Part shown: piece after piece, positions 1-64,000 of the stretch
How positions within the stretch are numbered: the first letter of the stretch is position 1
How the letters are laid out: each line of letters opens with the position of its first letter
NCBI GenBank assembly: GCA_036253035.1
Contig: GCA_036253035.1_4123.1
Source: a phage
DNA length: 64,000 nucleotides
Direction: 5' to 3' (one strand)
Notes under the pieces: model-generated
What the model was told of the DNA's origin: nothing
Database searches by the model: none
The model's input: the letters and a program-made list of their open reading frames with translations, nothing else
Position numbers and translations under genes: made by a program

Positions 1-310
1 AAAATCTTGTCCCTAGCGTAGTTTAAATCACCCTTGTATAAGTTAGAGTGCGTAACTAACTCACCAGTGTACATCCATGTCCTTGCACAAAATTCATTAT
101 ATTTTATTTCCATCTTAATCTCTACTATAATTAATAAGGTAAACTCCAATATAAGGAGAACGTTCGGCGGCGGGGTATTTTTTGTTTCAGGAAACATGAA
201 CTGTACTCTGAAAAACACAATATAAAACTTTATATTAAACATATACCTTAGCATGTTTTTCAGCGGAAATTTTTTTGACCCCCCCTGCGGCCTGTCAAAA
301 TGAAACGTCT

Positions 311-547
311 CTATTTATTCAGCCTAGAAACCTTGATTTCTTCAATCCTTTTCATTGCACAAAGCCTTCGACTCGTCCTCTCGTATATATTCAATACTCG
401 CTGTAATGCATTGTCCTGATATTCCCTCACTGTTGCACGCTCAGGATTGTGTACTAAACACGAACTCTTCAAAATCGAATCCATCATGAATTCAAAACCT
501 TTCATCGTATATGGACTCATTGTTTCTGGTTCTTCAAACGTAATCAT
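311..547 (-). CDS. hypothetical protein (78 aa)
   Basis: Track ORF; co-oriented and tightly packed with neighbouring minus-strand genes; no recognisable motif. Confidence 0.45.
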   Translation of the reverse strand: MITFEEPETMSPYTMKGFEFMMDSILKSSCLVHNPERATVREYQDNALQRVLNIYERTSRRLCAMKRIEEIKVSRLNK

Positions 548-737
548 TATACCAATCCCCTATTCCCTCTAACCTTCTAAGATATCTTGCGTAAATTATT
601 TCGAAATATCTGTGCAACGAAATTACGGATTGCTCATAATCATCATTCCTGTACATTGTGCATGTCAGAAAATCATTTAACCCAAAATCTAAACTGCACT
701 TGAACTTCTCCTTAGCAACATCTCTAAAATTATTCAT
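534..737 (-). CDS. hypothetical protein (67 aa)
   Basis: Track ORF; start ATG overlaps stop of upstream small ORF (coupled). Confidence 0.45.
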   Translation of the reverse strand: MNNFRDVAKEKFKCSLDFGLNDFLTCTMYRNDDYEQSVISLHRYFEIIYARYLRRLEGIGDWYNDYV

Positions 738-891
738 AATATGTCCTCTGTACAGCGTAGGTGTACTGTGAACTCAGCACCACCAATAGGTAATCAATAT
801 TGTAAGCACGATTTCCTCGTTGACTGGCACGACTGGAATAAAGAATATTATCCACATATGTATTGAACTGATCTTCAAATAACTCTTTCAT
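730..891 (-). CDS. hypothetical small protein (53 aa, below track cutoff)
   Basis: Manually translated ATG..TAA ORF filling the 737-913 gap; stop overlaps start of 534..737; weak GGGA RBS. Confidence 0.3.
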   Translation of the reverse strand: MKELFEDQFNTYVDNILYSSRASQRGNRAYNIDYLLVVLSSQYTYAVQRTYYE

Positions 892-912
892 TAGCATCAT
901 CCCATCACAAAA

Positions 913-1455
913 TCATACATTAACAACTTTATCGATGTAATCTTCTAACATATCAATATATATGGTATTGGTTCTAACTAAAAGGTATGCAAATCCAGAG
1001 AACTCCTGTGTATAATGCTTTACAGCGTACATACAACGAAGCTTATCATTGTCATACATTGTACTGTACTGAAACAAACTCTCGTCTGATAGCTCTAATA
1101 ACGCTTGGGCTTCACTTCTCGTGAACTTCATAGGGTCATGTACTGCATCACAAAAACAAACCTGTGTCTCGCTATTGAAACCCTGTGATAGATATATACC
1201 TTCACACTCGGAACGCACCGATACGGCATTATAACTATGTGTTGCCCCCATCATATCTGAACTCAAAACTAAAATCAACCCATTTTTATTTTTAATCAAC
1301 AAATCTGACTTAAGGGATTTGATCTCCGTATGGGAAATATCACCAAATCTTCCGGGAACCTCAAACTTATCAACGTTGTATACAATCTTTTGTACTTGCT
1401 CTTTTAAACGCTTAATTGCACTTCTGTCTTTTTCTAATGTATCTAATAAACTCAT
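913..1455 (-). CDS. hypothetical protein, EEFFQ-motif paralog family
   Basis: Motif ESLFQYSTMYDND; start moved to internal ATG (MSLLDT) preceded by AAGGAAAG, which removes overlap with upstream gene. Confidence 0.55.
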   Translation of the reverse strand: MSLLDTLEKDRSAIKRLKEQVQKIVYNVDKFEVPGRFGDISHTEIKSLKSDLLIKNKNGLILVLSSDMMGATHSYNAVSVRSECEGIYLSQGFNSETQVCFCDAVHDPMKFTRSEAQALLELSDESLFQYSTMYDNDKLRCMYAVKHYTQEFSGFAYLLVRTNTIYIDMLEDYIDKVVNV

Positions 1456-1465
1456 TGTACTTTCC

Positions 1466-1807
1466 TTACATATTTGTATCGAACAATACGGAACTGCGAA
1501 CGTCATTGATCGACAATTCATGTACATATATATTTTGTCTGAACAAAGGAACTAATTGAACTAAACTTTGTTGCATAATAATATGCATATGTACATTGTC
1601 ATATGCCGTTTCGTATTGGAAACGTGCTGCTTCATCTTCTATGAAATTAGGAACTTGGACTGGATTTTCAAAATTTGTTCTTGAACTGAACTGCACATCA
1701 TTGTCCTGTACTTTAATACCATATGCATTATCATCATCATATACATCTAATTCAATTAAACTACCATCACTTTTTATGTTTACCACACAAACCGAAAATC
1801 GACTCAT
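1466..1807 (-). CDS. hypothetical protein, EEFFQ-motif family (divergent)
   Basis: Track ORF; motif ARFQYETAYDN resembles family core. Confidence 0.5.
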   Translation of the reverse strand: MSRFSVCVVNIKSDGSLIELDVYDDDNAYGIKVQDNDVQFSSRTNFENPVQVPNFIEDEAARFQYETAYDNVHMHIIMQQSLVQLVPLFRQNIYVHELSINDVRSSVLFDTNM

Positions 1808-2319
1808 AAACCTATTTCCTCTAAATCTTTGACAAATGTATCATAATCCGATAATGACAAAAATATGTCTGTACTGATGTTCTGACGTAATGTATTAAAC
1901 AAATTATGTACCTGTAATAAATCAGGTGAATAAATCAGGGATTGCTGGAAATACGATTCTTCTGTATCTAATATATCCCTGCACTCAATTTCACGAACTC
2001 GTTGGTATATTGAATTTAATAATACATTTTCATCTTTGAGCATTGGAAGGTATCGGATGTACATGTTCTCCATCAACTCATCTTGGATTGAACCCCTGAA
2101 CTGCAACACGTATTCAAAACACATCACTACATCTTGTAGGTAATTGGCACTGTACTGATTACTATACACGATTTTATGACAACTGAACTCGGAATCATTT
2201 CTGAACCAATTGTTACCCTCTTTCCTGTACTTATGACTAAGCTTCCCATCCTCCAACGCTCGAATAAACTTCATAATGTTAATTGCAAAATCATATGAAT
2301 GATGCTTGTGTTGATGCAT
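1804..2319 (-). CDS. hypothetical protein, EEFFQ-motif family
   Basis: Motif EESYFQQSLIYSPD; 4-nt overlap with downstream gene. Confidence 0.6.
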   Translation of the reverse strand: MHQHKHHSYDFAINIMKFIRALEDGKLSHKYRKEGNNWFRNDSEFSCHKIVYSNQYSANYLQDVVMCFEYVLQFRGSIQDELMENMYIRYLPMLKDENVLLNSIYQRVREIECRDILDTEESYFQQSLIYSPDLLQVHNLFNTLRQNISTDIFLSLSDYDTFVKDLEEIGL

Positions 2320-2327
2320 TTTTTACC

Positions 2328-2522
2328 TCAATTCTGTCCGAAAAAATAACCAAAATGTTTAAAGCAAGAAAGCATTACTATGTTCATCACTCTATCATCA
2401 AATTCATCTTGTGTTTCTGCACATAATGTTTCACTGATATTCATATGTAATAATTCAAGCTGGAAACTATCGGTGAACCAATCAAACTTACGGTATTTTT
2501 GTTTAATATCAATTATAAGCAT
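2328..2522 (-). CDS. hypothetical protein (64 aa)
   Basis: Track ORF fitting gap between flanking genes. Confidence 0.4.
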   Translation of the reverse strand: MLIIDIKQKYRKFDWFTDSFQLELLHMNISETLCAETQDEFDDRVMNIVMLSCFKHFGYFFGQN

Positions 2523-2523
2523 A

Positions 2524-3147
2524 CTATATATCCAACCCTTTTACAACATCTACGAAATGTTCAAACACTTCTTTTGAAAAATAACCTCCTTCACAAAAAA
2601 GCATACTAAACGGTGGCAGCATGTCCGATAACTCTTTAGCTAAATTGATTTCTGCTCTTAACTCTTGAACATCAATGATATCATGTACTAAAGATAATTG
2701 AAACATGAATGCATCTACATCTTCATTCATTTCTGAATTGTAATATAACTCTTCAGGGAATTTGTCGGTTTCGTAATAATAAAAAACTTTATTGTTGAAC
2801 ACACCACTAATAGGAACATCATTTTCATCTTTCTTTGAAATGTTTGTTTCCCATGACTCGATGTTATTAGGAACAAAAAAATCATAGGCTGATTTAGAAC
2901 CCTGTACTGAATCCAACTTTATTCCATAATATTCCGTATCCATGTATTTCTGCTGCAATGTAATACCACGTGTACTGACATTCACTTGGAATATATCATC
3001 TTTATCTGGAACACTAAATGGAATACATAACACTGAATTCTCAGGGTATTTGGCAATGAATGCATCCAGCACTTTATTAAGCACTGGAATGGCAATTTTA
3101 CTGTACTGCATCAAATCATACATTTTAATTCTGGTCATATCATTCAC
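2524..3147 (-). CDS. hypothetical protein, EEFFQ-motif family
   Basis: Motif MFQLSLVHDIIDV. Confidence 0.6.
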   Translation of the reverse strand: MNDMTRIKMYDLMQYSKIAIPVLNKVLDAFIAKYPENSVLCIPFSVPDKDDIFQVNVSTRGITLQQKYMDTEYYGIKLDSVQGSKSAYDFFVPNNIESWETNISKKDENDVPISGVFNNKVFYYYETDKFPEELYYNSEMNEDVDAFMFQLSLVHDIIDVQELRAEINLAKELSDMLPPFSMLFCEGGYFSKEVFEHFVDVVKGLDI

Positions 3148-3667
3148 CTGTGTATGTTTTCACCCTTAGCGATTCAAAATCCCATACATCACTGATTGTA
3201 CCATTGTGCCTGTAATCATAATATTCTACTAATACATTATACAATAACTTCAACGATACAAATTCATGATTCCACGGAGCTTTATTCTCATGAACACATT
3301 TGGTGATATAAGGTATAATATATAAACTAAACAACACTAATGGTGAATGTATACATTGCATTTGAAAATATTCTTCTTCTTGCATACAATGTTCAGGAAT
3401 AATTAGATCATAATGTGTCTCAAATAAATGTAAACCTATTGTGGTTTTTTTCGTATCACATGCGTACCATATTGTACTATCCGAAATAAATGGAATGATA
3501 CCATTATTGTTTGCAATGTACATCATATGGTAAGAGCGATTTGTCTTGTTAAATATCTCGATACTTTCGATATTACTACAAATCATGTATTCAAGACAAT
3601 CAATGATCTTATCTTTAAATGCACCAATTTCATTGAATGTCATTGATTTCTGCACGTCACTGCTCAT
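3140..3667 (-). CDS. hypothetical protein, EEFFQ-motif family
   Basis: Motif EEEYFQMQCIHSPL. Confidence 0.6.
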   Translation of the reverse strand: MSSDVQKSMTFNEIGAFKDKIIDCLEYMICSNIESIEIFNKTNRSYHMMYIANNNGIIPFISDSTIWYACDTKKTTIGLHLFETHYDLIIPEHCMQEEEYFQMQCIHSPLVLFSLYIIPYITKCVHENKAPWNHEFVSLKLLYNVLVEYYDYRHNGTISDVWDFESLRVKTYTGE

Positions 3668-4206
3668 ATGTTCTCCTTAAAAAAATTCAAATACTCTTCA
3701 TTGAAAGCATATGTATCATCTTTTTTGTTATGCACCACATAATCATAAAGAGCTATGAATGCAGGGATTATGATCTTACATGATTTATTATTGTATTTGT
3801 ACTGCTCCAAATCAACGGTATTCAATTTAGCAATAAGCATAGCAACAAAGATATCTTCATGGCGGTGTACTGTACTGTACTGAAAATATTCATCCTCTCC
3901 AATATCAGGATGATATAACGGTATATCCAAATTATTACGAATTGACATTTTATATTTTTGTAATGCAGCTAAATGCATGAACCACAATCTATCTTCATTG
4001 AAATATGGAAAAATAATTTGGTCTGTGCTAACAAAAATTTCCTCATTTTTATCGTATTCCACAAGAGGTGCATACATTTTATTTTTTGCAGATCTAATAA
4101 TTAAATTAAAAATATAATGAATCTTATGAACTGCACTTGATGCATCTTCGTATGTACTTGGGATTATGAAACTCACTATATGTTCTCCTTTAAAATGATT
4201 ACACAT
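3664..4206 (-). CDS. hypothetical protein, EEFFQ-motif family
   Basis: Motif EDEYFQYSTVHRHE; start moved to internal ATG (MCNHF) to avoid 80-nt overlap; alternative GTG start with AAAGGAG RBS 30 nt further downstream. Confidence 0.5.
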   Translation of the reverse strand: MCNHFKGEHIVSFIIPSTYEDASSAVHKIHYIFNLIIRSAKNKMYAPLVEYDKNEEIFVSTDQIIFPYFNEDRLWFMHLAALQKYKMSIRNNLDIPLYHPDIGEDEYFQYSTVHRHEDIFVAMLIAKLNTVDLEQYKYNNKSCKIIIPAFIALYDYVVHNKKDDTYAFNEEYLNFFKENI

Positions 4207-4258
4207 GATAACAGCTTTGCACTTCTTTGTCAATACCAAAACGAAAAAAGCCCATATC

Positions 4259-4765
4259 TTACGATACAGGCGTGCTGGGAATGTTGATTTGGATTTCATT
4301 GTACAAATCATCAATATATAGACATGAAAAAAACACACTATCTTTTAATATATTGTTGTGATAAAGCATTTTAAATACTACATAAAAAAATAAATCAATA
4401 TCATCATGGACTAAATTCTGTTGAAACCACCACTCTTCCGTTAAATCTTCGGCATTAAAATCATCAGGAACTACAAGGGATGACATATCACCATCTTTTG
4501 TGTAATCAAACCACATGTCGTCATTCGGATAACGTTCATGCTTCTCTGGGTAACAATTGCTGGGATTAAATGTTAAAATATTAAACCCCGTAGAGCAACG
4601 TTCTTTGTTTAGAAATGTATTATTCCATACCTGATATTTTTCACCAACATCAAGCTCTTCTGTTACTGATTTTATTGCACATAATGTACTGTATATTGTT
4701 TCTATCTTGTGAACAAATTTAAAGGCAGCATCTAAGCTGAACTCTAAATCATACATGTACTGCAT
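4259..4765 (-). CDS. hypothetical protein, EEFFQ-motif family
   Basis: Motif TEEWWFQQNLVHDDIDL. Confidence 0.6.
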   Translation of the reverse strand: MQYMYDLEFSLDAAFKFVHKIETIYSTLCAIKSVTEELDVGEKYQVWNNTFLNKERCSTGFNILTFNPSNCYPEKHERYPNDDMWFDYTKDGDMSSLVVPDDFNAEDLTEEWWFQQNLVHDDIDLFFYVVFKMLYHNNILKDSVFFSCLYIDDLYNEIQINIPSTPVS

Positions 4766-5085
4766 AAAATTACCTCAACTAAAGCAAGGACTGTATTGAA
4801 TTCCAAATTACTTGTAATTCCTTGAAGGTACATATACTTTGCTACTACATATTTCTGTACTAAATTATAATTATTAAATTCCTCAAAATTGTAATTTAGA
4901 ACAAAATCTGTACTCAAAAATAACTTATGCATCTCTAATGCACTTTGATAATACGCGTACAACTCACTGATATCAATACTGGTTAAATTATATTGTTCAT
5001 ATCTATGATATGGGATGGCTTCAATTTCAATACTATAAAACCATTCTCTTAACTTATTAATATCAAATGTATTATTCAGCTTCAT
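4744..5085 (-). CDS. hypothetical protein
   Basis: Track ORF; partial family resemblance (YNFEEFNNYNLV). Confidence 0.5.
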   Translation of the reverse strand: MKLNNTFDINKLREWFYSIEIEAIPYHRYEQYNLTSIDISELYAYYQSALEMHKLFLSTDFVLNYNFEEFNNYNLVQKYVVAKYMYLQGITSNLEFNTVLALVEVILCSTCMI

Positions 5086-5629
5086 AACTCAATACCTCCA
5101 TTAAACACTCATACACACCATCAATCGCATAAGCACAAAAATTGAAATTAATTTTGTGATTCTTGTGTAATGGACTATTGTGTACTGTACTAATAAGGAC
5201 ATTATAAAACAACAAACGCACTGGCACAAGCAATGAACCTTGGAAAAATTCTTCCTCTGATTTATATGTATTGTACTCTATTGTTTTATTCGTTTCTGTA
5301 TCATATTTTACCATTACTAACGGGGCATTTTTATTATACCATGTGTACTCTAAATCATTCTTTCCAATAACAGCACCAGGTGCGAAATCCAAAAGACCAA
5401 TAACACTACTGGCATTTGGGGTATCAGGTGTATTGAATCGTTTATCAAAATGACTCGTGCACGCAATATATGTATTGTACTTCGATGGAATAATACCAAT
5501 ACATTTGTGAATATGACGCTTGTAATCTTTCTGTGCATTATATAAGGCTGCAACAATACAAGCTAACTTTTGTCCCATAAGGATTGCATTAGCGTAGGTG
5601 TACTGAATTTCATTGTACTTCCAGATCAT
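5072..5629 (-). CDS. hypothetical protein, EEFFQ-motif family
   Basis: Motif SEEEFFQGSLLVPV. Confidence 0.6.
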   Translation of the reverse strand: MIWKYNEIQYTYANAILMGQKLACIVAALYNAQKDYKRHIHKCIGIIPSKYNTYIACTSHFDKRFNTPDTPNASSVIGLLDFAPGAVIGKNDLEYTWYNKNAPLVMVKYDTETNKTIEYNTYKSEEEFFQGSLLVPVRLLFYNVLISTVHNSPLHKNHKINFNFCAYAIDGVYECLMEVLSYEAE

Positions 5630-5927
5630 GGAACATCCCCATTTTACCTGAATTATTTTGGATTATGAATTCATTAACCGCTTTCTGAATATTCCTTAAT
5701 AATAGCAAATCAAATCCATTTGTATCAAGCACAAATTGCATTTGGAAAAATTCTTCTTCTGATAATGTATTAAAATCGACAAAATTATCTATTATTACGT
5801 CATTATCCAAATGTGCCATGTACCATGTATTTCTATCGTGTCGTTTAATAAAATTCCATCCATCTGAATAATCGGATTCTAATTCTACATATACCCCTGA
5901 TACTGTATTAAGCATTTTATACTTCAT
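5610..5927 (-). CDS. hypothetical protein, EEFFQ-motif family
   Basis: Motif LSEEEFFQMQFVLD. Confidence 0.6.
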   Translation of the reverse strand: MKYKMLNTVSGVYVELESDYSDGWNFIKRHDRNTWYMAHLDNDVIIDNFVDFNTLSEEEFFQMQFVLDTNGFDLLLLRNIQKAVNEFIIQNNSGKMGMFHDLEVQ

Positions 5928-6462
5928 AACTATATCCTTGCATTAATAAATCATAAACTACATGGACTAAATTCAATTGAATATAAAATTTTAAACCTTT
6001 AATTAATGGATTCAAATGCATTGTACTGAATAACATTAGATACATCATCTCATGCGGTTTTGTGATTAATGATTTTTGAAATACTTCAGCTTCATCATAA
6101 GGGTCTATGAACTGAAATTTGTCTTCATCATAATTTGTATTGGAATGCTGATATATAAAATAATCATCATTGGTATTGTACCACAAATACCCTTCGAATC
6201 CTGTACTAACACCTTTGGTCAATGGGGATGCTGATACTGGATTTGAACTGATTAATGCACCTACATCAACCTTTCCTGATGCATCACTGTTCTCGATTTC
6301 AATATCAATGTAATTCCTTGCGATAACCTCTGTTAATGTCAAATATAAACTACCACCTGTCCTCTGACTCAGGATTCCATCTATCTGCGATATAGGATGG
6401 TTGTTATTTAGGATAAGCATTATTGTACTAATCTTGTGTGCTAATAATTCTATCTCATTCAT
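5917..6462 (-). CDS. hypothetical protein, EEFFQ-motif family
   Basis: Motif DEAEVFQKSLITKP. Confidence 0.6.
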   Translation of the reverse strand: MNEIELLAHKISTIMLILNNNHPISQIDGILSQRTGGSLYLTLTEVIARNYIDIEIENSDASGKVDVGALISSNPVSASPLTKGVSTGFEGYLWYNTNDDYFIYQHSNTNYDEDKFQFIDPYDEAEVFQKSLITKPHEMMYLMLFSTMHLNPLIKGLKFYIQLNLVHVVYDLLMQGYSYEV

Positions 6463-6470
6463 AATTCGCC

Positions 6471-6662
6471 TTATGGATTCGGGTGCAATAAATGATCTTG
6501 GTATATTAAATGCTCTTGCGATATTGTACTCAAATAATAACTAAAATTTTCAATACCACCATTTAAATGAATTTTATAATATAAATTTATACTCACCAAT
6601 AAAGAATCATTTAAAACATTTATCGTTTTTGTATTTTTGTGCTCTTTGTGCGGTGTGTGCAT
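6471..6662 (-). CDS. hypothetical protein (63 aa), uncertain
   Basis: Track ORF in AT-rich gap; ATG preceded by AAGAGAAG; low-complexity composition. Confidence 0.3.
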   Translation of the reverse strand: MHTPHKEHKNTKTINVLNDSLLVSINLYYKIHLNGGIENFSYYLSTISQEHLIYQDHLLHPNP

Positions 6663-6810
6663 TAATGTTCTTCTCTTAAAAAGCGTTTGATGGCATAATC
6701 TAAATAAAATTCATAACACATACTATCTCTGTTCTTTATCCATATTTTGTAATCGGATTTTATATTACGCAACAAATAATTTGTATTAATTGTGTAATAA
6801 TCTAATCGCC

Positions 6811-7197
6811 CTAATCGTTCCATTTAATAGGATACTCCTTTCCTTGTACTATGTACGACAAAATCCATCCGTAATGAATAGGATGATTTTTGTCTGAATC
6901 AGGAATAAAATATAAAGCTGTACTTGGATTATGACTGAATAAATCTTTATTGTCAAATGTAAAATGTGATAATATAATTTTCCTTGTAATTGGACGAATA
7001 ACATTCTTAACACTGAACTCTGATCCTTTGTATTTTTCCGATAATTCAAATAATGCATCTGTAATTAAATCACTGAACTCTTGAATTACAAAATTCTGAT
7101 AAAATGCATTAATCTCTTTAAACTCTGTATACATTTCACTTCTTGTATTCAAAAGGAATATTACTTGTTTAAGATCCTGTACTATTGTTGGGTTCAT
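6811..7197 (-). CDS. hypothetical protein (128 aa)
   Basis: Track ORF; preferred over alternate-frame 6849..7058. Confidence 0.5.
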   Translation of the reverse strand: MNPTIVQDLKQVIFLLNTRSEMYTEFKEINAFYQNFVIQEFSDLITDALFELSEKYKGSEFSVKNVIRPITRKIILSHFTFDNKDLFSHNPSTALYFIPDSDKNHPIHYGWILSYIVQGKEYPIKWND

Positions 7198-7435
7198 ATT
7201 TGTTTATCTCATTATGTACCTTAAGCATCAAAATTTGCATATGAATTTTTTGTTCAAGGTGCTTGATAAATTTCTGTGCCATTTCTTCTTGTTCCGATGT
7301 ACCAAGATAAAATAACAGATTAAATTCTGATAATCGCAAAGAAAAATCTTCATCACCACCCTTTAAACAAAAATCCCTGTACTTTGTAGCGTACAAATAT
7401 TGGTTTACTTTTTTATAATACCCTGTGTTTTGCAT
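7169..7435 (-). CDS. small protein, LGTNYQE-family outlier
   Basis: Motif FYLGTSEQEEMAQKFIKHL matches the 9.8-15.4 kb array family. Confidence 0.5.
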   Translation of the reverse strand: MQNTGYYKKVNQYLYATKYRDFCLKGGDEDFSLRLSEFNLLFYLGTSEQEEMAQKFIKHLEQKIHMQILMLKVHNEINKYEPNNSTGS

Positions 7436-7620
7436 ACGATCTCCGTTCGCAATGAACTTATATAATAATGAATGTATTGTTCCTGTGAACGTGTTCCAAG
7501 AAAAATAAACATATCAAACTCTGTTCTTTTTAAATTCAATGCATCTTTTGTTAAACTAGTACTGAATTCCCTGTACTTTTGGGTCTTCCATTCTTGATTA
7601 ATTGTCTTGTACATTGACAT
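7405..7620 (-). CDS. small protein, LGTNYQE-family outlier
   Basis: Motif IFLGTRSQEQYIHYYISSL. Confidence 0.5.
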   Translation of the reverse strand: MSMYKTINQEWKTQKYREFSTSLTKDALNLKRTEFDMFIFLGTRSQEQYIHYYISSLRTEIVCKTQGIIKK

Positions 7621-7918
7621 ATATGGTTCTTCCTTGTGTGCCTTGTATTAGCCTATCAAACACATCGAGCATCACTTTTTGAATATTAATTAGTACTGGC
7701 ATCGTGCAAATATCAATGTCATATACTAAGCTGTACTGGAATAATTCATCTTCCTGCATTTGTACTAAATTAGGTAAAGGATAATTGTCTGCCTCTTCAT
7801 CCTGGTACTTGAAATGCATAACACCATCCTTTTTGTACAATAGAATGTCAAGATCACCTAACTCATCAGCATAACCAAATATACATACATTAGATGTTTT
7901 TGCTATATTAAATTTCAT
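7598..7918 (-). CDS. hypothetical protein, EEFFQ-motif family
   Basis: Motif QEDELFQYSLVYDIDI. Confidence 0.55.
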   Translation of the reverse strand: MKFNIAKTSNVCIFGYADELGDLDILLYKKDGVMHFKYQDEEADNYPLPNLVQMQEDELFQYSLVYDIDICTMPVLINIQKVMLDVFDRLIQGTQGRTIYVNVQDN

Positions 7919-8724
7919 GATTTATATTGTTCCTTAAAAACACCACAATGATAATTTTTATTGTATTGTGTAATACTATAATCACACGGCATTGTCCCGC
8001 ACGAAGCTCTGTGTTTTAAACGTTCCAATACCTTATCGTAATCTTTACTGAAAATGCCATTTTCATTAGGCGTAGCAATCATTAATGCTTGCTCATATAA
8101 ATCTTTTGTTCTTGTTGAACCATGCGAATGTTTGTTAAAATAAAATACATATTCAACTTCCCAATTACTTCTTAAATAGGATATTCCGTAATTGGTAATC
8201 ATATAATAATGTAAATCCTTGTAATAATTGAATGTCTTATCTGTATTAATCAAAATATATGAAGAACTATCATTGTCCTTAATAACAAATAAACGACCAA
8301 TCTTATTTTCTTTATCTTTAACTAATTGTCTAATTTCATCACCTTCTTCAAATTTACGATGCACTTCAATTACAGATTTAGCAATCCCAGTCTGTACTAA
8401 AGATTCATATGCTGCGTACATAAAATCACTTACATGACCTAAACCAACATCTTCTTTTCTTGGTGTCTCTGTTGTATTGACAAACATATTCAATAACTTT
8501 TCAATTGAAAAATCAGTACTGCAATCTTTATTAATTTTAATTTTTTCTCGAATCTCTTCCTTTAATGCATTAATATATTGCTCTTGTGCTGCTTCCTGAT
8601 AATTTGTACCAAGATATAAACTCAAGGCAACTGAACCTTTGTAAGATGCTGATTTCTTTAAATCACCAGAACTAAATTTTTTCATAATCAAATTGGTTGC
8701 TTCAGATTCTGTTAAAAATTTCAT
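7915..8724 (-). CDS. hypothetical protein with N-terminal LGTNYQE-family module fused to larger C-terminal domain
   Basis: N-terminal 60 aa contains LYLGTNYQEAAQEQYINALKEEI; 269 aa total. Confidence 0.6.
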   Translation of the reverse strand: MKFLTESEATNLIMKKFSSGDLKKSASYKGSVALSLYLGTNYQEAAQEQYINALKEEIREKIKINKDCSTDFSIEKLLNMFVNTTETPRKEDVGLGHVSDFMYAAYESLVQTGIAKSVIEVHRKFEEGDEIRQLVKDKENKIGRLFVIKDNDSSSYILINTDKTFNYYKDLHYYMITNYGISYLRSNWEVEYVFYFNKHSHGSTRTKDLYEQALMIATPNENGIFSKDYDKVLERLKHRASCGTMPCDYSITQYNKNYHCGVFKEQYKS

Positions 8725-8832
8725 ATCATTGTACCTTATCTTAAAATTGAATAGGTAAACATGTTAACACTATTCAAATGGAGTGTCAACATTGATCTTC
8801 ATTCTGTGAATATTAAATTTCATATTCTTCTC

Positions 8833-9183
8833 TTATATGTGGAATTCACATACGTGTTGAACAAAATTCTTTGGAAGATGACAATGTGCAATCATCTGCT
8901 GTTGCACTTTCTTCATATCTTCTAATGTAAAACCTAAAGAATCATCGTGTACTAACATGTACTGAAACTCTTCTTCTTCAGAGATAGAACATAAATTCGG
9001 TACTGAAATTGTATTTGTTTTTCTTGCACCTAATTTCCAATGAAAAGAATTATTACATTTTCTGTACTCAAATATCTTCAACCCAGAACCCGTATTAAAA
9101 TCAGCTACTACAATGTAACATGAATTCTTACGTACAATACAATTGAATTTACGCATTATCTCCACCTCACTCCGTCTGTACAA
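8833..9183 (-). CDS. hypothetical protein, EEFFQ-motif family
   Basis: Motif SEEEEFQYMLVHDDSL. Confidence 0.55.
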   Translation of the reverse strand: MYRRSEVEIMRKFNCIVRKNSCYIVVADFNTGSGLKIFEYRKCNNSFHWKLGARKTNTISVPNLCSISEEEEFQYMLVHDDSLGFTLEDMKKVQQQMIAHCHLPKNFVQHVCEFHI

Positions 9184-9401
9184 GAGTACTGGTACGTTGT
9201 CGTTAGGGTAGGGACCATGTTCGTAATTGGCATGTTGTTAACAATAACCGTAACAGGCATAAGAATCGTCTCTACTCTACTCTGTCCTGTCCTTGTGCAA
9301 TTCATCTTCTGCATTTCATCTGAATCCATGAAATACAATACAAATGGTGCAATCCCAAGAACAATACACAAGACGATAAGGAAATTTAAAAAATTCAACA
9401 T
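9156..9401 (-). CDS. hypothetical protein with hydrophobic N-terminus
   Basis: ATG start; own promoter-like TTGACA-N17-TATAGT just upstream; N-terminal MLNFLNFLIVLCIVLGIAPFVLYF. Confidence 0.45.
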   Translation of the reverse strand: MLNFLNFLIVLCIVLGIAPFVLYFMDSDEMQKMNCTRTGQSRVETILMPVTVIVNNMPITNMVPTLTTTYQYSCTDGVRWR

Positions 9402-9430
9402 AATCTGTACCCTATGATTAACGTTGGTGC

Positions 9431-9459
9431 ACTATATCAGTAATGAAAAGTACTGTCAA
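9431..9459 (-). promoter_or_regulatory. sigma70-like promoter (TTGACA-N17-TATAGT)
   Basis: Minus-strand -35 at 9454-9459 and -10 at 9431-9436, upstream of gene 9156..9401. Confidence 0.45.
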
Positions 9460-9491
9460 GAACATTTGTACTCTCAGTACTATCAGAACTC

Positions 9492-9833
9492 TTAATACTC
9501 AATAATGTGTTCTTCATAATCACCATTAGGCTCCTGTTTAGATTCTTTCATTAGTACTATCATCTTATGTACTAATGGCATAGGGAACTCTAAATCCCAT
9601 ACTAATGATTCCTGGAAGTATTCCTCTGGTGATAAAGTACTTAAATCTTCAATGTCAATGTGTTCGTACATATTATTTTCGTAATTAGCAAAAGAGATAT
9701 ATAAACCTCCTGTTAAACTGTAAGTAACTGTGAATGGTTTACCTTTGTAGTCCATTACATCTTTACATAGACTACTTTTAACGTATATATTTTCATACGA
9801 TATGTATACCCTGAGTTGAATTTTAGTTTTCAT
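9492..9833 (-). CDS. hypothetical protein, EEFFQ-motif family
   Basis: Motif SPEEYFQESLVWDLEF; start abuts stop of last array gene. Confidence 0.55.
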   Translation of the reverse strand: MKTKIQLRVYISYENIYVKSSLCKDVMDYKGKPFTVTYSLTGGLYISFANYENNMYEHIDIEDLSTLSPEEYFQESLVWDLEFPMPLVHKMIVLMKESKQEPNGDYEEHIIEY

Positions 9834-10083
9834 TTTTATATTTCTTCGCTTTCTGAGTTTTGGAATTAATCAATTCAATTAAAGTAATTAAGTACAACTT
9901 CAAATAATAATCTTGTTCATTCGTACCTAATGATACAAATAACTTATGCTCATAAATTAATACCTGTTTCACTACAAAGGGACACTTAATCCTCTGTATA
10001 GGTTTAAGTAAATGATAGTACTTATTAAATCTATGATACATTTCTAATTCTGTCAGTACTTTCATATTAAACACATACTCCAT
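9823..10083 (-). CDS. LGTNYQE-family small protein
   Basis: Core VSLGTNEQDYY; tandem array member. Confidence 0.6.
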   Translation of the reverse strand: MEYVFNMKVLTELEMYHRFNKYYHLLKPIQRIKCPFVVKQVLIYEHKLFVSLGTNEQDYYLKLYLITLIELINSKTQKAKKYKNEN

Positions 10084-10288
10084 TAGCAGTAGCAGTACTT
10101 AAAGCACTCAAATACCTCTGTACGGCTTGCTCTTGATGATCTGTACCTAAAAGTATATACACCCATAATTCATTGTAGTGTACATCTTCTGTATAAGGGT
10201 TGTTGTAACTTTTTGATAATATAGCATCAAATTCAGATGCATAATCCCTTGTGAACTTAAACATATCTTGTTGTGTTATGATTCTCAT
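10067..10288 (-). CDS. LGTNYQE-family small protein
   Basis: Core LLGTDHQEQ; start overlaps upstream stop. Confidence 0.65.
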   Translation of the reverse strand: MRIITQQDMFKFTRDYASEFDAILSKSYNNPYTEDVHYNELWVYILLGTDHQEQAVQRYLSALSTATANGVCV

Positions 10289-10500
10289 AACTTTTCCTGT
10301 ATAAGCTTCTTAAGTATTTCTATGTGTGAATTAACAGTTCTTTCTTGATGCTGTGTTCCTAAGAGTGTCAGTACTATCATCTCTGAACGCAAAAGATTTT
10401 TTTCAAGTTCACTTATATCAGTTCTTGAATCAAGTGCCATATATTTGTGATTATTCTTCCTGAATAGTGCCAAGTACTCTTGATTTGATATTATCTTCAT
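10285..10500 (-). CDS. LGTNYQE-family small protein
   Basis: Core LLGTQHQER; 4-nt start/stop overlaps both sides. Confidence 0.65.
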   Translation of the reverse strand: MKIISNQEYLALFRKNNHKYMALDSRTDISELEKNLLRSEMIVLTLLGTQHQERTVNSHIEILKKLIQEKL

Positions 10501-10712
10501 AGTTTACTTTGAATTTCCATTAAAAGTGCTCTAATATGCTCATTGACAAATCTCTCTTGGGAATCTGTGTCTAGGGTGAGAAGCATTCTTAATTCTGAAC
10601 CTCTGATGGTATATTCTAAATCATTCTTTGATTCTCGCATAAGTTTCTGAAAGGATGAGAAGTGTAATCCCATGAGTTCAATGTATTCTGCTGTTCCTAG
10701 TGGTTTTGGCAT
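10497..10712 (-). CDS. LGTNYQE-family small protein
   Basis: Core TLDTDSQER; coupled. Confidence 0.65.
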   Translation of the reverse strand: MPKPLGTAEYIELMGLHFSSFQKLMRESKNDLEYTIRGSELRMLLTLDTDSQERFVNEHIRALLMEIQSKL

Positions 10713-10924
10713 TTTAGTTCAATCGCTCGTTTAAGTGTATTAATATAATCATTAATATTGCATTCTTGATAGTTAGTCCCTAGTGTAGCTTGAACATAGA
10801 TTTCATTTCTCTTAATAATTTTATCCATATCTGGTATATCTGATGTGTTAATAACAAACAACTTCAAAAACAATCCATTTATAATTGTTAGGTATTCTTC
10901 GTCGGTAATCATTCGCATTTGCAT
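10697..10924 (-). CDS. LGTNYQE-family small protein
   Basis: Core TLGTNYQEC; coupled. Confidence 0.65.
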   Translation of the reverse strand: MQMRMITDEEYLTIINGLFLKLFVINTSDIPDMDKIIKRNEIYVQATLGTNYQECNINDYINTLKRAIELKCQNH

Positions 10925-11130
10925 CTTCTCAGTACTGATTCTTTAAGTTCATCAATGTAGTACTCTACATATTCTTCTTGTAGGTTTGTTCCGAGATGTA
11001 ACAGTACTCTTAAATCTGCTCTCAGTACTTCTTTATCATCTTCATCTATATCAGACAGTGTTATGTTTAAGAATTTACTTGAACTCTCTATAAGTAATAT
11101 TACTGAATCACCTTTGCTTAAAATTTTCAT
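10909..11130 (-). CDS. LGTNYQE-family small protein
   Basis: Core HLGTNLQEE; coupled. Confidence 0.65.
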   Translation of the reverse strand: MKILSKGDSVILLIESSSKFLNITLSDIDEDDKEVLRADLRVLLHLGTNLQEEYVEYYIDELKESVLRRCKCE

Positions 11131-11338
11131 AATCTCTTTTTGCTTTCCTCGCCAAAAGGTACATATACGATTCTTCGTATTGTGCTTGGTAGTTTGTGTT
11201 TAAGAGTCGAAACAACTTCTGTTCTGCTAGAACTAGTTGCTTATCTTCATAACAACGATAGCGTATCAACTTTTTGTATTCGATGTTGATTACATCCATT
11301 ACTATAAGCCCATGTTCATCATCTGTCAAGTGTTTCAT
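11108..11338 (-). CDS. LGTNYQE-family small protein
   Basis: Core LLNTNYQAQ; coupled. Confidence 0.6.
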   Translation of the reverse strand: MKHLTDDEHGLIVMDVINIEYKKLIRYRCYEDKQLVLAEQKLFRLLNTNYQAQYEESYMYLLARKAKRDYENFKQR

Positions 11339-11564
11339 GTATCTTTTCCTTAATAGTGATTTTAAGAGATTTAATTATACGTTCAACGTGATACTCCTGC
11401 CTATCAGTTCCAAGAAGGTATGGTAGTGCTTGGAATAGAGCTTCCGCATTCTTTTCCTCTGGGGTTTGGTTTGGGTTGTGAGGAAGTTGATTTGTATATC
11501 TCTTGGCACTAACTAATCTCTCGACGTATTCATTATATGTTAAGTATATCATTTCATTTTGCAT
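11319..11564 (-). CDS. LGTNYQE-family small protein
   Basis: Core LLGTDRQEY; N-terminus MQNEMIY identical to next copy. Confidence 0.65.
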   Translation of the reverse strand: MQNEMIYLTYNEYVERLVSAKRYTNQLPHNPNQTPEEKNAEALFQALPYLLGTDRQEYHVERIIKSLKITIKEKIHETLDR

Positions 11565-11784
11565 TTACTTTTTCCTTAATACTCATCATAAGATGTTCAA
11601 TCATATTTTGAACCATAAATTCTTGTTTATCAGTTCCAAGAACGTATGGTAACTTCTGAAACAATACATTTGCAGATACTTCATATATTGATTGATTTGG
11701 AACGAACTTAAGATTAATGTTTTTTGTTTTTAACATCTTCTCTTGAAATTCTTCATTCGTTATGTATATCATTTCATTTTGCAT
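11554..11784 (-). CDS. LGTNYQE-family small protein
   Basis: Core VLGTDKQEF; N-terminus MQNEMIY. Confidence 0.65.
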   Translation of the reverse strand: MQNEMIYITNEEFQEKMLKTKNINLKFVPNQSIYEVSANVLFQKLPYVLGTDKQEFMVQNMIEHLMMSIKEKVNAK

Positions 11785-12000
11785 TTACATTCTCTCATAT
11801 ATATTTTGGGTTAAAAGGTCAATCCAGATTTCCACATATCGTTGTTGGTGTTGCGTCCCTAACAGTACACCCAACTTAGCTTCACACTCTAATAACAATC
11901 TGGTTTTGTATGGTAGACTTTGAAATCCTATTGTAGCATCTAATTTGGAAATTGCATAGTTGATGCGTATGAACCTTTCTTGTAATGTGATGTTAATCAT
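11785..12000 (-). CDS. LGTNYQE-family small protein
   Basis: Core LLGTQHQQR. Confidence 0.65.
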   Translation of the reverse strand: MINITLQERFIRINYAISKLDATIGFQSLPYKTRLLLECEAKLGVLLGTQHQQRYVEIWIDLLTQNIYERM

Positions 12001-12259
12001 TCCTAGTACACCTTAGTGGGCGGGTCATTTGATGAAAGTACAGCTTACCTCTGATTTCCATTAGTAATTCATTTAATACGAGTTGTACCTCTTGTTCTTG
12101 ATAGTTAGTTCCTAGCATAGCACCCATTATCAACTCACGTATCATAATCATCTTCTTGTCGTGTTTGATTTCTTCGCTGTAATAGATTTCGGTGCGTTTA
12201 GTTGAGATTTTTGCACGTCGCTCGTTATATTCATCTTTACTTAAATTGATCATTTTCAT
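11993..12259 (-). CDS. LGTNYQE-family small protein
   Basis: Core MLGTNYQEQ; start moved to ATG of MKMINLSKDEY (track start is TTG within upstream gene). Confidence 0.6.
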   Translation of the reverse strand: MKMINLSKDEYNERRAKISTKRTEIYYSEEIKHDKKMIMIRELIMGAMLGTNYQEQEVQLVLNELLMEIRGKLYFHQMTRPLRCTRND

Positions 12260-12260
12260 G

Positions 12261-12491
12261 TTAATTACCCTTACATTTATTTTCAATACTATTCATGAGT
12301 TCTTTAAGATAGTTTTTTACCTTACCTGCCTGATAGTTCGTCCCTAGAAAGTTGCACAACTCTGCTTCTATGATTTTGATTTTCCTGATATCAGGCTTCA
12401 ATCTTTTGTTATTGAATATTTGAATCCTTATATCTCTGGATGCATTTAAACGTTTTTGATATTCATGGTAAGTTAAATTAATCATTTTCAT
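12261..12491 (-). CDS. LGTNYQE-family small protein
   Basis: Core FLGTNYQAG; N-terminus MKMINL. Confidence 0.65.
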   Translation of the reverse strand: MKMINLTYHEYQKRLNASRDIRIQIFNNKRLKPDIRKIKIIEAELCNFLGTNYQAGKVKNYLKELMNSIENKCKGN

Positions 12492-12706
12492 TTACGTTTA
12501 ACCTCTCGCTGGAGGGAATCAATTAACATCAGTACCGCATTCTCTTGATAGTTTGTTCCTAAGACTGAAAGCATCTTTATCTCATTTACTAAAATCAACT
12601 TCTTTGAGGGTTCAATAATGTGACTATCATAAACGGCCTTACGTGCTGGATAAGTTTTCGCCAGTATAACATAAAATTCGTCTTTACTTAAATTAATCAT
12701 TTGCAT
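12488..12706 (-). CDS. LGTNYQE-family small protein
   Basis: Core VLGTNYQEN; N-terminus MQMINL. Confidence 0.65.
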   Translation of the reverse strand: MQMINLSKDEFYVILAKTYPARKAVYDSHIIEPSKKLILVNEIKMLSVLGTNYQENAVLMLIDSLQREVKRK

Positions 12707-12915
12707 TTACTTTTAACCTCTTTCTGTAGTGCATCGATCCATAGGTCTACATAAGTGTGTTGATAGTTTGTGCCTAAGAGTGTTAAGACATAAAGTTCAG
12801 TTATCATTATATACTTTCGTTCTTCGGCAATTTTTTTATCCTTTTGAATCATTCTCCTTCTGATTCCACAGGTTTGTAGAAGCTTAACATATTCGAAACC
12901 TATTAATTTTCTCAT
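12697..12915 (-). CDS. LGTNYQE-family small protein
   Basis: Core LLGTNYQHT; start moved to ATG of MRKLIGFEY abutting upstream stop. Confidence 0.6.
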   Translation of the reverse strand: MRKLIGFEYVKLLQTCGIRRRMIQKDKKIAEERKYIMITELYVLTLLGTNYQHTYVDLWIDALQKEVKSKCK

Positions 12916-13127
12916 TTTAAACTCACCGACTTCAGACGTAAGCTGCTTAACCATGCGTCTATGTAGATACTTTGATAGTTTGTCCCAATGAAGAGTAATA
13001 GCTTCATTTCAGCTATTATAACACATCGGTCCGCTTCTGCAATAGAATTATCTAAAAAAGTCCACGAGACTTTTCCTTGTATAGTTCTTAACCTATTGTA
13101 ATACTCATGCTCAGTCAGGATTTTCAT
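12912..13127 (-). CDS. LGTNYQE-family small protein
   Basis: Core FIGTNYQSI; start moved to ATG of MKILTEHEY, preceded by GGAGA. Confidence 0.6.
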   Translation of the reverse strand: MKILTEHEYYNRLRTIQGKVSWTFLDNSIAEADRCVIIAEMKLLLFIGTNYQSIYIDAWLSSLRLKSVSLK

Positions 13128-13374
13128 TCTCACGTCTCCATATCTCGGTTCTAATGTGTTGGCAGTGTGCATCGATGAACATATCTATAGATTTGGTAAT
13201 TGCTGTTTTATCAGTGCCTGTCATCAGTACAAGCATCTCTGCCTCACTATGAATTAAACGCATGATATCATAGGGTAATATTTCAGATACTGTATCATAG
13301 TGTTTTTGTCCTAGATTCTGTAATAGTTTAAAATACATTTTGTGATTTAGTCTTTGTTGCATTGTCTCTTCCAT
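13111..13374 (-). CDS. LGTNYQE-family small protein (divergent)
   Basis: Same size and position in array; core degenerated to LMTGTDKTA; start uncertain. Confidence 0.5.
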   Translation of the reverse strand: MEETMQQRLNHKMYFKLLQNLGQKHYDTVSEILPYDIMRLIHSEAEMLVLMTGTDKTAITKSIDMFIDAHCQHIRTEIWRRENENPD

Positions 13375-13598
13375 TCTCTTTGGGCTTGGCGGGTTTTATC
13401 TGATATTTCGTTTCTCAGTGCAGAGATATATCGTTGAGTGAACAGTTCTTGATAGTTTGTTCCAATGAATTTCATAAGATAAACATCACCGTTGATAACA
13501 TCCAATTCAGGTGCACCATGTAATGCATAGTTTTTTCTAAGGGTGTTAAGAAGAGAGAAGAGGGCAGTCTGATACTCAGTGCTTGATAAAGTCTTCAT
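13347..13598 (-). CDS. LGTNYQE-family small protein
   Basis: Core FIGTNYQEL; start moved to ATG of MKTLSSTEY. Confidence 0.55.
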   Translation of the reverse strand: MKTLSSTEYQTALFSLLNTLRKNYALHGAPELDVINGDVYLMKFIGTNYQELFTQRYISALRNEISDKTRQAQREWKRQCNKD

Positions 13599-13833
13599 AT
13601 TTTTCCACAATTCGTTCATTTAGTTTTATCTGTATAAGATCCATTAGTTGTTCAAGATAATCGGTACAATATTTCTCTTGATATTGGGTTCCCACAAAGT
13701 ACAGCAACCATAGCTCATGAACTTTAACTTTCATCTCGTTCCATGAAAGTTCACCGTCATCGTAGATTAGTCTTGCTTCTGGGGTGAGCTTTCGAATTCT
13801 AAGTGAATATTCATCGTTCGTCAAGTGTTTCAT
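13576..13833 (-). CDS. LGTNYQE-family small protein
   Basis: Core FVGTQYQEK; N-terminus MKHLTNDEY. Confidence 0.65.
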   Translation of the reverse strand: MKHLTNDEYSLRIRKLTPEARLIYDDGELSWNEMKVKVHELWLLYFVGTQYQEKYCTDYLEQLMDLIQIKLNERIVEKYEDFIKH

Positions 13834-13988
13834 TTACATTTATCCCTTATTAGATTTGTGAGTGCAACTATGTGTTCATGGACATAAAAATTCTGATGAG
13901 AAGTTCCAAGAAAGTACAGCATCCATCCCTCACTCTGCTCGACTTTTAGTTTAGTATCGAGTTGGTCAGATATGTTAATGAAAACCAT
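13830..13988 (-). CDS. LGTNYQE-family small protein, N-terminally shortened (52 aa, below track cutoff)
   Basis: Manually translated MVFINISDQLDTKLKVEQSEGWMLYFLGTSHQNFYVHEHIVALTNLIRDKCK; start and stop overlap both neighbours. Confidence 0.5.
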   Translation of the reverse strand: MVFINISDQLDTKLKVEQSEGWMLYFLGTSHQNFYVHEHIVALTNLIRDKCK

Positions 13989-14212
13989 TAGTTCTTTTCC
14001 TTTCTTTCTATTTGTTTCATAAGAACATTGATATACTCACCCGCAAACCTATTCTGATACTGCGTCCCCATGAATTCCAACATCCATACTTCAGCAACCT
14101 TTTCTTCAATTTCAGTCCATTGTAAGTACATCATAGTGAAGTAAATGGTGTTCTCTTTTTTTCTGGCACTCTTAGCACGGGCCTCGTATTCAAAGTTATT
14201 AATGATGTTCAT
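13988..14212 (-). CDS. LGTNYQE-family small protein
   Basis: Core FMGTQYQNR. Confidence 0.65.
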   Translation of the reverse strand: MNIINNFEYEARAKSARKKENTIYFTMMYLQWTEIEEKVAEVWMLEFMGTQYQNRFAGEYINVLMKQIERKEKN

Positions 14213-14426
14213 TACATTTGTCCATTATGTAATTAGTGAGTGCAACGATGTGCTCATGAACATAGCCTTCTTGGAAGTTAGTCCCCAGTACAGCCAACAT
14301 GCGAATCTCGGTGGTGTTTATCCTGTGTTCCCTTATAGATAAACATTCTTTTTGTGGAAGTGTAAAATATTTGTTTATTACAGCAATGATAATTTTATTC
14401 TTCTCTATATTACTTAAATGTTTCAT
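14199..14426 (-). CDS. LGTNYQE-family small protein
   Basis: Core VLGTNFQEG. Confidence 0.65.
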   Translation of the reverse strand: MKHLSNIEKNKIIIAVINKYFTLPQKECLSIREHRINTTEIRMLAVLGTNFQEGYVHEHIVALTNYIMDKCNEHH

Positions 14427-14638
14427 AGTTTGCTCCTGACGTATTTCTCAAGAGATGACAAATACTTTTCCTCATAATACTCCTGATAGTCTGTTCCCAA
14501 GAATGCACCCAAAAGTATTTCATTTTCCAATACCTCGGCTAAGTTTAAATCAGAAGTCTCTTCGTATATTATGAGGATTTCAAGTTGTCTGGCAGCGATG
14601 CGTTCAGTATATTGATATGATTTTTCTAGAATAATCAT
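14423..14638 (-). CDS. LGTNYQE-family small protein
   Basis: Core FLGTDYQEY; near-duplicate of next copy (MIIL...). Confidence 0.65.
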   Translation of the reverse strand: MIILEKSYQYTERIAARQLEILIIYEETSDLNLAEVLENEILLGAFLGTDYQEYYEEKYLSSLEKYVRSKL

Positions 14639-14847
14639 AGTTTACTCTTAATGTGGTTCTGAAGTGCAATAAAGTATTCTCCTACATAATACTCCTGAAA
14701 GTCTGTATCCAAAAATGCACCCATAAGTAAATCCTTCTCCATTACCCTTGATAAGTTAAGATCTGCATTTGAAAGGTATATAAGTAATATTTCAGCCTGG
14801 ACAGATTTAAAACGTTTCTTATATTCTTCAGGTGTTAATATAATCAT
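14635..14847 (-). CDS. LGTNYQE-family small protein
   Basis: Core FLDTDFQEY. Confidence 0.65.
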   Translation of the reverse strand: MIILTPEEYKKRFKSVQAEILLIYLSNADLNLSRVMEKDLLMGAFLDTDFQEYYVGEYFIALQNHIKSKL

Positions 14848-15053
14848 AGTTTACTCTTAATATCTTCTATTAAAAATCGAATCCAATCTTGAACATACTC
14901 TTCCTGATGGTTTGTGTTCAGTACAGCCAACATACGGATCTCTGCTCTTGCAACTTCAATTTCAGTTTTAGGAAGGTCTTTGCTGATATCCACCATTAAG
15001 TCCATGTATTTCAAGATAAGACCGTATGATTGGGTTCGTGTTATAGTTTTCAT
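14844..15053 (-). CDS. LGTNYQE-family small protein
   Basis: Core VLNTNHQEE. Confidence 0.65.
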   Translation of the reverse strand: MKTITRTQSYGLILKYMDLMVDISKDLPKTEIEVARAEIRMLAVLNTNHQEEYVQDWIRFLIEDIKSKL

Positions 15054-15250
15054 TGTTTCCTCGTGGACAAAATTTCATTTTTCAATGTATCCACATATTT
15101 CGTTACCCATGCATCCTGATAGTTAGTTCCCAATGTAATCAAAAGGTATAACTCCATTCGTTCTACGTGTGAGTCTGTATTATAAATCTTTGTGAAGTTT
15201 TTACGTAACAGTGCTTGATATTCTTTTTCGGTTAATTTACGCATTTTCAT
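15050..15250 (-). CDS. LGTNYQE-family small protein
   Basis: Core TLGTNYQDA. Confidence 0.65.
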   Translation of the reverse strand: MKMRKLTEKEYQALLRKNFTKIYNTDSHVERMELYLLITLGTNYQDAWVTKYVDTLKNEILSTRKQ

Positions 15251-15444
15251 AGTTTACTCGTTACATCTTCAATTAAATACCAAATCCAATCCTTGACATA
15301 CCTTTCCTGATAGTTAGTCCCAATGAATAGTGCCATAATTAATTCACGCTTATAGGCAATACCACGGTCATGTGACTTATACATTATCATAGCCATGTTA
15401 TTGATAAGTCTTTCGTGGTGTTCTGCTTGAGTTAAAATACGCAT
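15247..15444 (-). CDS. LGTNYQE-family small protein (first gene of array)
   Basis: Core FIGTNYQER; start moved to ATG of MRILTQAEH with AAGGGAG RBS 5 nt upstream; track start lies inside the promoter. Confidence 0.6.
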   Translation of the reverse strand: MRILTQAEHHERLINNMAMIMYKSHDRGIAYKRELIMALFIGTNYQERYVKDWIWYLIEDVTSKL

Positions 15445-15474
15445 AGGGACTCCCTTGAAAATAATATCAATCAT

Positions 15475-15502
15475 ATAATATATGAATTGTATAAAAAGTC
15501 AA
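15475..15502 (-). promoter_or_regulatory. sigma70-like promoter for the LGTNYQE array (TTGACT-N16-TATTAT)
   Basis: Minus-strand -35 at 15497-15502, -10 at 15475-15480; only promoter-like site upstream of the 26-gene array. Confidence 0.5.
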
Positions 15503-15693
15503 TAACATTTTATTCGTAATACCCCTTTATCGAAGTCGCTAAGGTTACCCGCCCTTTAGCCCCCTACGCATTTTGCCATAGTCCAATCCCTTTTATTTTA
15601 AAAAAGTCAAGGGATTACCTATGCATTTTTTTAACGCATTATTTTAAAAACGCCTTGACTTTTTTCTGAATCAGTACTAGATCCCTTTACGCA

Positions 15694-15903
15694 TTAATCC
15701 TTCGTTACGCTAACGATTATCTGTGTATCCCCGTAGTCCTGCCATACTTCCACGCCATCCGTCGCCCTGGTTAGTCGTGCTGTCATCTGCTTAACAGTCT
15801 TAGGCTTTAGTGGAACCTGTTGCAGTACTGTACGCATAGCATCACTGACGTTATCATGTACGCCAGCAATAGTACCTAGAACGCTGTATACTGTATAGAA
15901 CAT
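15694..15903 (-). CDS. hypothetical protein (69 aa)
   Basis: ATG with AGGAGG RBS 8 nt upstream. Confidence 0.6.
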   Translation of the reverse strand: MFYTVYSVLGTIAGVHDNVSDAMRTVLQQVPLKPKTVKQMTARLTRATDGVEVWQDYGDTQIIVSVTKD

Positions 15904-15971
15904 ATGTATGCCCTCCTGATATAGTTAAGGCCGCTAGAGAGCGGCCTATGATGTTTGGTGATGTGTAATGC

Positions 15972-16373
15972 TTACAGCCCTAAGATAGTGCGTGCTTCGT
16001 TACGTTCCGTCCATAGCTGCATGATGTGAGCAAGTAAGTCCTTACTAATGTATCCGGTGTTCATAGCTTCACGGATAGATACATCATAAGCACCGAACCC
16101 CGTGCGAACGATACGCACATCATTTAGGTTAGTGTTATAGATACCGCCAAGATCAACGGCTTCGAATACTGCATCAACTGAATACTCATTGTTACCATCG
16201 TTGAAGTTTTCTAGTGCAATAGTATTGGATACCGCCCAACGTTTGCAGTTTCCAATGATGCGGCATTGTTCCGGTTGGAGAGTGCCATTACTTACAGCGT
16301 ACTCCAGTGCATCTTTACCAAAAGTCCGAGCCAGTACTAAAACGTCAGCGAAGGAAGTGATTGAGAAGGTCAT
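15972..16373 (-). CDS. hypothetical protein (133 aa)
   Basis: Start moved to ATG of MTFSITSF with AAGGAG RBS; track N-terminal extension runs through 5' hairpin. Confidence 0.6.
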   Translation of the reverse strand: MTFSITSFADVLVLARTFGKDALEYAVSNGTLQPEQCRIIGNCKRWAVSNTIALENFNDGNNEYSVDAVFEAVDLGGIYNTNLNDVRIVRTGFGAYDVSIREAMNTGYISKDLLAHIMQLWTERNEARTILGL

Positions 16374-16462
16374 GATAAAACTCCTTAATTTAGGAGGGAG
16401 AACCATTTCCCCCTCTCTATGTAAAACATTATACTTGATTCTAAGTACAATGCAAGTACTTT

Positions 16463-16789
16463 TTACATTTTAATTCCTGGATTCAGGTAACGATGTGATC
16501 CGTATTCTGGATCGGTTTCGGTCCAGTACTGTAAATCGATAGTACCTTTAGCGTTAATCTTGTCTACCAGCTTATTCATCTTACTGTAGACTACTTCGCT
16601 AGGGATGTAGTGTAATCCTTTATTATAGAAGTAGTGGTTAGCTTCACTATCGTTTAAGATATAGCGTGCACCGTTTGCGGTTTGTGCAACAATGAAAGAG
16701 TATTCTACTTCCCGATCATTACCATCAACAGTAATGCGGTCGAAATTGGTACGGATGAAAGCTTTAACGATAGCGATTGAAGTACTCAT
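16463..16789 (-). CDS. hypothetical protein (108 aa)
   Basis: ATG with AGGAG RBS; upstream GC hairpin and TTGACA promoter. Confidence 0.6.
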   Translation of the reverse strand: MSTSIAIVKAFIRTNFDRITVDGNDREVEYSFIVAQTANGARYILNDSEANHYFYNKGLHYIPSEVVYSKMNKLVDKINAKGTIDLQYWTETDPEYGSHRYLNPGIKM

Positions 16790-16889
16790 GGTGAATCTCC
16801 TAACTTTGTGGGCCGTCGCACCATTGCCGCCCTACGAGATACATTATTGCAGTACTGATATACTTTGTCAATACTTTTTCTATTAAAAT

Positions 16890-17105
16890 TTATTTACAGA
16901 ACTGTAGCCCGACTGTGTTCGGATAGTACACACATCTTTCACGCTTACCGCTAAACGCAGATATCCAGGATAATTTGTATGCCACTGGTTCCGGTGCAAG
17001 AGGATTATTTGAATAATCGAGAACTTTAACAATTAAACGGTCCCCAACATACCAGCCAGTTGACTCTTTGATACGGTCGATAATTTCTTGTTTGGTTAAC
17101 GCCAT
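16890..17105 (-). CDS. hypothetical protein (71 aa)
   Basis: Start moved to ATG of MALTKQEI; track GTG start lies inside 5' hairpin. Confidence 0.5.
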   Translation of the reverse strand: MALTKQEIIDRIKESTGWYVGDRLIVKVLDYSNNPLAPEPVAYKLSWISAFSGKRERCVYYPNTVGLQFCK

Positions 17106-17322
17106 TTTATATCTCGCTCTTTTGGAGGTGGGCTGCACTATTGCCGCCCTACGAGATACATTATCTCAGTACTGATATACTTTGTCAATACTTTTTTTGA
17201 AATAGTTTTGAGTACTGGCATTACATCCACCAGCAGATAGTTACTCACCGTTATTAACTATCTTATAGATACTTCTCTGCACCCTGTGGGCTAGTTTTTG
17301 TCTATGCGTATATAATAGCAAA

Positions 17323-17352
17323 GGGACTGACCGGAGTCAATCCCTTTTTTTT
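17323..17352. terminator. intrinsic terminator hairpin (GGGACTGACCGGAGTCAATCCC + T8) with embedded minus-strand TTGACT-N17-TATTAT
   Basis: 9-bp stem with one mismatch, CGGA loop, T-run on plus side; member of 6-copy element family. Confidence 0.55.
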
Positions 17353-17363
17353 ATTCTTTTTTG

Positions 17364-17564
17364 TTAGATGATTCTCCAATCTTCTACCAGGATTTTAATA
17401 TACCGTACCAGTGATTCGAGTGATTCCACTTCCCGATAATCGGTAGCCGTTTGCACTGTACAAGTACAGCCGATCAAGCCATTGCCAAGCTCTTTGATCT
17501 GTACATCGATGCAGTTGGCTTTTGCTTCATTCAGTACTGCAACCAATTCGTTAGCGATTGACAT
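17364..17564 (-). CDS. hypothetical protein (66 aa)
   Basis: ATG with AGGAG RBS; 5' hairpin GCGGGAGAACTATTCCCCCGC and promoter upstream. Confidence 0.6.
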   Translation of the reverse strand: MSIANELVAVLNEAKANCIDVQIKELGNGLIGCTCTVQTATDYREVESLESLVRYIKILVEDWRII

Positions 17565-17652
17565 AATGTTTTACTCCTAAAGGTGCGGGAGAACTATTCC
17601 CCCGCTCTATGTAAAACATTATACATTATCTTGTAGTACTGTCAAATAGTTT

Positions 17653-17910
17653 TTATGAAATATCTTCGATATAGTCGGCCCATGTCATTTGTTCAGTACT
17701 ATCTAGTGCACCAGGATTATTTGGATCAAACCATTCGCCATCCCCTAAGTACATTGCAGCCGCTACCGCTTTATAGCCATTATAGGCGTTATTCCACTGC
17801 ATAGCACGATAGATACGGCCTTTGATTGGTGTCTGTACTGGTAATGTTTTATGGTCTTCTACGTAGGCCATAGCTTGAGGATTTACCCGATATTGTGTGA
17901 ACTGTTCCAT
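17653..17910 (-). CDS. hypothetical protein (85 aa)
   Basis: Start moved to ATG of MEQFTQYRV with AAGGGGA RBS; TTGACA-N17-TGTAAT upstream. Confidence 0.55.
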   Translation of the reverse strand: MEQFTQYRVNPQAMAYVEDHKTLPVQTPIKGRIYRAMQWNNAYNGYKAVAAAMYLGDGEWFDPNNPGALDSTEQMTWADYIEDIS

Positions 17911-17985
17911 TATGTTTCCCCTTGTAGTTAGTAAAGTTATTACATCAGTACTATCACGCATTGTCAATAGTACTGAAATAAAACT

Positions 17986-18210
17986 TTAGATTAGATTATT
18001 GATGCCGTTGATGGTAGACTCGCTTTCTTCTTTCTCCCATTGGCGGTAATACTTCCATGCTTCATGATAGGTGGCGATCAGTTCATCTTTTTGATCCTGA
18101 GTACATGCCAGTACTGAATCACTGTAAGCGGTGTTATAGATAGAATCAAATGATTTCTTCTCTTCTGCCAGGGTAGCTACTTCCCGCATCAGTTCATCAA
18201 AGTTAGCCAT
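17986..18210 (-). CDS. hypothetical protein (74 aa)
   Basis: ATG with AAGGAG RBS; 5' hairpin GGGGGAGGATATCTCCCCC. Confidence 0.6.
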   Translation of the reverse strand: MANFDELMREVATLAEEKKSFDSIYNTAYSDSVLACTQDQKDELIATYHEAWKYYRQWEKEESESTINGINNLI

Positions 18211-18293
18211 TTTAGTACTCCTTATTAGTGGGGGAGGATATCTCCCCCTATGTAAAACATTATACTTTGTTTTACTTACAATGCAAGTACTTT

Positions 18294-18485
18294 TTAAATT
18301 TTATTTCCGATATAGTCCGGCCTGTTCTTTTCGGTCATACGCTTAAGCATTTTTTGCATATGGCTTATTGCTTGTAGTGTATCCTCTTCCAGCGATGAAT
18401 CAAGATAATCAGGATCATTCTTCACCTTACAATGATTATGATAGCGTAGTACTGCCAGTACTTTTTTAACTTCTTCTACTGTCAT
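18294..18485 (-). CDS. hypothetical protein (63 aa)
   Basis: Start overlaps stop of upstream gene (ATGA). Confidence 0.5.
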   Translation of the reverse strand: MTVEEVKKVLAVLRYHNHCKVKNDPDYLDSSLEEDTLQAISHMQKMLKRMTEKNRPDYIGNKI

Positions 18486-18754
18486 AATAAGTATTCCACT
18501 TCGTTTGCTTTCAGGTTAGTATCAATCATCAGTGGTTTTTTGTAGTCCACAAAACGATTAGTTTTCTCGATAGCGAAGCCCATATAATCCAGTTTGCTTA
18601 CAGTACATTCATTCTTAAAAACTTCTTTCGCTGCATTGATGGCTGATTCAATTGATAACCGCCCATCTAAATTAATGTTACCAAATGATCCACCAGCAGA
18701 AGTAGGATTACCGTTCATATCTTTAATAATCATAGTAGCGGAGTAGCTGGACAT
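18482..18754 (-). CDS. hypothetical protein (90 aa)
   Basis: ATG downstream of promoter and hairpin. Confidence 0.6.
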   Translation of the reverse strand: MSSYSATMIIKDMNGNPTSAGGSFGNINLDGRLSIESAINAAKEVFKNECTVSKLDYMGFAIEKTNRFVDYKKPLMIDTNLKANEVEYLL

Positions 18755-18776
18755 AATTTTGTTTCCTTTTATTGGT

Positions 18777-18836
18777 GGGGAGAGCTATTCTCCCCTTGAT
18801 GTAAACTATTATACAGTACTGATATACTTTGTCAAT
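18777..18836 (-). promoter_or_regulatory. early-type promoter (TTGACA-N16-TATAAT) plus 5'-proximal GC stem-loop
   Basis: -35 at 18831-18836, -10 at 18809-18814, hairpin GGGGAGAGCTATTCTCCCC at 18777-18795 about 7 nt after predicted TSS; no U tract follows. Confidence 0.6.
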
Positions 18837-18838
18837 AC

Positions 18839-19060
18839 TTAATTACGTTTAAAATGATATGTACCGTTATCATCCTGTACGCCCCATACTGATTTACCAT
18901 CAACACCAGTGAAGCCGGATTGTAATTCAATATGGAAACCGTTAGCATCAACGACGAAAACTTTTTTATTTTCATCCCGATAGCATTGATATTCTTCACC
19001 TGCTTTAAATGCTGCATCATTCAGAAGATTTGAAGCGTGAACGCAGGTCATAGTAGTCAT
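18839..19060 (-). CDS. hypothetical protein (73 aa)
   Basis: Start moved to ATG of MTTMTCVHAS with AAAAGGA RBS; track extension runs through hairpin. Confidence 0.55.
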   Translation of the reverse strand: MTTMTCVHASNLLNDAAFKAGEEYQCYRDENKKVFVVDANGFHIELQSGFTGVDGKSVWGVQDDNGTYHFKRN

Positions 19061-19248
19061 CGTCTTGATTCCTTTTAGTACCAGGGAGAACCATTTCCCC
19101 CTCTCGATATAAAACATTATACGCTCATTGAGATAGTTTGCAAGTACTTTTTATAAAATAGTTTTCAGTACTGAATACTTATATAATAGATACACTTCCG
19201 CACCCTATGGGTCAGTGAGTTATCTCTCAATGAATATATAATAGCAAA

Positions 19249-19276
19249 GGGACTGACTGGAGTCAATCCCTTTTTT
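19249..19276. terminator. intrinsic terminator hairpin with embedded minus-strand promoter
   Basis: GGGACTGACTGGAGTCAATCCC + T6; same element family as 17323. Confidence 0.5.
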
Positions 19277-19284
19277 AATCTTTT

Positions 19285-19869
19285 TTATCGTGTTATAGTT
19301 ATCGCGTTAACATCACGTTTTTTATAGTACTGATTCCAGATATTGCGGGTTAAACCGTAATCAAGTACTTTAATCAAGCCGTTGCGATCCTGGCCGATAT
19401 TCTGTTTTCTGATATCTCTTATCGTTAGTGTGGATAATGTATCATCAACGTGATTGAGAGCATCAGCGAAATGGTGATGGCGTTCTACCGTATTACGTTT
19501 AATATTGTACTTTAACTCATTGCACGCGTTTACATGCTTTACACTGCCTTTGCTTGCAGTACTCAAACGATCCATAACAATAAACAGATTATCAGGATCG
19601 CATAAATGCATATGCACTTTAGCAAAGTACTGTTTAAGGTGCGGACGGTCATAATCTAAAAAATTCCATACCTTACATTCAGTTTCATTTTGTTCTACAC
19701 CCGCATCACAATTCGCGACCTTAATCACTAACCGATCATTTAAAGCGAATACAATACGGGAAGAACCCGCACCGACGATCTCCAGTCCAGCTAACCGACA
19801 AGCTGAAAGGATCTCTTTGTTGGTTTCCATTGCATGAAGTGAACGGATGAATTTAGTATAGTTACGCAT
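19285..19869 (-). CDS. putative protein kinase-like protein (194 aa)
   Basis: Gly-rich loop GAGSSRIVF, VIKVA lysine, catalytic-loop-like IRDIRKQNI, DFG-like VLDYGL; start moved to ATG of MRNYTKF with AAGGAG RBS. Confidence 0.55.
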   Translation of the reverse strand: MRNYTKFIRSLHAMETNKEILSACRLAGLEIVGAGSSRIVFALNDRLVIKVANCDAGVEQNETECKVWNFLDYDRPHLKQYFAKVHMHLCDPDNLFIVMDRLSTASKGSVKHVNACNELKYNIKRNTVERHHHFADALNHVDDTLSTLTIRDIRKQNIGQDRNGLIKVLDYGLTRNIWNQYYKKRDVNAITITR

Positions 19870-19900
19870 TGTGTTGACTCCTTGAGTTAATGAAACTATA

Positions 19901-20143
19901 TTACAGTACTTTACTATCAATGGCAACTACTTTTTTTACTTGAACTGCGTGGAATACTTCACGCGTATTTTTAGTACTGAATACTTTTGCCGTACCTTGT
20001 TCGACCGCAATACGATAGCGACCGTTAACGTCCACCATATTGATAAAGTCCGGTGTACTGAATGGAGTTACCCGGCATTTAAGAACGGTTAACAGTTCCA
20101 CCAGCGTTGTAGTCTCTTTGATACGTTTTTCTAAAGTAATCAT
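19901..20143 (-). CDS. hypothetical protein (80 aa)
   Basis: Start moved to ATG of MITLEKRI downstream of TTGACA-N17-TACTAT; track extension reads through the promoter. Confidence 0.55.
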   Translation of the reverse strand: MITLEKRIKETTTLVELLTVLKCRVTPFSTPDFINMVDVNGRYRIAVEQGTAKVFSTKNTREVFHAVQVKKVVAIDSKVL

Positions 20144-20196
20144 TTTGTTTTCCCCGTGTTGGTATGCATTCATAGTACTAAAACATTTGAGTACTG

Positions 20197-20451
20197 TCAA
20201 CGTGATATTAGTTTTATTTTTTTATTGTATTGTTGGTGTTCATATAGATTAATTTTTCCAGTACTCTCGATCACTATTCTATTGTTAGTGTCTACATCGA
20301 TAACACGTAGTTTCCCGTTGCTTAACTTCCTGGGTAATAGACTACCATTAATAAACTCATTAGCAAGCTGTACGGCCTTTGTGATGATTCTCTGTGGGGC
20401 TTTATAGTGTACCCGTAATACATTATCGTTTGATAGTTGAACCTTAATCAT
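20197..20451 (-). CDS. hypothetical protein (84 aa)
   Basis: ATG immediately downstream of terminator hairpin. Confidence 0.5.
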   Translation of the reverse strand: MIKVQLSNDNVLRVHYKAPQRIITKAVQLANEFINGSLLPRKLSNGKLRVIDVDTNNRIVIESTGKINLYEHQQYNKKIKLISR

Positions 20452-20463
20452 TTTGTTTATCCT

Positions 20464-20490
20464 ATAAAAAAGGCGGGAACTATTCCCGCC
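20464..20490 (-). terminator. rho-independent terminator (minus strand)
   Basis: GGCGGGAACTATTCCCGCC followed on minus strand by U6; downstream of gene 20514..20909. Confidence 0.6.
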
Positions 20491-20513
20491 GTGTTGTTAG
20501 TACTGCAAAGTTA

Positions 20514-20909
20514 TTAGATAACCTGGCGGCGTTTACTGTATACTGTTACACGGTTTCCTTTACGGTCATGACGGATCTCTTTCTGGTTACGAATCAGTTC
20601 ACTTGGACGCTTAAGGTTTGCCAGGTGATCCGCGTGAGTCCATGCATTTGCGTTAACTGTAACTTCAATATCAGAACCTTTCAAAAAGTCATCTTGAGCG
20701 TTCAGTACTTCAGCCAGTTCTTGAGCTTGCTTTAGTTCTGCTGCTGTAAGTACAGGCTCAGGTGAATTCACAATATCAGAGATCTCTTTGAACTGTACCG
20801 CCCAGCGTTGTCCTTTCGGTGCATCTTTGCCCATGTCTTTAAATGTTTCACCTTCTTCACGGGCAACGATGCGAGCTTGTTCACGGGTAGCGAAGAATTT
20901 AGTAATCAT
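20514..20909 (-). CDS. hypothetical protein; paralog of 33264..33530
   Basis: Shares FATRExARIxAR..TFKDMG..RWAV and C-terminal HDRKGNRVTVYS with 33264 gene; TTGACA-N17-TATAAT upstream. Confidence 0.65.
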   Translation of the reverse strand: MITKFFATREQARIVAREEGETFKDMGKDAPKGQRWAVQFKEISDIVNSPEPVLTAAELKQAQELAEVLNAQDDFLKGSDIEVTVNANAWTHADHLANLKRPSELIRNQKEIRHDRKGNRVTVYSKRRQVI

Positions 20910-21008
20910 GGTGTACATCCTATTAGTTAAGTTAATTAGTACTACAAGTTAGAGTCTATTATAAAGTACTATCTGGGCAATGTCAAATAGTACTTTAAAT
21001 GGATTCTA

Positions 21009-21332
21009 TTACATGTCTTTCTTACGTTTTACATCGTAGTAGCGAACTGTAATTTCTTTGTTGATCTCTTCCTCGATGCGGTGAATAACTTTTTCTTTCG
21101 GGTTGAAACCTATTACAGTTTCTTTAATGATCTCCAAGCCCGTGTATTCGCCTTGTGTACCGTAACCGTAAGTAAAGGTTTCATGTCCCAGGTCTTCCCA
21201 GCGGTCACCAATCAATGCAGACACGTAGCATGAGTGGTAAGTATTGCCGTGGCTATCAGTCCACCGATTAACTTTAATGTCAAAGGAAGTTACAATTTTC
21301 ATTTCTACTTTCTGGGTAAGGATCATAGTCAT
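21009..21332 (-). CDS. hypothetical protein; paralog of 28216..28560
   Basis: Shares GNTY(H/F)S, YGYG and C-terminal DVKRKKD with 28216 gene; AGAGAG RBS. Confidence 0.65.
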   Translation of the reverse strand: MTMILTQKVEMKIVTSFDIKVNRWTDSHGNTYHSCYVSALIGDRWEDLGHETFTYGYGTQGEYTGLEIIKETVIGFNPKEKVIHRIEEEINKEITVRYYDVKRKKDM

Positions 21333-21419
21333 TTTAATTTCTCTCTTTTAGTTAGGAGGGGAACCATTCCCCTGCCTTGATGTAAACTATTATACAGTAC
21401 TAAGATACTTTGTCAATAC

Positions 21420-21695
21420 TTAAGTATTGTAAATGTCGTGAATAGTGATAAAGTTTTTACGACCGTAAACATGTAAATCAGTATCAATGTAGTGCTTATC
21501 AAGTACATCCTCGACGCTTAAAGCCGTGTCGTGAATATCTTCATAGAATTGTGGATCTACAATCTTACTTAAATCATCCGGCGTTAACTTATCATTGAGC
21601 CATTGCACCGCCTGGATATCTGCATCACGTTTCCAGTCTTCCAGGTTAGTAGTCAGTACTTGCTCGATTTCGTTAGCTGTCAGTAGAATCCGCAT
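21420..21695 (-). CDS. hypothetical protein (91 aa)
   Basis: ATG with AAGAGAG RBS; 5' hairpin GTGGGGAACTATTCCCCAC. Confidence 0.6.
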   Translation of the reverse strand: MRILLTANEIEQVLTTNLEDWKRDADIQAVQWLNDKLTPDDLSKIVDPQFYEDIHDTALSVEDVLDKHYIDTDLHVYGRKNFITIHDIYNT

Positions 21696-21784
21696 TTTAA
21701 TTTCTCTCTTTGTTAGGTGGGGAACTATTCCCCACTTGATGTAAAATATTATACAGTACTAAAAACTATTGTCAAACTATTTTA

Positions 21785-21985
21785 TCAAATTGTTTCCCAT
21801 TTCATGTTACCCGCTTTACGCTGTGAAACAGGAATAAACATGTTATTAATGTTACTAATATAACCGACCTGTAAGTCACGCTGTGAACCATACGCCCGAC
21901 TTGCTGCATTTTTAGCACCGCGTTCTGATTTATAAACGCCGCTGGATACTGTAAAGCCTACTACACCGAAAGTAAAATGTTTCAT
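21785..21985 (-). CDS. hypothetical protein (66 aa)
   Basis: ATG with AGAGGA RBS; TTGACA-N16-TATAAT upstream. Confidence 0.6.
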   Translation of the reverse strand: MKHFTFGVVGFTVSSGVYKSERGAKNAASRAYGSQRDLQVGYISNINNMFIPVSQRKAGNMKWETI

Positions 21986-22270
21986 TTTGTATTCCTCTTT
22001 GTGGTTGATGTAAGTATTATACTCGTTTAATTTCTATTGTCAAACTATTTTATCAGGGGAGGTTTTCGTATGTCTTACTCCTGGACTACTTAACGGGGTT
22101 ACTTATTTCGTTCCCCGTCCTGATGTAAAACATTATACTTGATTCTAAGTACAATGCAAGTACTTTTTAAAAATAGTTTTCAGTACTTGATAGTACTAGC
22201 CACCAGCATATAATAGATACATTTATGCACCCTGTGGGTTAGATTGTTTCTATGCATATATAATAGCAAA

Positions 22271-22298
22271 GGGACTGACCGGAGTCAATCCCTTTTTT
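22271..22298. terminator. intrinsic terminator hairpin with embedded minus-strand promoter
   Basis: GGGACTGACCGGAGTCAATCCC + T6. Confidence 0.5.
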
Positions 22299-22306
22299 AA
22301 ATCTTT

Positions 22307-22456
22307 TTAAACTTGTTTTGGGTTGCGATATGTGATAGCGTTCGGGTACATTTGTTTAATGTTATTCCATGCCTGGTTAACATTGTAACCACTTGATCGA
22401 ATCAGTTGGTTACTTCCTACGCCCTGGAACACTACTTCGAATAAGAATTCTTTCAT
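22307..22456 (-). CDS. hypothetical small protein (49 aa, below track cutoff)
   Basis: Manually translated MKEFLFEVVFQG...; start overlaps stop of upstream small ORF. Confidence 0.4.
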   Translation of the reverse strand: MKEFLFEVVFQGVGSNQLIRSSGYNVNQAWNNIKQMYPNAITYRNPKQV

Positions 22457-22623
22457 GCTGCAATCCCCTCTGATTTACCTTTACGCCAGGCGTTAGCCAG
22501 TTCATTACGTTGCCATACATCCAATGCAATGTATAGTTTAGCAGTATCCCCTTTAGGGTATTCGCCAGTAGTGCCTAACCGATAAAACAGATCTTTCAGT
22601 ACTGATAATTCTACTTGGATCAT
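22453..22623 (-). CDS. hypothetical small protein (56 aa, below track cutoff)
   Basis: Manually translated MIQVELSVLKDLFYRLG...; ATGA overlaps on both sides. Confidence 0.4.
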   Translation of the reverse strand: MIQVELSVLKDLFYRLGTTGEYPKGDTAKLYIALDVWQRNELANAWRKGKSEGIAA

Positions 22624-22712
22624 TGTATTACTCCTGATTGTGTTAGTACTTCTACGATGGCATGAATGATCATAAGTACAGCTAACACAACAATCATCGG
22701 ATTCATTTGCAT
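22620..22712 (-). CDS. hypothetical hydrophobic peptide (30 aa)
   Basis: MQMNPMIVVLAVLMIIHAIVEVLTQSGVIQ; AAGGAG RBS 8 nt upstream. Confidence 0.35.
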   Translation of the reverse strand: MQMNPMIVVLAVLMIIHAIVEVLTQSGVIQ

Positions 22713-22729
22713 AAGCTGTACTCCTTCTA

Positions 22730-22942
22730 TTAATCTTTCAGCCAATGATCTTGAATGAATTTTTCACAGAATCCCTGTTTCATAGATTCTAACAGGCGTT
22801 CACGGTGAGCGGCGGCATATTGCTCAGTACTATGCGTTACGCCAGGTTGATAACGTGAAACACCGTCCGGTCCGATATATTGAACATCCCACGGTTTTTC
22901 GTTAGTATCAGACCATTTACGAACGATTAGTTGACCTTGCAT
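22730..22942 (-). CDS. hypothetical protein (70 aa)
   Basis: ATG with AGAGGAAA RBS; 5' hairpin with 8-bp stem; TTGACA-N16-TATAAT. Confidence 0.6.
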   Translation of the reverse strand: MQGQLIVRKWSDTNEKPWDVQYIGPDGVSRYQPGVTHSTEQYAAAHRERLLESMKQGFCEKFIQDHWLKD

Positions 22943-23025
22943 GTTTCTTTCCTCTTAGTGGGGAGAATCATTTCTCCCCTTCATGTAAACTATTATACAG
23001 TACTAGATTACATTGTCAATAGTTT

Positions 23026-23349
23026 TTATTCACCTTGTTTGAATTTAGTTTTCTCCATTGATTCCATGATTGCAACCAATACAGCATGGATCTCACTTAA
23101 CGCGGCATCACTAAAAGCATTAATGAATAGGCAATCATTCTCGCGAATATTTTTAATGTACTTATCAGCAGTGGTTGCGAATTCATTCAACGGCAGATCA
23201 AATGCTTTATCCCATAATGGATGGCGTAACTGTAACAGTACTGGATTATCACGGTCACCAGGTGAGAAAGTGCCTGTAATGAAACATACACCAGGGATAC
23301 TTTCGAATTGACAACGAACTTCTTTTGTGATAGTAGTATGAATATACAT
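23026..23349 (-). CDS. hypothetical protein (107 aa)
   Basis: ATG with AGAGGA RBS. Confidence 0.55.
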   Translation of the reverse strand: MYIHTTITKEVRCQFESIPGVCFITGTFSPGDRDNPVLLQLRHPLWDKAFDLPLNEFATTADKYIKNIRENDCLFINAFSDAALSEIHAVLVAIMESMEKTKFKQGE

Positions 23350-23376
23350 TTATTTTTATCCTCTATTAAATTAATA

Positions 23377-23565
23377 TTACAGTTTATGAATCAATTCTTT
23401 ATCTAAGCGATAGCGAACATTATTGATTGTAACTGCATTGTTTTTAATGCTACGCTGTACAGGTCCACCAGCAATAACAAACGTTGCCTTATTGCCCCGA
23501 ACGATGATAGCACTTCCAGGATTACCAAAATCATCTTGTACTAAAATACTTGATAAGTTTTGCAT
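23377..23565 (-). CDS. hypothetical protein (62 aa)
   Basis: ATG with AAGGAAA RBS; hairpin; TTGCAT-N16-TATAAT. Confidence 0.6.
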   Translation of the reverse strand: MQNLSSILVQDDFGNPGSAIIVRGNKATFVIAGGPVQRSIKNNAVTINNVRYRLDKELIHKL

Positions 23566-23644
23566 TTGTCTTTCCTTGTAGTGGGGAGAACTATTCTCCC
23601 CTTCATGTAAACTATTATACAGTACTTAAAACTAAATGCAAGTA

Positions 23645-24001
23645 CTAGGATAAAATCATTATAGGATATTCACAGTTAATCAGTACTTCAAAACCAAAAC
23701 TTTCATACCATTCTTTAAGATTAAACTCGTTATCTTCTCCCGTATCGCATTCTAAGATGATACAATCTGAATCATCGGCGGCATCAATAAAGGCATTCAT
23801 TAATTCAGTACCTTCACCGTTACCGCGATTATCGGGATCAACATAAAGAGAATCAATAAACGCTACACGATCATAATCAAGATCCGGTGCAACAATGCCA
23901 CGTTTAACAAACCAGTACTGCAATTGTGCTACTTTGCCTTGTACTTGATAGCCAGTGATCTCACCATTGTCTGTAGTACGCGTGATATGTTGTATACCCA
24001 T
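23645..24001 (-). CDS. putative GNAT-family N-acetyltransferase
   Basis: Motif-A-like SLYVDPDNRGNGEGTELMNAFIDAA; TTGACA-N16-TATAAT upstream. Confidence 0.5.
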   Translation of the reverse strand: MGIQHITRTTDNGEITGYQVQGKVAQLQYWFVKRGIVAPDLDYDRVAFIDSLYVDPDNRGNGEGTELMNAFIDAADDSDCIILECDTGEDNEFNLKEWYESFGFEVLINCEYPIMILS

Positions 24002-24064
24002 GATTTCAATCCTCAGTTAAGATATAAAATATTATACACTAACTAACAGCACTGTCAATACTTT

Positions 24065-24322
24065 TTATCTCATAGATCTATGCCAACAATTACGGGGATT
24101 GCGTTTGAATATGCTATCATGATCAGCCTGGCAAGTGATGCAGTACTTACACCCCTTAACGGCCAGGCGGCGATTCTCAGGGATTTTATCGCCGCAGTCG
24201 AGGCAATGTATCAGTGATTCTATTTGTGCGTTAATTTGCGTTCTAGCGTGGTTTACAGCGGCCTGAATCACTGCGTTAATCTCGTCTTGCTCGGCCCCGT
24301 CCTTCGCGAATCCAACAGCCAT
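24065..24322 (-). CDS. DksA/TraR-family C4 zinc finger protein
   Basis: CLDCGDKIPENRRLAVKGCKYCITCQ = C-x2-C-x17-C-x2-C with IP..RR signature. Confidence 0.65.
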   Translation of the reverse strand: MAVGFAKDGAEQDEINAVIQAAVNHARTQINAQIESLIHCLDCGDKIPENRRLAVKGCKYCITCQADHDSIFKRNPRNCWHRSMR

Positions 24323-24485
24323 TATTTTAACCTCATTATAAAAATACTATAGTACTGTAATGCTACAATAATACTACTAGTACTGATTTTATTCAAACCG
24401 TATGATACTACATATTCCCCAGCATTACCACGAATGGTAACGCCTTTGTACTTTCTATATAATTTCAACTACGTTTATTGCCTTT

Positions 24486-24556
24486 GATCAAGATTTGATC
24501 AGAATTATACGCCTTATGCTAAATTGATCCAGTACTTTTTTGATCATTTATTGATC
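24486..24556. promoter_or_regulatory. GATC cluster (5 sites in 71 bp) in long 5' leader
   Basis: GATC at 24486, 24497, 24526, 24542, 24553; two embedded in TGATCA palindromes. Confidence 0.5.
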
Positions 24557-24618
24557 GATATTATATAGTTACATTTGTGCACCCTATGGGTTAGTGACGT
24601 TCTCGTCTTGATGTAAGT

Positions 24619-24647
24619 ATTATGCCAGTACTGGCATAATTTGTCAA
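24619..24647 (-). promoter_or_regulatory. sigma70-like promoter (TTGACA-N17-CATAAT)
   Basis: -35 at 24642-24647, -10 at 24619-24624; leader contains conserved dyad ACCCATAGGGTGC. Confidence 0.5.
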
Positions 24648-24651
24648 TAGA

Positions 24652-24849
24652 TTATTTTAACTTTTTTCTGTCATTGATTAATGCTTTCAGTACTATACTA
24701 ATGATCTGCAATGATTCATCAATGACTATAAAATTATTTTCTTTCATTAGATGATAGTTACCATTGATTGTATATTCTAAGGAGTACTGTTTACGTTTAA
24801 TTTTTGATAATGTTTCTATTTGTTTTTGTACTGATTTCATGCTAATCAT
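24652..24849 (-). CDS. hypothetical protein (66 aa)
   Basis: Start moved to ATG of MISMKSVQ. Confidence 0.45.
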   Translation of the reverse strand: MISMKSVQKQIETLSKIKRKQYSLEYTINGNYHLMKENNFIVIDESLQIISIVLKALINDRKKLK

Positions 24850-24943
24850 TGTTAAACGTCCTGTAACGCATTCTAACGAGTTAAACGGTTTAGTACTGGC
24901 TAAAGGATTAAAGCCCACCAGCGTTAACCAGTGGGCTATAATC

Positions 24944-25087
24944 TTACATCTTGCGGATAATCTTAACAGTATCTTTCACCGATTTACCGTCTTGCTGACA
25001 TTGTTCGATCATCGCGTATTGTTCTGCGGTCAGATCCTCGCCAGTTTTTGCCAGTACTGCGTCGATGAATGAATCCAGTGCGATCAT
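24944..25087 (-). CDS. hypothetical small protein (47 aa, below track cutoff)
   Basis: Manually translated MIALDSFIDAVLAKTGEDL...; AGAGAG RBS; TTGACA-N16-TATAAT upstream. Confidence 0.4.
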   Translation of the reverse strand: MIALDSFIDAVLAKTGEDLTAEQYAMIEQCQQDGKSVKDTVKIIRKM

Positions 25088-25186
25088 TTTGTTTCTCTCT
25101 TAGGTTAAGTTAACTACTGTTTATAAAACTTATTATACAGTACTATCAAACTATGTCAATATCTTTAATAGTACTGGTAATATATT

Positions 25187-25366
25187 TTAGCGGTAGTCGT
25201 CGTATGCTTTATTCACCTGGCGAATGTAACTTTCAAAGGCTTCGTCTACCGTTTCATACTCCCGAACATAATCACCATAGGAAACTACATACATCCCTTT
25301 TTGATCTTCAAACGTCATGATGATAGAATCCAGGCCGATGATTTCAGTTTTTGCGATAATAGCCAT
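25187..25366 (-). CDS. hypothetical small protein (59 aa, below track cutoff)
   Basis: Manually translated MAIIAKTEIIGLDSII...; AAGGAA RBS; promoter upstream. Confidence 0.45.
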   Translation of the reverse strand: MAIIAKTEIIGLDSIIMTFEDQKGMYVVSYGDYVREYETVDEAFESYIRQVNKAYDDYR

Positions 25367-25449
25367 TTTAGTATTCCTTAGTAGTGTAGTTGATAAAAGT
25401 TATTATGCCAGTACTATCAATCATTGTCAATAGTACTGTGATAATATTT

Positions 25450-25662
25450 TTAGTTAATGATAGTCAGTGTAAAATTGTAATCCCCTGCCTGGTATAGTAC
25501 TTTGTCGCCGAATGTACCAACACGTTTCATATTGCAATAGATACCCATAACACTTTTTACATCTTTGATATTCCGAACGCCTGTGATATCCTTGTTGAAA
25601 TTTTCATGATCAGAAAATAAAACTTGTTTTGCATTTTTCAGTACAGTGCAGATATTAGCCAT
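25450..25662 (-). CDS. hypothetical protein (70 aa)
   Basis: ATG with AGAGAG RBS; 5' hairpin GGGGAGAACTATTCTCCCC; TTGACA-N16-TATAAT. Confidence 0.6.
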   Translation of the reverse strand: MANICTVLKNAKQVLFSDHENFNKDITGVRNIKDVKSVMGIYCNMKRVGTFGDKVLYQAGDYNFTLTIIN

Positions 25663-25755
25663 TTTGATTTCTCTCTGTTTGTGGGGAGAACTATTCTCCC
25701 CTTGATGTAACTTATTATACAGTACTATAATCTATTGTCAAACTATTTTTTAATA

Positions 25756-26097
25756 TTATTCAAAATCTTCTGGACCGGACTGATAATCATCTTCACCGTA
25801 TGCACTTTCTAACTTCTCGCCAGTGTGATCATCAGTTAGTGAGTCATCCTCATAGTTCACGTCTACGCCTACAATGTAAAACTGGCTATCGTCTGGATCA
25901 TTGAAATTAATTTTCTGAATGTTTACAATAACGGTATTGATGCCCAGGACACCGCCATCAGCAGTTACAAAGTACTGATATTTTTCACAACCGCCTGAAT
26001 TGAAACCGTAATTAATTTCGGCCCGACCATCATTTAAACGCAGTGCCTGGGCGATGATTTCATTTTCAAAGTTAGATTGAGCAATTGAGATAGTCAT
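25756..26097 (-). CDS. hypothetical protein with strongly acidic C-terminal tail
   Basis: C-terminus rich in D/E (DDDSLTDDHTGEKLESAYGEDDYQSGPEDFE); ATG with AAGGAAA RBS; hairpin. Confidence 0.6.
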   Translation of the reverse strand: MTISIAQSNFENEIIAQALRLNDGRAEINYGFNSGGCEKYQYFVTADGGVLGINTVIVNIQKINFNDPDDSQFYIVGVDVNYEDDSLTDDHTGEKLESAYGEDDYQSGPEDFE

Positions 26098-26281
26098 GAT
26101 TTGTTTCCTTATTACCAGGGGAAACCGTTTCCCCTTTCGATGTAAAACATTATACGCTTATTGAGATAGTTTGCAAGTACTTTTTAAAAATAGTTTTCAG
26201 TACTCAAACATTATATAATAGATACACTTATGCACCCTGTGGGCTAGTGAGCTATCTCTCAATGAATATATAATAGCAAAA

Positions 26282-26309
26282 TGGCTGACCGGAGTCAACC
26301 ACTTTTTTC
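26282..26309. terminator. intrinsic terminator hairpin (element family variant)
   Basis: GGCTGACCGGAGTCAACC + T6. Confidence 0.45.
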
Positions 26310-26537
26310 ATTTATTTTTAGCTTTTAGAATCGCCGCCTTTCGCGTCATGCCTTGCTTGATGTATTCCTGTACTTTCGCTTTACGTGCATTCGCTTTATT
26401 TGCTTTCGTAAACGCCGAACAACTTTTATAATTTAAGCCTGTTGGATTCATTTAAATCACCATAAAGAATAGATAGGTTACTAACAATGCCGCGATCAAT
26501 GCACCGACCAGGGCCGAACTATAGTAAGCTAATGATT

Positions 26538-26690
26538 TCATTTTTTAGCCTGAAAGTAATGTTTAATTTGTGCGGCGGTCAGTGCACAATTACGCAGGAA
26601 GTTTTCTGTATAACTGCGGCGAGTACTGAAAGAGAATTGACCTTTGCCGTTACCGATAGTAACATCAAACCGAGCGTTGTATTGTTTCAT
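26538..26690 (-). CDS. hypothetical small protein (50 aa)
   Basis: Start moved to ATG of MKQYNARF with AGGAGA RBS; track extension runs through hairpin. Confidence 0.5.
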   Translation of the reverse strand: MKQYNARFDVTIGNGKGQFSFSTRRSYTENFLRNCALTAAQIKHYFQAKK

Positions 26691-26776
26691 TTTGATTCTC
26701 CTGTTATTGGGGAGAACCATTTCTCCCCTCTATGTAAAACATTATACGCGTTTAAAAACTAATTGCAAGTATTATT

Positions 26777-27028
26777 TTAAACTTTGTATTTTAAACTTTG
26801 TGCGACTAATTTCGCACGGTCAATCATATTCTGCCATTTTTGGATCTCTTCTGGTAGAAAACGATATTCACCAATTACAATAGTGATACACTGGTCAGCC
26901 TTGTCGATGTATGTGGTATCAATCTCTACTTGAACGGGTACACGTTCGCCGTACTCAGTCCCTGGGATAATGCAATCATTATCATAAGTTACAGTAGTAG
27001 CAGTGTCTTTGATTAAAATTGTTTCCAT
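26777..27028 (-). CDS. hypothetical protein (83 aa)
   Basis: ATG with GAGGAAAG RBS; 5' hairpin AGGGGAACGTTTTCCCCT. Confidence 0.6.
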   Translation of the reverse strand: METILIKDTATTVTYDNDCIIPGTEYGERVPVQVEIDTTYIDKADQCITIVIGEYRFLPEEIQKWQNMIDRAKLVAQSLKYKV

Positions 27029-27110
27029 TATACTTTCCTCGTTAGGTGTAAGGGGAACGTTTTCCCCTTCATGTAAACTATTATACAGTACTAAAAACTA
27101 ATTGCAAGTA

Positions 27111-27257
27111 CTATTTTTTAGATTTACGCAAACTTTCTACCATCTCAGGAGTAAGGCCAGGCGGGTAGGAAACCACTTCATCAACGAAACGTAAAGGGAA
27201 TACCCCAGCGAAAGGTGAACGTGCTTTCTTAGTATTACTCTTTTTTGATGCTTTCAT
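27111..27257 (-). CDS. hypothetical basic small protein (48 aa, below track cutoff)
   Basis: Manually translated MKASKKSNTKKARSPF...; hairpin and TTGCAA-type promoter upstream. Confidence 0.45.
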   Translation of the reverse strand: MKASKKSNTKKARSPFAGVFPLRFVDEVVSYPPGLTPEMVESLRKSKK

Positions 27258-27326
27258 TTCATATTCCTTAATTAGTGGGGAGAATCATTTCTCCCCTTCA
27301 TGTAAAACATTATACGCGTTTAAAAA

Positions 27327-27536
27327 CTAATTGCAAGTACTATTTGAAAGTAAATGCTCATACGCTGCATTAACTACGTTTTCAATAACCGACTGTACAG
27401 AAAGATCCCCCACGTCCTGGCTATAGTAGAAATCGCTTACAGTGGTGTCATCGTATGCAAATACTTTACCAGGTACTGCATCAATCACATACATATTAAC
27501 CTTTAAGATGTCGATCTTATCCTGTACAGTAAGCAT
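27327..27536 (-). CDS. hypothetical protein (69 aa)
   Basis: ATG with AAAGGT RBS, adjacent to upstream stop. Confidence 0.5.
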   Translation of the reverse strand: MLTVQDKIDILKVNMYVIDAVPGKVFAYDDTTVSDFYYSQDVGDLSVQSVIENVVNAAYEHLLSNSTCN

Positions 27537-27541
27537 ATTAA

Positions 27542-27814
27542 TTAACCTTTTAAGTACTGGCTTAAGTAGTCTTGTTGATCTTCGGTGATTGCAGCCATCT
27601 TCCCTAGTACTGGATTGATGATATAATCCCCTGTAACGTCCTGTAACGCATTCTCAGGCGGTTTAACGGCTGGGGTAGCCATAGCCATTGCCTGGACTTG
27701 TTCGACGCTGTAACGCTCATAAAGGCGGCATTCTTCCGGTGTTAACATAGCATCAGTACGCTTCATCGGTTTAATGATGCTTTCGATCTCATTCAGTACT
27801 TGATTAACGTTCAT
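27542..27814 (-). CDS. hypothetical protein (90 aa)
   Basis: ATG with GGGGA RBS. Confidence 0.55.
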   Translation of the reverse strand: MNVNQVLNEIESIIKPMKRTDAMLTPEECRLYERYSVEQVQAMAMATPAVKPPENALQDVTGDYIINPVLGKMAAITEDQQDYLSQYLKG

Positions 27815-27865
27815 GGTATAATCCCCAATATAAGCGGCCTAAATCGACCGCTAACGATGTTTTGA

Positions 27866-28135
27866 TTAATAGGTGTATGGTTGACGCTCAAACAATGATT
27901 GCACGTTGTACGCCCCGCTAATGGGCTTTGCTGGCAAATCAATTTTATATTGTTCACGCTTAAAAATAATAAAACGGCAATTGTTTTTAACATCAAAATT
28001 GATTGAACGTTCCAATAGCTTTCCTTCGTGTACAAATACAAGATAACCGCTTGCTACTTGTTTTGTAGTACTGGTTGCAACCATTGACCGACGAACATGA
28101 GTACCTGCATCGATTAAAGTACTGATATTTTTCAT
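27866..28135 (-). CDS. hypothetical protein (89 aa)
   Basis: ATG with AGAGGA RBS; preferred over overlapping alternate-frame 27811..28041. Confidence 0.55.
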   Translation of the reverse strand: MKNISTLIDAGTHVRRSMVATSTTKQVASGYLVFVHEGKLLERSINFDVKNNCRFIIFKREQYKIDLPAKPISGAYNVQSLFERQPYTY

Positions 28136-28215
28136 TTTACTATCCTCTTAATTTGATTTAATTTCTTTCCCCTATGCAGACACTATATCAAAGTATCTGC
28201 ATAAAGTAAAGCTAA

Positions 28216-28560
28216 TTAAAGATCTTTTTTGCGTTTAACATCAGTTACCGAACTGTAAACAGTGATATTATTGTCACGGCAAAAACGGGAAAGATAAGAA
28301 CCGCGTAAAAACTCTTTATCTTCCATATTAATAACCTTGCTAAATTCTTCCATTGCTACAGTGTCAAAGTGATCCCCGTATCCATATTGGAACGGCACGT
28401 TTACTACTTCAATAAAATTACCATCAATTTCTACGTCTACACTTAAAGAGAAATAAGTGTTACCATATGAAGCCTGGAACCAACGCCGAGCGGCAATATG
28501 TACAACTTCAACAGAAGACAGGTTGATATTTTGTGCTGAGATAGTGTTGATGTTAGCCAT
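28216..28560 (-). CDS. hypothetical protein; paralog of 21009..21332
   Basis: Shared GNTY(H/F)S, YGYG, DVKRKKD; AGAGGAAA RBS; TTGACA-N17-CATAAT. Confidence 0.65.
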   Translation of the reverse strand: MANINTISAQNINLSSVEVVHIAARRWFQASYGNTYFSLSVDVEIDGNFIEVVNVPFQYGYGDHFDTVAMEEFSKVINMEDKEFLRGSYLSRFCRDNNITVYSSVTDVKRKKDL

Positions 28561-28641
28561 TTTAATTTCCTCTTAGTTGTCTTGATAAAATCTATTATGC
28601 CAGTACTATCAATCTATGTCAATAGTACTGTGATAATAATT

Positions 28642-28854
28642 TTACTTACTTTGCTTTGATGCTTTATGTTGTGCAACTGCCATCACTACATCAGTACGAA
28701 CAAAGTTAGCAACCGTATCAGTATAATATTTGATTGCATCGTCAATATCTGCGAACATCCGATACATTCCGCACCATGATACTTTATAACCCGCTTTCAC
28801 TTGTTCAAGTTTAACCAGTGAATTGTTTACTTTGATTTTTGTAATGATAGCCAT
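28642..28854 (-). CDS. hypothetical protein (70 aa)
   Basis: ATG with AGAGGAAA RBS; promoter/UTR is ~85-bp direct duplicate of the one upstream of 28216..28560. Confidence 0.6.
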   Translation of the reverse strand: MAIITKIKVNNSLVKLEQVKAGYKVSWCGMYRMFADIDDAIKYYTDTVANFVRTDVVMAVAQHKASKQSK

Positions 28855-28936
28855 TTTCTTTTTCCTCTTAGTTGTCTTGATAAAATCTATTATGCCAGTA
28901 CTATCAATCTATGTCAATAGTACTGTGATAATAATT

Positions 28937-29080
28937 TTACTTACTTTTTGCTTTCTTTACAGCTTCCACCTGGTCGGCCCACTCTTTACCCCATACTTGA
29001 GCGTTATAGTGATACTGACAAAGAGCAACGCCCCGTTTCAAACCAGTGATAGATTTTTTACCACATTGACAAGTTTTCAT
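28937..29080 (-). CDS. hypothetical Cys-containing small protein (47 aa, below track cutoff)
   Basis: Manually translated MKTCQCGKKSITGLKRGVALCQYHYN...; 5' hairpin and promoter upstream. Confidence 0.45.
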   Translation of the reverse strand: MKTCQCGKKSITGLKRGVALCQYHYNAQVWGKEWADQVEAVKKAKSK

Positions 29081-29166
29081 TTTTAGTTTCCTCTTAGTGG
29101 GGAGAATCATTTCTCCCCTTGATGTAATGTATTATACTTTATCTGATTTACTTTGCAAGTACTTTT

Positions 29167-29394
29167 TTAATTTAATTCATCCAGGCAAAGGATACGATCT
29201 ACACCTAAATCAGTTAAGCTAATAGACGGCACTTGATAGGTTTCAATGTATTCTACACTAGCCCACTGACCGAACTCATTCACCGCCCAGGTATTCATTG
29301 CAAAATGTAATTCCGCACCTTTCTTATTAGTAATTACAGCAACAGTGCTAGAAGTGCCAGTAGTGCCAGATACGTAAGTAATGATGATAGCCAT
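29167..29394 (-). CDS. hypothetical protein (75 aa)
   Basis: ATG with AGAAGGA RBS; TTGACA-N16-TATAAT. Confidence 0.6.
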   Translation of the reverse strand: MAIIITYVSGTTGTSSTVAVITNKKGAELHFAMNTWAVNEFGQWASVEYIETYQVPSISLTDLGVDRILCLDELN

Positions 29395-29463
29395 TTTTTA
29401 AATCCTTCTCAGTAGTTGATGTAAAATATTATACAGTACTTAAAACTATTGTCAAACTATTTT

Positions 29464-29616
29464 TTAAAGACTATCTACGATAGCTGCCGTTTCAATAATA
29501 GACTTACCTTTTTTTGAACATGCAATAACTGCTTTAAATTCCTTTGATGACCAATCTTTCTTGCTGCATACTGACATTACTTGTAACGTGAAACAATCCA
29601 GTTCATAAGTATTCAT
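29464..29616 (-). CDS. hypothetical small protein (50 aa, below track cutoff)
   Basis: Manually translated MNTYELDCFTLQVMSVCSKK...; GAGGA RBS; TTGCAC-N16-TATAAT. Confidence 0.45.
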   Translation of the reverse strand: MNTYELDCFTLQVMSVCSKKDWSSKEFKAVIACSKKGKSIIETAAIVDSL

Positions 29617-29848
29617 CTTTAAATCCTCAGTTAGTTAAGGTGTCTTGCCTTGATGTAACTAATTATACGCCTTTCTCTTAATCGTGCAAGTACTTTTTAT
29701 TACTTTTTGCAAAATACTTTAAACGCTCTCAATCGCATTCTAACGGCCTTAACTCCACCAGCTAGGGCGATGCATCAGATAATCAGTTTAATGCGTTAGA
29801 ATCGATTCTATGAGGTGCTGACGGCATGGAATACTATAGACACAAAAA

Positions 29849-29869
29849 AGCCCACTGTATAAGTGGGCT
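29849..29869 (-). terminator. rho-independent terminator (minus strand)
   Basis: AGCCCACTTATACAGTGGGCT followed on minus strand by U6; downstream of gene 29891..30373. Confidence 0.65.
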
Positions 29870-29890
29870 AGTGATTCAGTACTTTAAATG

Positions 29891-30373
29891 TTATGCTTCA
29901 ATTTTGCGGTGAGATTCGATCCATTCCTCGCGAGTCATACCGCTTTCTTTGATTGCATCCAGTACTACCGCAATGCAGTTACCGCGTACAGGAATCAAAT
30001 GTTCTTCCCCGTTATCAAGGACAACAGTAACACGTTCTTGAATCCATTTTTTAGGCTTAGATTCCGGCTTATCTTCACCGTACTTAACCGCCAGGGCTTT
30101 ATGTGCCATTTCAATAACCACTTCCAGATCTAAACCAGACACCGCCGCCTGAATACTTTCTATTGTTGCTTGCAGTTCTGCTTCACGGGCTTTTTTCTGT
30201 TCTTCCAGTTCTGCTACCTTTTTGGCTTGTAGTTCTTTCGCTTCACTGTAAGCAATGTTAAAATTGTTGCGTACTGCTTTCATGGTATCATTATCCAGGT
30301 CAGCCAGCAATTCAGCAGCAATAACAGTATCGTTAGAAATCAGTGCTTTCAGAAATGATTTTACATTAGCCAT
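29891..30373 (-). CDS. hypothetical coiled-coil-rich protein (160 aa)
   Basis: Start moved to ATG of MANVKSFL with GAGGA RBS; long conserved leader upstream. Confidence 0.6.
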   Translation of the reverse strand: MANVKSFLKALISNDTVIAAELLADLDNDTMKAVRNNFNIAYSEAKELQAKKVAELEEQKKAREAELQATIESIQAAVSGLDLEVVIEMAHKALAVKYGEDKPESKPKKWIQERVTVVLDNGEEHLIPVRGNCIAVVLDAIKESGMTREEWIESHRKIEA

Positions 30374-30574
30374 TTTATAAATCCTCAATTAAAGTTTAAG
30401 TTAGTTTATCAAAGTTTGTTTGACGTGTCCAGTTTTTCATTCGACTTACTGGCGGTCTACTTAATGTTCCCCGTCTTGATGTAATACATTCTACGCTTTT
30501 CCCTGGTAATGTCAACTACTTTTTTAAAACTATTTTCAAAGTATACCAGTACTACGATACTACAAAAACAAAAA

Positions 30575-30595
30575 AGCCCACTGTATAAGTGGGCT
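30575..30595 (-). terminator. rho-independent terminator (minus strand)
   Basis: Identical hairpin to 29849 copy, U-run on minus strand; downstream of gene 30613..30912. Confidence 0.65.
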
Positions 30596-30612
30596 AGTGA
30601 TTCAGTACTATA

Positions 30613-30912
30613 TTATAAACAATTAATTACGCCAGTGAATGTAACTTTCTCTGTATCCATTACAGTGACAGAACCGCGTTTACTTTTTGCATCGTAATAG
30701 ATGGTCGTGCTACCCTGATCATCTTCTTCATGGTACGGGCCATTAGCAAACATTGCAGGGGCCAGTTCCAGGGATTTGGTAACGATCTCAGCCGTTTCCT
30801 CGTTAGTCATTGCAACAGTGCACTGAATGAATTTTTCTTTCGGTACATCAACGGAAGCGTTAACAGCGAAAGAGGAAACAGATAAAGCCAGGGCGATGAT
30901 TGCAGTTTTCAT
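30613..30912 (-). CDS. putative secreted/periplasmic protein with N-terminal signal peptide
   Basis: MKTAIIALALSVSSFAVNA = basic n-region, hydrophobic core, AxA-like cleavage site; TTGATA-N16-TATAAT. Confidence 0.6.
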   Translation of the reverse strand: MKTAIIALALSVSSFAVNASVDVPKEKFIQCTVAMTNEETAEIVTKSLELAPAMFANGPYHEEDDQGSTTIYYDAKSKRGSVTVMDTEKVTFTGVINCL

Positions 30913-31024
30913 TTGTATATCCTTTGTTAGTACTAGGGAGTATTCCCGATTAGATGTAAAACATTATACGCATTTAAAAACTATTATCAAGTACTTTAAT
31001 ATAAAAGTATTTGAAAAAAAAGTC

Positions 31025-31053
31025 TTGACAACTGCATCCAGTACTGGCATAAT
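31025..31053 (+). promoter_or_regulatory. plus-strand sigma70-like promoter (TTGACA-N17-CATAAT)
   Basis: -35 at 31025-31030, -10 at 31048-31053; downstream transcript would carry dyad ACCCACAGGGTGC and end at hairpin 31134-31151. Confidence 0.5.
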
Positions 31054-31059
31054 ACTTAC

Positions 31060-31160
31060 ATAAAGACGAGATAGTCACTAACCCACAGGGTGCATAGATC
31101 CGTCTATTAAATGATTCAGTACTGCAAAATAAAGGGGATCGTTTGATCCCCTCTGTATTA
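31060..31160 (+). ncRNA. candidate small non-coding RNA (~100 nt)
   Basis: Region between plus-strand promoter and hairpin/U-rich tract; no ORF; contains family dyad motif. Confidence 0.3.
31134..31151. terminator. bidirectional terminator hairpin
   Basis: GGGGATCGTTTGATCCCC flanked by A/T-rich tracts on both sides; downstream of minus gene 31158..31379. Confidence 0.5.
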
Positions 31161-31379
31161 CTTAGTAAGATATAAACAAAAATCACCTTTCTTTGCTACG
31201 CCGCCAGTGTAACGCGATGAATAGTTAGAAACGTCTTGCACTTCTGCAATGACGAGCGTATCATCATTTATTTCGTCGCAAAAACATACTGCGGGATCTT
31301 CTACGCCAATATTGTCAGCATGTGCCCGCATAGATTTAACCAGTGCTTCAAGCTGGGAAAGAGTAGTGATATTAGCCAT
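31158..31379 (-). CDS. hypothetical protein (73 aa)
   Basis: ATG with AAGGAG RBS; hairpin; TTGCAA-N16-TATAAT. Confidence 0.6.
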   Translation of the reverse strand: MANITTLSQLEALVKSMRAHADNIGVEDPAVCFCDEINDDTLVIAEVQDVSNYSSRYTGGVAKKGDFCLYLTK

Positions 31380-31466
31380 TGTAAAACTCCTTATTAGTGG
31401 GGAGAACCATTTCTCCCCTTGATGTAAACTATTATACAGTACTGGAAACTAATTGCAAGTACTTTT

Positions 31467-31670
31467 TTAATTTAATTGCTTTAAAACATAATCAAAGACA
31501 CCACGCACATCATTGATCATCGCCTGGCGGTTAGCAGGTAACGCATCAGGATCGCCACTATCCCAGGCATTAATGAAGCCACCTAAATCATGGAATACTT
31601 TATTCCGTAACCCGATCAACTGCAATTCTTTTTCTTCAAGCTCTTTGATACGTTTAATTAAATCACTCAT
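31467..31670 (-). CDS. hypothetical protein (67 aa)
   Basis: Start moved to ATG of MSDLIKRI with GAGGA RBS. Confidence 0.55.
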   Translation of the reverse strand: MSDLIKRIKELEEKELQLIGLRNKVFHDLGGFINAWDSGDPDALPANRQAMINDVRGVFDYVLKQLN

Positions 31671-31687
31671 TAGATAATCCTCAGTAC

Positions 31688-31972
31688 TCAATTGTAAGAT
31701 CCGCAACGGTCGCAGTAGTGCCCGTCCTCGTCATCTTCTACCACTTGCCCGATGAAATGATCTACTTTCGCTTTCAGGTTATTATAATCGTTTTCTACTT
31801 CCTTTAAACGCTTCTGGTAGTATTCCAGTGCTTTAAGATATGCCGCATCAGTAGTTTTCTCCTGCATAGCTAAATTCATGCCACGCGTTTCATCGTACAG
31901 CCAAAAACCATCGGTGCACTCACTTATAGACAATGACTTGCTTAACACATTGTACTTTATTACTTTACTCAT
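31688..31972 (-). CDS. hypothetical protein with C-terminal CxxC (94 aa)
   Basis: ATG with GAGGA RBS; ends ...HYCDRCGSYN. Confidence 0.6.
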   Translation of the reverse strand: MSKVIKYNVLSKSLSISECTDGFWLYDETRGMNLAMQEKTTDAAYLKALEYYQKRLKEVENDYNNLKAKVDHFIGQVVEDDEDGHYCDRCGSYN

Positions 31973-32057
31973 TAGATAATCCTCAGTAAAGGCGGGAACT
32001 ATTCCCGCTCTCGATATAAAGTATTATACGTTAATCTAATTACTTTGCAAGTACTTT

Positions 32058-32294
32058 TTAGTGCTTTTTATAAAACATCTCAGCGGTGATATTTTTACCC
32101 GTTGGTTGTACTTTATCCAGGATCTTTTGGTGTGCACTACGCCCGAAAGAATAAGAACCGTAAACCGTTAGCCAGTAGTCGCCATTTTGGTTTACATGTA
32201 CCGCACAATAGGGAACGCCCCGCGAATCGTCACCAATGAAGTGTGATACTGTACCCGTTACGTTTGGTGTTGTAGTTTTGATTTGTTCGATCAT
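32058..32294 (-). CDS. hypothetical protein (78 aa)
   Basis: Start moved to ATG of MIEQIKTT with AGGAG RBS. Confidence 0.55.
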   Translation of the reverse strand: MIEQIKTTTPNVTGTVSHFIGDDSRGVPYCAVHVNQNGDYWLTVYGSYSFGRSAHQKILDKVQPTGKNITAEMFYKKH

Positions 32295-32352
32295 TTCTCT
32301 TACTCCTGGGATATAGGCGGGAACCATTCCCCGCCATTGATTCAGTACTGAA

Positions 32353-32964
32353 TTAATATGCGATAGATTCTACTACATCGTCGATAACGTTAAATTGATA
32401 TTCGTTACCCTCGATCAGTGCTACAATGTTTTCAGTAGTAAACTGGTCTTCATAAGCATTTTCTAAATCACGGTACAGCTTACAAGATAATTCTCGGATA
32501 GTATCAGTCAGTAAGTTTTCCAGATCCTCAGCTAATGCAGCCTGTTTTACAGTTAAATCAGTGTAGCGAGTATCAACGCAACCGCCTACCGTGTTTTCGT
32601 GTGCATAACGCGATTGGGAACGTTCTACACTCATTTCCAAATCATCTTCGTTCAACAGGTGACGGATGGAACGATATTTCGTTAACGCCTTAACCTTGCG
32701 TAAAAACTTCTCAGCGTCAACGTGGTCAGTACTGATTGATGCACCGTCACCTTGCGACCAAAAACCACTGTATTGCAATTCAGCTTCATCTATGCCGTAT
32801 TCTGGTAGTACTGTTTCTTTATAGTATTCCAGTACTGATTCAGCAAAGAAATTATCCTCACTTGCACGTTCCCGATCCCGAACCAGTTCGATAGCCGCCG
32901 TTTGTTGTTCTGCGTTCAGTTCAGAAAAAGCCATAACAAAAGTAGTAGTAGTGATAGTTTTCAT
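32353..32964 (-). CDS. hypothetical acidic protein (203 aa)
   Basis: Start moved to ATG of MKTITTTT with GAGGGT RBS; D/E-rich; conserved long leader upstream. Confidence 0.6.
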   Translation of the reverse strand: MKTITTTTFVMAFSELNAEQQTAAIELVRDRERASEDNFFAESVLEYYKETVLPEYGIDEAELQYSGFWSQGDGASISTDHVDAEKFLRKVKALTKYRSIRHLLNEDDLEMSVERSQSRYAHENTVGGCVDTRYTDLTVKQAALAEDLENLLTDTIRELSCKLYRDLENAYEDQFTTENIVALIEGNEYQFNVIDDVVESIAY

Positions 32965-33263
32965 TTTGTAACCCTCATTCATTAGTTGATGTAAGTATTA
33001 TACGCTTTTACTTTCTATTGTCAAACTATTTTATCAGGGGAGTTTTTCATACGTCTTACTCCTGGACTACTTAACAGGGAGTTACTTATTTCATTCCCCG
33101 TCCTGATGTAAAACATTATACGCCTTTAAACATAGTTTGCAAGTACTTTTTGAAAATAGTTTTTAGTACTTTCCTATAGATACACTCCCGCACCCTATGG
33201 GCTATCGCCTTGTGTCCGGCTTGTAAGTATTATCTCACTAAGCCGGATAACGGTCAAGTACTT

Positions 33264-33530
33264 TTATTCAAGTACTGCAATCTTTTTAGTACTGTACACT
33301 GTAACGCGGTTGCCCTTGCGGTCGTGCTTTATTTCTACCACGCGACGCGATACACTATCAGGACGCTTTAAAGCAGATAGCCAGTACTGAATTGATCGGG
33401 CTGTACTTTGCTTTACTACGGCCCAACGTTTACCACGTTCAGATTGTACGCCCATATCTTTAAACGTCGCCCCGTCCTGGCGTGCGGCAATCCGAGCAAG
33501 TTCACGCGTTGCAAAGTATATAATATTCAT
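33264..33530 (-). CDS. hypothetical protein; paralog of 20514..20909
   Basis: Start moved to ATG of MNIIYFATREL; shares FATRE..ATFKDMG..HDRKGNRVTVYS. Confidence 0.6.
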   Translation of the reverse strand: MNIIYFATRELARIAARQDGATFKDMGVQSERGKRWAVVKQSTARSIQYWLSALKRPDSVSRRVVEIKHDRKGNRVTVYSTKKIAVLE

Positions 33531-33612
33531 GCTGTTACCCCTATCGTTGTTGTATAAAAGAAATCTATTATAAAGTACTATCACCGTGCAATAGTACTTT
33601 TAATCTATTCTC

Positions 33613-33852
33613 TTACATTCCAACCATCGCCGCACGGATCGCAGTAGTGCTATACTTAAAGCCGTCCGGTGTTTTATCTTGTCCAGTCTGTTCTAAAAAT
33701 AGCATCATATGACGGGCCGCATCATTACGATTAGTGTTAGCGGCAATAAAGTCCTGGGCCAACCGGTATAATGATTCGTCGTTATTAATCCAAAGGCTTA
33801 CATTCCATTGAGTTTTGTTTTTGTGACCTAAGAACATTTTTGATTTAGCCAT
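33613..33852 (-). CDS. hypothetical protein (79 aa)
   Basis: Start moved to ATG of MAKSKMFLG with AGAGGA RBS. Confidence 0.55.
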   Translation of the reverse strand: MAKSKMFLGHKNKTQWNVSLWINNDESLYRLAQDFIAANTNRNDAARHMMLFLEQTGQDKTPDGFKYSTTAIRAAMVGM

Positions 33853-33945
33853 TTTTTTAATCCTCTTATATAGTGGGGAACTATTCCCCACCTGATGTAA
33901 AACATTATACGCTTTTAAACTTAGTTTGCAAGTACTTTATTAAAC

Positions 33946-34308
33946 TTATTCGTAAATCTTTCCACTATCAGCCCATACCAGGAAACGAGGCATATTATCC
34001 CATGCATCTTGTTTTAAGTTTAAGCCGTGCAATACTTCTGTACTTTCCATTCCTGGTACTGGCTTGCTATACACTGCAAACATTTCGCCCATGTACTGAT
34101 AAGCCATCGTTAAATCAGTCTGGATCATCTTATGTATCATTGCGTCCAGCATTGCAGTAGCTGCATACTGTTCACGCTTAAGCGGTAACATTGCAATCAA
34201 TTCCCGATAAGCTGCAATGTGAATCCGTACAGTCTCAGCGGGAAGATCTTTCATCTCTTCACGGAAAGAAACCAGGTTAAGCATGATAGTATTGATTTGA
34301 GTCGCCAT
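33946..34308 (-). CDS. hypothetical protein (120 aa); first gene of early minus-strand block
   Basis: ATG with AAGAGA RBS; hairpin CGGGAGCGTATCCCCCG; TTGCAA-N16-TAGAAT. Confidence 0.6.
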   Translation of the reverse strand: MATQINTIMLNLVSFREEMKDLPAETVRIHIAAYRELIAMLPLKREQYAATAMLDAMIHKMIQTDLTMAYQYMGEMFAVYSKPVPGMESTEVLHGLNLKQDAWDNMPRFLVWADSGKIYE

Positions 34309-34618
34309 CGTTTTAATCTCTTTTAAAAGTGAGTCGGGAGCGTATCCCCCGTCTCGATGTAAAACATTCTACACCTTTCCCAATACTTTGCAAGTACTTT
34401 CTACAAATACTTTTAAAATAGTTTTCTTTCTATATAGGGGAACTATCTTTCAGTACTGAATCAACCAAATCACTACTATACACCCCATAAAACGGCCTCA
34501 GCCGCTTTCTAACGCATTAATACACCTAAGCTATACATTTGCACCGCCACCAGCTAACCAGGGCTTTACGGGCCGTTTAAACGCGTTAAATTATTTTCAA
34601 TTATTTTGTTTTTAGCTA

Positions 34619-34646
34619 TTGACTCAGCACCGAAAAAGCGTATAAT
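34619..34646 (+). promoter_or_regulatory. plus-strand sigma70-like promoter (TTGACT-N16-TATAAT)
   Basis: -35 at 34619-34624, -10 at 34641-34646; reads into non-coding hub carrying family leader motifs. Confidence 0.5.
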
Positions 34647-35086
34647 TACTACATAGACGCGAGAAAGCGGATACCCCTGGGGGGTGCGGAATTACGCCCA
34701 AAATTCATATAATTTAAAAAGGATACACTCCCGCACCTTAGCAGGTCATAGCACTTTCTCAGTACTGAATAATAGTATCATAGTACGCCCCAGGATGGCA
34801 AGCAAATTAATTAAAACTTTTTGCGTTTAGGGTATTGCTTTATTTTTTCAGTACTGCTATAATATTTTCATCAAGTCGAGAAAGACTCAAGCCCACCGGG
34901 TGCATAGTTACGCCCAAAATTCAGTACTGAAAAAAATTTTAAAAATATCCGTCCAGGCCGTTGACATTGCCCCCAGTTTATAAGATAATGATTCCAGATT
35001 CAGAAAAATCTAACTCCAGATACTGCGGGGAAACTATCCCCACGCGGTAGGGGAACTATTGGAAAAAACAAAATAAAATTTTGATT

Positions 35087-35200
35087 TAGCCGTCTATACT
35101 TCCAGACGTGTAACCATCTAGCCGTTTAGCCGTCCAAACGTCTAGCCATCCAGCCATCCAGAAATCTAGCCGTCTAGCCGTCTAGATGGATAGCCATCTT
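35087..35200. repeat. iteron-like direct repeats, ~10 copies of TAGCC(G/A)TC
   Basis: ttagccgtctat / ctagccgtttagccgtcc / tctagccatccagccatccag / ctagccgtctagccgtctagatggatagccatc. Confidence 0.6.
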
Positions 35201-36051
35201 TACTTCCAGACTTCTGGAGGGCTAGACATATCTACGTCCAAAATCCATCCAGGGTAACTACGCCCAAAATCCGTCAGTACTATACCATAGATCTATCTTG
35301 TGAAAGGAGTATTCAGTACTGCCATCATAGCCCTCACTATGTTACCCTAGGAGGATGAAGACTATCATGTAGTACTGAATACTGTTAGAGGGAATCCACC
35401 AGCACAAGCTGGTGGCATAATGCTTTAGATTAAAATCAGTACTGACACCATTCTGTTAATATCAGTACTGTTATTACGATTTTCATATGAGGTTCAAAAA
35501 GATGTACCACCACAGGAGGAACTATCTTTTCTGTACTGTCTCACGACAGGAGGTAGAGTAAATGAATTGTTGGCAGCAACTCATCTCTCTATGTAGAACA
35601 TTATACAGTACTGAATCATAATGTCAATAACTTTCTTTCATTATTCAGTACTGATATTCTTGAGAACTACCCGTCTACAAACATCATTATATCCCACAAA
35701 TCATAAACGTCCCAACGTAAATTTCAACTTTCGAAGATCCAACTTTTATTTCATAGGTACTCCAAAATTTTTAGGATCGAGATTTAGGATGGAGTACTAA
35801 CCAACTTTTTGCTGGAGCCTCAAGGGGTAATGGAATTTTACCCCGAAGGGTAAAAGGGTAATTGTAATTAAGGTGAAAGTAATAATTCAGTACTAATCAT
35901 TGCGTGATTACTTTTGATTACATTTGATGTAATTTGCAAAATGGAAAAGGAGCTTGGAAACTACAAAGTACGGCAGACTTCCTCTGCCTACTTAGTGGCA
36001 TATCAGTACTGCTACGTTCTTGATTAAACGTGAACATTCCTGTACTCTAGT

Positions 36052-36140
36052 ACTCACTACTGATCACTACTGATCACTACAGTGATTATAAATGATTACT
36101 TAAATGTTTATATATGATTACTTATGACTACCTATGATTA
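36052..36140. repeat. short tandem direct repeats (CACTACTGAT x3; ATGATTAC x3)
   Basis: ctcactactgatcactactgatcactacagtgattataaatgattacttaaatgtttatatatgattacttatgactacctatgattac. Confidence 0.55.
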
Positions 36141-36255
36141 CGGGGTTTAGCCTGGGGAGAATCCTAGTGATCGCATTTGTCCAGGCTGAATTTTAACAAT
36201 TCGCCTGTACATAAAGGTTGTTCACTAGGAGCTTCCCCTGTCTACTTGTGTTTAA

Positions 36256-36447
36256 TTACTTCCTATATATAAGCATTAAGATATAGTAGTACTGATTATA
36301 CTGTACATTCTCTTTAATATTATAAGGGTCTATAGCAATCTCGGTACATCTGTTAAATGCATATCTATTAAATGCCAGTGGAATTATAGATCTAATCCAT
36401 ACTTGTTCATTTTCTTTTAGTTTACTTATATAGAAGTTTTTATACAT
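36256..36447 (-). CDS. MHKEYY-family small protein
   Basis: MYKNFYISKL...ILMLIYRK; last gene of tandem array. Confidence 0.55.
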   Translation of the reverse strand: MYKNFYISKLKENEQVWIRSIIPLAFNRYAFNRCTEIAIDPYNIKENVQYNQYYYILMLIYRK

Positions 36448-36462
36448 AGTATTCTCTATTAA

Positions 36463-36645
36463 TTAATATGATAGTACTAGTGTTAGTACTGAGCACAATT
36501 GTTCTTTATAGTTCTTAGGGTATATAGAATCTTTTATGCACTCATTGAAGTGCCATAGGTATAATCTTGGGTCGCATTCTTTATATATTCTTACGGGGAC
36601 GAATGTTAGTTTTCTTATATAGAATTCTTTATGTTCTTTATTCAT
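36463..36645 (-). CDS. MHKEYY-family small protein
   Basis: MNKEHKEFYIRKL... Confidence 0.55.
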   Translation of the reverse strand: MNKEHKEFYIRKLTFVPVRIYKECDPRLYLWHFNECIKDSIYPKNYKEQLCSVLTLVLSY

Positions 36646-36650
36646 ATTAG

Positions 36651-36836
36651 TTAGTGTCTGTATATAAGTAATAGTAAGAATACGTACTGCACATCTTCAT
36701 CTTTAGTATTGAGTACTGTACGTATTGCGTCATTAAACAAGAATATAGTACTTGGGTCATGAGAATTTAAAGGGGTTCTGGGTACGGCATGTTTGTAGTT
36801 CCCTTTAACAAATTGTGTGTAGTATTCTCTATGCAT
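36651..36836 (-). CDS. MHKEYY-family small protein
   Basis: MHREYYTQFVKGNYKH...LLLLIYRH. Confidence 0.6.
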   Translation of the reverse strand: MHREYYTQFVKGNYKHAVPRTPLNSHDPSTIFLFNDAIRTVLNTKDEDVQYVFLLLLIYRH

Positions 36837-36837
36837 A

Positions 36838-37023
36838 TTAGTACCTATATATTAGGGCGAGAATGTAGTACAATTCATATGGAATGTAATTTGGGGTGAT
36901 CGCACACTGTGTATGGTAAATGAATTGTTCGGTATTTTTCTTATCCTTGATATCTATTGGGATTAGTGGTATAAGCATTTGGGAGTTTAGATCCAGATGG
37001 CTTAAGTAGAATTCTTTATGCAT
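36838..37023 (-). CDS. MHKEYY-family small protein
   Basis: MHKEFYLSHL...ILALIYRY. Confidence 0.6.
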   Translation of the reverse strand: MHKEFYLSHLDLNSQMLIPLIPIDIKDKKNTEQFIYHTQCAITPNYIPYELYYILALIYRY

Positions 37024-37032
37024 ATTGTTCTC

Positions 37033-37221
37033 TTAGAATACGAAAGCTAGGTACAGGGTATGATACAGTACTCGATGATAGCTGTCAAAATCTAGTATAC
37101 ATGCTTTAGTGCACATAGTAAAATACACTTTATCATTTTGTGCATTGATACCGCGAGGTTTATCTAATAGATTAGTTCTGAGGTACATTGGGAAATATTT
37201 TGTGTAGTATTCTTTATGCAT
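37033..37221 (-). CDS. MHKEYY-family small protein
   Basis: Start moved to ATG of MHKEYYTKYFPMYL abutting upstream stop. Confidence 0.55.
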   Translation of the reverse strand: MHKEYYTKYFPMYLRTNLLDKPRGINAQNDKVYFTMCTKACILDFDSYHRVLYHTLYLAFVF

Positions 37222-37222
37222 G

Positions 37223-37405
37223 TTAGTACCTGAATATAAGTAGGATAGTGTTATATAGCTGGTCATAACTACTACTATTTTCTATACTTCGTTCTATGCA
37301 GTTATTGAATCCCAGTACTGCCAAATCGTTATCCAGGGGGACTTTGTATCTGGCGTAGTGTTCAAAAATGCTGGGGAGAAATTGTGTGTAGTATTCTTTG
37401 TGCAT
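37223..37405 (-). CDS. MHKEYY-family small protein
   Basis: MHKEYYTQFLPSIFEHY...ILLIFRY. Confidence 0.6.
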   Translation of the reverse strand: MHKEYYTQFLPSIFEHYARYKVPLDNDLAVLGFNNCIERSIENSSSYDQLYNTILLIFRY

Positions 37406-37406
37406 A

Positions 37407-37592
37407 TTAGTACCTATATATTAGTAAAAGGATGTGATACAGTACTCGATTATAGTCTTCAATATATATCGAGGATTTAGTGCACTGAATGAAGTAGTCT
37501 TTTTCGTAGTTTTTTTCTATACCCAATGGTTCTGTTGGTACAAGGTGTTGGAGATACATTGGGAGTTTCTCTATGTAGTATTCTTTATACAT
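37407..37592 (-). CDS. MHKEYY-family small protein
   Basis: MYKEYYIEKLPMYLQHLVPTEPLGI...LLLIYRY. Confidence 0.6.
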   Translation of the reverse strand: MYKEYYIEKLPMYLQHLVPTEPLGIEKNYEKDYFIQCTKSSIYIEDYNRVLYHILLLIYRY

Positions 37593-37593
37593 G

Positions 37594-37776
37594 TTAGTAC
37601 CTGAATGTTAACATTACTACGTAGTACAGCATATATGGATTATCATCGTATATGAGCGTGTACTTAGTACATTGTTGAAACATTATCTTTGCGTGATCTT
37701 TTATTCCTATTGGTTCTGTTGGTATATGGTGCTGGAGATGCATTGGGAGATGTTCCCTGTAGTATTCTTTATACAT
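37594..37776 (-). CDS. MHKEYY-family small protein
   Basis: Start moved to ATG of MYKEYYREHLPMHLQHHIPTEPIGI. Confidence 0.55.
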   Translation of the reverse strand: MYKEYYREHLPMHLQHHIPTEPIGIKDHAKIMFQQCTKYTLIYDDNPYMLYYVVMLTFRY

Positions 37777-38440
37777 AGTTTGTAATATACGTAATGAGGT
37801 GATGCATTTTCTTATTAGTACTGATAAGTTCCTGTACATGTTTTGTCAGATTGTACGCGTTTTTATAGAGTACTGGATTATCGATTACAGTACTGTACAT
37901 GAATAGTTCTTCTTCCTGTAGTTCTTTGTGTTCTAGTTCTTTGAGGAATTGTAGTACTGTATCAGTTTCTTCTGTACGTTGTGCTTGCCAGAAGTGCATA
38001 TTCTCGTGTACTTTTTCTGCATCAGTAGAGTATATGCCACCCATTTGGAATTGTGCTGTATTGACATCGTGGGAGGTGTTACAATTCCCGAAGAAGTATG
38101 TATTCCCGAAGTATAGCATTAAAGTGCACGGGGTATTATCCAACTGCATATTGATGATGAAGGATGCGTTCTTTAGTACCTTTGTGCTCGTATTAGTACT
38201 CAATACTTTTAAATCAGTATTATAGATATTCATATAATGAACAGCTATATTATTTTTCTTCATGTACAATTCAAGGTTCTTTGATACGTTAACTCCATTT
38301 GTACTGGATTTTTCCTTTTTATTTCGTTTCTTTAGTACATTCGGGTGATACGTATATGCAGATGTAACTGATTCTGCCTGAATACTATTGAGGTACTTAA
38401 AGTGCTTAAGGTATTGTTTGCTGTGTGCATTAAGTTTCAT
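37769..38440 (-). CDS. hypothetical protein, EEFFQ-motif family (dispersed copy)
   Basis: Motif EEELFMYSTVIDNPVLY inside the MHKEYY array. Confidence 0.55.
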   Translation of the reverse strand: MKLNAHSKQYLKHFKYLNSIQAESVTSAYTYHPNVLKKRNKKEKSSTNGVNVSKNLELYMKKNNIAVHYMNIYNTDLKVLSTNTSTKVLKNASFIINMQLDNTPCTLMLYFGNTYFFGNCNTSHDVNTAQFQMGGIYSTDAEKVHENMHFWQAQRTEETDTVLQFLKELEHKELQEEELFMYSTVIDNPVLYKNAYNLTKHVQELISTNKKMHHLITYITNYV

Positions 38441-38450
38441 TTGGTTTCCT

Positions 38451-38630
38451 TTATATAGATGCCAGGGCGAGGATTTCCCTGTAGGGATTATCTTGTGTTA
38501 GTACAGCATAAATGCAGCTATTGAGATTAATATTTTTAGTACTTTTTGTTCCTAGTTTGTAGTACTTCACGAAGGTGTCGTACATGAAACGGTCTTTTAT
38601 GGTTATACGTTCTCTATAGAATTGTTGCAT
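38451..38630 (-). CDS. MHKEYY-family small protein (59 aa, below track cutoff)
   Basis: Manually translated MQQFYRERITIKDRFMYDTF...; AAGGAA RBS. Confidence 0.45.
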   Translation of the reverse strand: MQQFYRERITIKDRFMYDTFVKYYKLGTKSTKNINLNSCIYAVLTQDNPYREILALASI

Positions 38631-38638
38631 AGTATTCC

Positions 38639-38821
38639 TTAAATAGCGATTAGTTTCATTACTTCTCTGTATGTGTACTTTTCGTTTTGTGCATCTCTTG
38701 TGACGACATATAGGAAGGTGTGTTTATCTTTTTTGTTCCCGCAATTGTAGAAAATATTGAACTTATTGAAGTTGAATCTTTCGGCGTGTTGTAGTTTAGT
38801 TAAATAGAATTCTATGTTCAT
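38639..38821 (-). CDS. MHKEYY-family small protein
   Basis: MNIEFYLTKL...KYTYREVMKLIAI. Confidence 0.55.
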   Translation of the reverse strand: MNIEFYLTKLQHAERFNFNKFNIFYNCGNKKDKHTFLYVVTRDAQNEKYTYREVMKLIAI

Positions 38822-38829
38822 TTTCTTCC

Positions 38830-39015
38830 TTACATTTCAATAAGTTTAATTACTGCTCGGTACGTGTACTTAGTTGTCAGTGCTTCTTTAATAGAAATAC
38901 AGAAGTAATGTTGTTTGTCTCTTATACTGCCGCGTTTGTAGTACCACACATGGGAGTTGTGACTGTACTTGTCTCTGTCGGATAGTTGTTGGTAGTAGTA
39001 GCTTATATGATTCAT
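38830..39015 (-). CDS. MHKEYY-family small protein
   Basis: MNHISYYYQQL...KYTYRAVIKLIEM. Confidence 0.55.
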   Translation of the reverse strand: MNHISYYYQQLSDRDKYSHNSHVWYYKRGSIRDKQHYFCISIKEALTTKYTYRAVIKLIEM

Positions 39016-39067
39016 TATAATGTAATTAGCCTTACTATATTAAAGTACTCAGTTCCTGTTGCACCTT

Positions 39068-39262
39068 TTAGAACTTAAAGATGAGGTTCAGGATAGAGCG
39101 GTACTTAGTTTCAGGGAACGTATGTTCTATTGCATAACGTGTCACCATCCTGAAATCGTAATTATAATACAGATTATCCTTTCTCATAGGTGGTGCTAAA
39201 GAGAATGATAGCTGTTCTTGTTTGGGTAGTTTACTACAATAGAAATCTTTATGATTATTCAT
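39068..39262 (-). CDS. MHKEYY-family small protein
   Basis: MNNHKDFYCSKL... Confidence 0.55.
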   Translation of the reverse strand: MNNHKDFYCSKLPKQEQLSFSLAPPMRKDNLYYNYDFRMVTRYAIEHTFPETKYRSILNLIFKF

Positions 39263-39464
39263 AGAAATATATTAGTCCTATTAAACCTGAGTACATAATA
39301 TTTTTGTTATTACATTCGATTGCTTCTAGAGTACTACGTATACAATTATTAAAGCAATCTCTGGCGTGTGGTGTATCTATACTTAAAGGTGATACACTCC
39401 TTAGAAACAATTGTTCTTCGTTGCTAAGGTATTTGGTGTAGAATTCTTTATGTTCAGTATTCAT
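39255..39464 (-). CDS. MHKEYY-family small protein
   Basis: MNTEHKEFYTKYL... Confidence 0.55.
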   Translation of the reverse strand: MNTEHKEFYTKYLSNEEQLFLRSVSPLSIDTPHARDCFNNCIRSTLEAIECNNKNIMYSGLIGLIYFYE

Positions 39465-39465
39465 A

Positions 39466-39669
39466 TTAGTACTCGATTAAAAGGGCAAGGATATAATAGT
39501 ATTGCATACTTTCTGCCCCTTGTAAAGCATTTCTTATGATATTACTCCTGTACGAGTTCAGGAGTTTAGGACAACGTTTGTAGTGTATAAAAGTATTTTG
39601 TGTATACAGTAGGCTTTCTCGTAGACCTTTTGTTGGTAGTGCATCGATGTAGTACTGTTCAATGTTCAT
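39466..39669 (-). CDS. MHKEYY-family small protein
   Basis: MNIEQYYIDAL... Confidence 0.5.
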   Translation of the reverse strand: MNIEQYYIDALPTKGLRESLLYTQNTFIHYKRCPKLLNSYRSNIIRNALQGAESMQYYYILALLIEY

Positions 39670-39893
39670 ATAGATAGCAGTACTAAGATTTTTGATAATT
39701 GTTTATTGCTATCCCCGCAGATGTTGCTGTGTAAAATACTCACAATGAGGGTATCAATTGCATTGTTCATCATAAGGGTGCATCCTGGACTATTATAATT
39801 TTTTAGCTCAATTAGCCACGAACTATCCGAGAGAAATTCCCCGTACTCTAGTTCATTTAGAGTATTGAGGTAGTACTTAAGAGTATTTGTCAT
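39666..39893 (-). CDS. small protein, first gene of MHKEYY array
   Basis: MTNTLKYYLNTL...; ATG with AAGGAGAA RBS downstream of promoter. Confidence 0.5.
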   Translation of the reverse strand: MTNTLKYYLNTLNELEYGEFLSDSSWLIELKNYNSPGCTLMMNNAIDTLIVSILHSNICGDSNKQLSKILVLLSI

Positions 39894-39918
39894 GTGTAGT
39901 TCTCCTTATATTCCTTCT

Positions 39919-39947
39919 ATAGTACACCAGTACTGAAAGGATGTCAA
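39919..39947 (-). promoter_or_regulatory. sigma70-like promoter (TTGACA-N17-TACTAT) for MHKEYY array
   Basis: -35 at 39942-39947, -10 at 39919-39924; divergent from plus-strand array promoter. Confidence 0.5.
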
Positions 39948-39959
39948 GGGTTTTCTTTT

Positions 39960-39995
39960 TGTATTAAATATAGTATAATGAATAAGGAGGGATTT
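39960..39995 (+). promoter_or_regulatory. plus-array promoter-like box (ATAGTATAATGAATAA) plus AGGAGG SD
   Basis: TATAAT at 39974-39979, no convincing -35; same module as between all downstream array genes. Confidence 0.5.
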
Positions 39996-41198
39996 ATGTT
40001 ACCTTTTGGAAGAATGATTAAGTACGCAAATATTGCACCAGGTCCAGAACCTGTAGAGTTCTCAGATGTTTTACAACAACATTATACAAACTGTATGTAT
40101 CTACATAACCCAACTAATACTTTATATGGTTATGGTAGTAATAACATGTATCAATTTGGTCTTGGGAATTCAGCAGCAGTTTCGTCATTTACAGTACTTG
40201 CAAGGAACTGTGCAGCCTTTTGGCTTGGTGTTCAAGGTTCATTGATGATTGATTTGGATAATAAAATATACTACACTGGGTCGGTTGGTGCATTTTCTGA
40301 TTATGGAGATGCAACACCTGTTAATGGTTATTTGACAACATGGACTGATGTTACTGTTGCATTTAATAAAATAGGTGTTATGGCTAATATGATCAAGAGT
40401 GTATATATAGGTGAAAGTACTAGAATATTATTAACCGATGGTAGAGTAATTGCGTGTGGAAGAAATACTAATGGTGAATGTGGCTCTGGTAATAAAAATT
40501 CCATCCCTACACTCACAGTTATGACTAATATGGGTGAAGTTACACATATGGCATGTTCATTACAAGGAACGCACTATATCAAATCAAATAAAGATGCATG
40601 GTTTTGTGGTAAGGATAACTTTGGTGAAAGTGGATGTGGTGGTAGTTCTGTTGTATATTTGAACAAATTCGTGATTAGTAATGTAGAACATATTAGTACT
40701 ACATACGATGTTACTTGGTGGTTTACTACTGGTGGGTCTGTATATTATAGCGGGGTTAACAGTACTGGACAAGCTGGTAATGGTACGACTACATCGGTAA
40801 ATCAGCTAACACCAATTAGGAACACATCGGTCACGGTTGATGTAAGTAAGTACAGTACTTTTATTTGTCCAAGTAATATGGGAAATGCATCAATTGGTGC
40901 ACCTATGGCACAATACGCACCATATGTTAGAAGTAGTGGTGCTAACTCATATGGTCAAGAAGGTAATGGAACTAATACATTAGTTAGAACTTGGAATATT
41001 TTTAATCTTAGTGCAATAAGTGGTGGTTATGACAATGTTCTTATGGCATCTAAAGATTGGAGCAGAACCATAATAATTACTAAAGATTATAAATTATATG
41101 CATGTGGTGGCTGGAATGGAAATGGTGGTAGATTGCCAGATGGCACTTATAGTATTACTACACTAACATTAATGCCAACGCAGTTATGGCAACAATAG
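39996..41198 (+). CDS. RCC1-like beta-propeller repeat protein with conserved N-terminal leader
   Basis: Starts MLPFGRMIKYANIAPGP; repeated G-x-N-x-x-G-Q/E-x-G-x-G motifs; AGGAGG RBS. Confidence 0.8.
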   Translation: MLPFGRMIKYANIAPGPEPVEFSDVLQQHYTNCMYLHNPTNTLYGYGSNNMYQFGLGNSAAVSSFTVLARNCAAFWLGVQGSLMIDLDNKIYYTGSVGAFSDYGDATPVNGYLTTWTDVTVAFNKIGVMANMIKSVYIGESTRILLTDGRVIACGRNTNGECGSGNKNSIPTLTVMTNMGEVTHMACSLQGTHYIKSNKDAWFCGKDNFGESGCGGSSVVYLNKFVISNVEHISTTYDVTWWFTTGGSVYYSGVNSTGQAGNGTTTSVNQLTPIRNTSVTVDVSKYSTFICPSNMGNASIGAPMAQYAPYVRSSGANSYGQEGNGTNTLVRTWNIFNLSAISGGYDNVLMASKDWSRTIIITKDYKLYACGGWNGNGGRLPDGTYSITTLTLMPTQLWQQ

Positions 41199-41206
41199 GA
41201 GGGAAT

Positions 41207-42316
41207 ATGTTACCTTTTGGAAGAATGATTAGGTATGGAAATATTGTCCCTGGTCCTAAAAAAATAATTAAAGTTGGTGCTTCTACCCAAGGCCAATTCT
41301 TATTGACTGATTCACATGATTTATATTACATAGGTAGAAATCAAGGTGGTGAATCTGGAAATGGTAATACCAACACGGTGTCTTCGTGGACATTAGTAAG
41401 TGCAGATGTTTCTAATTTTTTCGTGGGTGATCGTACACTTGTTATTATTAAAAATGATAATACGATATGGACATCAGGTCAAACGTACTGGTTCTCATCT
41501 TCTACAACTACTTCTTACAGTACTGTATTAGTTGAAAGAACTAATTGGTTTACCAATGCTATACCAGTAAGTGAAATTGCTAATATTGTATGTACAAATG
41601 GTTTAATATTTGTACTTAGCACTAATTCAGTACTCTATGGTGCAGGAGATAATGGATATCGTGGTTCTTTGGGTATTGGTTCCTCATCAATTTACACATT
41701 AACTCAATGTGCTACGAACGTTCGTAAAGTAATGACCAATGCGAATGATAGTATGTATCTTACATTAGATAATAAGCTATATAGTTCTGGATGGAATAGT
41801 AGTGGGCAGCATGGTACGGGGAACCAAACACAAATTAACACTTGGGGATTGCGTAGTTCTGGTGTAATCGATGCAGCCATTGGTGGTAATGCATTAAATT
41901 ACTATAATGGTACATCATATTTCGTATGTGGTCAAACTCCAAACTTTCTTAGTTCAGGCACGACTACATTCCGTGCCGTTCCTGTAAGTACTTTGCCTAA
42001 TAGTTCTCCGTTGTTTATGACGAATTCACCTGCCTTAAATACTGCTACACAAATGGTAATTACTAGTACATATCAGAAGGGTGTTGGGGCGAACCGTGGT
42101 TTGGGATTAAACAATTCTCAAACTGGTGCTATATATAGTGCTACCAATTTACAATTACCCGTTGAAGTTAGTGAGATTAGGGATGTTCTTTTTAGTGATG
42201 GTTTGACATCGATATTAACCAAAAATGGAGATGTGTATAGTACTGGATCGTATTACGCCATTCCAGGTGCAATCGAGGATGTTGCAGTCTTTACTAAAAT
42301 TGATTTACCAAAATAA
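41207..42316 (+). CDS. beta-propeller-like repeat protein with conserved N-terminal leader
   Basis: Starts MLPFGRMIRYGNIVPGP; Gly/Ser/Thr/Asn-rich repeats; coupled to upstream gene. Confidence 0.8.
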   Translation: MLPFGRMIRYGNIVPGPKKIIKVGASTQGQFLLTDSHDLYYIGRNQGGESGNGNTNTVSSWTLVSADVSNFFVGDRTLVIIKNDNTIWTSGQTYWFSSSTTTSYSTVLVERTNWFTNAIPVSEIANIVCTNGLIFVLSTNSVLYGAGDNGYRGSLGIGSSSIYTLTQCATNVRKVMTNANDSMYLTLDNKLYSSGWNSSGQHGTGNQTQINTWGLRSSGVIDAAIGGNALNYYNGTSYFVCGQTPNFLSSGTTTFRAVPVSTLPNSSPLFMTNSPALNTATQMVITSTYQKGVGANRGLGLNNSQTGAIYSATNLQLPVEVSEIRDVLFSDGLTSILTKNGDVYSTGSYYAIPGAIEDVAVFTKIDLPK

Positions 42317-42387
42317 CATAATGCCAGTACAGAGTACTGGCTTTCTTATTTGTATTAAATATAGTATAATGAATAAAGGAGGGAAAT
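42317..42387 (+). promoter_or_regulatory. intergenic module: terminator hairpin, T-run, TATAAT box, AGGAGG
   Basis: Hairpin GCCAGTACAGAGTACTGGC 42323-42341 + T-run; TATAAT 42365-42370. Confidence 0.6.
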
Positions 42388-43527
42388 ATGTTACCTTTTG
42401 CAAGAATGGTTAAGTACGGGAATATCGCACCTGAACTGATTCTACCTAAAAACAGGTTACAATGTTCTGCTGATGCCAAATTTTATTTACACACAAATGG
42501 CAATCTATATTGGTTTGGTTCTTCAGCATATGGACAAAGTGGTAATGGTTCATTGGACTCTTCAACTGAATGGACTCTTGTCAACTCAAATGTTACACGA
42601 TATTGGGGTGGGGTACAAGGAACAATTGCTATAAAGAAAGATGGTACTATTTGGTACACTGGTAGACGTACTGTTATTCCAATACTATCTTCAAACACTA
42701 ACGGCGTTTGGGTTGATATAACACAGAACTTTACTGATTTCGGTGTCAGTGCAGATGATATTGATAGTGTTGTGATATCTTCGTGTATGCGTGTATTTTT
42801 AAAAAATGGAAAGTGGTTCTACTGTGGTGCTGGTACTGGTGGTGTTTTTGGGAATGGATCAACTTCAAGCGTTTCACGATTCACCTATAGTACAATAGAA
42901 AATGTTATCAGTGCTGGTTGTGCAATATATAGTACTGGATTAGTACTAAATGATGGTTCATATTGGTATGCAGGTAGAACGTTTGTATCAGGAACGACGA
43001 CACAAAACTTGCTCACATTTACACAAGATACTTCGATTAGTAATGCAATTAAAGCAGTCAATACAAATGAAACTTCTTATATATTTCTTAATGATGGTAA
43101 TGTTAAAGTTGCATCTATTAACGACTATGGACAAGCAGGTACAGGAAATAGGTCAGTAGCCCCAATGAGTACATTAATTCCAAATTTATCATTCCAAGGA
43201 GAAGTGGAGTTGGTGGGTGAGCTTGGGACAAACCTTACCGGACCATCCTGTATAATTAATAATAATAATAAGTTATTTTCATGTGGCCTTAATTCAAATG
43301 GTCAATGTGGTATTGGTACAACTGATATGTATATAACATCATTCGCTGAAATGGATCTTACTGCATTAGAAGGTAGTAATCTTAGTAGTTTTTGTAAGAG
43401 CTATTCTTATACGATGTTAGTTGACGAATATAATAATTTATACACATGTGGTGTACCCAATCTTACTGGAATGTCTTCAACTACTGTACCAACAAGGGTT
43501 CCTGATTCACTTCTACCGTGGAAATAA
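42388..43527 (+). CDS. RCC1-like beta-propeller repeat protein with conserved N-terminal leader
   Basis: Starts MLPFARMVKYGNIAP; YGQSGNGS, YGQAGTGN, NGQCGIGT repeats. Confidence 0.8.
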   Translation: MLPFARMVKYGNIAPELILPKNRLQCSADAKFYLHTNGNLYWFGSSAYGQSGNGSLDSSTEWTLVNSNVTRYWGGVQGTIAIKKDGTIWYTGRRTVIPILSSNTNGVWVDITQNFTDFGVSADDIDSVVISSCMRVFLKNGKWFYCGAGTGGVFGNGSTSSVSRFTYSTIENVISAGCAIYSTGLVLNDGSYWYAGRTFVSGTTTQNLLTFTQDTSISNAIKAVNTNETSYIFLNDGNVKVASINDYGQAGTGNRSVAPMSTLIPNLSFQGEVELVGELGTNLTGPSCIINNNNKLFSCGLNSNGQCGIGTTDMYITSFAEMDLTALEGSNLSSFCKSYSYTMLVDEYNNLYTCGVPNLTGMSSTTVPTRVPDSLLPWK

Positions 43528-43598
43528 TATAATGCCAGTACACTGTACTGGCTTTCTTATTTGTATTAAATATAGTATAATGAATAAAGGAGGGAAAT
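43528..43598 (+). promoter_or_regulatory. intergenic terminator/promoter/SD module
   Basis: Hairpin 43534-43552 + T-run; TATAAT 43576-43581; near-identical to 42317 copy. Confidence 0.6.
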
Positions 43599-44747
43599 AT
43601 GTTACCTTTTGCAAGAATGATGAATTATGGGAATATTGCCCCTGGTAAGGATAGGCGTTTTAAAATATATTCAAGTGATTCTATGTATCTCCATGATACT
43701 TATACTAATAAGTTGTATGCATCTTCTGCGACGAATTGGGGTACTGGTACAGGTGTAGCATCGAGTAAATTTATTCTTTGTGCAGAGAATGTTAAACGAG
43801 TTCTATTGGAAGATAACAGTAGTAGTTGTCAAATGTATGAAGAGAAAGGTACTGGAAAAGTTTTTATCACTGGTAACACGAAGGCATTCACTGGTGTAAC
43901 TGATACAAAAACTTTGTGGACGGACTGTACTACGTGGATAACATCAGGTGGTATTAATGTTTCTGATATAAAATACATGAGTAGTTTTAATGATATGAAG
44001 GTGAATTTGATAACAAACGATGGTACGTTGTATTGTTGTGGAGTTAACAATAACTCGAACCTATCATCATTTGGTGATGGTACAAACATTAATTCTTTTA
44101 ACACATTCAAAAGGGTAGATACTATAACTTCGGTTAAAAAGGCAGTTGGTAACATATACCTAAAAGAAGATAATACTTTATGGGGTTGTGGTTTTAACTA
44201 TTACTATCAGTTAGGTACAGGTAATCAAACTTCTATTACTGGGGTGACGATGATTGCTTCAGATGTTATAGATTTTGATGTAAGTTATCAGAGTACATTT
44301 TTTATTAAATCGGATAATAATTTGTACGCTTGTGGTAAACAGTTCGGTGCACAATACGGGAACGAATTTGGCACAGGTGGTACTTCTTCATCTACCGATA
44401 TACAATACAAAACTCCGACATTATTGAGTTCAGGAGTTTATACTCTATATACGTGTGTTAGTAACATGGCATCACATATAGCTAAAGGTGATGAAGTTCT
44501 ATACGCATCTGGGTCGAATGGATTTGGTCAATTAGGTGTTGGTAATAATATTAATCAGTACTCATATACTCCTTCGTATACTTCGTTTAATAGTTCGTGT
44601 AATTTGGTACGCACTCCATCTGGTTCACTTATACTTACGGACACTGAGCAATTATATTATTGTGGGTATGCTATGGTAGTAATGGGGGGAATTGCTGGAC
44701 AAAACATTCTTAGTTATACAGAAGTTGATATGTCATTTATACAATGA
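43599..44747 (+). CDS. RCC1-like beta-propeller repeat protein with conserved N-terminal leader
   Basis: Starts MLPFARMMNYGNIAP; close paralog of 46888..48036. Confidence 0.8.
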   Translation: MLPFARMMNYGNIAPGKDRRFKIYSSDSMYLHDTYTNKLYASSATNWGTGTGVASSKFILCAENVKRVLLEDNSSSCQMYEEKGTGKVFITGNTKAFTGVTDTKTLWTDCTTWITSGGINVSDIKYMSSFNDMKVNLITNDGTLYCCGVNNNSNLSSFGDGTNINSFNTFKRVDTITSVKKAVGNIYLKEDNTLWGCGFNYYYQLGTGNQTSITGVTMIASDVIDFDVSYQSTFFIKSDNNLYACGKQFGAQYGNEFGTGGTSSSTDIQYKTPTLLSSGVYTLYTCVSNMASHIAKGDEVLYASGSNGFGQLGVGNNINQYSYTPSYTSFNSSCNLVRTPSGSLILTDTEQLYYCGYAMVVMGGIAGQNILSYTEVDMSFIQ

Positions 44748-44818
44748 TTTAATGCCAGTACTCTGTACTGGCTTTCTTATTTGTATTAAATATAGTATAA
44801 TGAATAAAGGAGGAATTT
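44748..44818 (+). promoter_or_regulatory. intergenic terminator/promoter/SD module
   Basis: Same ~70-bp module. Confidence 0.6.
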
Positions 44819-46006
44819 ATGTTACCTTTTGCAAGAATGATGAATTATGGGAATATTGCCCCAGTACCACTTCAAATTAAGAAAATAATCCCAACTGATT
44901 TAGATGTTGTGGTTCTGTATACGGATGGTCAACTATATGCACGTGGGAATAATAGTTTTGGGAAATTCGGTAGAGGAAACAACACTGCATTAAAATCATG
45001 GACATTAATTAGAGAAAACGTTAACGATTGCTGGCTTACACAAGGAACTTTATTAGTAAAAGACAATGACTCAAATTATTATTACTGTGGATATGGTAGT
45101 CATATTGGTTTATCAACTAGTACTACTACGTTTTTAAGTTATAACCAATATATTCAAAATTTGTACACACAAAGTTCAAGTACTTCAATTAAACAGATGT
45201 ATGGAGGTACTACGTGGTTTACTGTGTTAATGGATAATAATACAATATGGAGTACAGGGTGGAACAGTGCTAGACAATTCGCAGATGGTACAGGAACTAC
45301 TTATGAAATAACCGATGGTTCATTTGTAAAAGCGGTCACACCTAATGTTGATATTGCACAAATACAGTCAACAAATAACTGTGTATTGTTGTTTGATAAA
45401 CAAAATAATTTATATATTGGTGGTGTTACATCCGGTATAAGTTCCGCGACTACATGGACTTCATATAATGAATATACTTTATATCAACCAAATACAACAT
45501 ACACAAAAACGTTACAATACACAGGATGCTCAACTGGTGCAGTAAGTGCTTTAGTTGAAAATCCAAATACAGGAGCACGTCAGTTCCTTGTCGGTGGGTT
45601 AGCTAATAATGGGGCATGGGGAAATAACACTACATCTAGCTCTGTTAATGGAGTTTTAGGAAATAACAGTACTACGTTACCACCCGGTACTTTGTATTCA
45701 ATTCATACTGGATACCCACCACAATCTAGTATACTAATTACGAGTACTGGTGTATATGCAACTGGTTTAAATGCCAGTAGTTATGCTGGTTCATTGGGTA
45801 TTGGTACTAGTGCAACTGTTGGTAAGTTTACTGCATGTCCAATGCCTACACAAATAACATATTCTATGTATGATAAAATAAAAATATATAGAGGTTCATA
45901 TCGTACATTTCTAACTGATATGAAAAATATATATTCAACCGGAACTTATGATGATGGTGGTCCTAGTACAACTAGATATGTACTAGATACACCCCGACAA
46001 TTATAA
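44819..46006 (+). CDS. beta-propeller-like repeat protein with conserved N-terminal leader
   Basis: Starts MLPFARMMNYGNIAP. Confidence 0.8.
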   Translation: MLPFARMMNYGNIAPVPLQIKKIIPTDLDVVVLYTDGQLYARGNNSFGKFGRGNNTALKSWTLIRENVNDCWLTQGTLLVKDNDSNYYYCGYGSHIGLSTSTTTFLSYNQYIQNLYTQSSSTSIKQMYGGTTWFTVLMDNNTIWSTGWNSARQFADGTGTTYEITDGSFVKAVTPNVDIAQIQSTNNCVLLFDKQNNLYIGGVTSGISSATTWTSYNEYTLYQPNTTYTKTLQYTGCSTGAVSALVENPNTGARQFLVGGLANNGAWGNNTTSSSVNGVLGNNSTTLPPGTLYSIHTGYPPQSSILITSTGVYATGLNASSYAGSLGIGTSATVGKFTACPMPTQITYSMYDKIKIYRGSYRTFLTDMKNIYSTGTYDDGGPSTTRYVLDTPRQL

Positions 46007-46078
46007 TATAATAGCCAGTACTCAGTACTGGCTTTTCTTTTTGTATTAAATATATTATAATGAATAAAGGAGGGAATT
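46007..46078 (+). promoter_or_regulatory. intergenic terminator/promoter/SD module
   Basis: Same module (variant). Confidence 0.55.
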
Positions 46079-46816
46079 ATGTTACCTTTTGGAAGAATGA
46101 TTAAGTACGGGAATGAAATTGAATATAAGCCACATGGTGAACAATTAATCACGACAATAGGAACAACACAATTTACAGTTCCTGCTGGCGTTACCGAAAT
46201 ATCAGTATGTGTTATTTCGCCGGGTGGTCAACGTGGTGCTGGCGGCGGCTTATCGTGGCGTAATAATATTCCGGTTACTAGTGGTGAGTACTTAAGTGTT
46301 TCTCTTACACATCCCAACACTACTACAGCAGTTGAAAACGGTTTATATCGTGGAACTGAAAAACTATGTGTTAGCTTCACTGGTGAATATAGGGTTGGTG
46401 GACTAGGTGGGAAAGCTGCTAACGCTATTAATGATGGTGGTGGTAATGGGGGCAACGCTGGTGTAAGTGGTGGTGCAGTCATTGGTGGTGGTGCTGGTGG
46501 CTACACTGGTAAAGGTGGTAACGGAGATGCAATCACTGGTGAAAATGGTGCTGGCGGCGGCGGTGGTGGTGGTGCATTCTATAATACCTCGTTCATTGGT
46601 ACGGGTGGTGGTACTGGTATCATTGTTCAAGGTGCTAATGGTATTGGCGGTAGATACGATGGTTCATATAATGGTGGTGCTGGTAGTGGTGGTGCTGGTA
46701 AGATGTATGGTGGTGGTGGTAGTATATGGGATAATTTTTCTTATACGGCTGCTGGTGGTGGTGCTGTGCGAATAATATGGGGACGTGGGAGATATTATCC
46801 TAACAATTCAGTCTAA
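46079..46816 (+). CDS. glycine-rich repeat protein with conserved N-terminal leader
   Basis: Starts MLPFGRMIKYGN; C-terminal two-thirds dominated by GGxGG/GGAGG repeats. Confidence 0.75.
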   Translation: MLPFGRMIKYGNEIEYKPHGEQLITTIGTTQFTVPAGVTEISVCVISPGGQRGAGGGLSWRNNIPVTSGEYLSVSLTHPNTTTAVENGLYRGTEKLCVSFTGEYRVGGLGGKAANAINDGGGNGGNAGVSGGAVIGGGAGGYTGKGGNGDAITGENGAGGGGGGGAFYNTSFIGTGGGTGIIVQGANGIGGRYDGSYNGGAGSGGAGKMYGGGGSIWDNFSYTAAGGGAVRIIWGRGRYYPNNSV

Positions 46817-46887
46817 AATATAGGCCAGTACTTGATACTAGCATTCTTATTTGTATTAAATATAGTATAATGAATAAGGAGGGAAAT
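46817..46887 (+). promoter_or_regulatory. intergenic terminator/promoter/SD module
   Basis: Same module. Confidence 0.55.
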
Positions 46888-48036
46888 ATGTTACCTTTTG
46901 TTAGAATGATTAAGTACGGGAATATTGCACCTAACCCGCCTGATCCTAGTACACGTTTTAAAATATATTCCGGCGGTAGTGCTATGTATTTTCATGATAC
47001 ATACACGAAAAATTTGTATGCATCAGCGGCAGTCAGTCAGGGTACTGGAACTGGTGTTTCGTCGAGTAAATTTATTCTTAGTGCGACTAATGTTAAAAGA
47101 GTCCTTTTGGAAAATAACAGTAGTGGTTGTCAATTATATGAAGAAGACGGTACTGGAAAAGTGTTTATAACTGGAAGTCCGAGTGCGTTTTCTGGTTCAG
47201 GTGCATATTATAACACGTGGACAGATTGTACTTCATGGATAACATCCAGTGGTATTAATGTTTCTGATATAAAATACATGAGTAGTTACAGTGATCTTAA
47301 AGTGAATTTGATAACAACTGATGGTACTTTATATTGCTGCGGAACAAACAGCACATCAACCAGATCATCTTTTGGTAATGGCACAAATACAAATTCATTT
47401 AACGCCTTTGTTAAGATTGAAGCCATATCATCGGTAAAAAAAGCTGTTGGTAACATATACCTAAAAGAAGATAATACATTATGGGGTTGTGGTATTAACA
47501 CTTACTATCAGTTAGGGACAGGCAATCAAACTGCTAGTACTGGAGTTGTTAGAATACAGACTAATGTTATAGATGTCGATGTAAGTTATCAGAGTACATT
47601 TTTTATTAAAGATGATAATAAATTGTACGCTTGTGGTACACAATATGGACTATCATATGGTAATGAATTCGGCACAGGCACAACACTTAAGCAATACACA
47701 ACACCAACTTTATTGAATTCGGATGTACAGAATATATACTGTTGTGTTGGTAATATGGCTTCACATATTCTCAGATTTGGGACTACAATATTTGCAACTG
47801 GGGTTAACACTGGTGGGCAATTGGGTGTTGGTAATCTTACAAATCAGTTCTATTATACCAAGTCTTATGAAAATTTTAATAGTTCTTACAGTTTAGTACT
47901 GAATAACATCGGTAGTTTGATTCTCACAGATGAAGGTAAGTTATTTTATACTGGTTTTTCCAATCTAGTAATGGGTGGAAGTTCTGGGCAGTACACTACA
48001 AGATATACCGAAGTTGATATGTCATTTATACAATGA
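46888..48036 (+). CDS. RCC1-like beta-propeller repeat protein with conserved N-terminal leader
   Basis: Starts MLPFVRMIKYGNIAP; paralog of 43599..44747 (both end ...YTEVDMSFIQ). Confidence 0.8.
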   Translation: MLPFVRMIKYGNIAPNPPDPSTRFKIYSGGSAMYFHDTYTKNLYASAAVSQGTGTGVSSSKFILSATNVKRVLLENNSSGCQLYEEDGTGKVFITGSPSAFSGSGAYYNTWTDCTSWITSSGINVSDIKYMSSYSDLKVNLITTDGTLYCCGTNSTSTRSSFGNGTNTNSFNAFVKIEAISSVKKAVGNIYLKEDNTLWGCGINTYYQLGTGNQTASTGVVRIQTNVIDVDVSYQSTFFIKDDNKLYACGTQYGLSYGNEFGTGTTLKQYTTPTLLNSDVQNIYCCVGNMASHILRFGTTIFATGVNTGGQLGVGNLTNQFYYTKSYENFNSSYSLVLNNIGSLILTDEGKLFYTGFSNLVMGGSSGQYTTRYTEVDMSFIQ

Positions 48037-48107
48037 ATTAAAGCCAGTACTTGATACTGGCATTTCTTTTTGTATTAAATATAGTATAATGAATAAAGGA
48101 GGGAATT
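48037..48107 (+). promoter_or_regulatory. intergenic terminator/promoter/SD module
   Basis: Same module. Confidence 0.55.
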
Positions 48108-49271
48108 ATGTTACCTTTTGCAAGAATGGTTAAGTACGGGAATATAGCACCAGCACCACCGAAATTTAAAAAAATACTCGCCAATAACTACAACGTTGCA
48201 GTTTTAACAAGCAGTGGGGATTTATATGTACGTGGTCAGAATTCAAATGGTCTTTTGGGTTTAGGTCACAAAGAAACCGTTACTACATGGACGTTAAGTA
48301 CTTCTGGTGTTGAAGATTTTTGGTTAAGTACCACTTCTTTGGTTATTAAGAAATTCAACAATGAAATATGGTACAGTGGTTCGTCAACTACTGTTGGTAT
48401 GACAGGGGCAGCCGTATCAGTGTGGACTTCTGCTATGCCAACATTCAATACATTAACATTACCAATATTAGATATGGCAGTTAGTAATCAGACTACAAGT
48501 GTATTACTTTCAGATCGAACAATATGGAGTACTGGGGCAGGGGCAGAAGGTCAGTTAGGTAATGGGACAACAACTAACAACGTTAATACTAAATTCGTCC
48601 AGAGCACAGTCTCTACTGAAGAAGACCAATTACCATTTAAATTGTTTGCAAGTAATCTAATGCATGGTTATGTTACTGCTAACGGTTGGTTATACTATAC
48701 AGGCCGTGTCAATGCAATTAGCACTAGTGGTACTTCTCTATATACAGTATACACTAGTGCTCCTACGAGTCTAAGGAGTGTAATTAATATCGAGTACTAT
48801 GTAAATAATAACAATTCAATGGCGATGGCTATTGGTACTGATCCAAATGGAAAAACCATAATTGCCAATGGTGGGGCGAAAAGATTTGGTGCACAGGCAG
48901 ATGGAGTGAATAGTACTGATATAAGAGCATTTGCTGTTCAAACTGCTTCCCTAATGCCACCAGGTGATGTACTCAGTATGGCCCATAATACTTCATATTA
49001 TAACCAAGTTATTGCTACAACAGATGGTATATATTGTTGTGGCTACAACCAATCAACACAAGCTGGTATGTTAGGTGTTGGTACATCTACTAACGCATTA
49101 GTATATACCAAAGCAATCGTACCTGATGGTTTTGATTATAGTAAATCACAAATGTCAGGTGGGTATAACCGTACTTATATAACTGATGGTAATTTTGTAT
49201 ATAGTACTGGGGCTGATGTCACATATGGTGGTATTAATAGCTTAGTATTTGTAATAGATTCACCATTTTAA
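48108..49271 (+). CDS. RCC1-like beta-propeller repeat protein with conserved N-terminal leader
   Basis: Starts MLPFARMVKYGNIAP; ends ...SLVFVIDSPF like the frameshifted copy. Confidence 0.8.
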   Translation: MLPFARMVKYGNIAPAPPKFKKILANNYNVAVLTSSGDLYVRGQNSNGLLGLGHKETVTTWTLSTSGVEDFWLSTTSLVIKKFNNEIWYSGSSTTVGMTGAAVSVWTSAMPTFNTLTLPILDMAVSNQTTSVLLSDRTIWSTGAGAEGQLGNGTTTNNVNTKFVQSTVSTEEDQLPFKLFASNLMHGYVTANGWLYYTGRVNAISTSGTSLYTVYTSAPTSLRSVINIEYYVNNNNSMAMAIGTDPNGKTIIANGGAKRFGAQADGVNSTDIRAFAVQTASLMPPGDVLSMAHNTSYYNQVIATTDGIYCCGYNQSTQAGMLGVGTSTNALVYTKAIVPDGFDYSKSQMSGGYNRTYITDGNFVYSTGADVTYGGINSLVFVIDSPF

Positions 49272-49342
49272 AAAGAATGCCAGTACTTGATACTGGCTTT
49301 CTTATTTGTATTAAATATAGTATAATGAATAAGGAGGGAATT
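49272..49342 (+). promoter_or_regulatory. intergenic terminator/promoter/SD module
   Basis: Same module; track ORF start lies inside it. Confidence 0.55.
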
Positions 49343-50494
49343 ATGTTACCTTTTGGAAGAATGGTTAAGTACGGGAATATTGCACCAGTTCCGGTAGTTC
49401 CTACAATAAAAGATTTTAAGATTGGCTTTTCACATGAAGTGTTATTGGACAGTGAAGGTGATGTGTGGGGTATTGGATATAATACCGCTGGTCAGTTGGG
49501 ATTTCTGGACGCTAACACAAATTCAATAGGAATGTGGTCTAAGATACATGAGAATGTTAGATTAATTGGCGTTACTACCAATTATACTGTAGTTGTTACA
49601 AATGATAATAGAATACTTTACGCCGGAAATAACTTAATTTCTAGTACTACAACGCTTGGGTGGAACGATATAACGTCTAGTATGGGAGCGGTTGTAGTGG
49701 ATAGCATCGATGCATTATATTGCACAGATGGCATGATGCATATTAAAACTGCTGATGGTTCTTTATACGCATATGGACGTAATATGAACGCAAACGCTGG
49801 AGTTACTGGTGTTTCTGGAGTTATTAGTGTTGCAACTAAAGTTAGTGGTTTACCATCGGCTGTGAAAGATATACGATATACGTTTAGTTATGGTACAATA
49901 CTATGTCAATTAGATACCACCTCGGTATATGGATGGGGAAGAAATGTCAATGGTGAATTAGGTCAGGGGAACGCAGCCGCAGTTCCTACCCCATCCCAAA
50001 GGGCGGGTGCTTCTATTGCTATAGGTACTTCGTATAATGCTACTGCAATTGTTTCCGGTACTGCATCGTTGGTTACATGTGGTGGACAAAATGATGGTCA
50101 GTTAGGTAATGGTATTACTACTGCTGGTAATGTATACACATATGGTGCTAGAGCATACCCAAGCGATCTTAATAATATAAGAAGTCCAGTGGATTGCAGT
50201 ACAACTTATACATCTGCATTTATGAGTCCAGATGGCATATATTACACGGGTTCGAACCGAAGTGTGTTTGGTGGTCCGAGCGGGGCTGCCACTGTTGCAT
50301 TATATACCAAATGTAGTGATTTACCAATATTATATTCTAATATAACACAGTGGTGTAGTGGTACTATTGGTGGTGCGATATGTAGCAGTACTGAATTATA
50401 TCAGTGTGGGACCGGTAGATACATTGCCGGAGATGGGCAGAACGCAACTAGGTATGGGTTTAGAAAGACACCATTACCTTGGGATGTTTATTGA
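49343..50494 (+). CDS. RCC1-like beta-propeller repeat protein with conserved N-terminal leader
   Basis: Start moved to MLPFGRMVKYGNIAP after AGGAGG. Confidence 0.8.
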   Translation: MLPFGRMVKYGNIAPVPVVPTIKDFKIGFSHEVLLDSEGDVWGIGYNTAGQLGFLDANTNSIGMWSKIHENVRLIGVTTNYTVVVTNDNRILYAGNNLISSTTTLGWNDITSSMGAVVVDSIDALYCTDGMMHIKTADGSLYAYGRNMNANAGVTGVSGVISVATKVSGLPSAVKDIRYTFSYGTILCQLDTTSVYGWGRNVNGELGQGNAAAVPTPSQRAGASIAIGTSYNATAIVSGTASLVTCGGQNDGQLGNGITTAGNVYTYGARAYPSDLNNIRSPVDCSTTYTSAFMSPDGIYYTGSNRSVFGGPSGAATVALYTKCSDLPILYSNITQWCSGTIGGAICSSTELYQCGTGRYIAGDGQNATRYGFRKTPLPWDVY

Positions 50495-50566
50495 CATAAA
50501 GCCAGTACTCAAGTACTGGCATTTCTTTTTGTATTAAATATAGTATAATGAATAAAGGAGGAATTT
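50495..50566 (+). promoter_or_regulatory. intergenic terminator/promoter/SD module
   Basis: Same module. Confidence 0.55.
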
Positions 50567-51742
50567 ATGTTACCTTTTGCAAGAATGGTTAAGTACGGGA
50601 ATGTTAAACCAGCACCTTCGGGTGTACTGAAGATTGCTACATCTACAACACATGTGGGTATGTTGTTCGATAGTGGCAATTTATATCTACGTGGTAATGG
50701 TGCACAATATAGGCTAGGAAATGATAGTACTGCGTATTTACAAAATGGATGGATACAGTGTCCATATAAAGTTGCTAATGTTTGGTGTTTATCCGCAGGG
50801 ACCATTATACTTACGACTGAAGGAGAATTTTACTTAGCAGGACAAATGGGATACCTTGGTGTGGTCAAATCGCCTGTTCCAGGATGGACAAATATTACAT
50901 CAATATTGTCTACAATACCAAGCCTTACTACAGTTCAAGATATAGCTTCTACTGAGACTGTCGCTTCAAATGGTACTTTATTAATTATGTTAAGCAATGG
51001 TGATTTATACGGGATAGGTAGTAATACTGGAGGTGAACTGGGTGTTTCTGGTGCAAAAGCGACACCGATTAAGATTGATACTGGTGTTACTATGATTGCT
51101 GGTACACACTTTGGTGGTGCTTTACATTATGTTAAAAATGGTCAATATTACAGATGTGGTAATAACGCAAGTTATAACCTAGGTACAAGTGCATCTAAAC
51201 TATCCACATTTACAGTAAGTACTGATATATCTGGAACAGTTATTGGTATTTCATGTACTAATTTGACGACTTCAGTACTTACATCGAATAAGGGTAATAT
51301 TAGAGTATATACTGCTGGGATAAACACTGATTATTGTTTAGGAATTGGGTATGGAGACACGAAGGTTACAATGAGTCCATTTAGTGCTACTCCCGAAATT
51401 AGTGGTATTATACCAGATGCTGGGTCGATGAACAATCACAGTTTGAATTATTTTATAATGGCAATGACACAGAATGGTAAACTTTATACATGTGGTAGTG
51501 GTGTTCCTCTTGGTTGGCCTGTTACTACTGCATCAGAAAGATCTTATTACCACCAGGTACAATATGAGGATATGGATGTTGCACCAGATGTTAATGCATT
51601 TTCAGTTCAAGGTGGTTCTGGTGTGTTATACGCGTTAGTGGGGACTAATGAGGTGTACTGGTGTGGTAACGGGTCTATGTTTCAGGAACAGAGTCCAGGT
51701 ACACAACAAGTTAAAATGAAGAAAATGATTTTACCAGAATAA
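50567..51742 (+). CDS. beta-propeller-like repeat protein with conserved N-terminal leader
   Basis: Starts MLPFARMVKYGNVKP. Confidence 0.8.
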   Translation: MLPFARMVKYGNVKPAPSGVLKIATSTTHVGMLFDSGNLYLRGNGAQYRLGNDSTAYLQNGWIQCPYKVANVWCLSAGTIILTTEGEFYLAGQMGYLGVVKSPVPGWTNITSILSTIPSLTTVQDIASTETVASNGTLLIMLSNGDLYGIGSNTGGELGVSGAKATPIKIDTGVTMIAGTHFGGALHYVKNGQYYRCGNNASYNLGTSASKLSTFTVSTDISGTVIGISCTNLTTSVLTSNKGNIRVYTAGINTDYCLGIGYGDTKVTMSPFSATPEISGIIPDAGSMNNHSLNYFIMAMTQNGKLYTCGSGVPLGWPVTTASERSYYHQVQYEDMDVAPDVNAFSVQGGSGVLYALVGTNEVYWCGNGSMFQEQSPGTQQVKMKKMILPE

Positions 51743-51826
51743 AATGTGAAATACAATGCATGTACTCTGTACTGGCTTTTCTTATTTATATTAAATATAG
51801 TATAATGAATAAAGGGGAGTAAAATT
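51743..51826 (+). promoter_or_regulatory. intergenic terminator/promoter/SD module (variant)
   Basis: Hairpin variant + TATAAT + AAGGGGAG. Confidence 0.5.
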
Positions 51827-53014
51827 ATGTTACCTTTCGGAAGAATGTTTGATTATGGGAATATTAAGCCTGTACCTGAACCTGAAGAGTTTGATGAAGT
51901 TTTACAGCAACAATATTACAATACACTATATTTGCATAAACCCACTAATACATTATATGGGTACGGATTAAACAGTAACAAACAGCTTAGTTTATTAATT
52001 GTACCTACTGAATTTATGGTACTGAGTACTGATTGTAAAAAATATTGGACTGGTGTGTTTGGTACATTGATGGTAAGTCTTTCGAACAAAATATACTACT
52101 GTGGTAGTAGAATTGCGTTCCCACAAGCGACTACCGCATCTAACACCGATGGGTGGAAATATGTAACTGAGTACTTTGACGCTTTAGGTGTAGTTGGTGA
52201 TGATATTAAGAGTGTATATATAGGTGCGAGTACTAGAGTATTATTAAATGATGGTCGAGTTATGTGTTGTGGTAACAATGCTTATGCTGAATGTGGTACG
52301 GGTGTTACTGGAGCAATTAATACTTTACAATTTGTACCACAATTTGGTACTGATGTAAAGAGTATGTATTGTTCGACATATGGTACGCATTATATTAACT
52401 CCAGAAACGAATCATATTTTGTTGGAGAAAATACAAATGGTACTAGTGGTACTGGAACTGCTAATGATTCTATTGTAGCTGCACATACATTAACTGCACG
52501 TAACGTAAAACACATTAGTACTAATTACAATACGACTTGGTGGTTTTTTGAAAATGGTGATATATATTGGTGTGGTCTGAATAATATGGGTCAGGCTGGT
52601 AATAATAGTGTTACTAGTGGGTATACGTTGTTAGCTGTTAAGAATACTGTACTTTCTGGTACAATTGATCTCCCGACATTGAAATCTCCTAGTAGTTTAT
52701 CAACGGGCTATGTGGGAGCACCAATTGCTTCATATTCATCACGAATTAGAAATGGTGGAATAAATGATCTTGGTCAACTAGGGTTGGGTACAATAACACC
52801 GTTCGAACGATCATGGATAGATATGAATATTAGTATTATTGGTACATATGATGATGTATTGACAATATCCAAAGATATTAGATCATCAATGATATTAACA
52901 AAAGATTATAAATTATATGCATGTGGTGGATATAATTCAAATGGTCAATCATTACCTGATGGATCATATGTTACCAGTACATTAAAATTAATGGCAAATA
53001 TGCCGTGGTATTAA
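51827..53014 (+). CDS. RCC1-like beta-propeller repeat protein with conserved N-terminal leader
   Basis: Starts MLPFGRMFDYGNIKP; paralog of first array gene 39996..41198. Confidence 0.8.
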   Translation: MLPFGRMFDYGNIKPVPEPEEFDEVLQQQYYNTLYLHKPTNTLYGYGLNSNKQLSLLIVPTEFMVLSTDCKKYWTGVFGTLMVSLSNKIYYCGSRIAFPQATTASNTDGWKYVTEYFDALGVVGDDIKSVYIGASTRVLLNDGRVMCCGNNAYAECGTGVTGAINTLQFVPQFGTDVKSMYCSTYGTHYINSRNESYFVGENTNGTSGTGTANDSIVAAHTLTARNVKHISTNYNTTWWFFENGDIYWCGLNNMGQAGNNSVTSGYTLLAVKNTVLSGTIDLPTLKSPSSLSTGYVGAPIASYSSRIRNGGINDLGQLGLGTITPFERSWIDMNISIIGTYDDVLTISKDIRSSMILTKDYKLYACGGYNSNGQSLPDGSYVTSTLKLMANMPWY

Positions 53015-53024
53015 GGAGAGAGAT

Positions 53025-64000: not shown

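Follow-up and report, generated by a model that had tools for sequence, protein, structure and literature searches.

A densely iterated AGTACT palindrome is maintained by selection in the genomes of jumbo coliphages

The palindrome AGTACT is maintained by nucleotide-level selection in a group of jumbo phages, at some 900 copies per genome or about one copy per 380 bp in both genic and intergenic DNA, although restriction-type palindromes are otherwise eliminated from these genomes. We analyzed a 64,000-nucleotide stretch of phage DNA (the window), whose source is an Asteriusvirus jumbo coliphage of the PBECO4/121Q/G17 group, together with the complete 352-kb genome of a relative. Our tentative reading, which we rate at slightly less than an even chance, is that AGTACT, with a preference for C-AGTACT-G flanks, is a highly iterated palindrome of Rak2-like jumbo phages that serves as a selected, two-fold symmetric tag on duplex DNA. 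No earlier report of such a tag was found in the literature.

The AGTACT Excess Extends beyond the Terminal Repeat

The window contains 237 copies of AGTACT, whereas dinucleotide shuffles give 20.4 ± 4.4 (largest shuffle, 30). At 11.6 times the order-1 expectation it is the most over-represented hexamer in the window, and CAGTACTG occurs 49 times against 1.0 expected. A preliminary description of this DNA had claimed a strong excess of AGTACT; counted against both shuffled and Markov expectations, the ratio is far from 1, and the claim proves to have been understated. The excess had been placed in the intergenic DNA of positions 15500–36300, which is accurate only in part. That interval holds 127 sites (6.6 expected), 71 of them intergenic, but the other 56 lie within open reading frames, and the excess spans positions 7558 to 63456. 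Coding sequences account for 146 of the 237 window copies, compared with 39 ± 6 under synonymous-codon shuffling. The large-scale features are as follows.

1–7557, minus strand: AGTACT-free block (gap 1)
7558–11029, minus strand: AGTACT island flanked by the two tag-free blocks, with 17 sites (15 coding)
11030–15672, minus strand: AGTACT-free block (gap 2)
15542–35992, unstranded: densest AGTACT zone, counterpart of the 20,668-bp direct terminal repeat (DTR) of G17, placed by mapping the G17 ends
34300–36300, unstranded: non-coding stretch at the right DTR end with isolated extended palindromes (TT)CAGTACTG(AA)
39978–57290, plus strand: RCC1/Kelch-like paralogue array with 45 coding AGTACT sites (2.7 per kb), an example of the coding-region excess

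The interval singled out initially is essentially the 20.7-kb DTR. Positions 1–20668 of the G17 record are identical to 350150–370817, and the repeat ends map to window positions 15542 and 35992, the latter corresponding to the physical end of the G17 genome. Genome ends are not located at AGTACT, and a role as terminase cut site was rejected. The DTR carries about 50 genes, among them small minus-strand early genes that each have their own sigma-70-type promoter cassette. AGTACT density is about 6 sites per kb in the DTR and 11 per kb in its intergenic DNA, relative to about 2.6 per kb in phage DNA and about 0.06 per kb in a single 50-kb sample of E. coli K-12 (three sites). As described previously, isolated (TT)CAGTACTG(AA) palindromes are present in the terminal non-coding stretch (at 34451, 34760, 34849, 34922, 35314, 35437, 35463, 35606, 35646 and 36004), which also includes perfect 12-bp palindromes TTCAGTACTGAA.

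Selection Acts on the Palindrome throughout the Genome

The complete relative has 919 copies of AGTACT where about 102 are expected (9-fold), and every 5-kb bin is raised. Genes contain 764 of these copies (83%); in the comparison with synonymous-codon shuffling, 767 coding sites stand against 185 ± 12. Across the full genome we saw no bias of genic copies toward gene starts or ends. Ser-Thr pairs are encoded as AGT-ACT in 373 of 709 cases (53%; 110 expected), whereas the control ACT-AGT occurs 37 times against 75 expected. Enrichment is found in all three reading frames, the dipeptides ST, VL and QY are likewise over-represented, and codon and dipeptide usage is distorted over 555 mostly unrelated genes. 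AGTACT is intact at 84–85% of aligned positions, compared with 64–69% for hexamers 8–40 bp away, and the difference holds for coding as well as intergenic DNA.

The flanks of AGTACT are two-fold symmetric, with C favored at −1, G favored at +1 and the two halves behaving independently, as is expected if double-stranded DNA is read by a symmetric protein. Copies are spaced more evenly than random, with a coefficient of variation of 0.867 versus 0.998 ± 0.040 (a value reached in none of 5000 simulations). Close pairs are fewer than random, the largest gap is 2.1 kb rather than the expected 3.2 kb (P = 0.002), and the even spacing extends through 280 kb occupied by middle and late genes. In this genome 23 of the 64 palindromic hexamers are missing altogether, as is GCGC, and GATC is avoided (0.59-fold). 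Most one-mismatch neighbors of AGTACT are mildly enriched (1.2- to 2.1-fold). The phage also has 12 Chi sites against 0.6 expected, and the presence of these genuine sites indicates that AGTACT is not simply its Chi.

The excess is common to phages of the genera Asteriusvirus, Mimasvirus and Alcyoneusvirus, which infect four host genera, Escherichia, Klebsiella, Pectobacterium and Xanthomonas. Enrichment is 13-fold in CBB (Pectobacterium), 11-fold in Muenster (Klebsiella) and 8-fold in XbC2 (Xanthomonas), and is absent from PA5oct (1 copy versus 7.8 expected). AGTACT, a ScaI/Eco255I-type restriction site, is purged as a restriction target by a phi92-like coliphage (2 copies versus 45 expected). 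The excess thus follows the phage clade over four host genera, and the word is purged by an unrelated coliphage; both favor a phage-encoded reader over a host one. Pfam recognized no sequence-specific DNA-binding domain in the 96 window proteins.

The relative's 352-kb genome has just two long stretches free of the tag, and gaps 1 and 2 account for both. Gap 1 lacks AGTACT, but its one-off variant AGTACA occurs there 41 times on the sense (minus) strand and never antisense, in all three frames and sharing C at −1. The equivalent block of the relative ECO103 has 49 sense copies versus 1 antisense. Genome-wide the sense bias is mild (267 AGTACA versus 156 TGTACT), and outside gap 1 the exact palindrome exceeds both one-off variants combined. 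The 41-to-0 asymmetry reveals a strand-specific component, for which a purely symmetric reader of the duplex does not account.

AGTACT Occupies Fixed Slots in Early Promoters

A scan for promoters, together with a search for repeat families, identified the following small elements.

27080–27112, minus strand: early promoter with two tags (promoter scan); AGTAC abuts the −35 element TTGCAA (27107–27102), the spacer ends in AGTACT-G (tag at 27092–27087), and TATAAT follows (27085–27080)
28594–28629, minus strand: second-subfamily early promoter, AGTACT-A-TTGACA-N9-AGTACT-GG-CATAAT (promoter scan, repeat family D6)
21719–21794, minus strand: reference copy of the repeated intergenic cassette (repeat families D1–D5, promoter list)
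46013–46033, plus strand: terminator-like hairpin formed by a pair of AGTACT copies (AGCCAGTACTCAGTACTGGCT, then a run of T), 3′ of an RCC1-like paralogue
50501–50520, 56070–56093 and 57946–57969: similar two-AGTACT hairpins

In 19 promoter-like sites AGTACT starts 7–8 bp upstream of the −10 hexamer, a fixed position that bears out its reported occurrence in promoter spacers just upstream of the −10. In about 17 it adjoins or overlaps the −35, and paired copies with starts 20–24 bp apart bracket that element. In the promoter at 27080–27112, one copy overlaps the −35 at its 5′ edge, the second stops 1 nt short of the −10, and their starts are 20 bp apart; in that at 28594–28629, sites 28602 and 28624 bracket the −35 at 22 bp, and the arrangement is duplicated at 28889–28924. 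The reference cassette reads, in minus-strand order, −35 TTGACA, AGTACT-bearing spacer, TATAAT, a start region ending in ACAT, and the 5′ hairpin GGGGAAtagtTCCCC. At least 16 copies of 76–105 nt and 60–86% identity are found across the DTR. Many of the intergenic AGTACT copies come from a single family of repeated promoter cassettes and do not represent independent events.

About a fifth of the listed DTR promoters have AGTACT in neither slot, and in about half the spacer shows GCG-TATAAT in place of its copy. Since many early promoters are without the tag, promoter control cannot be its general role. The terminator stems that had been reported within 15500–36300 are weak there; clear two-copy hairpins do exist, all outside that interval, and homologous hairpins carry a terminator annotation in G17.

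A Proposed Duplex DNA Tag and Its Alternatives

We infer that a symmetric, clade-conserved and phage-encoded factor, most likely homodimeric, reads the tag on duplex DNA, and that even coverage may mark or organize the phage DNA. Presumably the terminal repeat enters the cell ahead of the rest of the genome. In this repeat the tag sits at two fixed slots of sigma-70 early promoters, one ending 1–2 nt before the −10 and one adjoining the −35, with starts 20–24 bp apart; a reader bound at these slots would occlude RNA polymerase, and could switch early transcription off or set it in some other way. The preliminary description had suggested that a phage factor recognizes the element. Counts far above every null model, purifying selection, symmetric flanks and the clade-tracking excess support that proposal, but not as an intergenic or promoter element, given that 83% of full-genome copies are genic and evenly spread and many sibling promoters lack AGTACT; the Pfam search of 96 window proteins identified no such factor.

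The proposal in its original form, in which AGTACT is primarily an operator or activator site through which a phage regulator acts on DTR early promoters, with other copies secondary, appears unlikely. The fixed slots, the pairs around the −35, the peak density in DTR intergenic DNA and the perfect 12-bp palindromes all speak for it, but 764 of the 919 full-genome sites are genic without bias to gene ends, spacing is even through 280 kb of middle and late genes, and part of the DTR promoters lack one or both tags. Moreover, the AAAAAGTAC-TTGCAA context, compared with the UP-element proximal subsite consensus, overlaps what that consensus would lead one to expect anyway. The strand bias of AGTACA in gap 1, in ECO103 and, mildly, genome-wide would instead suit a signal in transcripts or the non-template strand, with (C)AGUAC[U/A] as the unit acting, for example, in processing, stability or pausing and the palindrome favored only as a bidirectional form. 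We consider this quite improbable, because elsewhere the palindrome outnumbers the combined one-off variants, its flanks are symmetric, the terminal non-coding stretch and the DNA upstream of transcription starts (spacers and the region before the −35) are rich in copies, and only 64 of 4096 hexamers are palindromes by chance.

That AGTACT is the site of a phage DNA methyltransferase, its abundance tied to methylation-dependent processes as proposed for cyanobacterial HIP1, is likewise doubtful. The clade encodes two methyltransferases (including in the RaK2 paper, PMC3622015), and HIP-type palindromes co-occur with cognate orphan methylases in cyanobacteria (PMC4390886). Methylation would also account for the tolerance of 919 ScaI-type sites, and a Dam-family enzyme (PF05869) is a candidate methylase for AGTACT, with GATC still avoided. 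However, neither the selection for more sites nor their even spacing follows from methylation alone. The m5C enzyme and the catalytic domain of DNMT3, a methylase of CpG type, align from end to end; bisulfite data for RaK2 report methylated CpG (PMC3622015), which AGTACT does not contain; and a 51%-identity homologue occurs in the phi92-like phages that purge AGTACT. On these grounds the DNMT3-like CpG methylase was rejected. A neutral origin, in which biased (VSP-like) repair or the copying of cassettes and paralogues left sites without function, is very improbable. Copying does multiply some sites in the cassettes and RCC1-like paralogues, and most one-mismatch neighbors are mildly enriched, yet conservation is higher at the sites than in their flanks, their spacing is more regular than random, and codon and dipeptide usage is distorted in 555 mostly unrelated genes. 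VSP-type repair drive was rejected, as it predicts depleted neighbors and none is seen (AGTATT/AATACT, 1.22-fold), and the m5C enzyme is CpG-type. Recruitment of a host DNA-binding protein has as little to commend it. The named candidate is the nucleoid-occlusion factor SlmA, whose site GTGAGTACTCAC has AGTACT at its center (PMC3020112), and sites on first-entering DNA could act ahead of phage gene expression. SlmA, though, needs G, T, purine, A and G at positions 1–5, whereas the phage favors C at position 3 (46%); with neither the window nor the 352-kb genome containing a match to GTRAGYRCTYAC, SlmA sites are refuted by sequence. The persistence of the excess across phages of four host genera, and the purging of the word by another coliphage, argue against any host factor.

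Comparison with Known Systems

The tag reading can be set beside HIP1 (GCGATCGC) of cyanobacteria, which like AGTACT is a short palindrome many-fold over-represented genome-wide, genic and intergenic, and conserved above its flanks; HIP1 has been argued to be selected rather than repair-driven, and its function is still unassigned (PMC5861425, PMC4390886). HIP1 is, however, an 8-bp word of bacterial chromosomes and periodic at 10–90 kb, whereas AGTACT is a different, 6-bp word of a virus, spaced evenly at the sub-kb scale. HIP1 has a cognate methylase, whereas the one m5C enzyme of the AGTACT phage looks CpG-specific, and AGTACT, unlike HIP1, is a restriction-type site kept against near-total palindrome purging. 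The SlmA-binding sequence shares the central hexamer, is palindromic and is bound by a dimeric helix-turn-helix protein (PMC3020112), but its required flanks (positions 1–3) are absent around phage AGTACT.

Other over-represented oligomers, namely Chi (GCTGGTGG), DNA uptake sequences and KOPS, likewise set the DNA of one genome apart from other DNA. They are asymmetric and strand-oriented, with known readers, whereas AGTACT is palindromic and about ten times denser. DNA uptake sequences often form inverted pairs in terminators, which the AGTACT pairs at 46013, 50501, 56070 and 57946 resemble.

The terminal repeat of T5 carries the pre-early (first-step-transfer) genes, which are small and driven by very strong sigma-70 promoters, and repeat-rich non-coding DNA near its end. 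The AGTACT phage similarly has a long direct terminal repeat with small early genes, sigma-70 promoters and a non-coding, repeat-rich stretch near the end, and its −10 context CTG-TATAAT-AG resembles T5 early promoters. Two-step DNA transfer is a feature of T5, which is not known to have an AGTACT excess; the repeat of the AGTACT phage is 20.7 kb long and has about 50 genes. In T4-type PeSL (promoter-early stem-loop) cassettes, a stem-loop is joined to an early promoter in the gaps that separate small ORFs of a plastic region. The 16 or more intergenic cassettes of 76–105 nt are alike in layout, but their hairpin follows the start site and forms a 5′ stem-loop, and they account for intergenic AGTACT only, not for the coding excess. 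Finally, the ScaI-type site that is purged in the phi92-like coliphage is enriched 9- to 13-fold in the phages that carry the AGTACT tag.

AGTACT Is Enriched throughout the Phage Genome

The window belongs with the PBECO4/121Q/G17/phAPEC6 group of ∼350-kb jumbo coliphages (genus Asteriusvirus), its best megablast matches having 90–99% identity. In the G17 record, a direct terminal repeat of 20,668 bp is present as two identical copies, and its ends map to window positions 15542 and 35992. Thus, the interval 15500–36300, in which the preliminary description had noted an excess of the palindromic hexamer AGTACT, corresponds almost exactly to the terminal repeat, which is present once in the window. 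The genes are arranged in three blocks.

Gene blocks of the window
1 to ∼39900, minus strand: genes
39978–57290, plus strand: array of RCC1/Kelch-like paralogues
After 57290 to the window end, minus strand: genes again

In the central array, ∼14 paralogues lie in tandem; their products are RCC1/Kelch-like beta-propeller proteins of 300–400 aa, and after most of the genes come a near-identical terminator hairpin and a promoter (TTGTATTAAATATAGTATAAT). Relatives carry these genes under the label “DNA condensation protein”, apparently through a misreading of the RCC1 name.

The over-representation of AGTACT is far larger than had been proposed. The window holds 237 copies versus 20.4±4.4 expected from dinucleotide shuffles, and 49 copies of the extended form CAGTACTG versus 1.0 expected. 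AGTACT is the top hexamer by observed/expected ratio, at 11.6 times the order-1 expectation. Although 127 copies fall in 15500–36300 (6.6 expected), the word is neither restricted to this interval nor an intergenic element, as had been suggested. Sites extend from 7558 to 63456, and 146 of them are coding (2.7 per kb) versus 89 that are fully intergenic (9.3 per kb).

Genome-wide counts were obtained from a close relative, ECO103 4-12-1, which was assembled here as a complete, unannotated genome of 351,992 bp. AGTACT is again the top hexamer, with 919 copies versus ∼102 expected (9-fold), accompanied by 204 copies of CAGTACTG. All 5-kb bins are raised, with 4 to 40 copies each and a maximum at the terminal-repeat equivalent; 83% of the copies lie inside ORFs, and their profile along genes is flat. 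The density is 2.6 per kb in phage DNA and ∼6 per kb in the terminal repeat, versus 0.06 per kb (three sites) in a single 50-kb sample of Escherichia coli DNA, a 40- to 100-fold difference with respect to that sample.

Selection Acts on the Nucleotide Word

Shuffling of synonymous codons predicts 39±6 coding copies of AGTACT in the window and 185±12 in the relative, whereas 146 and 767 are observed. In the relative, Ser-Thr is encoded as AGT-ACT in 373 of 709 dipeptides (110 expected), while the reverse-order control, Thr-Ser encoded as ACT-AGT, is depleted (37 versus 75 expected). The other two frames are enriched five- to six-fold, with xxA-GTA-CTx found 242 times versus 50 expected and xAG-TAC-Txx 146 times versus 23. 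Moreover, the ST, VL and QY dipeptides are themselves over-represented, and TS and LV are not. These frame, codon and dipeptide skews indicate a pressure on nucleotides that is strong enough to shape proteins.

Conservation and spacing show further regularities. When the window is compared with the relative (90.5% identity), 84% of the coding and 85% of the intergenic AGTACT sites are unchanged, compared with 64% and 69% for hexamers located 8–40 bp away. The flanking bases are arranged symmetrically, 46% of half-sites having C at −1, and the two halves combine independently. In the 280 kb outside the terminal repeat, the copies are spaced more evenly than chance would give: the coefficient of variation of the spacing is 0.867 versus 0.998±0.040 expected, a value as low as this being reached in 0 of 5000 simulations. 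The largest gap in the same 280 kb is 2.1 kb versus 3.2 kb expected (P = 0.002), and close pairs are rarer than expected.

Several other origins of the excess can be set aside. A protein-level cause, such as a Ser-Thr motif or the presence of paralogues, is contradicted by the enrichment in all three frames, by the intergenic copies and by the reverse-order control. Amplification of promoter cassettes alone accounts for only part of the intergenic copies. A repair drive of the VSP type, following the Dcm/Vsr model, should deplete a one-mismatch neighbor of AGTACT; none is depleted, the deamination product AGTATT/AATACT stands at 1.22-fold, and the m5C methyltransferase of these phages is of the CpG type.

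AGTACT in the Promoters and Non-coding DNA of the Terminal Repeat

A promoter scan yields ∼40 near-consensus sigma-70 promoters on the minus strand of the terminal repeat, and AGTACT occupies two slots in them. At the first slot the word ends 1–2 nt 5′ of the −10 element (for example AGTACT-G-TATAAT), starting 7–8 bp upstream of that hexamer in 19 promoters, which confirms the proposed placement in spacers near the −10. At the second, in ∼17 promoters, it adjoins or overlaps the 5′ edge of the −35 element (AGTAC|TTGCAA, AGTACT-A-TTGACA), starting at −27 to −30 from the −10. Where both slots are filled, the two copies start 20–24 bp apart and flank the −35. About half of the promoters lack the spacer copy, and about one fifth lack a copy at either slot; many sibling cassettes have GCG-TATAAT where the word would stand. 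The promoters reside in a repeated cassette of 76–105 nt (at least 16 copies, 60–86% identity) that contains a −35, a −10 and, directly after the start site, a 5′ stem-loop GGGGAGAA..TTCTCCCC. The layout resembles that of PeSL-type cassettes, which are likewise repeated intergenic units of early promoter and stem-loop between small ORFs; the likeness to T4-type PeSLs is one of arrangement.

A reader protein bound at these early promoters would control transcription. Alternatively, the word may stand in spacers, upstream of the −35 and in hairpin stems simply because these are the places where compact intergenic cassettes tolerate it. As an operator would, AGTACT keeps set distances to the −35 and −10 hexamers. 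Unlike an operator, it is missing from a sizeable part of the promoter class and is not largely restricted to regulatory DNA, 83% of the sites genome-wide being coding. A TrpR-like GTACT-N8-AGTAC spacing or helical phasing was rejected, as no 14-bp peak is present and only weak peaks appear near 20 and 40 bp.

The 2 kb at 34300–36300, comprising the last 1.7 kb of the repeat and the next 300 bp, is non-coding. The isolated extended palindromes that had been described there were recovered, and several are the perfect 12-mer TTCAGTACTGAA. The proposed occurrence in terminator stems stands only in part: hairpins containing two AGTACT copies and followed by T-runs exist, but they lie mainly outside 15500–36300, downstream of the RCC1-like genes. 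Cutting at genome ends by terminase or a ScaI-like activity was also rejected, because the G17 termini read AGGTTACCC... and ...CTGCCTACT, not AGTACT.

The terminal repeat has other features of its own. Genuine Chi (GCTGGTGG) is strongly enriched in the window (12 copies versus 0.6 expected); 10 copies are in the repeat (17227–35415), nine of these on the minus strand, and two copies form an inverted pair at 35396–35415, ∼580 bp away from the right genome end as mapped. This enrichment suggests protection of the genome ends from RecBCD. An iteron-like array of ∼12 units with an 8-nt period (TAGCCGTC) occupies 35087–35198 in the terminal non-coding stretch, 10-nt repeats of the TCACTACTGA / TGATTA type occur at 36054–36141, just past the mapped genome end, and the GC skew switches sign near 36000. 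The arrays and the change in skew could point to an origin or to a signal for packaging or injection. A second repeated element of ∼100–140 nt (17260–17360, 19186–19286, 22208–22308 and 26181–26318) combines a terminator-like hairpin GGGATTGACTCCGGTCAGTCCC with a conserved segment CCCACAGGGTGCATAAATG; it has no Rfam match and may be a small RNA or a regulatory module. No known RNA family was matched within the window. Among ∼54 tiny early ORFs at 15694–34308, the sole Pfam matches are to a DksA/TraR C4 zinc finger, a GNAT acetyltransferase, a ParE-like toxin domain, DUF7249 and DUF7247, and these proteins possibly serve host takeover.

AGTACT Is Retained by a Clade That Purges Restriction-Type Words

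In the 352-kb relative, 23 of the 64 palindromic hexamers are absent, GCGC occurs 0 times versus 180 expected, and asymmetric restriction-type words such as GGTCTC, CTCCTC, CAGCTC and GGCACC are also at zero. In a genome purged of restriction-type words, AGTACT is thus the single exception, and an extreme one. For the 26 palindromes that are near-absent, the window contains two copies in all, both of them ACCGGT (33762 and 50411).

AGTACT and GCGC in jumbo phages and a phi92-like phage
ECO103 4-12-1 (Asteriusvirus group, close relative of the window); Escherichia; AGTACT 9-fold; GCGC 0
CBB (Mimasvirus); Pectobacterium; AGTACT 13-fold; GCGC 0
XbC2 (Mimasvirus); Xanthomonas; AGTACT 8-fold, in structural genes; GCGC 0
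Muenster (Alcyoneusvirus); Klebsiella; AGTACT 11-fold; GCGC 0
PA5oct (distant relative); Pseudomonas; AGTACT 1 versus 7.8 expected; GCGC not purged
A145 (phi92-like coliphage); host in record Campylobacter jejuni; AGTACT 2 versus 45 expected; GCGC not avoided

Whatever the host genus, the phages of the Rak2-like clade share the excess as a derived trait, which argues for a reader encoded by the phages. Avoidance of AGTACT as a restriction site is not seen in the relative, where the word is 9-fold enriched, but is seen in the phi92-like phage; its depletion there indicates that the word is under restriction pressure within this host range. The record of the latter phage, MG065645.1 (“Campylobacter phage A145”, UNVERIFIED), is classed in Justusliebigvirus and looks like a phi92-type coliphage, and several other “Campylobacter phage” matches of the window may be mislabelled in like manner.

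Together, these data show that nucleotide-level selection maintains a palindromic hexamer over whole genomes and throughout the clade; its coverage is even, and it peaks in the terminal repeat, where it takes up the fixed promoter slots described above. The earlier proposal of a recognition element for a phage factor therefore survives as regards a symmetric word selected across the clade, but the description that suits AGTACT best is that of an iterated palindrome tag of the whole genome rather than a promoter motif.

Two Blocks Carry a Strand-Specific Variant

The genome of the relative contains only two long tag-free stretches, which match window blocks 1–7557 and 11030–15672. The first block, made up of minus-strand genes, has no AGTACT and carries AGTACA 41 times on the sense strand and 0 times on the antisense strand, in all three frames (16/14/11) and again with C at −1. 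In the relative, the homologous block (285–295 kb) has 49 sense copies versus one antisense, against a background of ∼3 and 2 per 5 kb. A weaker form of the pattern is seen at 11030–15672. Both blocks still lack all of the purged palindromes and thus are not recent imports from an unconstrained source. The strand specificity of AGTACA also shows that a reader of duplex DNA that is purely symmetric cannot account for everything.

Candidate Readers and Possible Roles

We infer that a symmetric factor encoded by the phages reads AGTACT on duplex DNA, and that the word serves in general for marking or organizing the phage genome. No sequence-specific DNA-binding domain (HTH or other) was detected by Pfam among the 96 window proteins. 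The host protein SlmA recognizes a site, GTGAGTACTCAC, that shares the AGTACT core and needs G, T, purine, A and G at positions 1–5 (PMC3020112). Hijacking of SlmA was rejected, since neither the window nor the 352 kb of the relative contains a match to GTRAGYRCTYAC and 46% of half-sites have C at position 3.

Two methyltransferases are encoded by the clade, an m5C enzyme (PF00145) and one of the Dam family (PF05869). Along its entire length, the m5C enzyme (286 aa; ECO103 43771–44631, outside the window) matches the catalytic domain of eukaryotic DNMT3A/B/C (E ∼3e-23), and this match is better than those to bacterial M.HhaI or M.HaeIII. In several Asteriusvirus records its tblastn match begins only at residue 78, so that the N-terminal part may be split or lost. 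The RaK2 paper reports methylated CpG by bisulfite sequencing (PMC3622015), and a homologue with 51% identity occurs in the phi92-like phages that purge AGTACT. This enzyme was rejected as the cognate of the tag: because AGTACT contains no CpG and the homologue is found in AGTACT-purging phages, it is very unlikely to be the reader.

A further reading, which we regard as improbable, is that AGTACT forms one half of a two-signal, sequence-based self/non-self system in phages with essentially unmodified DNA. The positive signal would be AGTACT (∼2.6 per kb in the phage, ∼0.06 per kb in the host sample), and a symmetric factor encoded by the phage would read it so as to protect, organize or license phage DNA. 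The word might then serve a phage helicase-nuclease as a Chi-like signal that is palindromic and works in either orientation, or it might be a signal for a coating protein. The negative signal would be GCGC, with 0 copies on the phage versus ∼6.8 per kb in the host sample, such that a GCGC-directed activity could destroy or silence host DNA only. The block with strand-specific AGTACA would represent a differently licensed gene set.

Phage genomes are known for losing palindromes as an escape from restriction, and here a restriction-type palindrome has risen to ∼900 evenly spaced copies. The pressure reshapes codon and even dipeptide usage and is stable over three jumbo-phage genera and four host genera, implying a strongly selected process that reads DNA sequence in phages being developed for therapy and biocontrol. 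In practical terms, the tag is a one-line diagnostic for the clade, explains its odd codon usage and flags the tag-free blocks as distinct modules, and it should be kept when these genomes are engineered or recoded.

Comparison with Known Iterated Words

In the literature searched, which included the CBB, RaK2 and EJP2 papers (those on GAP32, PBECO4 and G17 lay outside it), we found no earlier description of AGTACT or CAGTACTG as a motif. Published promoter analyses of CBB do not mention the excess, nor do the promoter, restriction and methylation passages of the RaK2 paper mention AGTACT.

Among known words, Chi-like self-recognition signals are far denser on their own DNA, and so is AGTACT, the host value coming from one 50-kb sample. 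However, Chi-like words are asymmetric and strand-oriented, whereas AGTACT is palindromic; the terminal repeat has, in addition, its own oriented enrichment of genuine Chi. AGTACT is in excess genome-wide, occurs within ORFs in all frames at a cost in codon usage, and is conserved beyond the local background. HIP1 of cyanobacteria has the same statistical signatures (PMC5861425, PMC4390886). A further mark of HIP-type words is a cognate orphan methyltransferase that recognizes the word or its core; of the two enzymes of the clade, the Dam-family one would be the candidate, the m5C enzyme being of the CpG type. What iterated palindromes of this kind do has been asked of HIP1 for decades, and with AGTACT-rich phages the question could be addressed in experiments on a much smaller and faster scale. 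By analogy of these signatures, HIP1 is the closest counterpart of the AGTACT tag.

Follow-up and report, generated by a model that had tools for sequence, protein, structure and literature searches.

Two described systems serve as reference here: the PeSL (promoter-early stem-loop) cassettes known from T4-like phages (PMC2839356, PMC4122927), whose stem-loops have been shown to terminate transcription and are mostly located upstream of the promoter or within it, and the direct terminal repeat (DTR) of phage fEgEco12, for which PhageTerm and restriction digests confirmed a length of 20,993 bp (PMC13070987). The window analysed here, a 64,000-nucleotide stretch of phage DNA (contig GCA_036253035.1_4123.1), comes from an Asteriusvirus, a 121Q/PBECO4-like jumbo coliphage. 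Alignment to the ends of fEgEco12 delimits a DTR of about 20.4 kb at 15542..35953 (minus strand, as are all features below): position 15542 aligns with the right end of the fEgEco12 genome (record 374,733), and approximately 35953 with its DTR start. The matching stretch carries the annotation 'Direct Terminal Repeats' in vB_Ec-M-J, and in Muenster it is likewise annotated as a terminal repeat. This DTR holds an array of about 60 small early genes, with genes and promoters all on the minus strand, and is best explained as an immediate-early (host-takeover) region of mostly orphan genes. Among 10 early-region proteins scanned with Pfam curated cut-offs, the sole matches to pass are a DksA/TraR zinc finger and a GNAT acetyltransferase; a kinase match is weak and sub-threshold. 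The early cassette is most plausibly a PeSL variant; in contrast to the T4-like arrangement, however, 19 of about 24 stem-loops lie downstream of the predicted start and carry no U tract, and their role must therefore differ from that of PeSL stem-loops. The account that we consider probable, though by no means certain, is that of an early array in the DTR built from PeSL-like swap cassettes, with an RNA hairpin in the 5' UTR and with AGTACT as a palindrome selected across the lineage.

A relaxed scan of positions 15,500-36,000 found 45 sigma70-type promoters on the minus strand. An independent scan for TTGACA-N16/17-TATAAT gave 12 perfect (12/12) matches, every one of them on the minus strand of the region and not one on the plus strand; its low-stringency total was 95 vs 68 +/- 9 in shuffles, a mild enrichment only. 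An early-gene cassette architecture with consensus host-type promoters, as proposed in the sequence-only reading, is thus supported; its placing of a promoter before nearly every small gene was too broad, there being about 45 promoters for about 60 genes. AGTACT begins 7 or 8 bases before the first -10 base, giving a (C)AGTACTG that abuts the -10, in 18 of the 45 promoters, and AGTAC is fused to the first T of the -35 (at -27) in 16, with 3 more at -30; 33 of the 45 have at least one AGTACT site. The position of the spacer element is therefore as sharply fixed as had been claimed, in 40% of promoters rather than in general. Judging from these sequences, unmodified host sigma70 RNA polymerase would read a strong promoter ahead of each early gene; which promoters are used, where transcription starts and whether it is early are predicted in the same way.

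Downstream of 19 of the 45 promoters lies a GC hairpin that is perfect or nearly so, with a stem of 6-9 bp and a loop of 3-5 nt. The promoter AGTAC-TTGCAA-N16-TATAAT occurs with hairpin GGTGGGGAATAGTTCCCCACT at 33872..33931 (start codon 33852), GCGGGAATAGTTCCCGC at 31992..32050 (31972), GGGGAGAAATGATTCTCCCC at 29099..29158 (true start predicted near 29080; listed ORF from the loop ATG at 29110) and again at 27277..27336 (27257), AGGGGAAACGGTTTCCCCT at 26117..26176 (26097), and AGGGGGAAATGGTTCTCCCT, which has a sense-strand G.U, at 19083..19143 (19060). Its TAGAAT form, with hairpin CGGGGGATACGCTCCCG (34335-34351; MFE -13.4, z -4.5), lies at 34335..34393 (start codon 34308), and a TTGCAA-N16-TATAAT promoter with hairpin GGGGAGAAATGGTTCTCCCC at 26709..26768 (true start predicted near 26690; listed ORF from the loop ATG at 26720). 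AGTAC-TTGCAT-N16-TATAAT precedes hairpin GGGGGAGATATCCTCCCCC at 18230..18286 (start codon 18210) and GAGGGGGAAATGGTTCTCCCTC at 16394..16455 (true start predicted near 16370; listed ORF from the loop ATG at 16406). Both AGTACT sites are present at 31399..31458 (AGTAC-TTGCAA-ttagtttcc-AGTACTG-TATAAT, hairpin GGGGAGAAATGGTTCTCCCC, start codon 31379), at 27050..27107 (AAGGGGAAAACGTTCCCCTT, 27028) and at 23583..23641 (AGTAC-TTGCAT-...-AGTACTG-TATAAT, GGGGAGAATAGTTCTCCCC, 23565). TTGACA-...-AGTACTG-TATAAT is joined to GGGGAGAAATGATTCTCCCC at 22960..23019 (start codon 22942), GTGGGGAATAGTTCCCCAC at 21717..21775 (21695), AGGGGAATGGTTCCCCT at 21357..21416 (21332) and GGGGAGAATAGCTCTCCCC at 18777..18835 (18754), and, as TTGACA-atagattat-AGTACTG-TATAAT, to GGGGAGAATAGTTCTCCCC at 25683..25741 (25662). 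At 17585..17645 the promoter is TTGACAGTACT...-TATAAT and the hairpin, GCGGGGGAATAGTTCTCCCGC, again contains a G.U (start codon 17564). The hairpin given as an example in the sequence-only reading, GGGGAGAACTATTCTCCCC, is the plus-strand reading of 25683-25701 and 23583-23601; the 85-nt cassette at 25683..25741 matches 47 phage records, and among the matches listed nearly all lack an annotated feature beneath. Its remark that listed ORFs are extended too far through these elements was borne out: those from 29110, 26720 and 16406 open at a hairpin-loop ATG (AAATGA/AAATGG), and the one from 19117 opens within TATAATG.

Other promoters have no hairpin or a different one. Three class C promoters without a hairpin lie at 28889..28917 (cAGTACTA-TTGACA-tagattgat-AGTACTGG-CATAAT, with the TG in true extended -10 register), 28594..28622 and 25402..25430; the first two sit inside 87-nt repeats that are 100% identical (family D7) and flank one gene. 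A perfect promoter with an AGTACTG spacer at 29428..29455 has a short 5' UTR without a hairpin, the ATG lying 33 nt past the -10, and another perfect promoter, at 22016..22043, has neither AGTACT nor a hairpin. Two related promoters of family D9 within 16843..17188 (-35 at 17188 and 16871; TTGACA-aagtatatc-AGTACTG-(G/A)ATAAT) each have an imperfect hairpin downstream, GGGCGGCAATAGTGC(A)GCCC, which brings hairpins to 42-47% of promoters; their structure and position are as originally described, their generality is not. A classical PeSL-type composite, found from the terminator and promoter lists, occupies 17312..17347, where a terminator-like hairpin, AAAGGGATTGACTCCGGTCAGTCCCTTT, holds the -35 (TTGACT) in its stem and the -10 (TATTAT) in its T-rich tail, and further copies lie at 19238-19273, 22260-22295 and 26270-26305. 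Two relatives of the promoter-proximal hairpins stand apart: GGCGGGGAATGGTTCCCGCC (32316..32335), between two genes and without a promoter, has TTCAGTACTGAATCA ahead of it, and GGCGGGAATAGTTCCCGCC (20472..20490), followed by TTTTTT, is a true intrinsic terminator in the terminator scan.

The hairpins begin 10-15 nt past the -10 (mode 12); about 18-20 nt separate their end from the ATG, which places it at the ribosome footprint's edge, and the distance from -10 to ATG is about 50-55 nt with a hairpin vs about 30-35 nt without. Folding of the 38 nt after the predicted start gave an MFE of -8 kcal/mol or lower at 27 of 45 promoters vs 13.8% of random windows, and z < -2 at 20 of 45. Forty distinct hairpin sequences were collected from the window and five relatives, with stems as varied as GGGGAGAA/TTCTCCCC, GTGGGGAA/TTCCCCAC, GCGGGAA/TTCCCGC and AGGGGAAA/TTTCCCCT. 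Their internal non-Watson-Crick pairs are sense-strand G.T (9 sequences), one T/C and one G/A, and none of the 40 has an internal A.C pair. Comparison of orthologues gave 14 loop changes vs 12 stem events, a per-nucleotide rate about 4 times higher in loops than in stems; pairing is kept in seven of the stem events (six one-sided, all sense-strand G.U, and one compensatory double change) and broken in five. The G.U cases are concentrated at a few positions of the stem, and the number of independent events behind them may be small. With stems conserved and loops varying, the hairpins look like sense-strand RNA-level structures, and the hairpin is best explained as an optional module of about 20 nt between start site and ribosome site. 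Its location in the predicted 5' UTR and its lack of a U tract agree with the sequence-only reading, the terminator scan flagging none of the 19 except, marginally, 34335-34351.

That reading went on to propose a 5'-terminal stabiliser of the ompA, papA or T7 phi10 kind, which would lengthen early mRNA half-lives by blocking RppH and the 5'-monophosphate sensor of RNase E. The near-fixed distance from -10 to hairpin is what would be expected if the relation to the 5' end matters, the structure is of the sense strand and without a U tract, and 5'-terminal stem-loops do prevent RppH action (PMC8833179). A start at the 7th or 8th base past the -10 (conserved TTTAC-A), however, would leave 5-6 nt (AUCAA or CAUCAA) unpaired, which is sufficient for both enzymes, as they need at least 2 unpaired nt and prefer at least 3 (PMC8833179); a simple stem-loop away from the very 5' end gives negligible protection against scanning RNase E (PMC11194081); and the family also occurs without a promoter (32316-32335) and as a terminator (20472-20490). 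Protection from 5'-end-dependent decay is thereby weakened rather than secured, and we regard it as possible but doubtful. Large lytic phages commonly need co-ordinated early shut-off, and the hairpin could instead be an RNA operator or processing site through which a phage RNA-binding protein or endoribonuclease shuts off or processes all early messages jointly, analogous to the operators of T4 RegA, RegB and gp43. In keeping with this, stems are more uniform than pairing requires (a G-run with GAA and TTC with a C-run in nearly all 40 variants) and end at the ribosome footprint edge; yet the loops vary freely (14 changes; UAG, AUGA, AUGG, ACGG, CAC), Klebsiella phage Muenster has quite different stem sequences, the same hairpin in an unrelated phage family (A73) would require the same factor there, and no candidate protein was found among the early-region proteins scanned, which makes an operator unlikely.

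Attenuation or termination of transcription from upstream cassettes, as proposed for PeSL stem-loops and limiting readthrough along the array, draws on the termination by PeSL stem-loops in a reporter (PMC2839356), the T-run relative that is a canonical terminator (20472-20490) and four terminator-like copies of GGGATTGACTCCGGTCAGTCCC. It is nevertheless very unlikely for the 19 promoter-proximal hairpins, which lack a U tract and, being placed after the predicted start of their own promoter, would stop the transcript of their own gene just as well. The clustering of breakpoints in cassettes and the absence of a hairpin from half of the promoters would suit a feature without RNA function, either a DNA-level recombination hotspot or protein target or a passenger spreading with the cassette. 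This we hold to be quite unlikely, since the one-sided pair-keeping changes are all sense-strand G.U, which the other strand would read as A.C mismatches, stems change about 4 times more slowly than loops, and Muenster stems differ in sequence with their position unchanged. Under the preferred reading of a 5'-UTR RNA module, the hairpin would most likely raise or standardise expression, through slower decay and/or by protecting the ribosome site against readthrough RNA from upstream; since about half of the promoters do without it, its contribution would be modulatory at most.

AGTACTG had been taken for a promoter spacer element, a view that did not hold: AGTACT is not promoter-specific, with 237 copies in the window vs 21.7 expected, on both sides of the DTR as well. 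The DTR has 124 copies vs 6.6 expected, positions 35,954-64,000 have 96 vs 9.5 and the Muenster DTR has 160 vs 7.3, a 10-22-fold over-representation. About 140 copies lie inside genes, in all three frames; sites are conserved at 87% vs 66% for hexamers of the same composition, and synonymous choice favours the motif (62 vs 18 for Ser-Thr, 48 vs 9 for Val-Leu and 29 vs 5 for Tyr). AGTACT is thus a strongly selected, lineage-wide palindrome (extended form TTCAGTACTGAA) and not a spacer element proper. That RNA polymerase reads AGTACTG, as an extended -10 or a strength-raising spacer element, finds some support in the AGTACTGG-CATAAT class, where the TG is in true extended -10 register and would compensate a non-consensus -10. 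Such a role is nonetheless improbable: the more numerous AGTACTG-TATAAT promoters have their TG shifted one base out of register, the hexamer elsewhere joins the -35 of a promoter or adjoins terminators, the intragenic copies are under synonymous-site selection, and homologous cassettes of A73, in which AGTACT is not enriched, carry AGTGCTGG instead. Early promoters have the palindrome at two fixed places, about -39..-34 and -19..-14, which lie 20 bp apart and bracket the -35; a protein-binding site is therefore likely, most likely that of a putative dimeric DNA-binding protein able to occlude early promoters. None of the 10 early-region proteins scanned was identified as such a protein, and no description of the motif was found in the literature searched.

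The cassette is a dispersed repeat of 75-105 bp, in families of 13-16 copies (76-105 nt), made up of an AT-rich upstream stretch, the promoter, a conserved initial transcribed sequence (TTTACATCAA), the optional GC-rich hairpin and a Shine-Dalgarno sequence. Compared with BF17, 121Q, G17 and JP4, 58 of 89 homology ends (30 of 47 clusters) fall in cassette intervals, which make up 21% of the region (binomial p ~3e-19), an excess that is to some extent predictable, as cassettes are conserved better than any other intergenic DNA and BLAST alignments run on into them. Cassettes are common to Vequintavirinae, Phapecoctavirus and Klebsiella Alcyoneusvirus. The Vequintavirinae phage A73 shares single genes together with their cassettes at 83-86% DNA identity, with the same promoter and GGGGAGAA...TTCTCCCC hairpin, and cassettes are also found in W70, nepoznato, muut and Klebsiella phage Muenster. 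The sequence-only reading had missed the identity of the DTR, the PeSL-kind recombination module, its sharing with unrelated families and the genome-wide selection on AGTACT. The cassette would give autonomous, strong early expression to any gene behind it and, as the only homology common to otherwise unrelated neighbours, would let recombination from cassette to cassette insert, delete and swap genes one at a time, both within the lineage and between phage families, as in the PeSL cassettes of T4-like phages. A reusable cassette of promoter, RNA hairpin and ribosome site would thus let small early genes swap between phages.

The stretch at w15694-34308 (w, window position) is a regulon of the phage's terminal repeat, early by prediction from sequence, that is built of PeSL-like cassettes exchanged between phage families. 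Megablast placed the region among the Asteriusvirus jumbo coliphages, with 90% identity to BF17 over 83% of its length and 97-98% identity to 121Q in pieces only. By alignment, w15542 corresponds to the right physical genome end of phage fEgEco12, and about w35953 to the point at which the right terminal repeat of that phage starts; the direct terminal repeats of fEgEco12 (experimentally confirmed) and Sharanji are 20,993 bp (PMC13070987) and 20,668 bp (PMC11895373), respectively. The same stretch is labelled 'Direct Terminal Repeats' in the record of vB_Ec-M-J and terminal repeat in that of Klebsiella phage Muenster, and w15694-34308 is thus placed wholly within a direct terminal repeat of ~20.4 kb. 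All genes of the stretch are small, lie on the minus strand, and are nearly all annotated as hypothetical in BF17, 121Q, G17, JP4 and fEgEco12. Two of the ten early-region proteins scanned reached the curated Pfam cut-off (a DksA/TraR zinc finger and a GNAT acetyltransferase), a kinase-like match was sub-threshold, and Pfam yielded no DNA- or RNA-binding candidate among 20 window proteins. A tRNA search of the window found none, and Rfam, run over the whole window at gathering thresholds and over the repeat at E <= 5, returned nothing meaningful.

Chi sites (GCTGGTGG) occur nine times on the minus strand of the terminal repeat (w17234, 18697, 20105, 22207, 23472, 24922, 29762, 34554 and 35403), where 0.11 per strand is expected in 20.4 kb, and one opposite copy (w35415, plus) lies ~0.5 kb from the left boundary of the repeat. 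The pattern is also present in BF17, G17, fEgEco12 and Muenster (7+1) and absent from A73, a member of the Vequintavirinae. Under the Chi/RecBCD orientation rule, this arrangement is consistent with both ends of the linear genome being shielded from RecBCD. In JP4, the same ~2-3 kb of early array appears twice, at 1-3215 and 19920-22725, separated by ~19.9 kb, suggesting that a segment of the terminal repeat is repeated there; this bears on cassette counts per genome taken from database records. On the plus strand, w39978-57290 holds a tandem array of ~14 paralogous genes of ~300-400 aa; RCC1-like or Kelch beta-propeller repeats were found in the members scanned.

All 12 perfect TTGACA-N16/17-TATAAT promoters found by the promoter scan lie on the minus strand; the plus strand has none. 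With relaxed settings, 45 sigma70-type promoters were obtained for roughly 60 genes, all on the coding strand and with A/T-rich stretches upstream. Because a low-stringency count of generic promoters was only mildly above shuffles, the case for the promoters rests on the high-scoring matches and the strand bias. The sequence-only reading had described nearly every gene as preceded by a promoter, an AGTACTG spacer and a hairpin; the pattern is real, but spacer and hairpin are each found at only about 40-47%. Its view that many ORFs are over-extended through these elements holds for three listed ORFs that begin at a hairpin-loop ATG and one that begins within TATAATG. AGTACTG abuts the -10 (at -7/-8 from its first base) in 18/45 promoters, and AGTAC shares its T with the -35 (at -27 from the same base) in 16/45, with three more at -30; these two positions are 20 bp apart, and 33/45 promoters carry at least one AGTACT site. 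The TG is in extended -10 register in seven promoters (the AGTACTGG-CATAAT class and the G/AATAAT promoters) and out of register in 12 AGTACTG-TATAAT promoters, and an extended -10 reading of AGTACTG would be valid for a minority of promoters only, being confined among the AGTACT forms to the AGTACTGG-CATAAT class.

Phage T5 has a pre-early region in which host-takeover genes and very strong sigma70 promoters lie in a long direct terminal repeat (~10 kb, few genes), the first DNA to enter the cell. The likeness here is in the strong sigma70 promoters and predicted host-takeover genes within a long terminal repeat; we know of no two-step DNA transfer in Asteriusvirus, nor of a hairpin cassette or AGTACT-like motif in the T5 terminal repeat. 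In the related jumbo phages CBB and GAP32, clustered RpoD-like early promoters with UP-like elements have been predicted, 18 in number (PMC5259590). These too are consensus TTGACA/TATAAT promoters ahead of short hypothetical genes, in and next to the terminal repeat and interpreted as an early region, whereas 45 are found here, with hairpins and cassettes in addition; the terms stem-loop, hairpin and AGTACT each have no occurrence in that paper, and a cassette or recombination role is undescribed there. Promoter-like sites with TGAAACAC upstream, at w13824 and w11329 (minus), resemble the TGAAACG 'divergent RpoD-like' (middle-type) promoters of CBB and GAP32 (PMC5259590). No relevant transcriptome of a close relative was found in the literature, and promoters are undiscussed in the RaK2 and Sharanji papers.

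A near-perfect GC hairpin starts 10-15 nt (mode 12) after the -10 at 19 promoters, and an imperfect one at two more; promoters lacking a hairpin have a 5' UTR ~20 nt shorter. The first 38 nt past the predicted start fold with a minimum free energy of -8 kcal/mol or lower in 27/45 cases, against 13.8% of random region windows, and 20/45 of these segments have z < -2. The window and five relatives together hold 40 distinct promoter-proximal hairpin sequences, whose stems differ and are always paired (for example GGGGAGAA/TTCTCCCC, GTGGGGAA/TTCCCCAC, GCGGGAA/TTCCCGC, AGGGGAAA/TTTCCCCT and GAGGGGAA/TTCCCCTC). Their internal non-Watson-Crick pairs, read on the sense strand, are G.T in nine sequences, one T/C and one G/A; A.C, the expectation for selection on the other strand, is absent among the 40. 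Since these hairpins had been chosen for pairing, orthologous hairpins were compared as well, giving 14 changes in loops of 3-5 nt versus 12 events in stems about four-fold longer. Seven of the 12 stem events keep the pair (six by change to G.U on the sense strand, one by a double change from G-C to A-U) and five break it. Pairs were counted with our own anchored scripts, as a MAFFT alignment of 66 cassette 5' UTRs left the arms out of register. The pattern fits an RNA structure in which the stem is important and the loop unimportant. In Muenster, the hairpins behind the promoters have very different sequences, some of them centred on CAGTACTG; across genera, the position and predicted structure are conserved, not the sequence.

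The same hairpin family also occurs without a promoter between two genes (w32316-32335) and as a terminator where a T-run is attached (w20472-20490). Several 5'-UTR hairpins of Muenster are formed from the AGTACT motif itself (3873, 10037, 14126 and 14490 of its sequence; e.g. GGGAATCAGTACTGATTCCC, GAGATTCCAGTACTGGAATCTC), and nearly every early promoter of that phage has the full form AGTAC-TTGACA-N9-CAGTACTG-TATAAT.

Transcription by E. coli RNA polymerase generally begins 7-8 nt past the -10, at a purine after a pyrimidine, and the conserved sequence after the -10, (A/G)NTTTACATCAA, points to a probable start at the A of CAT, which would leave AUCAA unpaired, or CAUCAA if transcription began one base earlier. 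The predicted 5' end thus carries 5-6 unpaired nt before the stem, a figure derived from the -10 spacing and a predicted start. The sequence-only reading had proposed that the hairpins protect the mRNAs from 5'-end-dependent decay. Known stabilisers of this kind, the 5' stem-loops of ompA, papA and T7 class III/phi10 mRNAs, begin at the 5' end itself or no more than 1-2 nt from it. The hairpins here share with these a GC-rich stem-loop near the 5' end, upstream of the SD and without a U tract, but differ in their 5-6 predicted unpaired nt versus at most 1-2. RppH and RNase E require at least 2 unpaired nt and work better with 3 or more (PMC8833179); a stem-loop at the extreme 5' end would accordingly leave fewer than 2, a limit that the predicted 5-6 nt would exceed. 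In another study, a simple stem-loop away from the 5' end gave negligible protection against scanning RNase E (PMC11194081). The proposed 5'-end protection is plausible but weakened by the predicted start, and the classical mechanism would fail unless the real start lies several bases further downstream.

Three other readings of the hairpin were rejected. In place of the conserved purine-rich pentaloop of a lambda-type nut/boxB site, the loops are 3-5 nt long, variable and the fastest-changing part; a structure in which the stem matters and the loop does not argues against a boxB-like protein site. The stems (6-9 bp) are too short for an RNase III site. As to intrinsic termination, no U tract directly follows the 19 hairpins, and the earlier statement that they are not terminators agrees with the terminator scan, in which none of them appears except, marginally, w34335-34351; the true terminators of the region carry a U tract and are listed separately by that scan. 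We conclude that the hairpin is an RNA-level, modulatory 5'-UTR element with a predicted role, for which mRNA stabilisation is the leading guess.

Two further kinds of transcribed unit were noted beside the promoters. A non-coding CCC/GGG unit lies near w17290, 19211, 22238, 24590, 26243 and 33201 on the minus strand and near w31082, 34675 and 34892 on the plus strand, with at least 10 copies in Muenster, and is conserved from Asteriusvirus to Alcyoneusvirus. It stands directly 3' of a promoter, often the terminator-embedded one, in constant orientation to it, and consists of a short stem of variable sequence, then an invariant CCC-N3/4-GGGTGC and usually GTATCTAT; its 5' segment (AUAGA, AGACG, GAGAUA) can alternatively pair with a 3' one (UCUAU, CGUCU, UAUCU). 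RNAalifold recovered the invariant CCC/GGG stem only, and no Rfam match was found. The unit may be a leader or small RNA; in the distant relative PA5oct, two highly expressed ncRNAs lie in the terminal repeat (PMC7318152). At w33142-33019 and w22159-22038 (minus), and in A73 from 2988, the sequence behind a promoter is a ~90-nt unit that contains no normal gene. It has the form ACAUCAGGACGGGGAA...CUCCCCUGAU with long-range pairing and an SD with a 9-codon mini-ORF (MKNSPDKIV), whose TGA stop sits within the -35 TTGACA of the next promoter.

Promoter, initial transcribed sequence, hairpin and SD recur together as dispersed families, with 13-16 copies of 76-105 nt. Two 87-nt repeats (w28566-28652 and w28861-28947) are 100% identical with one gene between them, and would thus be a suitable substrate for excised mini-circles. 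When the region was aligned to BF17, 121Q, G17 and JP4 and internal HSP ends were taken as homology ends, 58/89 of these ends (30/47 clusters) fell within cassette intervals, which make up 21% of the sequence; several others are no more than 30 nt away from a cassette or fall in weaker promoters that the scan missed. Phage A73 (142 kb) has single genes, together with their cassettes, in common with the region at 83-86% nucleotide identity, and its early region consists of the same TTGACA-N16-TATAAT-ACATTACATCAA-GGGGAGAATAGTTCTCCCC units. Further matches to an 85-nt cassette were found in W70, in nepoznato and muut (both Phapecoctavirus) and in Muenster. When IMG/VR was scanned for the pattern of promoter plus hairpin, 121Q was the only match, so that no diversity was added.

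The closest known counterparts are the PeSL (promoter-early stem-loop) cassettes of T4-like phages (Arbiol et al., 2010, PMC2839356; Comeau et al., 2014, PMC4122927). These combine sigma70-like early promoters with GGGG...CCCC stem-loops, lie on either side of orphan genes and are the means by which such genes are inserted, deleted and exchanged. The array resembles them as a ~100-bp intergenic repeat with an AT-rich region, a strong sigma70-like early promoter, a GGGG...CCCC stem-loop (19-21/45 cassettes here) and an SD, concentrated among orphan genes in plastic regions and marking insertion, deletion or replacement junctions between close relatives. Four GGGATTGACTCCGGTCAGTCCC copies are of the classical PeSL type, in which the stem of a terminator-like hairpin encloses the -35, and only in these is the stem-loop upstream of or within the promoter; the 19 main hairpins are downstream of the predicted start, without a U tract, and would be transcribed into the 5' UTR from their own promoter. 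By this position and the missing U tract, the main class would not be a PeSL-type terminator, and we regard the array as a variant rather than a plain member of the PeSL family. It differs further in filling a 20-kb jumbo-phage terminal repeat, whereas PeSLs lie in internal hyperplastic regions, in being common to several phage families, and in the AGTACT motif superimposed on its cassettes.

This superimposed motif is the most unexpected feature of the region, one that a specialist would not anticipate, as palindromes are normally avoided in phage genomes. AGTACT occurs 237 times in the window (21.7 expected), with 124 sites in the terminal repeat (6.6 expected), 96 in w35,954-64,000 (9.5 expected) and 17 in w1-15,541 (5.1 expected, near-empty stretches included). 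The repeat of Muenster has 160 against 7.3 expected and A73 has 7 against 4.3. Two 'deserts', w1-8000 and w12000-15541, have 0-2 sites per 4 kb versus 12-28 elsewhere; this DNA may be a recent acquisition or be under different constraints. Within the window, 63, 31 and 50 sites fall in the three reading frames and 93 are intergenic. When three relatives are aligned, AGTACT proves to be retained in 87% of cases and same-composition hexamers in 66% (odds ratio 3.7); where the encoded protein leaves a choice, AGTACT is used far more often than codon usage predicts for Ser-Thr (62 vs 18), Val-Leu (48 vs 9) and around Tyr (29 vs 5). These comparisons point to selection at the DNA level. The flanks lengthen the palindrome towards TTCAGTACTGAA, and the motif is preceded by a pyrimidine (C or T) in 73% of cases and by G in 8%. 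The form that precedes terminator and intergenic hairpins is AGTACTGAATCA; as AGTACTGAATCA(c/a)T it lies ~2-8 nt upstream of those at w29849-29886, 30575-30612, 31112 and 32316-32350 (minus), so that AGTACT accompanies transcript ends as well as promoters.

An SlmA-binding site (GTRAGYRCTYAC; G1, T2, A4 and G5 strongly preferred and position 3 a purine) was considered and rejected; the 64 kb contain no full and one relaxed site, and the flanks of AGTACT contradict G1 and purine 3. No mention of the motif was found in the literature on phages or jumbo phages. The paired palindromes, 20 bp apart around the -35, have the appearance of operators for a dimeric, promoter-occluding protein, and the genome-wide density of AGTACT suggests an additional, more general role: ~3.7 sites per kb in the window extrapolates to roughly a thousand per ~350-kb genome. 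We propose, tentatively and while thinking it on balance improbable, that AGTACT (TTCAGTACTGAA) is the site of an undescribed sequence-specific system common to the Asteriusvirus and Alcyoneusvirus jumbo phages. Such a system would comprise a DNA-binding protein or modification enzyme, phage-encoded or delivered with the virion, whose sites are retained by selection even at synonymous positions and, two at a time and 20 bp apart, bracket the early -35; a protein marking or organising the genome in this way could silence the whole early region of the terminal repeat at once. Dispersed motifs that also occur at early promoters are found in the 'stoperators' of mycobacteriophage L5, the C1 operators of P1 and the TF1 sites of SPO1, each set being bound by one phage protein that silences transcription; a genome contains tens of these motifs, which are either asymmetric or longer. 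By analogy, AGTACT alone among the elements here would resemble these as a short motif repeated genome-wide and overlapping early promoters, but it is palindromic, occurs at ~2-6 per kb and mostly inside genes, and its binding protein is putative.

The array is more structured than the sequence-only reading had recognised. The jumbo-phage records carry no promoter annotation in the stretches examined and place some gene starts within a cassette; the cassette model would correct such starts and define the early regulon. For engineering, the region offers ~45 natural variants of a compact, strong promoter/5' UTR/RBS unit with and without the hairpin. For evolution, it is a clear natural case of plug-and-play gene cassettes, which carries modular shuffling of the PeSL type beyond T4-like phages, to jumbo phages and to exchange across families of phages that infect the same host.

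Follow-up and report, generated by a model that had tools for sequence, protein, structure and literature searches.

The closest described relatives of the element studied here are the PeSLs (promoter-early stem-loops) of T4-like phages, in which a strong sigma-70-like promoter is combined with a terminating stem-loop found at five positions, overlap with the -35 box being one of them (PMC2839356, PMC4122927). In a PeSL, the stop codon of the preceding gene lies within an AT-rich stretch ahead of the -35 box. The PeSLs of RB49 and phi1 are enriched in ORFan-rich variable regions, and shuffling of cassettes has been proposed on this basis (Arbiol et al. 2010, PMC2839356). In the same study, reporter expression was so strong that clones gained promoter mutations, and one PeSL stem-loop cut read-through about as much as rrnB T1. 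For the Schizo-T-even vibriophages nt-1 and KVP40, the stem-loop consensus is A3-4 G3-loop-C3 T3-4 and the promoter consensus TTGYVH-N17-TAWWAT (PMC4122927; Comeau, Arbiol and Krisch 2014). The phages in which PeSLs have been described are T4-like; Asteriusvirus lies outside this range, which is a described range and not a mechanistic requirement.

We have analysed a stretch of 64,000 nucleotides of phage DNA (hereafter, the window) from an Asteriusvirus, a 121Q-like jumbo coliphage with 98.5% identity to Escherichia phage 121Q. An exhaustive covariance-model scan of both strands returned exactly six elements, scoring 65-70 bits and all lying on the minus strand. Read on that strand, each consists of an A-tract, a hairpin carrying TTGACT, a U-tract and TGnTATWAT, in this order, with a stop codon 3-20 nt before the hairpin and A-runs of 5-8. 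The core TTGACTYCGGTC, common to the elements, occurs six times, against 0.2 occurrences expected from shuffles. Judged by sequence, the elements match the architecture of the PeSLs, a design already known from T4-like phages. We consider it likely, at a probability of roughly 80%, that the six sites are PeSL-type composite terminator-promoter cassettes that act wholly on the minus (gene) strand in early small-ORF regions.

The initial annotation had described a six-copy repeat. Six related elements were indeed present at the sites that it listed, and no others, but the string that it quoted was exact in two copies only. This 31-mer was found unchanged at 17320-17350 and 22268-22298 (the annotated positions refer to the GGG, which starts 3 nt inside the string) and with one mismatch at 19246-19276. 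The remaining three, near 26278, 61636 and 63594, have diverged further: 27-28 of the 31 positions are identical, and there are indels besides. The copies are two subtypes plus a variant and not six identical copies.

Copies 1 to 3 form type 1. Copy 1 spans 17308..17355 (minus strand), with its A-tract at 17345-17352, a stem-loop at 17323-17344 that A:U pairs extend to 17320-17347, and the stop codon TAA of the upstream gene at 17364-17366. Its promoter comprises the -35 box TTGACT (17335-17340), a 17-nt spacer, and TGc followed by the -10 box TATTAT (17312-17317). Copy 2 (19234..19281, minus; hairpin 19249-19270) has the loop TCCA instead of TCCG, a -35 box at 19261-19266 and a -10 box TATTAT at 19238-19243; the minus-strand ORF upstream of it (19285-19926) ends 14 nt before the stem. 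Copy 3 (22256..22303, minus; hairpin 22271-22292) has its -35 box at 22283-22288 and its -10 box TATTAT at 22260-22265, and follows a minus-strand ORF of 49 aa with its stop at 22309-22311. The variant, copy 4 (26266..26313, minus; hairpin 26282-26301), has the stem TGGTTGAC/GTCAGCCA, which carries compensatory changes relative to type 1; its -35 box lies at 26293-26298 and its -10 box TATTAT at 26270-26275, and a small minus-strand ORF upstream stops with TGA at 26310-26312.

Copies 5 and 6 form type 2. The former (61621..61669, minus; hairpin 61638-61657) reads GGGTTGAC TTCG GTCGGCCC, with two G·U pairs, and has its -35 box at 61649-61654, an 18-nt spacer and the -10 box TATAAT at 61625-61630. 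The upstream minus-strand ORF (61667-63316) stops at 61667, and downstream lie the SD and ATG of the minus-strand ORF 60823-61596. Copy 6 (63579..63627, minus; hairpin 63596-63615) has its -35 box at 63607-63612 and its -10 box TATAAT at 63583-63588; it is preceded by the minus-strand ORF 63626-63958, which stops at 63626, and followed by the SD and ATG of the minus-strand ORF 63326-63556.

The likeness to the PeSLs of nt-1 and KVP40 is close, the layout being the same and the sequence nearly so. Common to both are the stop codon, A3-4, GGG-TTGnn, a loop, nnCAGCCC, T3-5, (T)GnTATTAT, ACATC and, directly after copies 5 and 6, an SD and an ATG, as well as a G·U pair placed identically in the stem and a -35 box inside the 5' arm. 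The location is also alike, intergenic between small co-directional ORFans and at the boundaries of indels or replacements. Intergenic sequences of nt-1 at 51-56 kb, within the region named in that study (PMC4122927), read AAAAGGGTTGC-TTCG-GCAGCCCTTTTTTGTTATTCT and similar, and a model built without nt-1 sequences recovered them at 39.1 and 32.1 bits. Unlike nt-1 and KVP40, the phage studied here lies outside Straboviridae, and the -35 box is TTGACT and not TTGCnn. With the RB49/phi1 elements, the six sites have in common a near-consensus sigma-70 early promoter, an AT-rich region upstream and a terminating stem-loop. The stems of RB49 and phi1 are typically Gn-loop-Cn, most often placed between -35 and -10 or over the -10 box. 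We have found 52 promoter-like sites in the window, 28 of them with hairpins; two of the RB49/phi1 stem-loop positions recur among them, over the -35 box at 9 promoters and downstream of the -10 box at 17. Promoter activity, termination and mini-circles were established experimentally in RB49/phi1; for the six sites, promoter and terminator activity are predicted from sequence and comparison.

The promoter half agreed with the initial annotation, which had placed a minus-strand TTGACT, supplied by the stem itself, 17-18 bp upstream of TATTAT or TATAAT. The promoters read TTGACT-17-TATTAT in copies 1-4 and TTGACT-18-TATAAT in copies 5-6; TTGACT lies within the 5' arm of the hairpin plus the first loop base, and in all six copies TGn directly precedes the -10 box, giving an extended -10. 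Such an arrangement resembles an E. coli sigma-70 promoter with an UP element (TTGACT matching 5/6, a spacer of 17-18 nt, TGn and an A-run just upstream of -35), and differs from ordinary sigma-70 promoters in that the -35 box and the spacer double as arms of an RNA hairpin. UP-like elements have been noted in the related phage CBB, citing Estrem et al. 1998 (PMC5259590).

The TTGAC/GTCAA pair is self-complementary, hence a stem of this kind automatically holds a -35-like word, and several genome records list these sites as terminators alone. It could thus be argued that the sites are terminators only and that their TTGACT and TATWAT words arise incidentally from an A/T-rich context and a palindromic stem. 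The coupling between hairpin and -10 box speaks against this. Among 54 distinct copies from viral contigs, picked by hairpin sequence alone, a -10-like hexamer stood at a spacer of 17 or 18 in 50, with TGn in 45 of these 50, while no other offset accounted for more than 4 copies. The 10 nt upstream were 64% A on average, and an SD with a start codon followed in 43/54, at a median of 32 nt downstream. The -10 box is kept between types 1 and 2 although the flanks diverge immediately past it. Likewise, TTGAC in the 5' arm never changes, and the arm opposite occurs as GTCAG, GTCGG or GTCAA, as expected if the 5' arm is under a second constraint. Together with the strong reporter activity of published PeSLs of the same build (PMC2839356), this makes the terminator-only explanation very improbable.

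We have then considered the hairpin and the strand on which it would act. The initial annotation had proposed a canonical intrinsic terminator on the plus strand. A hairpin followed by a T-run is present in that direction, but on the plus strand each copy has one or two C·A mismatches breaking the stem, which folds less well. RNA folding gave -16.9 to -21.9 kcal/mol for the minus strand (z -5 to -6.5) and -6.4 to -16.4 kcal/mol for the plus strand, the minus-strand hairpin being more stable by 5.5-10.5 kcal/mol in 6/6 copies. The hairpin is better as minus-strand RNA; on the plus strand its G·U pairs turn into C·A mismatches. In 89 distinct related copies, pairing comprised 885 Watson-Crick, 123 G·U and 6 A·C cells, a count to be read knowing that 84 of the 123 G·U cells come from one inherited pair (39 vs 6 without it) and that the model used to gather the copies had itself been built on the minus strand.

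The scores of a terminator formula were less one-sided. We have used a d'Aubenton-Carafa-style score, computed with modern energies, which for copies 1-3 gave 3.7, -4.3 and 4.0 on the minus strand and 30.2, 10.1 and 5.5 on the plus strand, where copies 4-6 scored -36.3, -8.1 and -2.7. On the minus strand, 5/6 copies scored above zero, copies 1-3 being at best marginal. The sequence after the hairpin in minus-strand RNA is UUUGCU / UUUUUGCU, and the minus-strand U-run measures 3 nt in copies 1-3 (UUUGCUAUUAU), 4 nt in copy 4 and 5 nt in copies 5-6. Based on the short U-run and the low scores, copies 1-3 may attenuate only weakly on the gene strand, or may act in both directions. A terminator scan called copies 1-4, on the minus strand only, and the GenBank records of G17 and GAP32 place ARNold rho-independent terminators at these hairpins on the gene strand.

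These data bear on an explanation in which the hairpin and T8 form a plus-strand terminator against antisense transcription and the promoter alone belongs to the minus strand, so that the two functions face opposite ways. The long T-run (T6-T8) and the higher Carafa-style score of copies 1-3 on the plus strand are compatible with it, as are a strong promoter-like site on the plus strand, TTGATA-16-TATAAT (11/12), at 22187-22214, about 55 nt before copy 3, and plus-strand promoters at about 31025 and 34835 within this minus-strand region. No plus-strand gene is annotated here, however, and upstream plus-strand promoters were sought for each copy and found convincing at copy 3 only. The mismatched and weaker plus-strand stem in all six copies, the negative plus-strand scores of copies 4-6, the wobble pairs of the 89 relatives and the ARNold annotations of G17 and GAP32 all point the other way. 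We regard this explanation as improbable; a plus-strand terminator is possible for copies 1-3 only. Classic bidirectional terminators are located between convergent genes. The six elements resemble bidirectional intrinsic terminators in having a hairpin between an A-run and a T-run, and differ from them in their co-directional flanking genes and in the asymmetry of the stem, with G·U on one strand and C·A on the other. The minus-strand genes, the hairpin stability, the G·U bias and the gene-strand ARNold calls therefore place terminator and promoter on the same strand, in series. The proposal of the initial annotation that one element of this size (~45 nt) both ends and restarts transcription was well supported by the comparative evidence, with the correction that the terminator would share the strand of the promoter and not oppose it.

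The inverted repeat spans the -35 box and the spacer, a typical place for a repressor operator. If it acted at the DNA level, as the operator of a dimeric regulator or as a cruciform controlling the promoter, the sites would be promoters only, with which the short minus-strand U-run of copies 1-3 is also compatible. A DNA palindrome, however, predicts no strand bias, contrary to the excess of G·U over A·C in the 89 relatives, which holds without the dominant pair. Pairing is moreover kept while the loops vary freely (TTCG, TCCG, TTAG, GAGA, ACAT and others), a terminator is in keeping with the A-run and T-run flanks and with the location right behind stop codons, and the stem-loop of a published PeSL lowered read-through (PMC2839356). 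We regard this explanation, too, as very improbable.

The two types differ in what follows the promoter. Copies 5 and 6 have an SD and ATG 20-25 nt after the -10 box, which is the classic 3' end of a PeSL. Directly after copies 1-4 this feature is absent; a conserved leader of 60-110 nt and a second promoter intervene before the gene, a difference from nt-1 and KVP40. The second early promoter (P2) after copy 1 lies at 17160..17188 (minus) and reads TTGACA-17-GATAAT, and those after copies 2-4 (19116-19143, about 22142-22165 and 26149-26176, minus) read TTGCAA-16-TATAAT. Copies 1-4 are therefore the upstream member of tandem promoters.

The leader contains a conserved motif, which behind copy 1 is CUAGCCCACAGGGUGC (17279..17294, minus), 21 nt downstream of the -10 box, and which recurs after copies 2, 3 and 4 at 19200-19215, 22227-22242 and 26232-26247 (minus). 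As RNA it reads CUA(A/G)CCCAYAGGGUGC (16 nt) and lies 21-26 nt past the -10 box in copies 1-4. Among the six elements, it accompanies only the type-1 transcribed units (copies 1-4). The motif was found also 27-28 nt past the -10 box of four other early promoters in the window. Two of these four are antisense, and one has the look of a separate RNA some 100 nt long. Jumbo phages of the RaK2, GAP32 and 121Q kinds likewise have the motif behind promoters, in some cases in convergent pairs. A viral-contig scan also gave hits within coding sequence of unrelated contigs, which were set aside as chance. We do not propose a larger RNA structure around the motif, the flank duplex being only slightly better than shuffles (-5.76 vs -4.79 kcal/mol) and the single-sequence folds inconsistent. 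It is conceivable, though we think it rather unlikely, that the type-1 copies are more than terminator-promoter cassettes and launch transcripts whose motif is an RNA signal or the 5' domain of an sRNA. The motif could be a nut- or put-like antitermination tag, making the transcripts ignore many downstream hairpins, or a conserved 5' part shared by a family of phage small RNAs.

The hairpin-promoter cassette itself is present in nearly identical form in at least five phage lineages, and the same model found the element in Alcyoneusvirus, Mimasvirus and Vequintavirinae. This occurrence across lineages could reflect movement between families. Within the window, synteny comparisons gave different results for the two sets of copies. 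At copy 5, homology with 121Q and G17 stops at 61661-61664 and with ECO103 at 61635, and the corresponding limit at copy 6 is 63618-63622 for 121Q, G17 and CRJP21. Between the two copies lies a slot whose cargo is unrelated in different phages; the cargo genes have no Pfam family. An endonuclease gene in 121Q is among the cargo differences at copies 5-6, so homing could explain the swap instead. When copies 1-4 were tested as breakpoints against 121Q, phAPEC6, PBECO4 and CMSTMSU, none fell on the elements; the breakpoints near them fall on other promoter repeats. Copy 3 of 121Q looks like a chimera of copies 1 and 3.

Around copies 1-4 and 5-6, every annotated CDS runs on the minus strand. The variable region contains dozens of minus-strand ORFs of 50-200 aa, every one of which is annotated as a hypothetical protein in 121Q. 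Of ten flanking proteins compared with Pfam, 0/10 matched at the curated cut-off, six having no match and four weak matches. No tRNA or tmRNA genes were found, and Rfam scans, run over the whole window with gathering thresholds and over 16-36 kb with E values up to 5, gave no match on the elements or the leader motif. In the literature searched on 121Q, PBECO4, phAPEC6, CBB, RaK2 and GAP32, neither transcript data nor an earlier description of the elements turned up; papers on these jumbo phages give predicted RpoD-like promoters and ARNold terminators in separate lists only.

The composite terminator-promoter explanation accommodates these observations as follows. The stop codon of the upstream gene is followed by the A-tract, a 20-22-nt G/C-rich hairpin (UCCG or UUCG loop) and a U-run of 3-5 nt. 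In the RNA of a polymerase arriving from upstream, hairpin and U-run would act as an intrinsic terminator or attenuator, ending the upstream transcript about 25-30 nt ahead of the next start site. The same bases, as double-stranded DNA, would serve as a host sigma-70 promoter. Its -35 box TTGACT would come from the 5' arm plus the first loop base, and its 17-18-nt spacer from the 3' arm plus the U-run; the TG of the extended -10 (TGnTATTAT or TGnTATAAT) would be the last "UG" in the U-run region, and the A-tract would sit where an UP element would be placed. With terminator and promoter in one cassette, each small gene cassette would be insulated from read-through and would have its own strong early promoter. 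The repetition of a ~45-nt cassette would also provide homology for recombination that swaps cargo genes between phages.

The finding opens no new kind of mechanism and is real but ordinary. It offers a tidy natural example of a single DNA stretch that would act as RNA structure on one polymerase and as a promoter for the following one, and the element could serve as a small insulating part in synthetic biology. For the annotation of 121Q-like jumbo phages, whose existing genome records mark these sites as terminators at most, the elements would indicate boundaries of transcription units, with end and start in one 45-nt piece. The PeSL design would thereby extend from T4-like phages to Asteriusvirus, and its spread lends support to the view that phages swap small accessory genes with the help of compact plug-and-play regulatory cassettes.

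Run over both strands of the whole window with filters off, a covariance model built from five window copies of the element and four viral-contig copies returned exactly six matches (65-70 bits). The next-best matches were the plus-strand images of the same six copies (14-28 bits). The six-copy count of the initial annotation is therefore complete, but the copies are not identical. The 31-mer quoted there is exact at 17320-17350 (copy 1) and 22268-22298 (copy 3), carries one mismatch at 19246-19276 (copy 2) and has zero matches in shuffled sequence. The hairpins at 26282-26301, 61638-61657 and 63596-63615 (copies 4-6) are diverged relatives, with 27-28 of the 31 positions identical plus 1-2 indels. 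We have grouped the copies into type 1 (copies 1-3), a stem variant (copy 4) and type 2 (copies 5 and 6); TTGACTYCGGTC, read on the minus strand, is common to all six (0.2 expected). The positions initially assigned were real sites, but they marked the GGG, 3 nt into the quoted string.

On the minus strand the order of parts is identical in every copy: stop codon, A-run, stem-loop, U-run, G-C or G-T, and TATTAT/TATAAT. The upstream gene reaches its stop codon 3-20 nt ahead of the stem, which is preceded by an A-run of 5-8 nt and followed by a U-run of 3-5 nt. The stem has 8-9 G/C-rich pairs, extendable to 12 by A:U pairs, with a UCCG, UUCG or UCCA loop. In copies 5 and 6 a Shine-Dalgarno (SD) sequence and ATG directly follow, 20-25 nt past the -10 box; in copies 1-4, a leader of 60-110 nt separates the element from a second early promoter, which has a 5' hairpin, an SD and a gene of its own.

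The 16-23 kb region shares 98.5% identity with Escherichia phage 121Q (Asteriusvirus, 348.5-kb genome), and 88-94% with PBECO4, phAPEC6, G17 and other jumbo coliphages. In the 121Q equivalent of 11-28 kb all annotated CDS, nearly all for small hypothetical proteins, lie on the window's minus strand. The same strand carries all CDS of 57.3-64 kb, again mostly small hypothetical proteins in the 121Q annotation. The GC skew was consistent with this, indicating minus-strand coding to ~36 kb, plus from 36 to 57 kb, and minus again beyond. The plus-strand part includes a tandem array (39.9-55.0 kb) of about a dozen paralogous ~1.2-kb genes, annotated in relatives as RCC1-like "regulator of chromosome condensation", each with a conserved upstream TATTAAATATAGTATAATGAATAAAGGAGG and a conserved MLPFGRMIKYGNIAP-like N-terminus. 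On the minus strand, 10133-13488 and 14.2-15.5 kb hold a 40-nt repeat family spaced by multiples of ~212 nt, together with successive ORFs of ~70 aa whose stop and start codons overlap; this points to small early genes that form a paralogous family. The 213-aa ORF immediately upstream of copy 2 (19285-19926, minus) gave weak, sub-threshold protein kinase matches (Pkinase, 17.4 bits against a cut-off of 31.7). In the terminal-repeat-bearing records of G17, WPEC3, vB_Ec-M-J and other relatives, type-1 copies are doubled (8 places vs. 4), and in one relative's record the copy-1 orthologue falls within annotated "Direct Terminal Repeats". Hence, at least the copy-1 region would belong to the terminal repeat of these phages.

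A promoter scan supported the minus-strand promoter already proposed, with TTGACT-17-TATTAT in copies 1-4 and TTGACT-18-TATAAT in copies 5 and 6. Every copy also has an extended -10, with TG one base ahead of the box. The -35 box lies within the stem-loop, its TTGAC making up the loop-proximal half of the 5' arm and its last base, T, opening the loop, and the promoter spacer consists of the hairpin 3' arm and the U-run. The A-run is positioned where an UP element would lie. UP-like elements have been noted for the related phage CBB (PMC5259590).

The terminator had been placed on the plus strand, and here the evidence favoured the minus strand. The imperfect stem pairs of all six copies are G·U on the minus strand and so become C·A mismatches in plus-strand RNA. 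The minus-strand hairpins folded at -16.9 to -21.9 kcal/mol (z -5.0 to -6.5), compared with -6.4 to -16.4 kcal/mol for the plus strand, and a terminator scan called copies 1-4 on the minus strand only. We have tallied the stem cells of 89 distinct copies, taken from public viral contigs, nt-1 and ValKK3, and counted 885 Watson-Crick, 123 G·U and 6 A·C pairs; these copies were gathered with a minus-strand-based model and one inherited position supplies 84 of the G·U cells, leaving 39 G·U vs. 6 A·C without it. In the GenBank records of G17 and GAP32, these hairpins are annotated as gene-strand terminators predicted by ARNold. A Carafa-style score, computed with modern energy parameters, gave minus- and plus-strand values of 3.7 and 30.2 for copy 1, -4.3 and 10.1 for copy 2, 4.0 and 5.5 for copy 3, 6.7 and -36.3 for copy 4, 14.0 and -8.1 for copy 5, and 17.4 and -2.7 for copy 6. 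Based on these scores, the type-1 hairpins could act bidirectionally and may be just a moderate attenuator on the gene strand. Judged from sequence, a gene-strand terminator is the only reading that all six copies fit. The idea of one element that both ends and restarts transcription thus appears right in substance, with its terminator on the minus and not the plus strand. A plus-strand promoter-like site, TTGATA-16-TATAAT (11/12, 22187-22214), is aimed at copy 3, with no equivalent found ahead of the other five copies. It would yield an ~80-nt antisense RNA over the leader motif described below, ending at the plus-strand hairpin and a T6 run.

The two halves of the element are coupled. A search of IMG/VR with just the hairpin (GGRTTGACTYCGGTCRGYCC), the downstream sequence being unconstrained, yielded 54 distinct copies. 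A -10-like hexamer was present at a spacer of 17 or 18 in 50 of them, 45 with TGn, and at no other offset from 5 to 59 in more than 4 copies; an SD and start codon followed in 43/54, at a median of 32 nt past the -10 box. In the window, types 1 and 2 diverge right after the -10 box, while the box itself is kept. The TTGAC of the 5' arm is invariant and its partner arm varies (GTCAG, GTCGG, GTCAA), the pattern expected if the 5' arm were under a double constraint.

Such an arrangement resembles the promoter-early stem-loops (PeSLs) of T4-like phages (Arbiol et al. 2010, PMC2839356; Comeau et al. 2014, PMC4122927). These comprise a strong sigma-70-like promoter, an AT-rich upstream region with the previous gene's stop codon and a terminating stem-loop in one of five possible positions, -35 box overlap among them; downstream lie the SD and start codon of the following gene (PMC2839356, PMC4122927). 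The nt-1/KVP40 consensus is a stem-loop A3-4 G3-loop-C3 T3-4 with a promoter TTGYVH-N17-TAWWAT (PMC4122927). Intergenic sequences of the nt-1 region named in that work (51-56 kb) include TAAAAGGGTTGCTTCGGCAGCCCTTTTTTGTTATTCTACAT and GAAAAGGGTTGCACTATGCAGCCCTTTTTAGTATTATATCTACATC, which have the same build as the window copies, G·U pair included, and score 32 and 39 bits with a covariance model lacking nt-1 sequences. By sequence, the element is of this already described kind, in a group of phages to which the name had not been applied; in the literature searched, we found no paper applying the PeSL concept to this jumbo-phage group.

Other PeSL-like positions are represented in the window. Among 52 minus-strand promoter-like sites with at least 10/12 matches, a GGGGAGAAATGGTTCTCCCC-type hairpin lies immediately downstream of the -10 box in 17 (a PeSL position), and a hairpin covers the -35 box in 9 (the six copies and three of AGTACT type) and the -10 box in 2. 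The minus strand of 16.4-35.6 kb holds ~30 more early-promoter repeats (TTGACA or TTGCAA, 16 nt, TATAAT, then TACATC; e.g. 26106-26186, 21719-21794), 17 of them with a GGGGAGAAATGGTTCTCCCC-type hairpin between -10 box and SD. The AGTACT-based hairpin over the -35 box (CAGTACTATTGACATAGATTGATAGTACTG) marks a separate promoter family (28566-28652, 28861-28947 and 25374-25460), the first two members being an identical 87 nt, 295 nt apart.

BLAST with copy 5 matched 173 phage records (Vibrio, Escherichia, Aeromonas, Klebsiella, Cronobacter, Pectobacterium, Salmonella, Erwinia and others). The covariance model found full-length copies in Cronobacter phage CR3 (Vequintavirinae), Aeromonas phage 65 (Straboviridae), Xanthomonas phage XbC2 and GAP32 (Mimasvirus) and Klebsiella phage phiKp_21 (Alcyoneusvirus). 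Each lies between two co-directional annotated CDS, and the A-rich 5' end of a copy can extend into the tail of the upstream CDS.

In RB49/phi1, the stem-loop of a PeSL reduced read-through to about the same extent as rrnB T1, the PeSL promoters had such strength that clones acquired promoter mutations, and neighbouring PeSLs recombined to give mini-circles (PMC2839356). We found homology breakpoints at two window copies. Colinear homology from 57000 ends inside copy 5 for 121Q (61664) and G17 (61661), and ECO103 4-12-1 homology ends at 61635; 121Q, G17 and CRJP21 homology ends at 63618-63622, the edge of copy 6. At nucleotide resolution, copies 5 and 6 thus display the breakpoint hallmark of PeSLs. 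The slot between them (61665-63314) holds a 549-aa ORF without Pfam family in the window and CRJP21, gp222 and an endonuclease (gp221) in 121Q, and a RaK2_00499-like gene in G17. The presence of gp221 makes homing an alternative cause of the 121Q difference. Upstream of copy 6, ORF 63626-63958 had no DNA match in the 121Q, G17 and CRJP21 loci compared, and gave a sub-threshold MUG113 (GIY-YIG-like) match.

For copies 1-4 no breakpoint fell on the element in 121Q, phAPEC6, PBECO4 or CMSTMSU, those around them sitting on other promoter repeats. A single-gene cassette at 16887-17134, with an 82-aa ORF (16890-17138), is absent from phAPEC6, PBECO4 and CMSTMSU and is flanked by 52-nt direct promoter repeats (16830-16881 and 17147-17198). 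Another, at 23028-23376, has a 107-aa ORF (23026-23349) and is absent from 121Q and phAPEC6. Compared with the window (22227-22303 and 17279-17355), copy 3 of 121Q (locus L047, ~11562) joins copy 1's 5' flank and early leader to copy 3's later leader and 3' part, suggestive of gene conversion between copies.

Copies 1-4 share the leader motif CUA(A/G)CCCAYAGGGUGC, 21-26 nt past the -10 box. We counted 8 instances of its core, CCCAYNGGGTGC, across the window vs. 0.03 expected; all are oriented with transcription and lie 21-28 nt past a sigma-70-like -10 box, behind several promoter types. Minus-strand motifs follow copies 1-4 (17279-17294, 19200-19215, 22227-22242, 26232-26247) and other promoters (24579-24594, 33190-33205), and two on the plus strand are antisense to genes (31078-31093, 34888-34903). 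The first of these belongs to a unit amid minus-strand genes (31025-31153, plus), with a promoter TTGACA-17-CATAAT with TGn, the motif and the hairpin AGGGGATCGTTTGATCCCCT. This looks like a stand-alone, antisense-oriented RNA of ~100 nt and has an orthologue in 121Q (L074); given its good U-run on the minus strand, the hairpin would be the terminator of ORF 31158-31379. The second (34830-35060, plus) has a promoter, the motif, a second promoter (TTGACA-17-GATAAT) and a GGGGAAACTATCCCC hairpin, and lies in the gene-poor 34.4-36.3 kb just ahead of the ~36 kb coding-strand switch, near four copies of a 63-nt repeat family (36810-37628).

The motif also lies behind promoters in RaK2, GAP32, 121Q-like and other contigs of the jumbo-phage group. 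In related contigs it forms convergent pairs, with facing promoters ~110-120 nt apart and a motif behind each (in locus coordinates, L016 ~114/182, L024 3549/3617, L058 8050/911, L061 11288/1248, L066 1691 and L077 6060); either transcript would form a long hairpin of -45 to -62 kcal/mol. No such pair was found in the window. The motif matched no Rfam family and its flanks gave weak evidence of an enclosing helix (-5.76 vs. -4.79 kcal/mol for shuffles), so that our claim is limited to a short conserved motif containing a 3-bp mini-hairpin, and no larger fold. As leads and not findings, it could act as an antitermination tag of the nut or put type, as a site for protein binding or as the seed of a small RNA; the motif may be of more interest than the terminator-promoter elements themselves.

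For initiation at the element, for the efficiency of termination and for recombination, we infer the following. Polymerase arriving from the upstream gene would transcribe the A-run, hairpin and U-run, and the folded RNA hairpin would release or attenuate the transcript inside the promoter spacer, ~25-30 nt short of the next start. As duplex DNA, the same stretch (A-run, TTGACT, TGn, TATWAT) would be bound by the host sigma-70 holoenzyme to begin a new transcript. Each small early gene would thereby be insulated and its promoter spared occlusion by read-through, and gene, promoter and terminator would make up a portable unit whose repeated ends could recombine.

Follow-up and report, generated by a model that had tools for sequence, protein, structure and literature searches.

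A probable two-hairpin RNA motif that follows a distinct promoter class within the terminal repeats of RaK2/121Q-type jumbo phages

An imperfect inverted repeat that recurs in a jumbo phage genome is on balance probably the second hairpin (hairpin 2) of a structured RNA module of about 50 nt, which would be carried on early transcripts and include a recognition function. The dyad follows a distinct promoter class, is restricted to the terminal repeat of RaK2/121Q-type jumbo phages, belongs to a pair of covarying hairpins, and recurs in contexts that contain no gene. The module is strongly supported as a new, previously undescribed structured RNA motif, and no published report matching it was found.

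Results

Recurrence of the dyad

The stretch of DNA analyzed (the window; 64,000 nt) shares about 98% identity with Escherichia phage 121Q. It contains 8 matches to GCACCCNNNGGGY at ≤1 mismatch, compared with 1.07 expected, and none of 100 shuffled sequences reached 8; the recurrence claimed in the original prediction is therefore real. Six of these canonical copies are written on the plus strand (17279-17291, 19200-19212, 22227-22239, 24579-24591, 26232-26244, and 33190-33202), and two were matched on the minus strand (31081-31093 and 34891-34903). Because the genes between 14 and 36 kb of the window run on the minus strand, the functional orientation is minus, reading RCCCAYAGGGTGC, for six of the eight canonical copies and for 7 of the 10 copies present when two variant copies are included. 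One variant copy, at 34733-34746 on the minus strand (ACCTGCTAAGGTGC), was found only by a profile search. Of the positions listed originally, the copy placed near 33160 lies at 33190-33202; the degenerate copy reported near 34670 is present at 34673-34687 (ACCCCTGGGGGGTGC), and the one at 34890 is a copy but a nearly canonical one (GCCCACCGGGTGC) rather than degenerate. In its sense-strand form, which most copies present on the minus strand, the motif reads RCCC-AYN-GGGU-GC. It is directional and not a true palindrome, with complementarity limited to RCCC/GGGU and an invariant, unpartnered GC directly after it.

Promoter linkage and confinement to the terminal repeat

The expectation that the dyad lies downstream of a repeated promoter type was borne out by all 10 window copies, which are found 20 to 30 nt after a -10 hexamer. 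The promoters are of the sigma70-like TTGAC[ATC]-N17-[TCG]AT[TA]AT type, with an extended -10 TG in most; all 10 in the window score 9 to 11 of 12 against the hexamers and have A-tracts upstream. From their consensus, they are predicted to fire as early promoters, and the transcription starts and RNA 3' ends given below are likewise consensus predictions. In four units with TTGACT-type promoters, the promoter lies inside the terminator of the preceding gene (AAAGGGATTGACTCCGGTCAGTCCCTTT), and units of the CATAAT/GATAAT type lack the terminator stem and keep the module. The mRNAs of the other promoter class of the region begin with a different 5' hairpin.

A genome-wide motif scan, which had been proposed as the refuting check, was run on the complete 121Q genome (348.5 kb) and gave 9 occurrences, all within 136.5 to 153.9 kb. 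Eight of the nine follow a promoter of this type, and the ninth has a weaker -35. A covariance model found 10 copies in the same 17-kb stretch and none in the other ~330 kb. This stretch maps to a direct terminal repeat of ~20 kb, which occupies approximately 15540-35992 of the window as mapped from vB_Ec-M-J, where the repeat is annotated as 1-21,525. All 10 window units are inside the mapped repeat, and all 11 copies in the first 40 kb of vB_Ec-M-J fall within the annotated one. The terminal repeat has been confirmed experimentally in the relative fEgEco12 (PMC13070987).

Units in the window

The order of elements in the module is the predicted start, hairpin 1, a linker of 3 to 4 nt, hairpin 2, and a conserved 15-nt box. 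Unit 1 (17263-17340, minus strand; covariance model, 38.6 bits) spans the dyad originally noted at 17279-17293. Its promoter (17340-17312), TTGACT-N17-TATTAT with TGn, has the -35 within the terminator stem of the upstream gene. The predicted start at ~17305 is followed by a weak hairpin 1 (17304-17292; UAG-acaaaaa-CUA), hairpin 2 with the GC (17291-17279; GCCCACAGGGTGC), and the box (17278-17263); downstream lie a second promoter (predicted start, ~17153) and then ORF 16890-17138.

The highest scores were those of units 2 (19184-19266, minus strand; 66.3 bits) and 5 (26216-26298, minus strand; 62.9 bits). Unit 2 consists of a promoter (19266-19238; predicted start, ~19231), hairpin 1 (19229-19216; UGAG-agauaa-CUCA), hairpin 2 with GC (19212-19200), and the box (19199-19184), with a class A promoter downstream (predicted start, ~19109). 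The corresponding parts of unit 5 are at 26298-26270 (predicted start, ~26263), 26261-26248 (UGAG-agauag-CUCA), 26244-26232, and 26231-26216, again with a class A promoter downstream (predicted start, ~26142). Unit 3 (22211-22288, minus strand; 38.9 bits) has its promoter at 22288-22260 (predicted start, ~22253), a short hairpin 1 at 22252-22240, hairpin 2 with GC at 22239-22227, and the box at 22226-22211. Unit 4 (24563-24647, minus strand; 36.9 bits) has the promoter TTGACA-N17-CATAAT with TGn (24647-24619; predicted start, ~24612), hairpin 1 at 24607-24596 (GACG-agaa-CGUC), hairpin 2 with GC at 24591-24579, and the box at 24578-24563. Unit 7 (33174-33257, minus strand; 35 bits), at whose position 121Q has a convergent pair instead, comprises the promoter TTGACC-N17-GATAAT (33257-33229; predicted start, ~33222), hairpin 1 (33220-33207; GCC-ggacacaa-GGC), hairpin 2 with GC (33202-33190), and the box (33189-33174).

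Unit 6 (31025-31162, plus strand; 44.1 bits) is an "orphan" on the strand opposite to the genes and is predicted to give an RNA of ~100 nt without an ORF. The promoter TTGACA-N17-CATAAT (31025-31053; predicted start, ~31060) precedes hairpin 1 (31065-31076), hairpin 2 with GC (31081-31093), and the box (31094-31109); after the box come UUCAGUACUG and a G+C hairpin, GGGGAUCGUUUGAUCCCC (about 31133-31150), that is common to unit 6 and the convergent gene 31158-31379.

The remaining units lie toward the genome end. Unit 8, a variant in the noncoding genome terminus (34619-34703, plus strand; 18.3 bits, E = 0.075), has its promoter at 34619-34646, hairpin 1 at 34658-34669 (CGC-gagaaa-GCG), and a hairpin 2 with one extra pair at 34673-34687 (ACCCC-UGG-GGGGU-GC). 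It converges, across a 45-nt gap, with the variant unit 9 (34717-34801, minus strand), which was detected by nhmmer (E = 0.09) and missed by the covariance model with a cutoff of E ≤ 0.1. Unit 9 has a weak promoter (34801-34774), hairpin 1 (34766-34750), a hairpin 2 in which the inner pair is U-A through a compensatory change and the loop has 4 nt (34746-34733; ACCU-GCUA-AGGU-GC), and the box (34732-34717). Unit 10 (34835-34919, plus strand; 43.7 bits) is directed at the mapped genome end and comprises the promoter TTGCTT-N17-TATAAT with TGn (34835-34863; predicted start, ~34870), hairpin 1 (34874-34887; AGUC-gagaaa-GACU), hairpin 2 with GC (34891-34903), and the box (34904-34919). The genome terminus also carries a tandem array of 8-bp repeats (35087-35242; CCGTCTAG-like) that is similar to the core of the box, CCGTCTAT. 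The likeness is that of a 6- to 7-mer, and among the sequences compared only the window had the array; it is recorded here as an observation and not taken for a DNA version of the box. The best Fur box candidates within the window had 4 to 5 mismatches.

Genomic contexts and elongation control

Among 102 units whose contexts were classified, 34 are in convergent pairs with fixed gaps of 45, 56, or 63 nt, and for 24 neither an ORF nor a promoter lies within 400 nt; together, these 58 face another unit or a terminator. About 40% of units precede genes, mostly through a second promoter, and these units may have a cis role on mRNAs. Across genera, orphan units share the box, AGUACUG, an A-rich stretch, and a G+C hairpin beginning 39 to 40 nt after GGGUGC, and an orphan unit is conserved in 51 phage records. 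The gene-less copies are predicted to give RNAs of ~100 nt. Their 3' end is uncertain because several orphan units have a clear terminator U-tract on the opposite strand only (for example, window 31133-31162); some have clear U-tails, such as GGGAGACUCAUUGUCUCCCCUUUUUCUUU in RaK2, as an Hfq/ProQ-dependent small RNA would. A 157-amino-acid ORF directly after some units was dismissed as a candidate partner protein, since it is the N terminus of a homolog of the 121Q "structural protein" and has no Pfam domain.

These contexts bear on the possibility of a cis-acting elongation-control RNA, which would use a phage factor if it were lambda nut-like and none if it were HK022 put-like. The nascent two-hairpin RNA would modify the polymerase that made it, which would then pause or read through the many terminators separating the small genes of the repeat. 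Such an RNA would fit two small adjacent hairpins straight after early promoters, a sequence as invariant among copies as nutL and nutR are in one phage, the many intergenic terminators (including those of preceding genes that contain the four unit promoters), and the units upstream of genes. However, the 58 units mentioned above have nothing to read through, the 39- to 40-nt distance to a strong hairpin in orphan units suggests intended termination, and antiterminated units pointing antisense would transcribe genes antisense. Furthermore, no boxA-like sequence (CGCUCUUA/GCUCUUUA) was found among 80 units, with GCTCTT[TA] in none of the 80 transcribed regions and in one at ≤1 mismatch, and hairpin 2 has a 4-bp stem with loops of AYN (3 nt) or 4 nt and not the 5-bp stem and 5-nt GNRA-like loop of boxB. 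There was also no Rfam match in the whole window at gathering thresholds. We consider elongation control unlikely.

Covariation of hairpin 1 and mRNA stability

The comparative set came from related jumbo phages and consisted of about 120 covariance-model matches, which represent about 100 distinct copies; the model was built from a seed alignment of the same architecture. Covariation was counted in 104 distinct sequences, of which 95.1% of paired-position cells were paired, compared with 73.6% for shuffles (0 of 500 as high), in an alignment fitted to the model, which inflates pairing percentages. Hairpin 1 is formed by about 25 different stems, always complementary, around an A-rich loop, and one GCGAAA loop is closed by seven different stems. 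All four of its pairs are changed on both sides, slid registers are 31 to 53% paired, and its best-stem score was 8.76 versus 5.22 for shuffles, with none of 200 shuffle sets as high. In a short-leader class of about one-quarter of units, hairpin 1 has only 3 bp or is absent. A plain MAFFT alignment analyzed with RNAalifold missed this hairpin because differences in loop length shift the register.

Hairpin 1 starts 2 to 6 nt from the predicted 5' end, like known 5' stabilizers, and a 5' hairpin is also present on the mRNAs of the other promoter class. The module could thus be a leader for mRNA stability or processing, combining a 5' stabilizer with a nuclease site (for a RegB-like GGAG cutter or RNase E) to tune the lifetime of early messages, and GGAG does occupy the first four box positions in about half of the copies. 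Nevertheless, GGAG is not conserved, AUAG, AUAA, ACAA, and AGAG being common there too, and such a leader explains neither the strict sequence invariance of hairpin 2 nor the many copies without a downstream gene; it seems distinctly unlikely.

Hairpin 2 and the operator reading

Hairpin 2 was 96.9% paired in the model-fitted alignment, with an inner pair that is C-G in 100 sequences and U-A in 3; of the distinct sequences, 48 have A-U as the closing pair and 45 have G-U. With 4 bp and a consensus folding energy of -3.8 kcal/mol, the hairpin is weak thermodynamically, and its stem is nearly invariant, with 3 double changes versus 3 single pair-breaking changes. G-U pairs account for 18 cells in hairpin 1 and 45 in hairpin 2, which identifies the sense strand as the folding one, since G-U would be an A-C mismatch on the other strand.

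The original prediction regarded the position of the dyad as that expected for an operator or roadblock site. A phage or host protein would then bind the dyad as double-stranded DNA, at about +16 to +30, and repress or block the early promoters at the early-to-middle switch. A roadblock would be well placed just past the start, base-specific DNA recognition would account for 12 core bases that are as conserved as the promoter hexamers, there is almost no covariation within the hairpin 2 stem, and the likeness of the terminal 8-bp array to the box core may point to a protein that binds the box as DNA. Set against these points, the half-sites are not at a fixed spacing: at least 10 copies have a spacing of 4 nt instead of 3 nt, and one copy gains an inserted base pair, with complementarity retained. 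Conservation is asymmetric, the invariant GC having no symmetric partner. CCC/GGG is replaced by CCU/AGG through compensatory double changes in 3 distinct sequences, and the 45 G-U closing pairs pair in RNA only. The distance from the -10 hexamer varies over a 10-nt range, which fits an RNA element or a pure roadblock and not a phased operator, and the dyad comes 3 to 4 nt after a hairpin in which all four pairs covary. The variable spacing, the compensatory changes, the G-U pairs, and the adjoining covarying hairpin thus speak against an operator or roadblock, which we regard as improbable. An RNA is favored over a rigid DNA operator because the variants keep hairpin 2 paired and the G-U pairs form on the sense strand only. 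The invariant bases could conceivably have a role at the DNA level.

Conservation along the unit

In a profile of units that had been selected on the core motif, conservation was 1.83 bits per position in hairpin 2, 0.88 in the box, and 0.35 in the promoter spacer and the sequence beyond the box. A mobile promoter/terminator cassette like the PeSLs (promoter-early stem-loops) of T4-type phages, conserved through spread and recombination with an inert dyad, is quite improbable: although the TTGACT-type units, with their -35 in a terminator stem after an A-tract, match the PeSL definition, units sit in a hyperplastic small-ORF region, and a unit coincides with one window/121Q replacement breakpoint (33170-33255), this is only 1 of 6 such breakpoints, the flanks have diverged to ~0.35 bits while hairpin 2 is invariant across several genera (indicating selection on the dyad), hairpin 1 stems are compensatory and not homogenized, and the CATAAT/GATAAT units keep the module without a terminator stem.

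Long-range or pseudoknot pairing of the box (UCUAU) with the 5' end or the hairpin 1 loop (AUAGA/AGAUA) is possible in some short-leader and AGAUA-loop copies and was rejected as a general feature, being absent in GCGAAA-loop copies; it was not recovered by RNAalifold, and single-sequence folds disagree. A mini-ORF (an SD-like GGGUG and then NUG-UAU-CUA-UAG, encoding M-Y-L-stop) was likewise rejected, with a start codon in only 38 of 102 units. An intrinsic terminator at hairpin 2 would be followed by a U-tract, but in none of 80 units did the next 8 nt contain ≥5 T.

Discussion

Proposed function and distribution

In the RNA module reading, the module would be made at the 5' end of transcripts from a dedicated set of strong early promoters for host sigma70, which have an N17 spacer and in most cases an extended -10 TG. 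Transcription would begin with the A of a CAU that is itself conserved. Hairpin 1 (3 to 5 bp of any pairing sequence with an A-rich loop of 6 to 8 nt), followed by a YUA-type linker, would serve as a generic 5'-terminal stabilizing hairpin. The invariant hairpin 2 (R-CCC/AYN/GGG-U), the invariant GC, and the single-stranded box RGARNUVYRUCURU would together form a sequence-specific site for a conserved protein partner from phage or host. Because most copies have no following gene, the RNA itself may be the product, in the form of abundant multicopy early small RNAs and leaders, and with ~10 units per repeat there would be ~20 per packaged genome. We put forward more tentatively, as a possibility still in doubt, that these form a repeat-only family of ~100-nt early RNAs that captures or reprograms a conserved enterobacterial host factor or a phage partner, candidates for the former being RNA polymerase, an RNA chaperone, a ribonuclease, or a defense protein. 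If so, host takeover would have an RNA-based arm, and the convergent and Fur-box-containing pairs would be regulated variants of it.

According to phage records, the module is present in phages infecting Escherichia, Klebsiella, and Salmonella, and it may also occur in phages of Cronobacter, Pectobacterium, Serratia, and Yersinia. Members of this jumbo phage clade are under development for therapy, yet to our knowledge none of their regulatory RNA has been characterized, and neither have about 80% of their genes. The module provides a handle on two early promoter classes with different leaders in the repeat and on abundant noncoding RNAs that would act in takeover, it flags probably spurious ORF calls that overlap RNA units, and its invariant 13-nt hairpin could be used as bait for its partner.

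Comparison with known systems

Rfam at E ≤ 5 over 16.8 to 36.3 kb gave two Trp_leader hits and one SR1 hit, all weak and none on the hairpins or box. No similar sequence was found in 5,426 Escherichia coli genomes at E ≤ 1, and bacterial and archaeal genomes (596 Gb) contained 39 pattern matches, one of which reached 18 bits, scattered in unrelated taxa; mimicry of a host element was rejected on these grounds. We know of no sufficient similarity to CRISPR repeats (I-E and I-F), N4-type DNA hairpin promoters, or the context of NAD-capping promoters.

Hairpins of the ompA type are stabilizers at the extreme 5' end, which is also the position of hairpin 1 in the predicted RNA. CsrB/RsmZ-type sponges resemble the module in having a short invariant hairpin motif in many copies, but they repeat GGA within one RNA, whereas here there is one motif per RNA and there are many genes; a CsrA-type GGA motif was rejected because it is not conserved in the units. 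The stem of lambda boxB, GCCCU/AGGGC, is similar to the RCCC/GGGU of the module, and like nut, the module places a small, G+C-rich, invariant hairpin in the leader RNA just past early promoters; lambda has two nut sites per genome, compared with ~10 copies per repeat here. HK022 put acts in cis on RNA polymerase with no protein factor and, like the module, consists of two adjacent hairpins in nascent RNA near early promoters. However, put is about 65 to 70 nt long with longer stems and two sites per genome, there was no sequence or model match, and the gene-less contexts speak against read-through.

PA5oct, a related jumbo phage that uses host RNA polymerase, has two highly transcribed noncoding RNAs in its terminal repeat (PMC7318152); these are regions of 236 to 451 nt defined by RNA-seq, with no motif described, and the likeness to the present units lies in their location. 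The PeSL cassettes of T4-type phages, to which this clade is distantly related, combine a promoter with a terminator stem-loop and have a role in recombination (PMC2839356; PMC4122927). They share with the units strong sigma70-type early promoters, A/T-rich upstream sequence, and many copies among small ORFans in a hyperplastic region, and with the four TTGACT-type units of the window also a stem-loop terminator that may overlap the -35. No conserved transcribed two-hairpin module has been described for PeSLs, whereas in the present units conservation is strongest past the start, in a part that covaries as RNA, recurs behind promoters lacking the terminator stem, and is restricted to the terminal repeat.

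Promoter-linked dyad

The reported recurrence of the dyad was confirmed: GCACCCNNNGGGY with at most one mismatch had 8 matches in the window versus 1.07 expected from dinucleotide-preserving shuffles, none of which reached 8. A profile search identified the variant copies ACCCCTGGGGGGTGC (34673-34687, plus strand) and ACCTGCTAAGGTGC (34733-34746, minus strand), both within noncoding DNA at 34.6-34.8 kb. Seven of the ten copies in the window were on the minus strand, the direction of the ORFs at 14-36 kb, and three were on the plus strand; in the direction of transcription the dyad reads RCCC-AYN-GGGU-GC. The positions originally listed agreed, except that the copy placed at 33160 lies at 33190-33202 (-). 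The region is ~98% identical to Escherichia phage 121Q, a 348.5-kb jumbo myovirus (genus Asteriusvirus, RaK2-like group). The window yielded no tRNA and, at gathering thresholds, no Rfam family.

As originally noted, the dyads lay downstream of repeated promoters, all ten of the window copies being 20-30 nt past the -10 element of a sigma70-type promoter in gene orientation. In the complete 121Q genome, assembled from seven loci, CCCAYAGGGTGC with at most one mismatch had 9 matches, all at 136.5-153.9 kb; eight were 21-28 nt after TTGAC[AT]-N17-[TC]AT[TA]AT, and the ninth had TTGCTT as its -35. The whole-genome scan, originally suggested as a way of refuting the association with promoters, thus upheld it.

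About 45 strong sigma70-like promoters at 16.8-35.7 kb in the window formed two classes. Class A (TTGACA/TTGCAA-N16-TATAAT), with ~30 gene-proximal promoters on the minus strand (e.g., 18808-18835, 21389-21416, 25714-25741, and 31431-31458), lay immediately upstream of genes, and in its leader a Shine-Dalgarno sequence and ATG came after another 5' hairpin, GGGGAGAA-nnn-UUCUCCCC or a variant of it. The stems of this second leader element, distinct from the module described below, varied with complementarity kept (e.g., GGGGAGAA-AUAG-UUCUCCCC). Class B promoters, which carried the dyad, had an N17 spacer and the -10 element TATTAT, CATAAT, GATAAT, or TATACT; an extended -10 TG was present in 54 of 80 class B units (promoter plus module copy), and in four window units the upstream gene's terminator stem enclosed the -35. 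Three minus-strand TTGACA-N17-CATAAT promoters with the extended TG (25402-25430, 28594-28622, and 28889-28917) lacked both the module and the class A hairpin and had short leaders that continued directly into a Shine-Dalgarno sequence and ATG, so that promoters of the N17/TG type do not invariably come with the module.

The palindrome AGTACT was present in 237 copies in the window versus ~20 expected, with no shuffle exceeding 30. Copies occurred over the whole window, especially at 7.5-64 kb, and were absent from ~1-7.5 kb and 11.0-15.7 kb; their sites included promoter spacers (as cAGTACTG directly upstream of the -10), UP regions, the midpoints of convergent pairs, and gene interiors.

A probable transcribed two-hairpin module

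IMG/VR was scanned with a promoter-anchored pattern in which the loop and 3' flank were left free. All 30 stretches obtained appeared to be jumbo phage save one evident chance match (L037), and 25 were from 345- to 378-kb genomes; 81 distinct units were extracted. Between the -10 and the dyad (hairpin 2) was a second hairpin (hairpin 1), whose stems changed between copies and stayed complementary: GACG/CGUC, GCCA/UGGC, CAGA/UCUG, CGAA/UUCG, GGAG/CUCC, AGACA/UGUCU, AGCA/UGCU, CCAC/GUGG, and others, ~25 distinct stems in all, with A-rich loops such as GCGAAA, AGAUAA, and AGAACAA. Its best-stem score, 8.76, was not reached by any of 200 shuffle sets, the value for shuffled sequences being 5.22. 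On the 3' side of the dyad were an invariant GC and a conserved box, R-G-A-R-N-U-V-Y-R-U-C-U-R-U.

A gapless seed alignment of 20 units of this architecture was 96.9% paired, with both-sided changes at all four hairpin 1 pairs. The covariance model built from it had 120 matches in 606 kb of compared sequence, and its 10 matches in 121Q were all at 136.5-153.9 kb. In the alignment of 104 distinct matches, which was fitted to the model, 95.1% of cells were paired versus 73.6 ± 1.1% after shuffling (0 of 500), and pairing fell to 31-53% when the 3' partners were slid by 1-3 columns; the 200-set shuffle test of hairpin 1 is free of that bias. Within these matches, hairpin 1 was 92.8% paired, again with both-sided changes at 4/4 pairs, and hairpin 2 was 96.9% paired.

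RNAalifold detected no covariation in hairpin 2, because the stem hardly varies. Compensatory C-G to U-A changes were found in ACCU-ACA-AGGU (two independent contexts) and ACCU-GCUA-AGGU; at least 10 copies had 4-nt loops (UCAA, UAGA, UAUA, AUUA, and UUUA) with CCC/GGG kept, one copy had an extra C-G pair, and three single changes broke a pair. Of the distinct sequences, 48 had A-U and 45 had G-U as the closing pair, and 11 left this position unpaired. Conservation was 1.83 bits/position in hairpin 2, a figure inflated because units were chosen by the core motif, versus 0.35 in the promoter spacer and 0.35 past the box.

The position of the dyad had originally suggested an operator or roadblock site. 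A DNA operator is very unlikely, given the variable half-site spacing, the asymmetry of the motif, and G-U pairs in both hairpins on the sense strand only. Since a changed spacing would be intolerable for a rigid dimeric DNA site, and since the motif is asymmetric, we read hairpin 2 as an RNA hairpin recognized by its bases and not by shape alone. We consider it likely that the dyad functions as one element of a transcribed RNA module with two hairpins, and not as a DNA operator.

Downstream contexts and predicted small RNAs

Among 102 distinct units, 34 formed convergent pairs with rigid dyad-dyad gaps of 45 nt (24 units), 56 nt (4 units), or 63 nt (6 units); 24 had no ORF or strong promoter inside 400 nt, 14 had a strong second promoter next downstream, and 30 had an ORF inside 150 nt. 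Where window units near an ORF were checked, a weaker class A promoter intervened, and only 3-4 units ran directly into the ORF. It is the promoter, not a gene, that the module accompanies, which makes a purely gene-regulatory role (e.g., translation control) unlikely.

Orphan units (without a downstream ORF) of the window and four other contigs, including RaK2, shared a full-length layout: module, box, (U/C)AGUACUG (8 of 9), an A-rich stretch, and a strong G+C hairpin beginning 39-40 nt after GGGUGC, with clear U-tails in some (e.g., RaK2 GGGAGACUCAUUGUCUCCCCUUUUUCUUU). This layout therefore predicts RNAs of ~95-105 nt. The window orphan unit at 31025-31162 (+) was conserved in 51 Escherichia, Klebsiella, and Salmonella phage records, where it was mostly unannotated.

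ORF calls overlapped the orphan unit in several relatives. Similarly, the hypothetical ORF "gene 270" of 121Q (138583-138768 of the record; 38583-38768 of locus L001) covers the convergent pair 138610+/138667- and is unlikely to be a genuine gene. Convergent pairs with 56- or 63-nt gaps had a near-consensus Fur box at the center (e.g., GAGAATGATAATCATTTAC versus GATAATGATAATCATTATC) in the compared contigs L008 (2792-2871 and 8050-8136), L011 (1248-1334), L014 (305-393), L031 (3082-3168), and L036 (6060-6139), which suggests that some pairs in related phages may be under iron-dependent control; no good Fur box was found in the window.

Location in the terminal repeat

For two records whose genome ends are mapped, the orphan unit fell within the annotated direct terminal repeat. 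In phage vB_Ec-M-J, the repeat spans 1-21,525 and its first 1.76 kb is non-coding; the first 40 kb had 11 model matches, all at 1.08-20.1 kb, with none past the repeat. Alignment to vB_Ec-M-J placed the terminus at ~35,992 and the inner repeat edge at ~15,540 in the window, so that all ten window units are inside the repeat. A ~21-kb repeat in the relative fEgEco12 has been confirmed by restriction digests (PMC13070987).

Gene architecture switched at the inner edge (window ~15,500-15,700, and likewise at vB_Ec-M-J 21,525): small genes were spaced within the repeat, where each had a separate promoter and terminator, and tightly overlapping outside it. A non-coding tandem array with an 8-bp period and ~12-20 units (TAGCCGTC/CCATCTAG/CCATCCAG), resembling the box core CCGTCTAT, was located at 35087-35242, ~0.8 kb from the mapped terminus; TRF found no such array in the other compared sequences. 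Several repeats with a 10- to 12-bp period (TGATTACNNN and TCACTACTGA) at 35905-36141 surrounded ~35,992, the aligned genome end of vB_Ec-M-J, and may be linked to terminase cutting or end protection.

Working model and alternatives

There is good support for a new RNA motif family that goes with a distinct class of early promoters and with the terminal repeat in RaK2-like jumbo phages. In our working model, hairpin 1 would be a generic 5' stabilizer, hairpin 2 and the box would form a base-specific recognition site for a putative protein partner, and the RNAs themselves would be the product; we give this model as a whole a slightly better than even chance. Action in cis, by antitermination or pausing, is unlikely, and a leader serving stability or processing is quite unlikely. 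A purely recombinational cassette is highly improbable, only one of six breakpoints between the window and 121Q being at a unit.

Comparison with known systems

No Rfam family matched the module, even at E ≤ 5. Two identical minus-strand terminators (AGCCCACTTATACAGTGGGCT plus a T-run; 29849-29869 and 30575-30595) gave sub-threshold Trp_leader matches (27 and 26 bits versus 41), probably mere terminator resemblance. A nut site was rejected, with boxA in 0 of 80 units and the wrong loop, as were a terminator, there being no U-tract after hairpin 2, and a mini-ORF. No match was found in E. coli genomes, and the 39 pattern matches in 596 Gb of prokaryotic genomes were at chance level, revealing no host counterpart. 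The motif strings had no report in the searchable literature, and the only promoters described for this clade in genome papers are RpoD-like ones with UP elements (PMC5259590).

The related phage PA5oct has two highly transcribed noncoding RNAs in its terminal repeat (PMC7318152), a likeness to the module in location. In their promoter and terminator, the TTGACT-type units match the PeSL cassettes of T4-type phages (PMC2839356, PMC4122927), whose poly-G/poly-C stem-loop resembles the class A leader hairpin. However, no transcribed module has been described for PeSL cassettes, and, unlike them, the module is also present behind promoters without a stem-loop.
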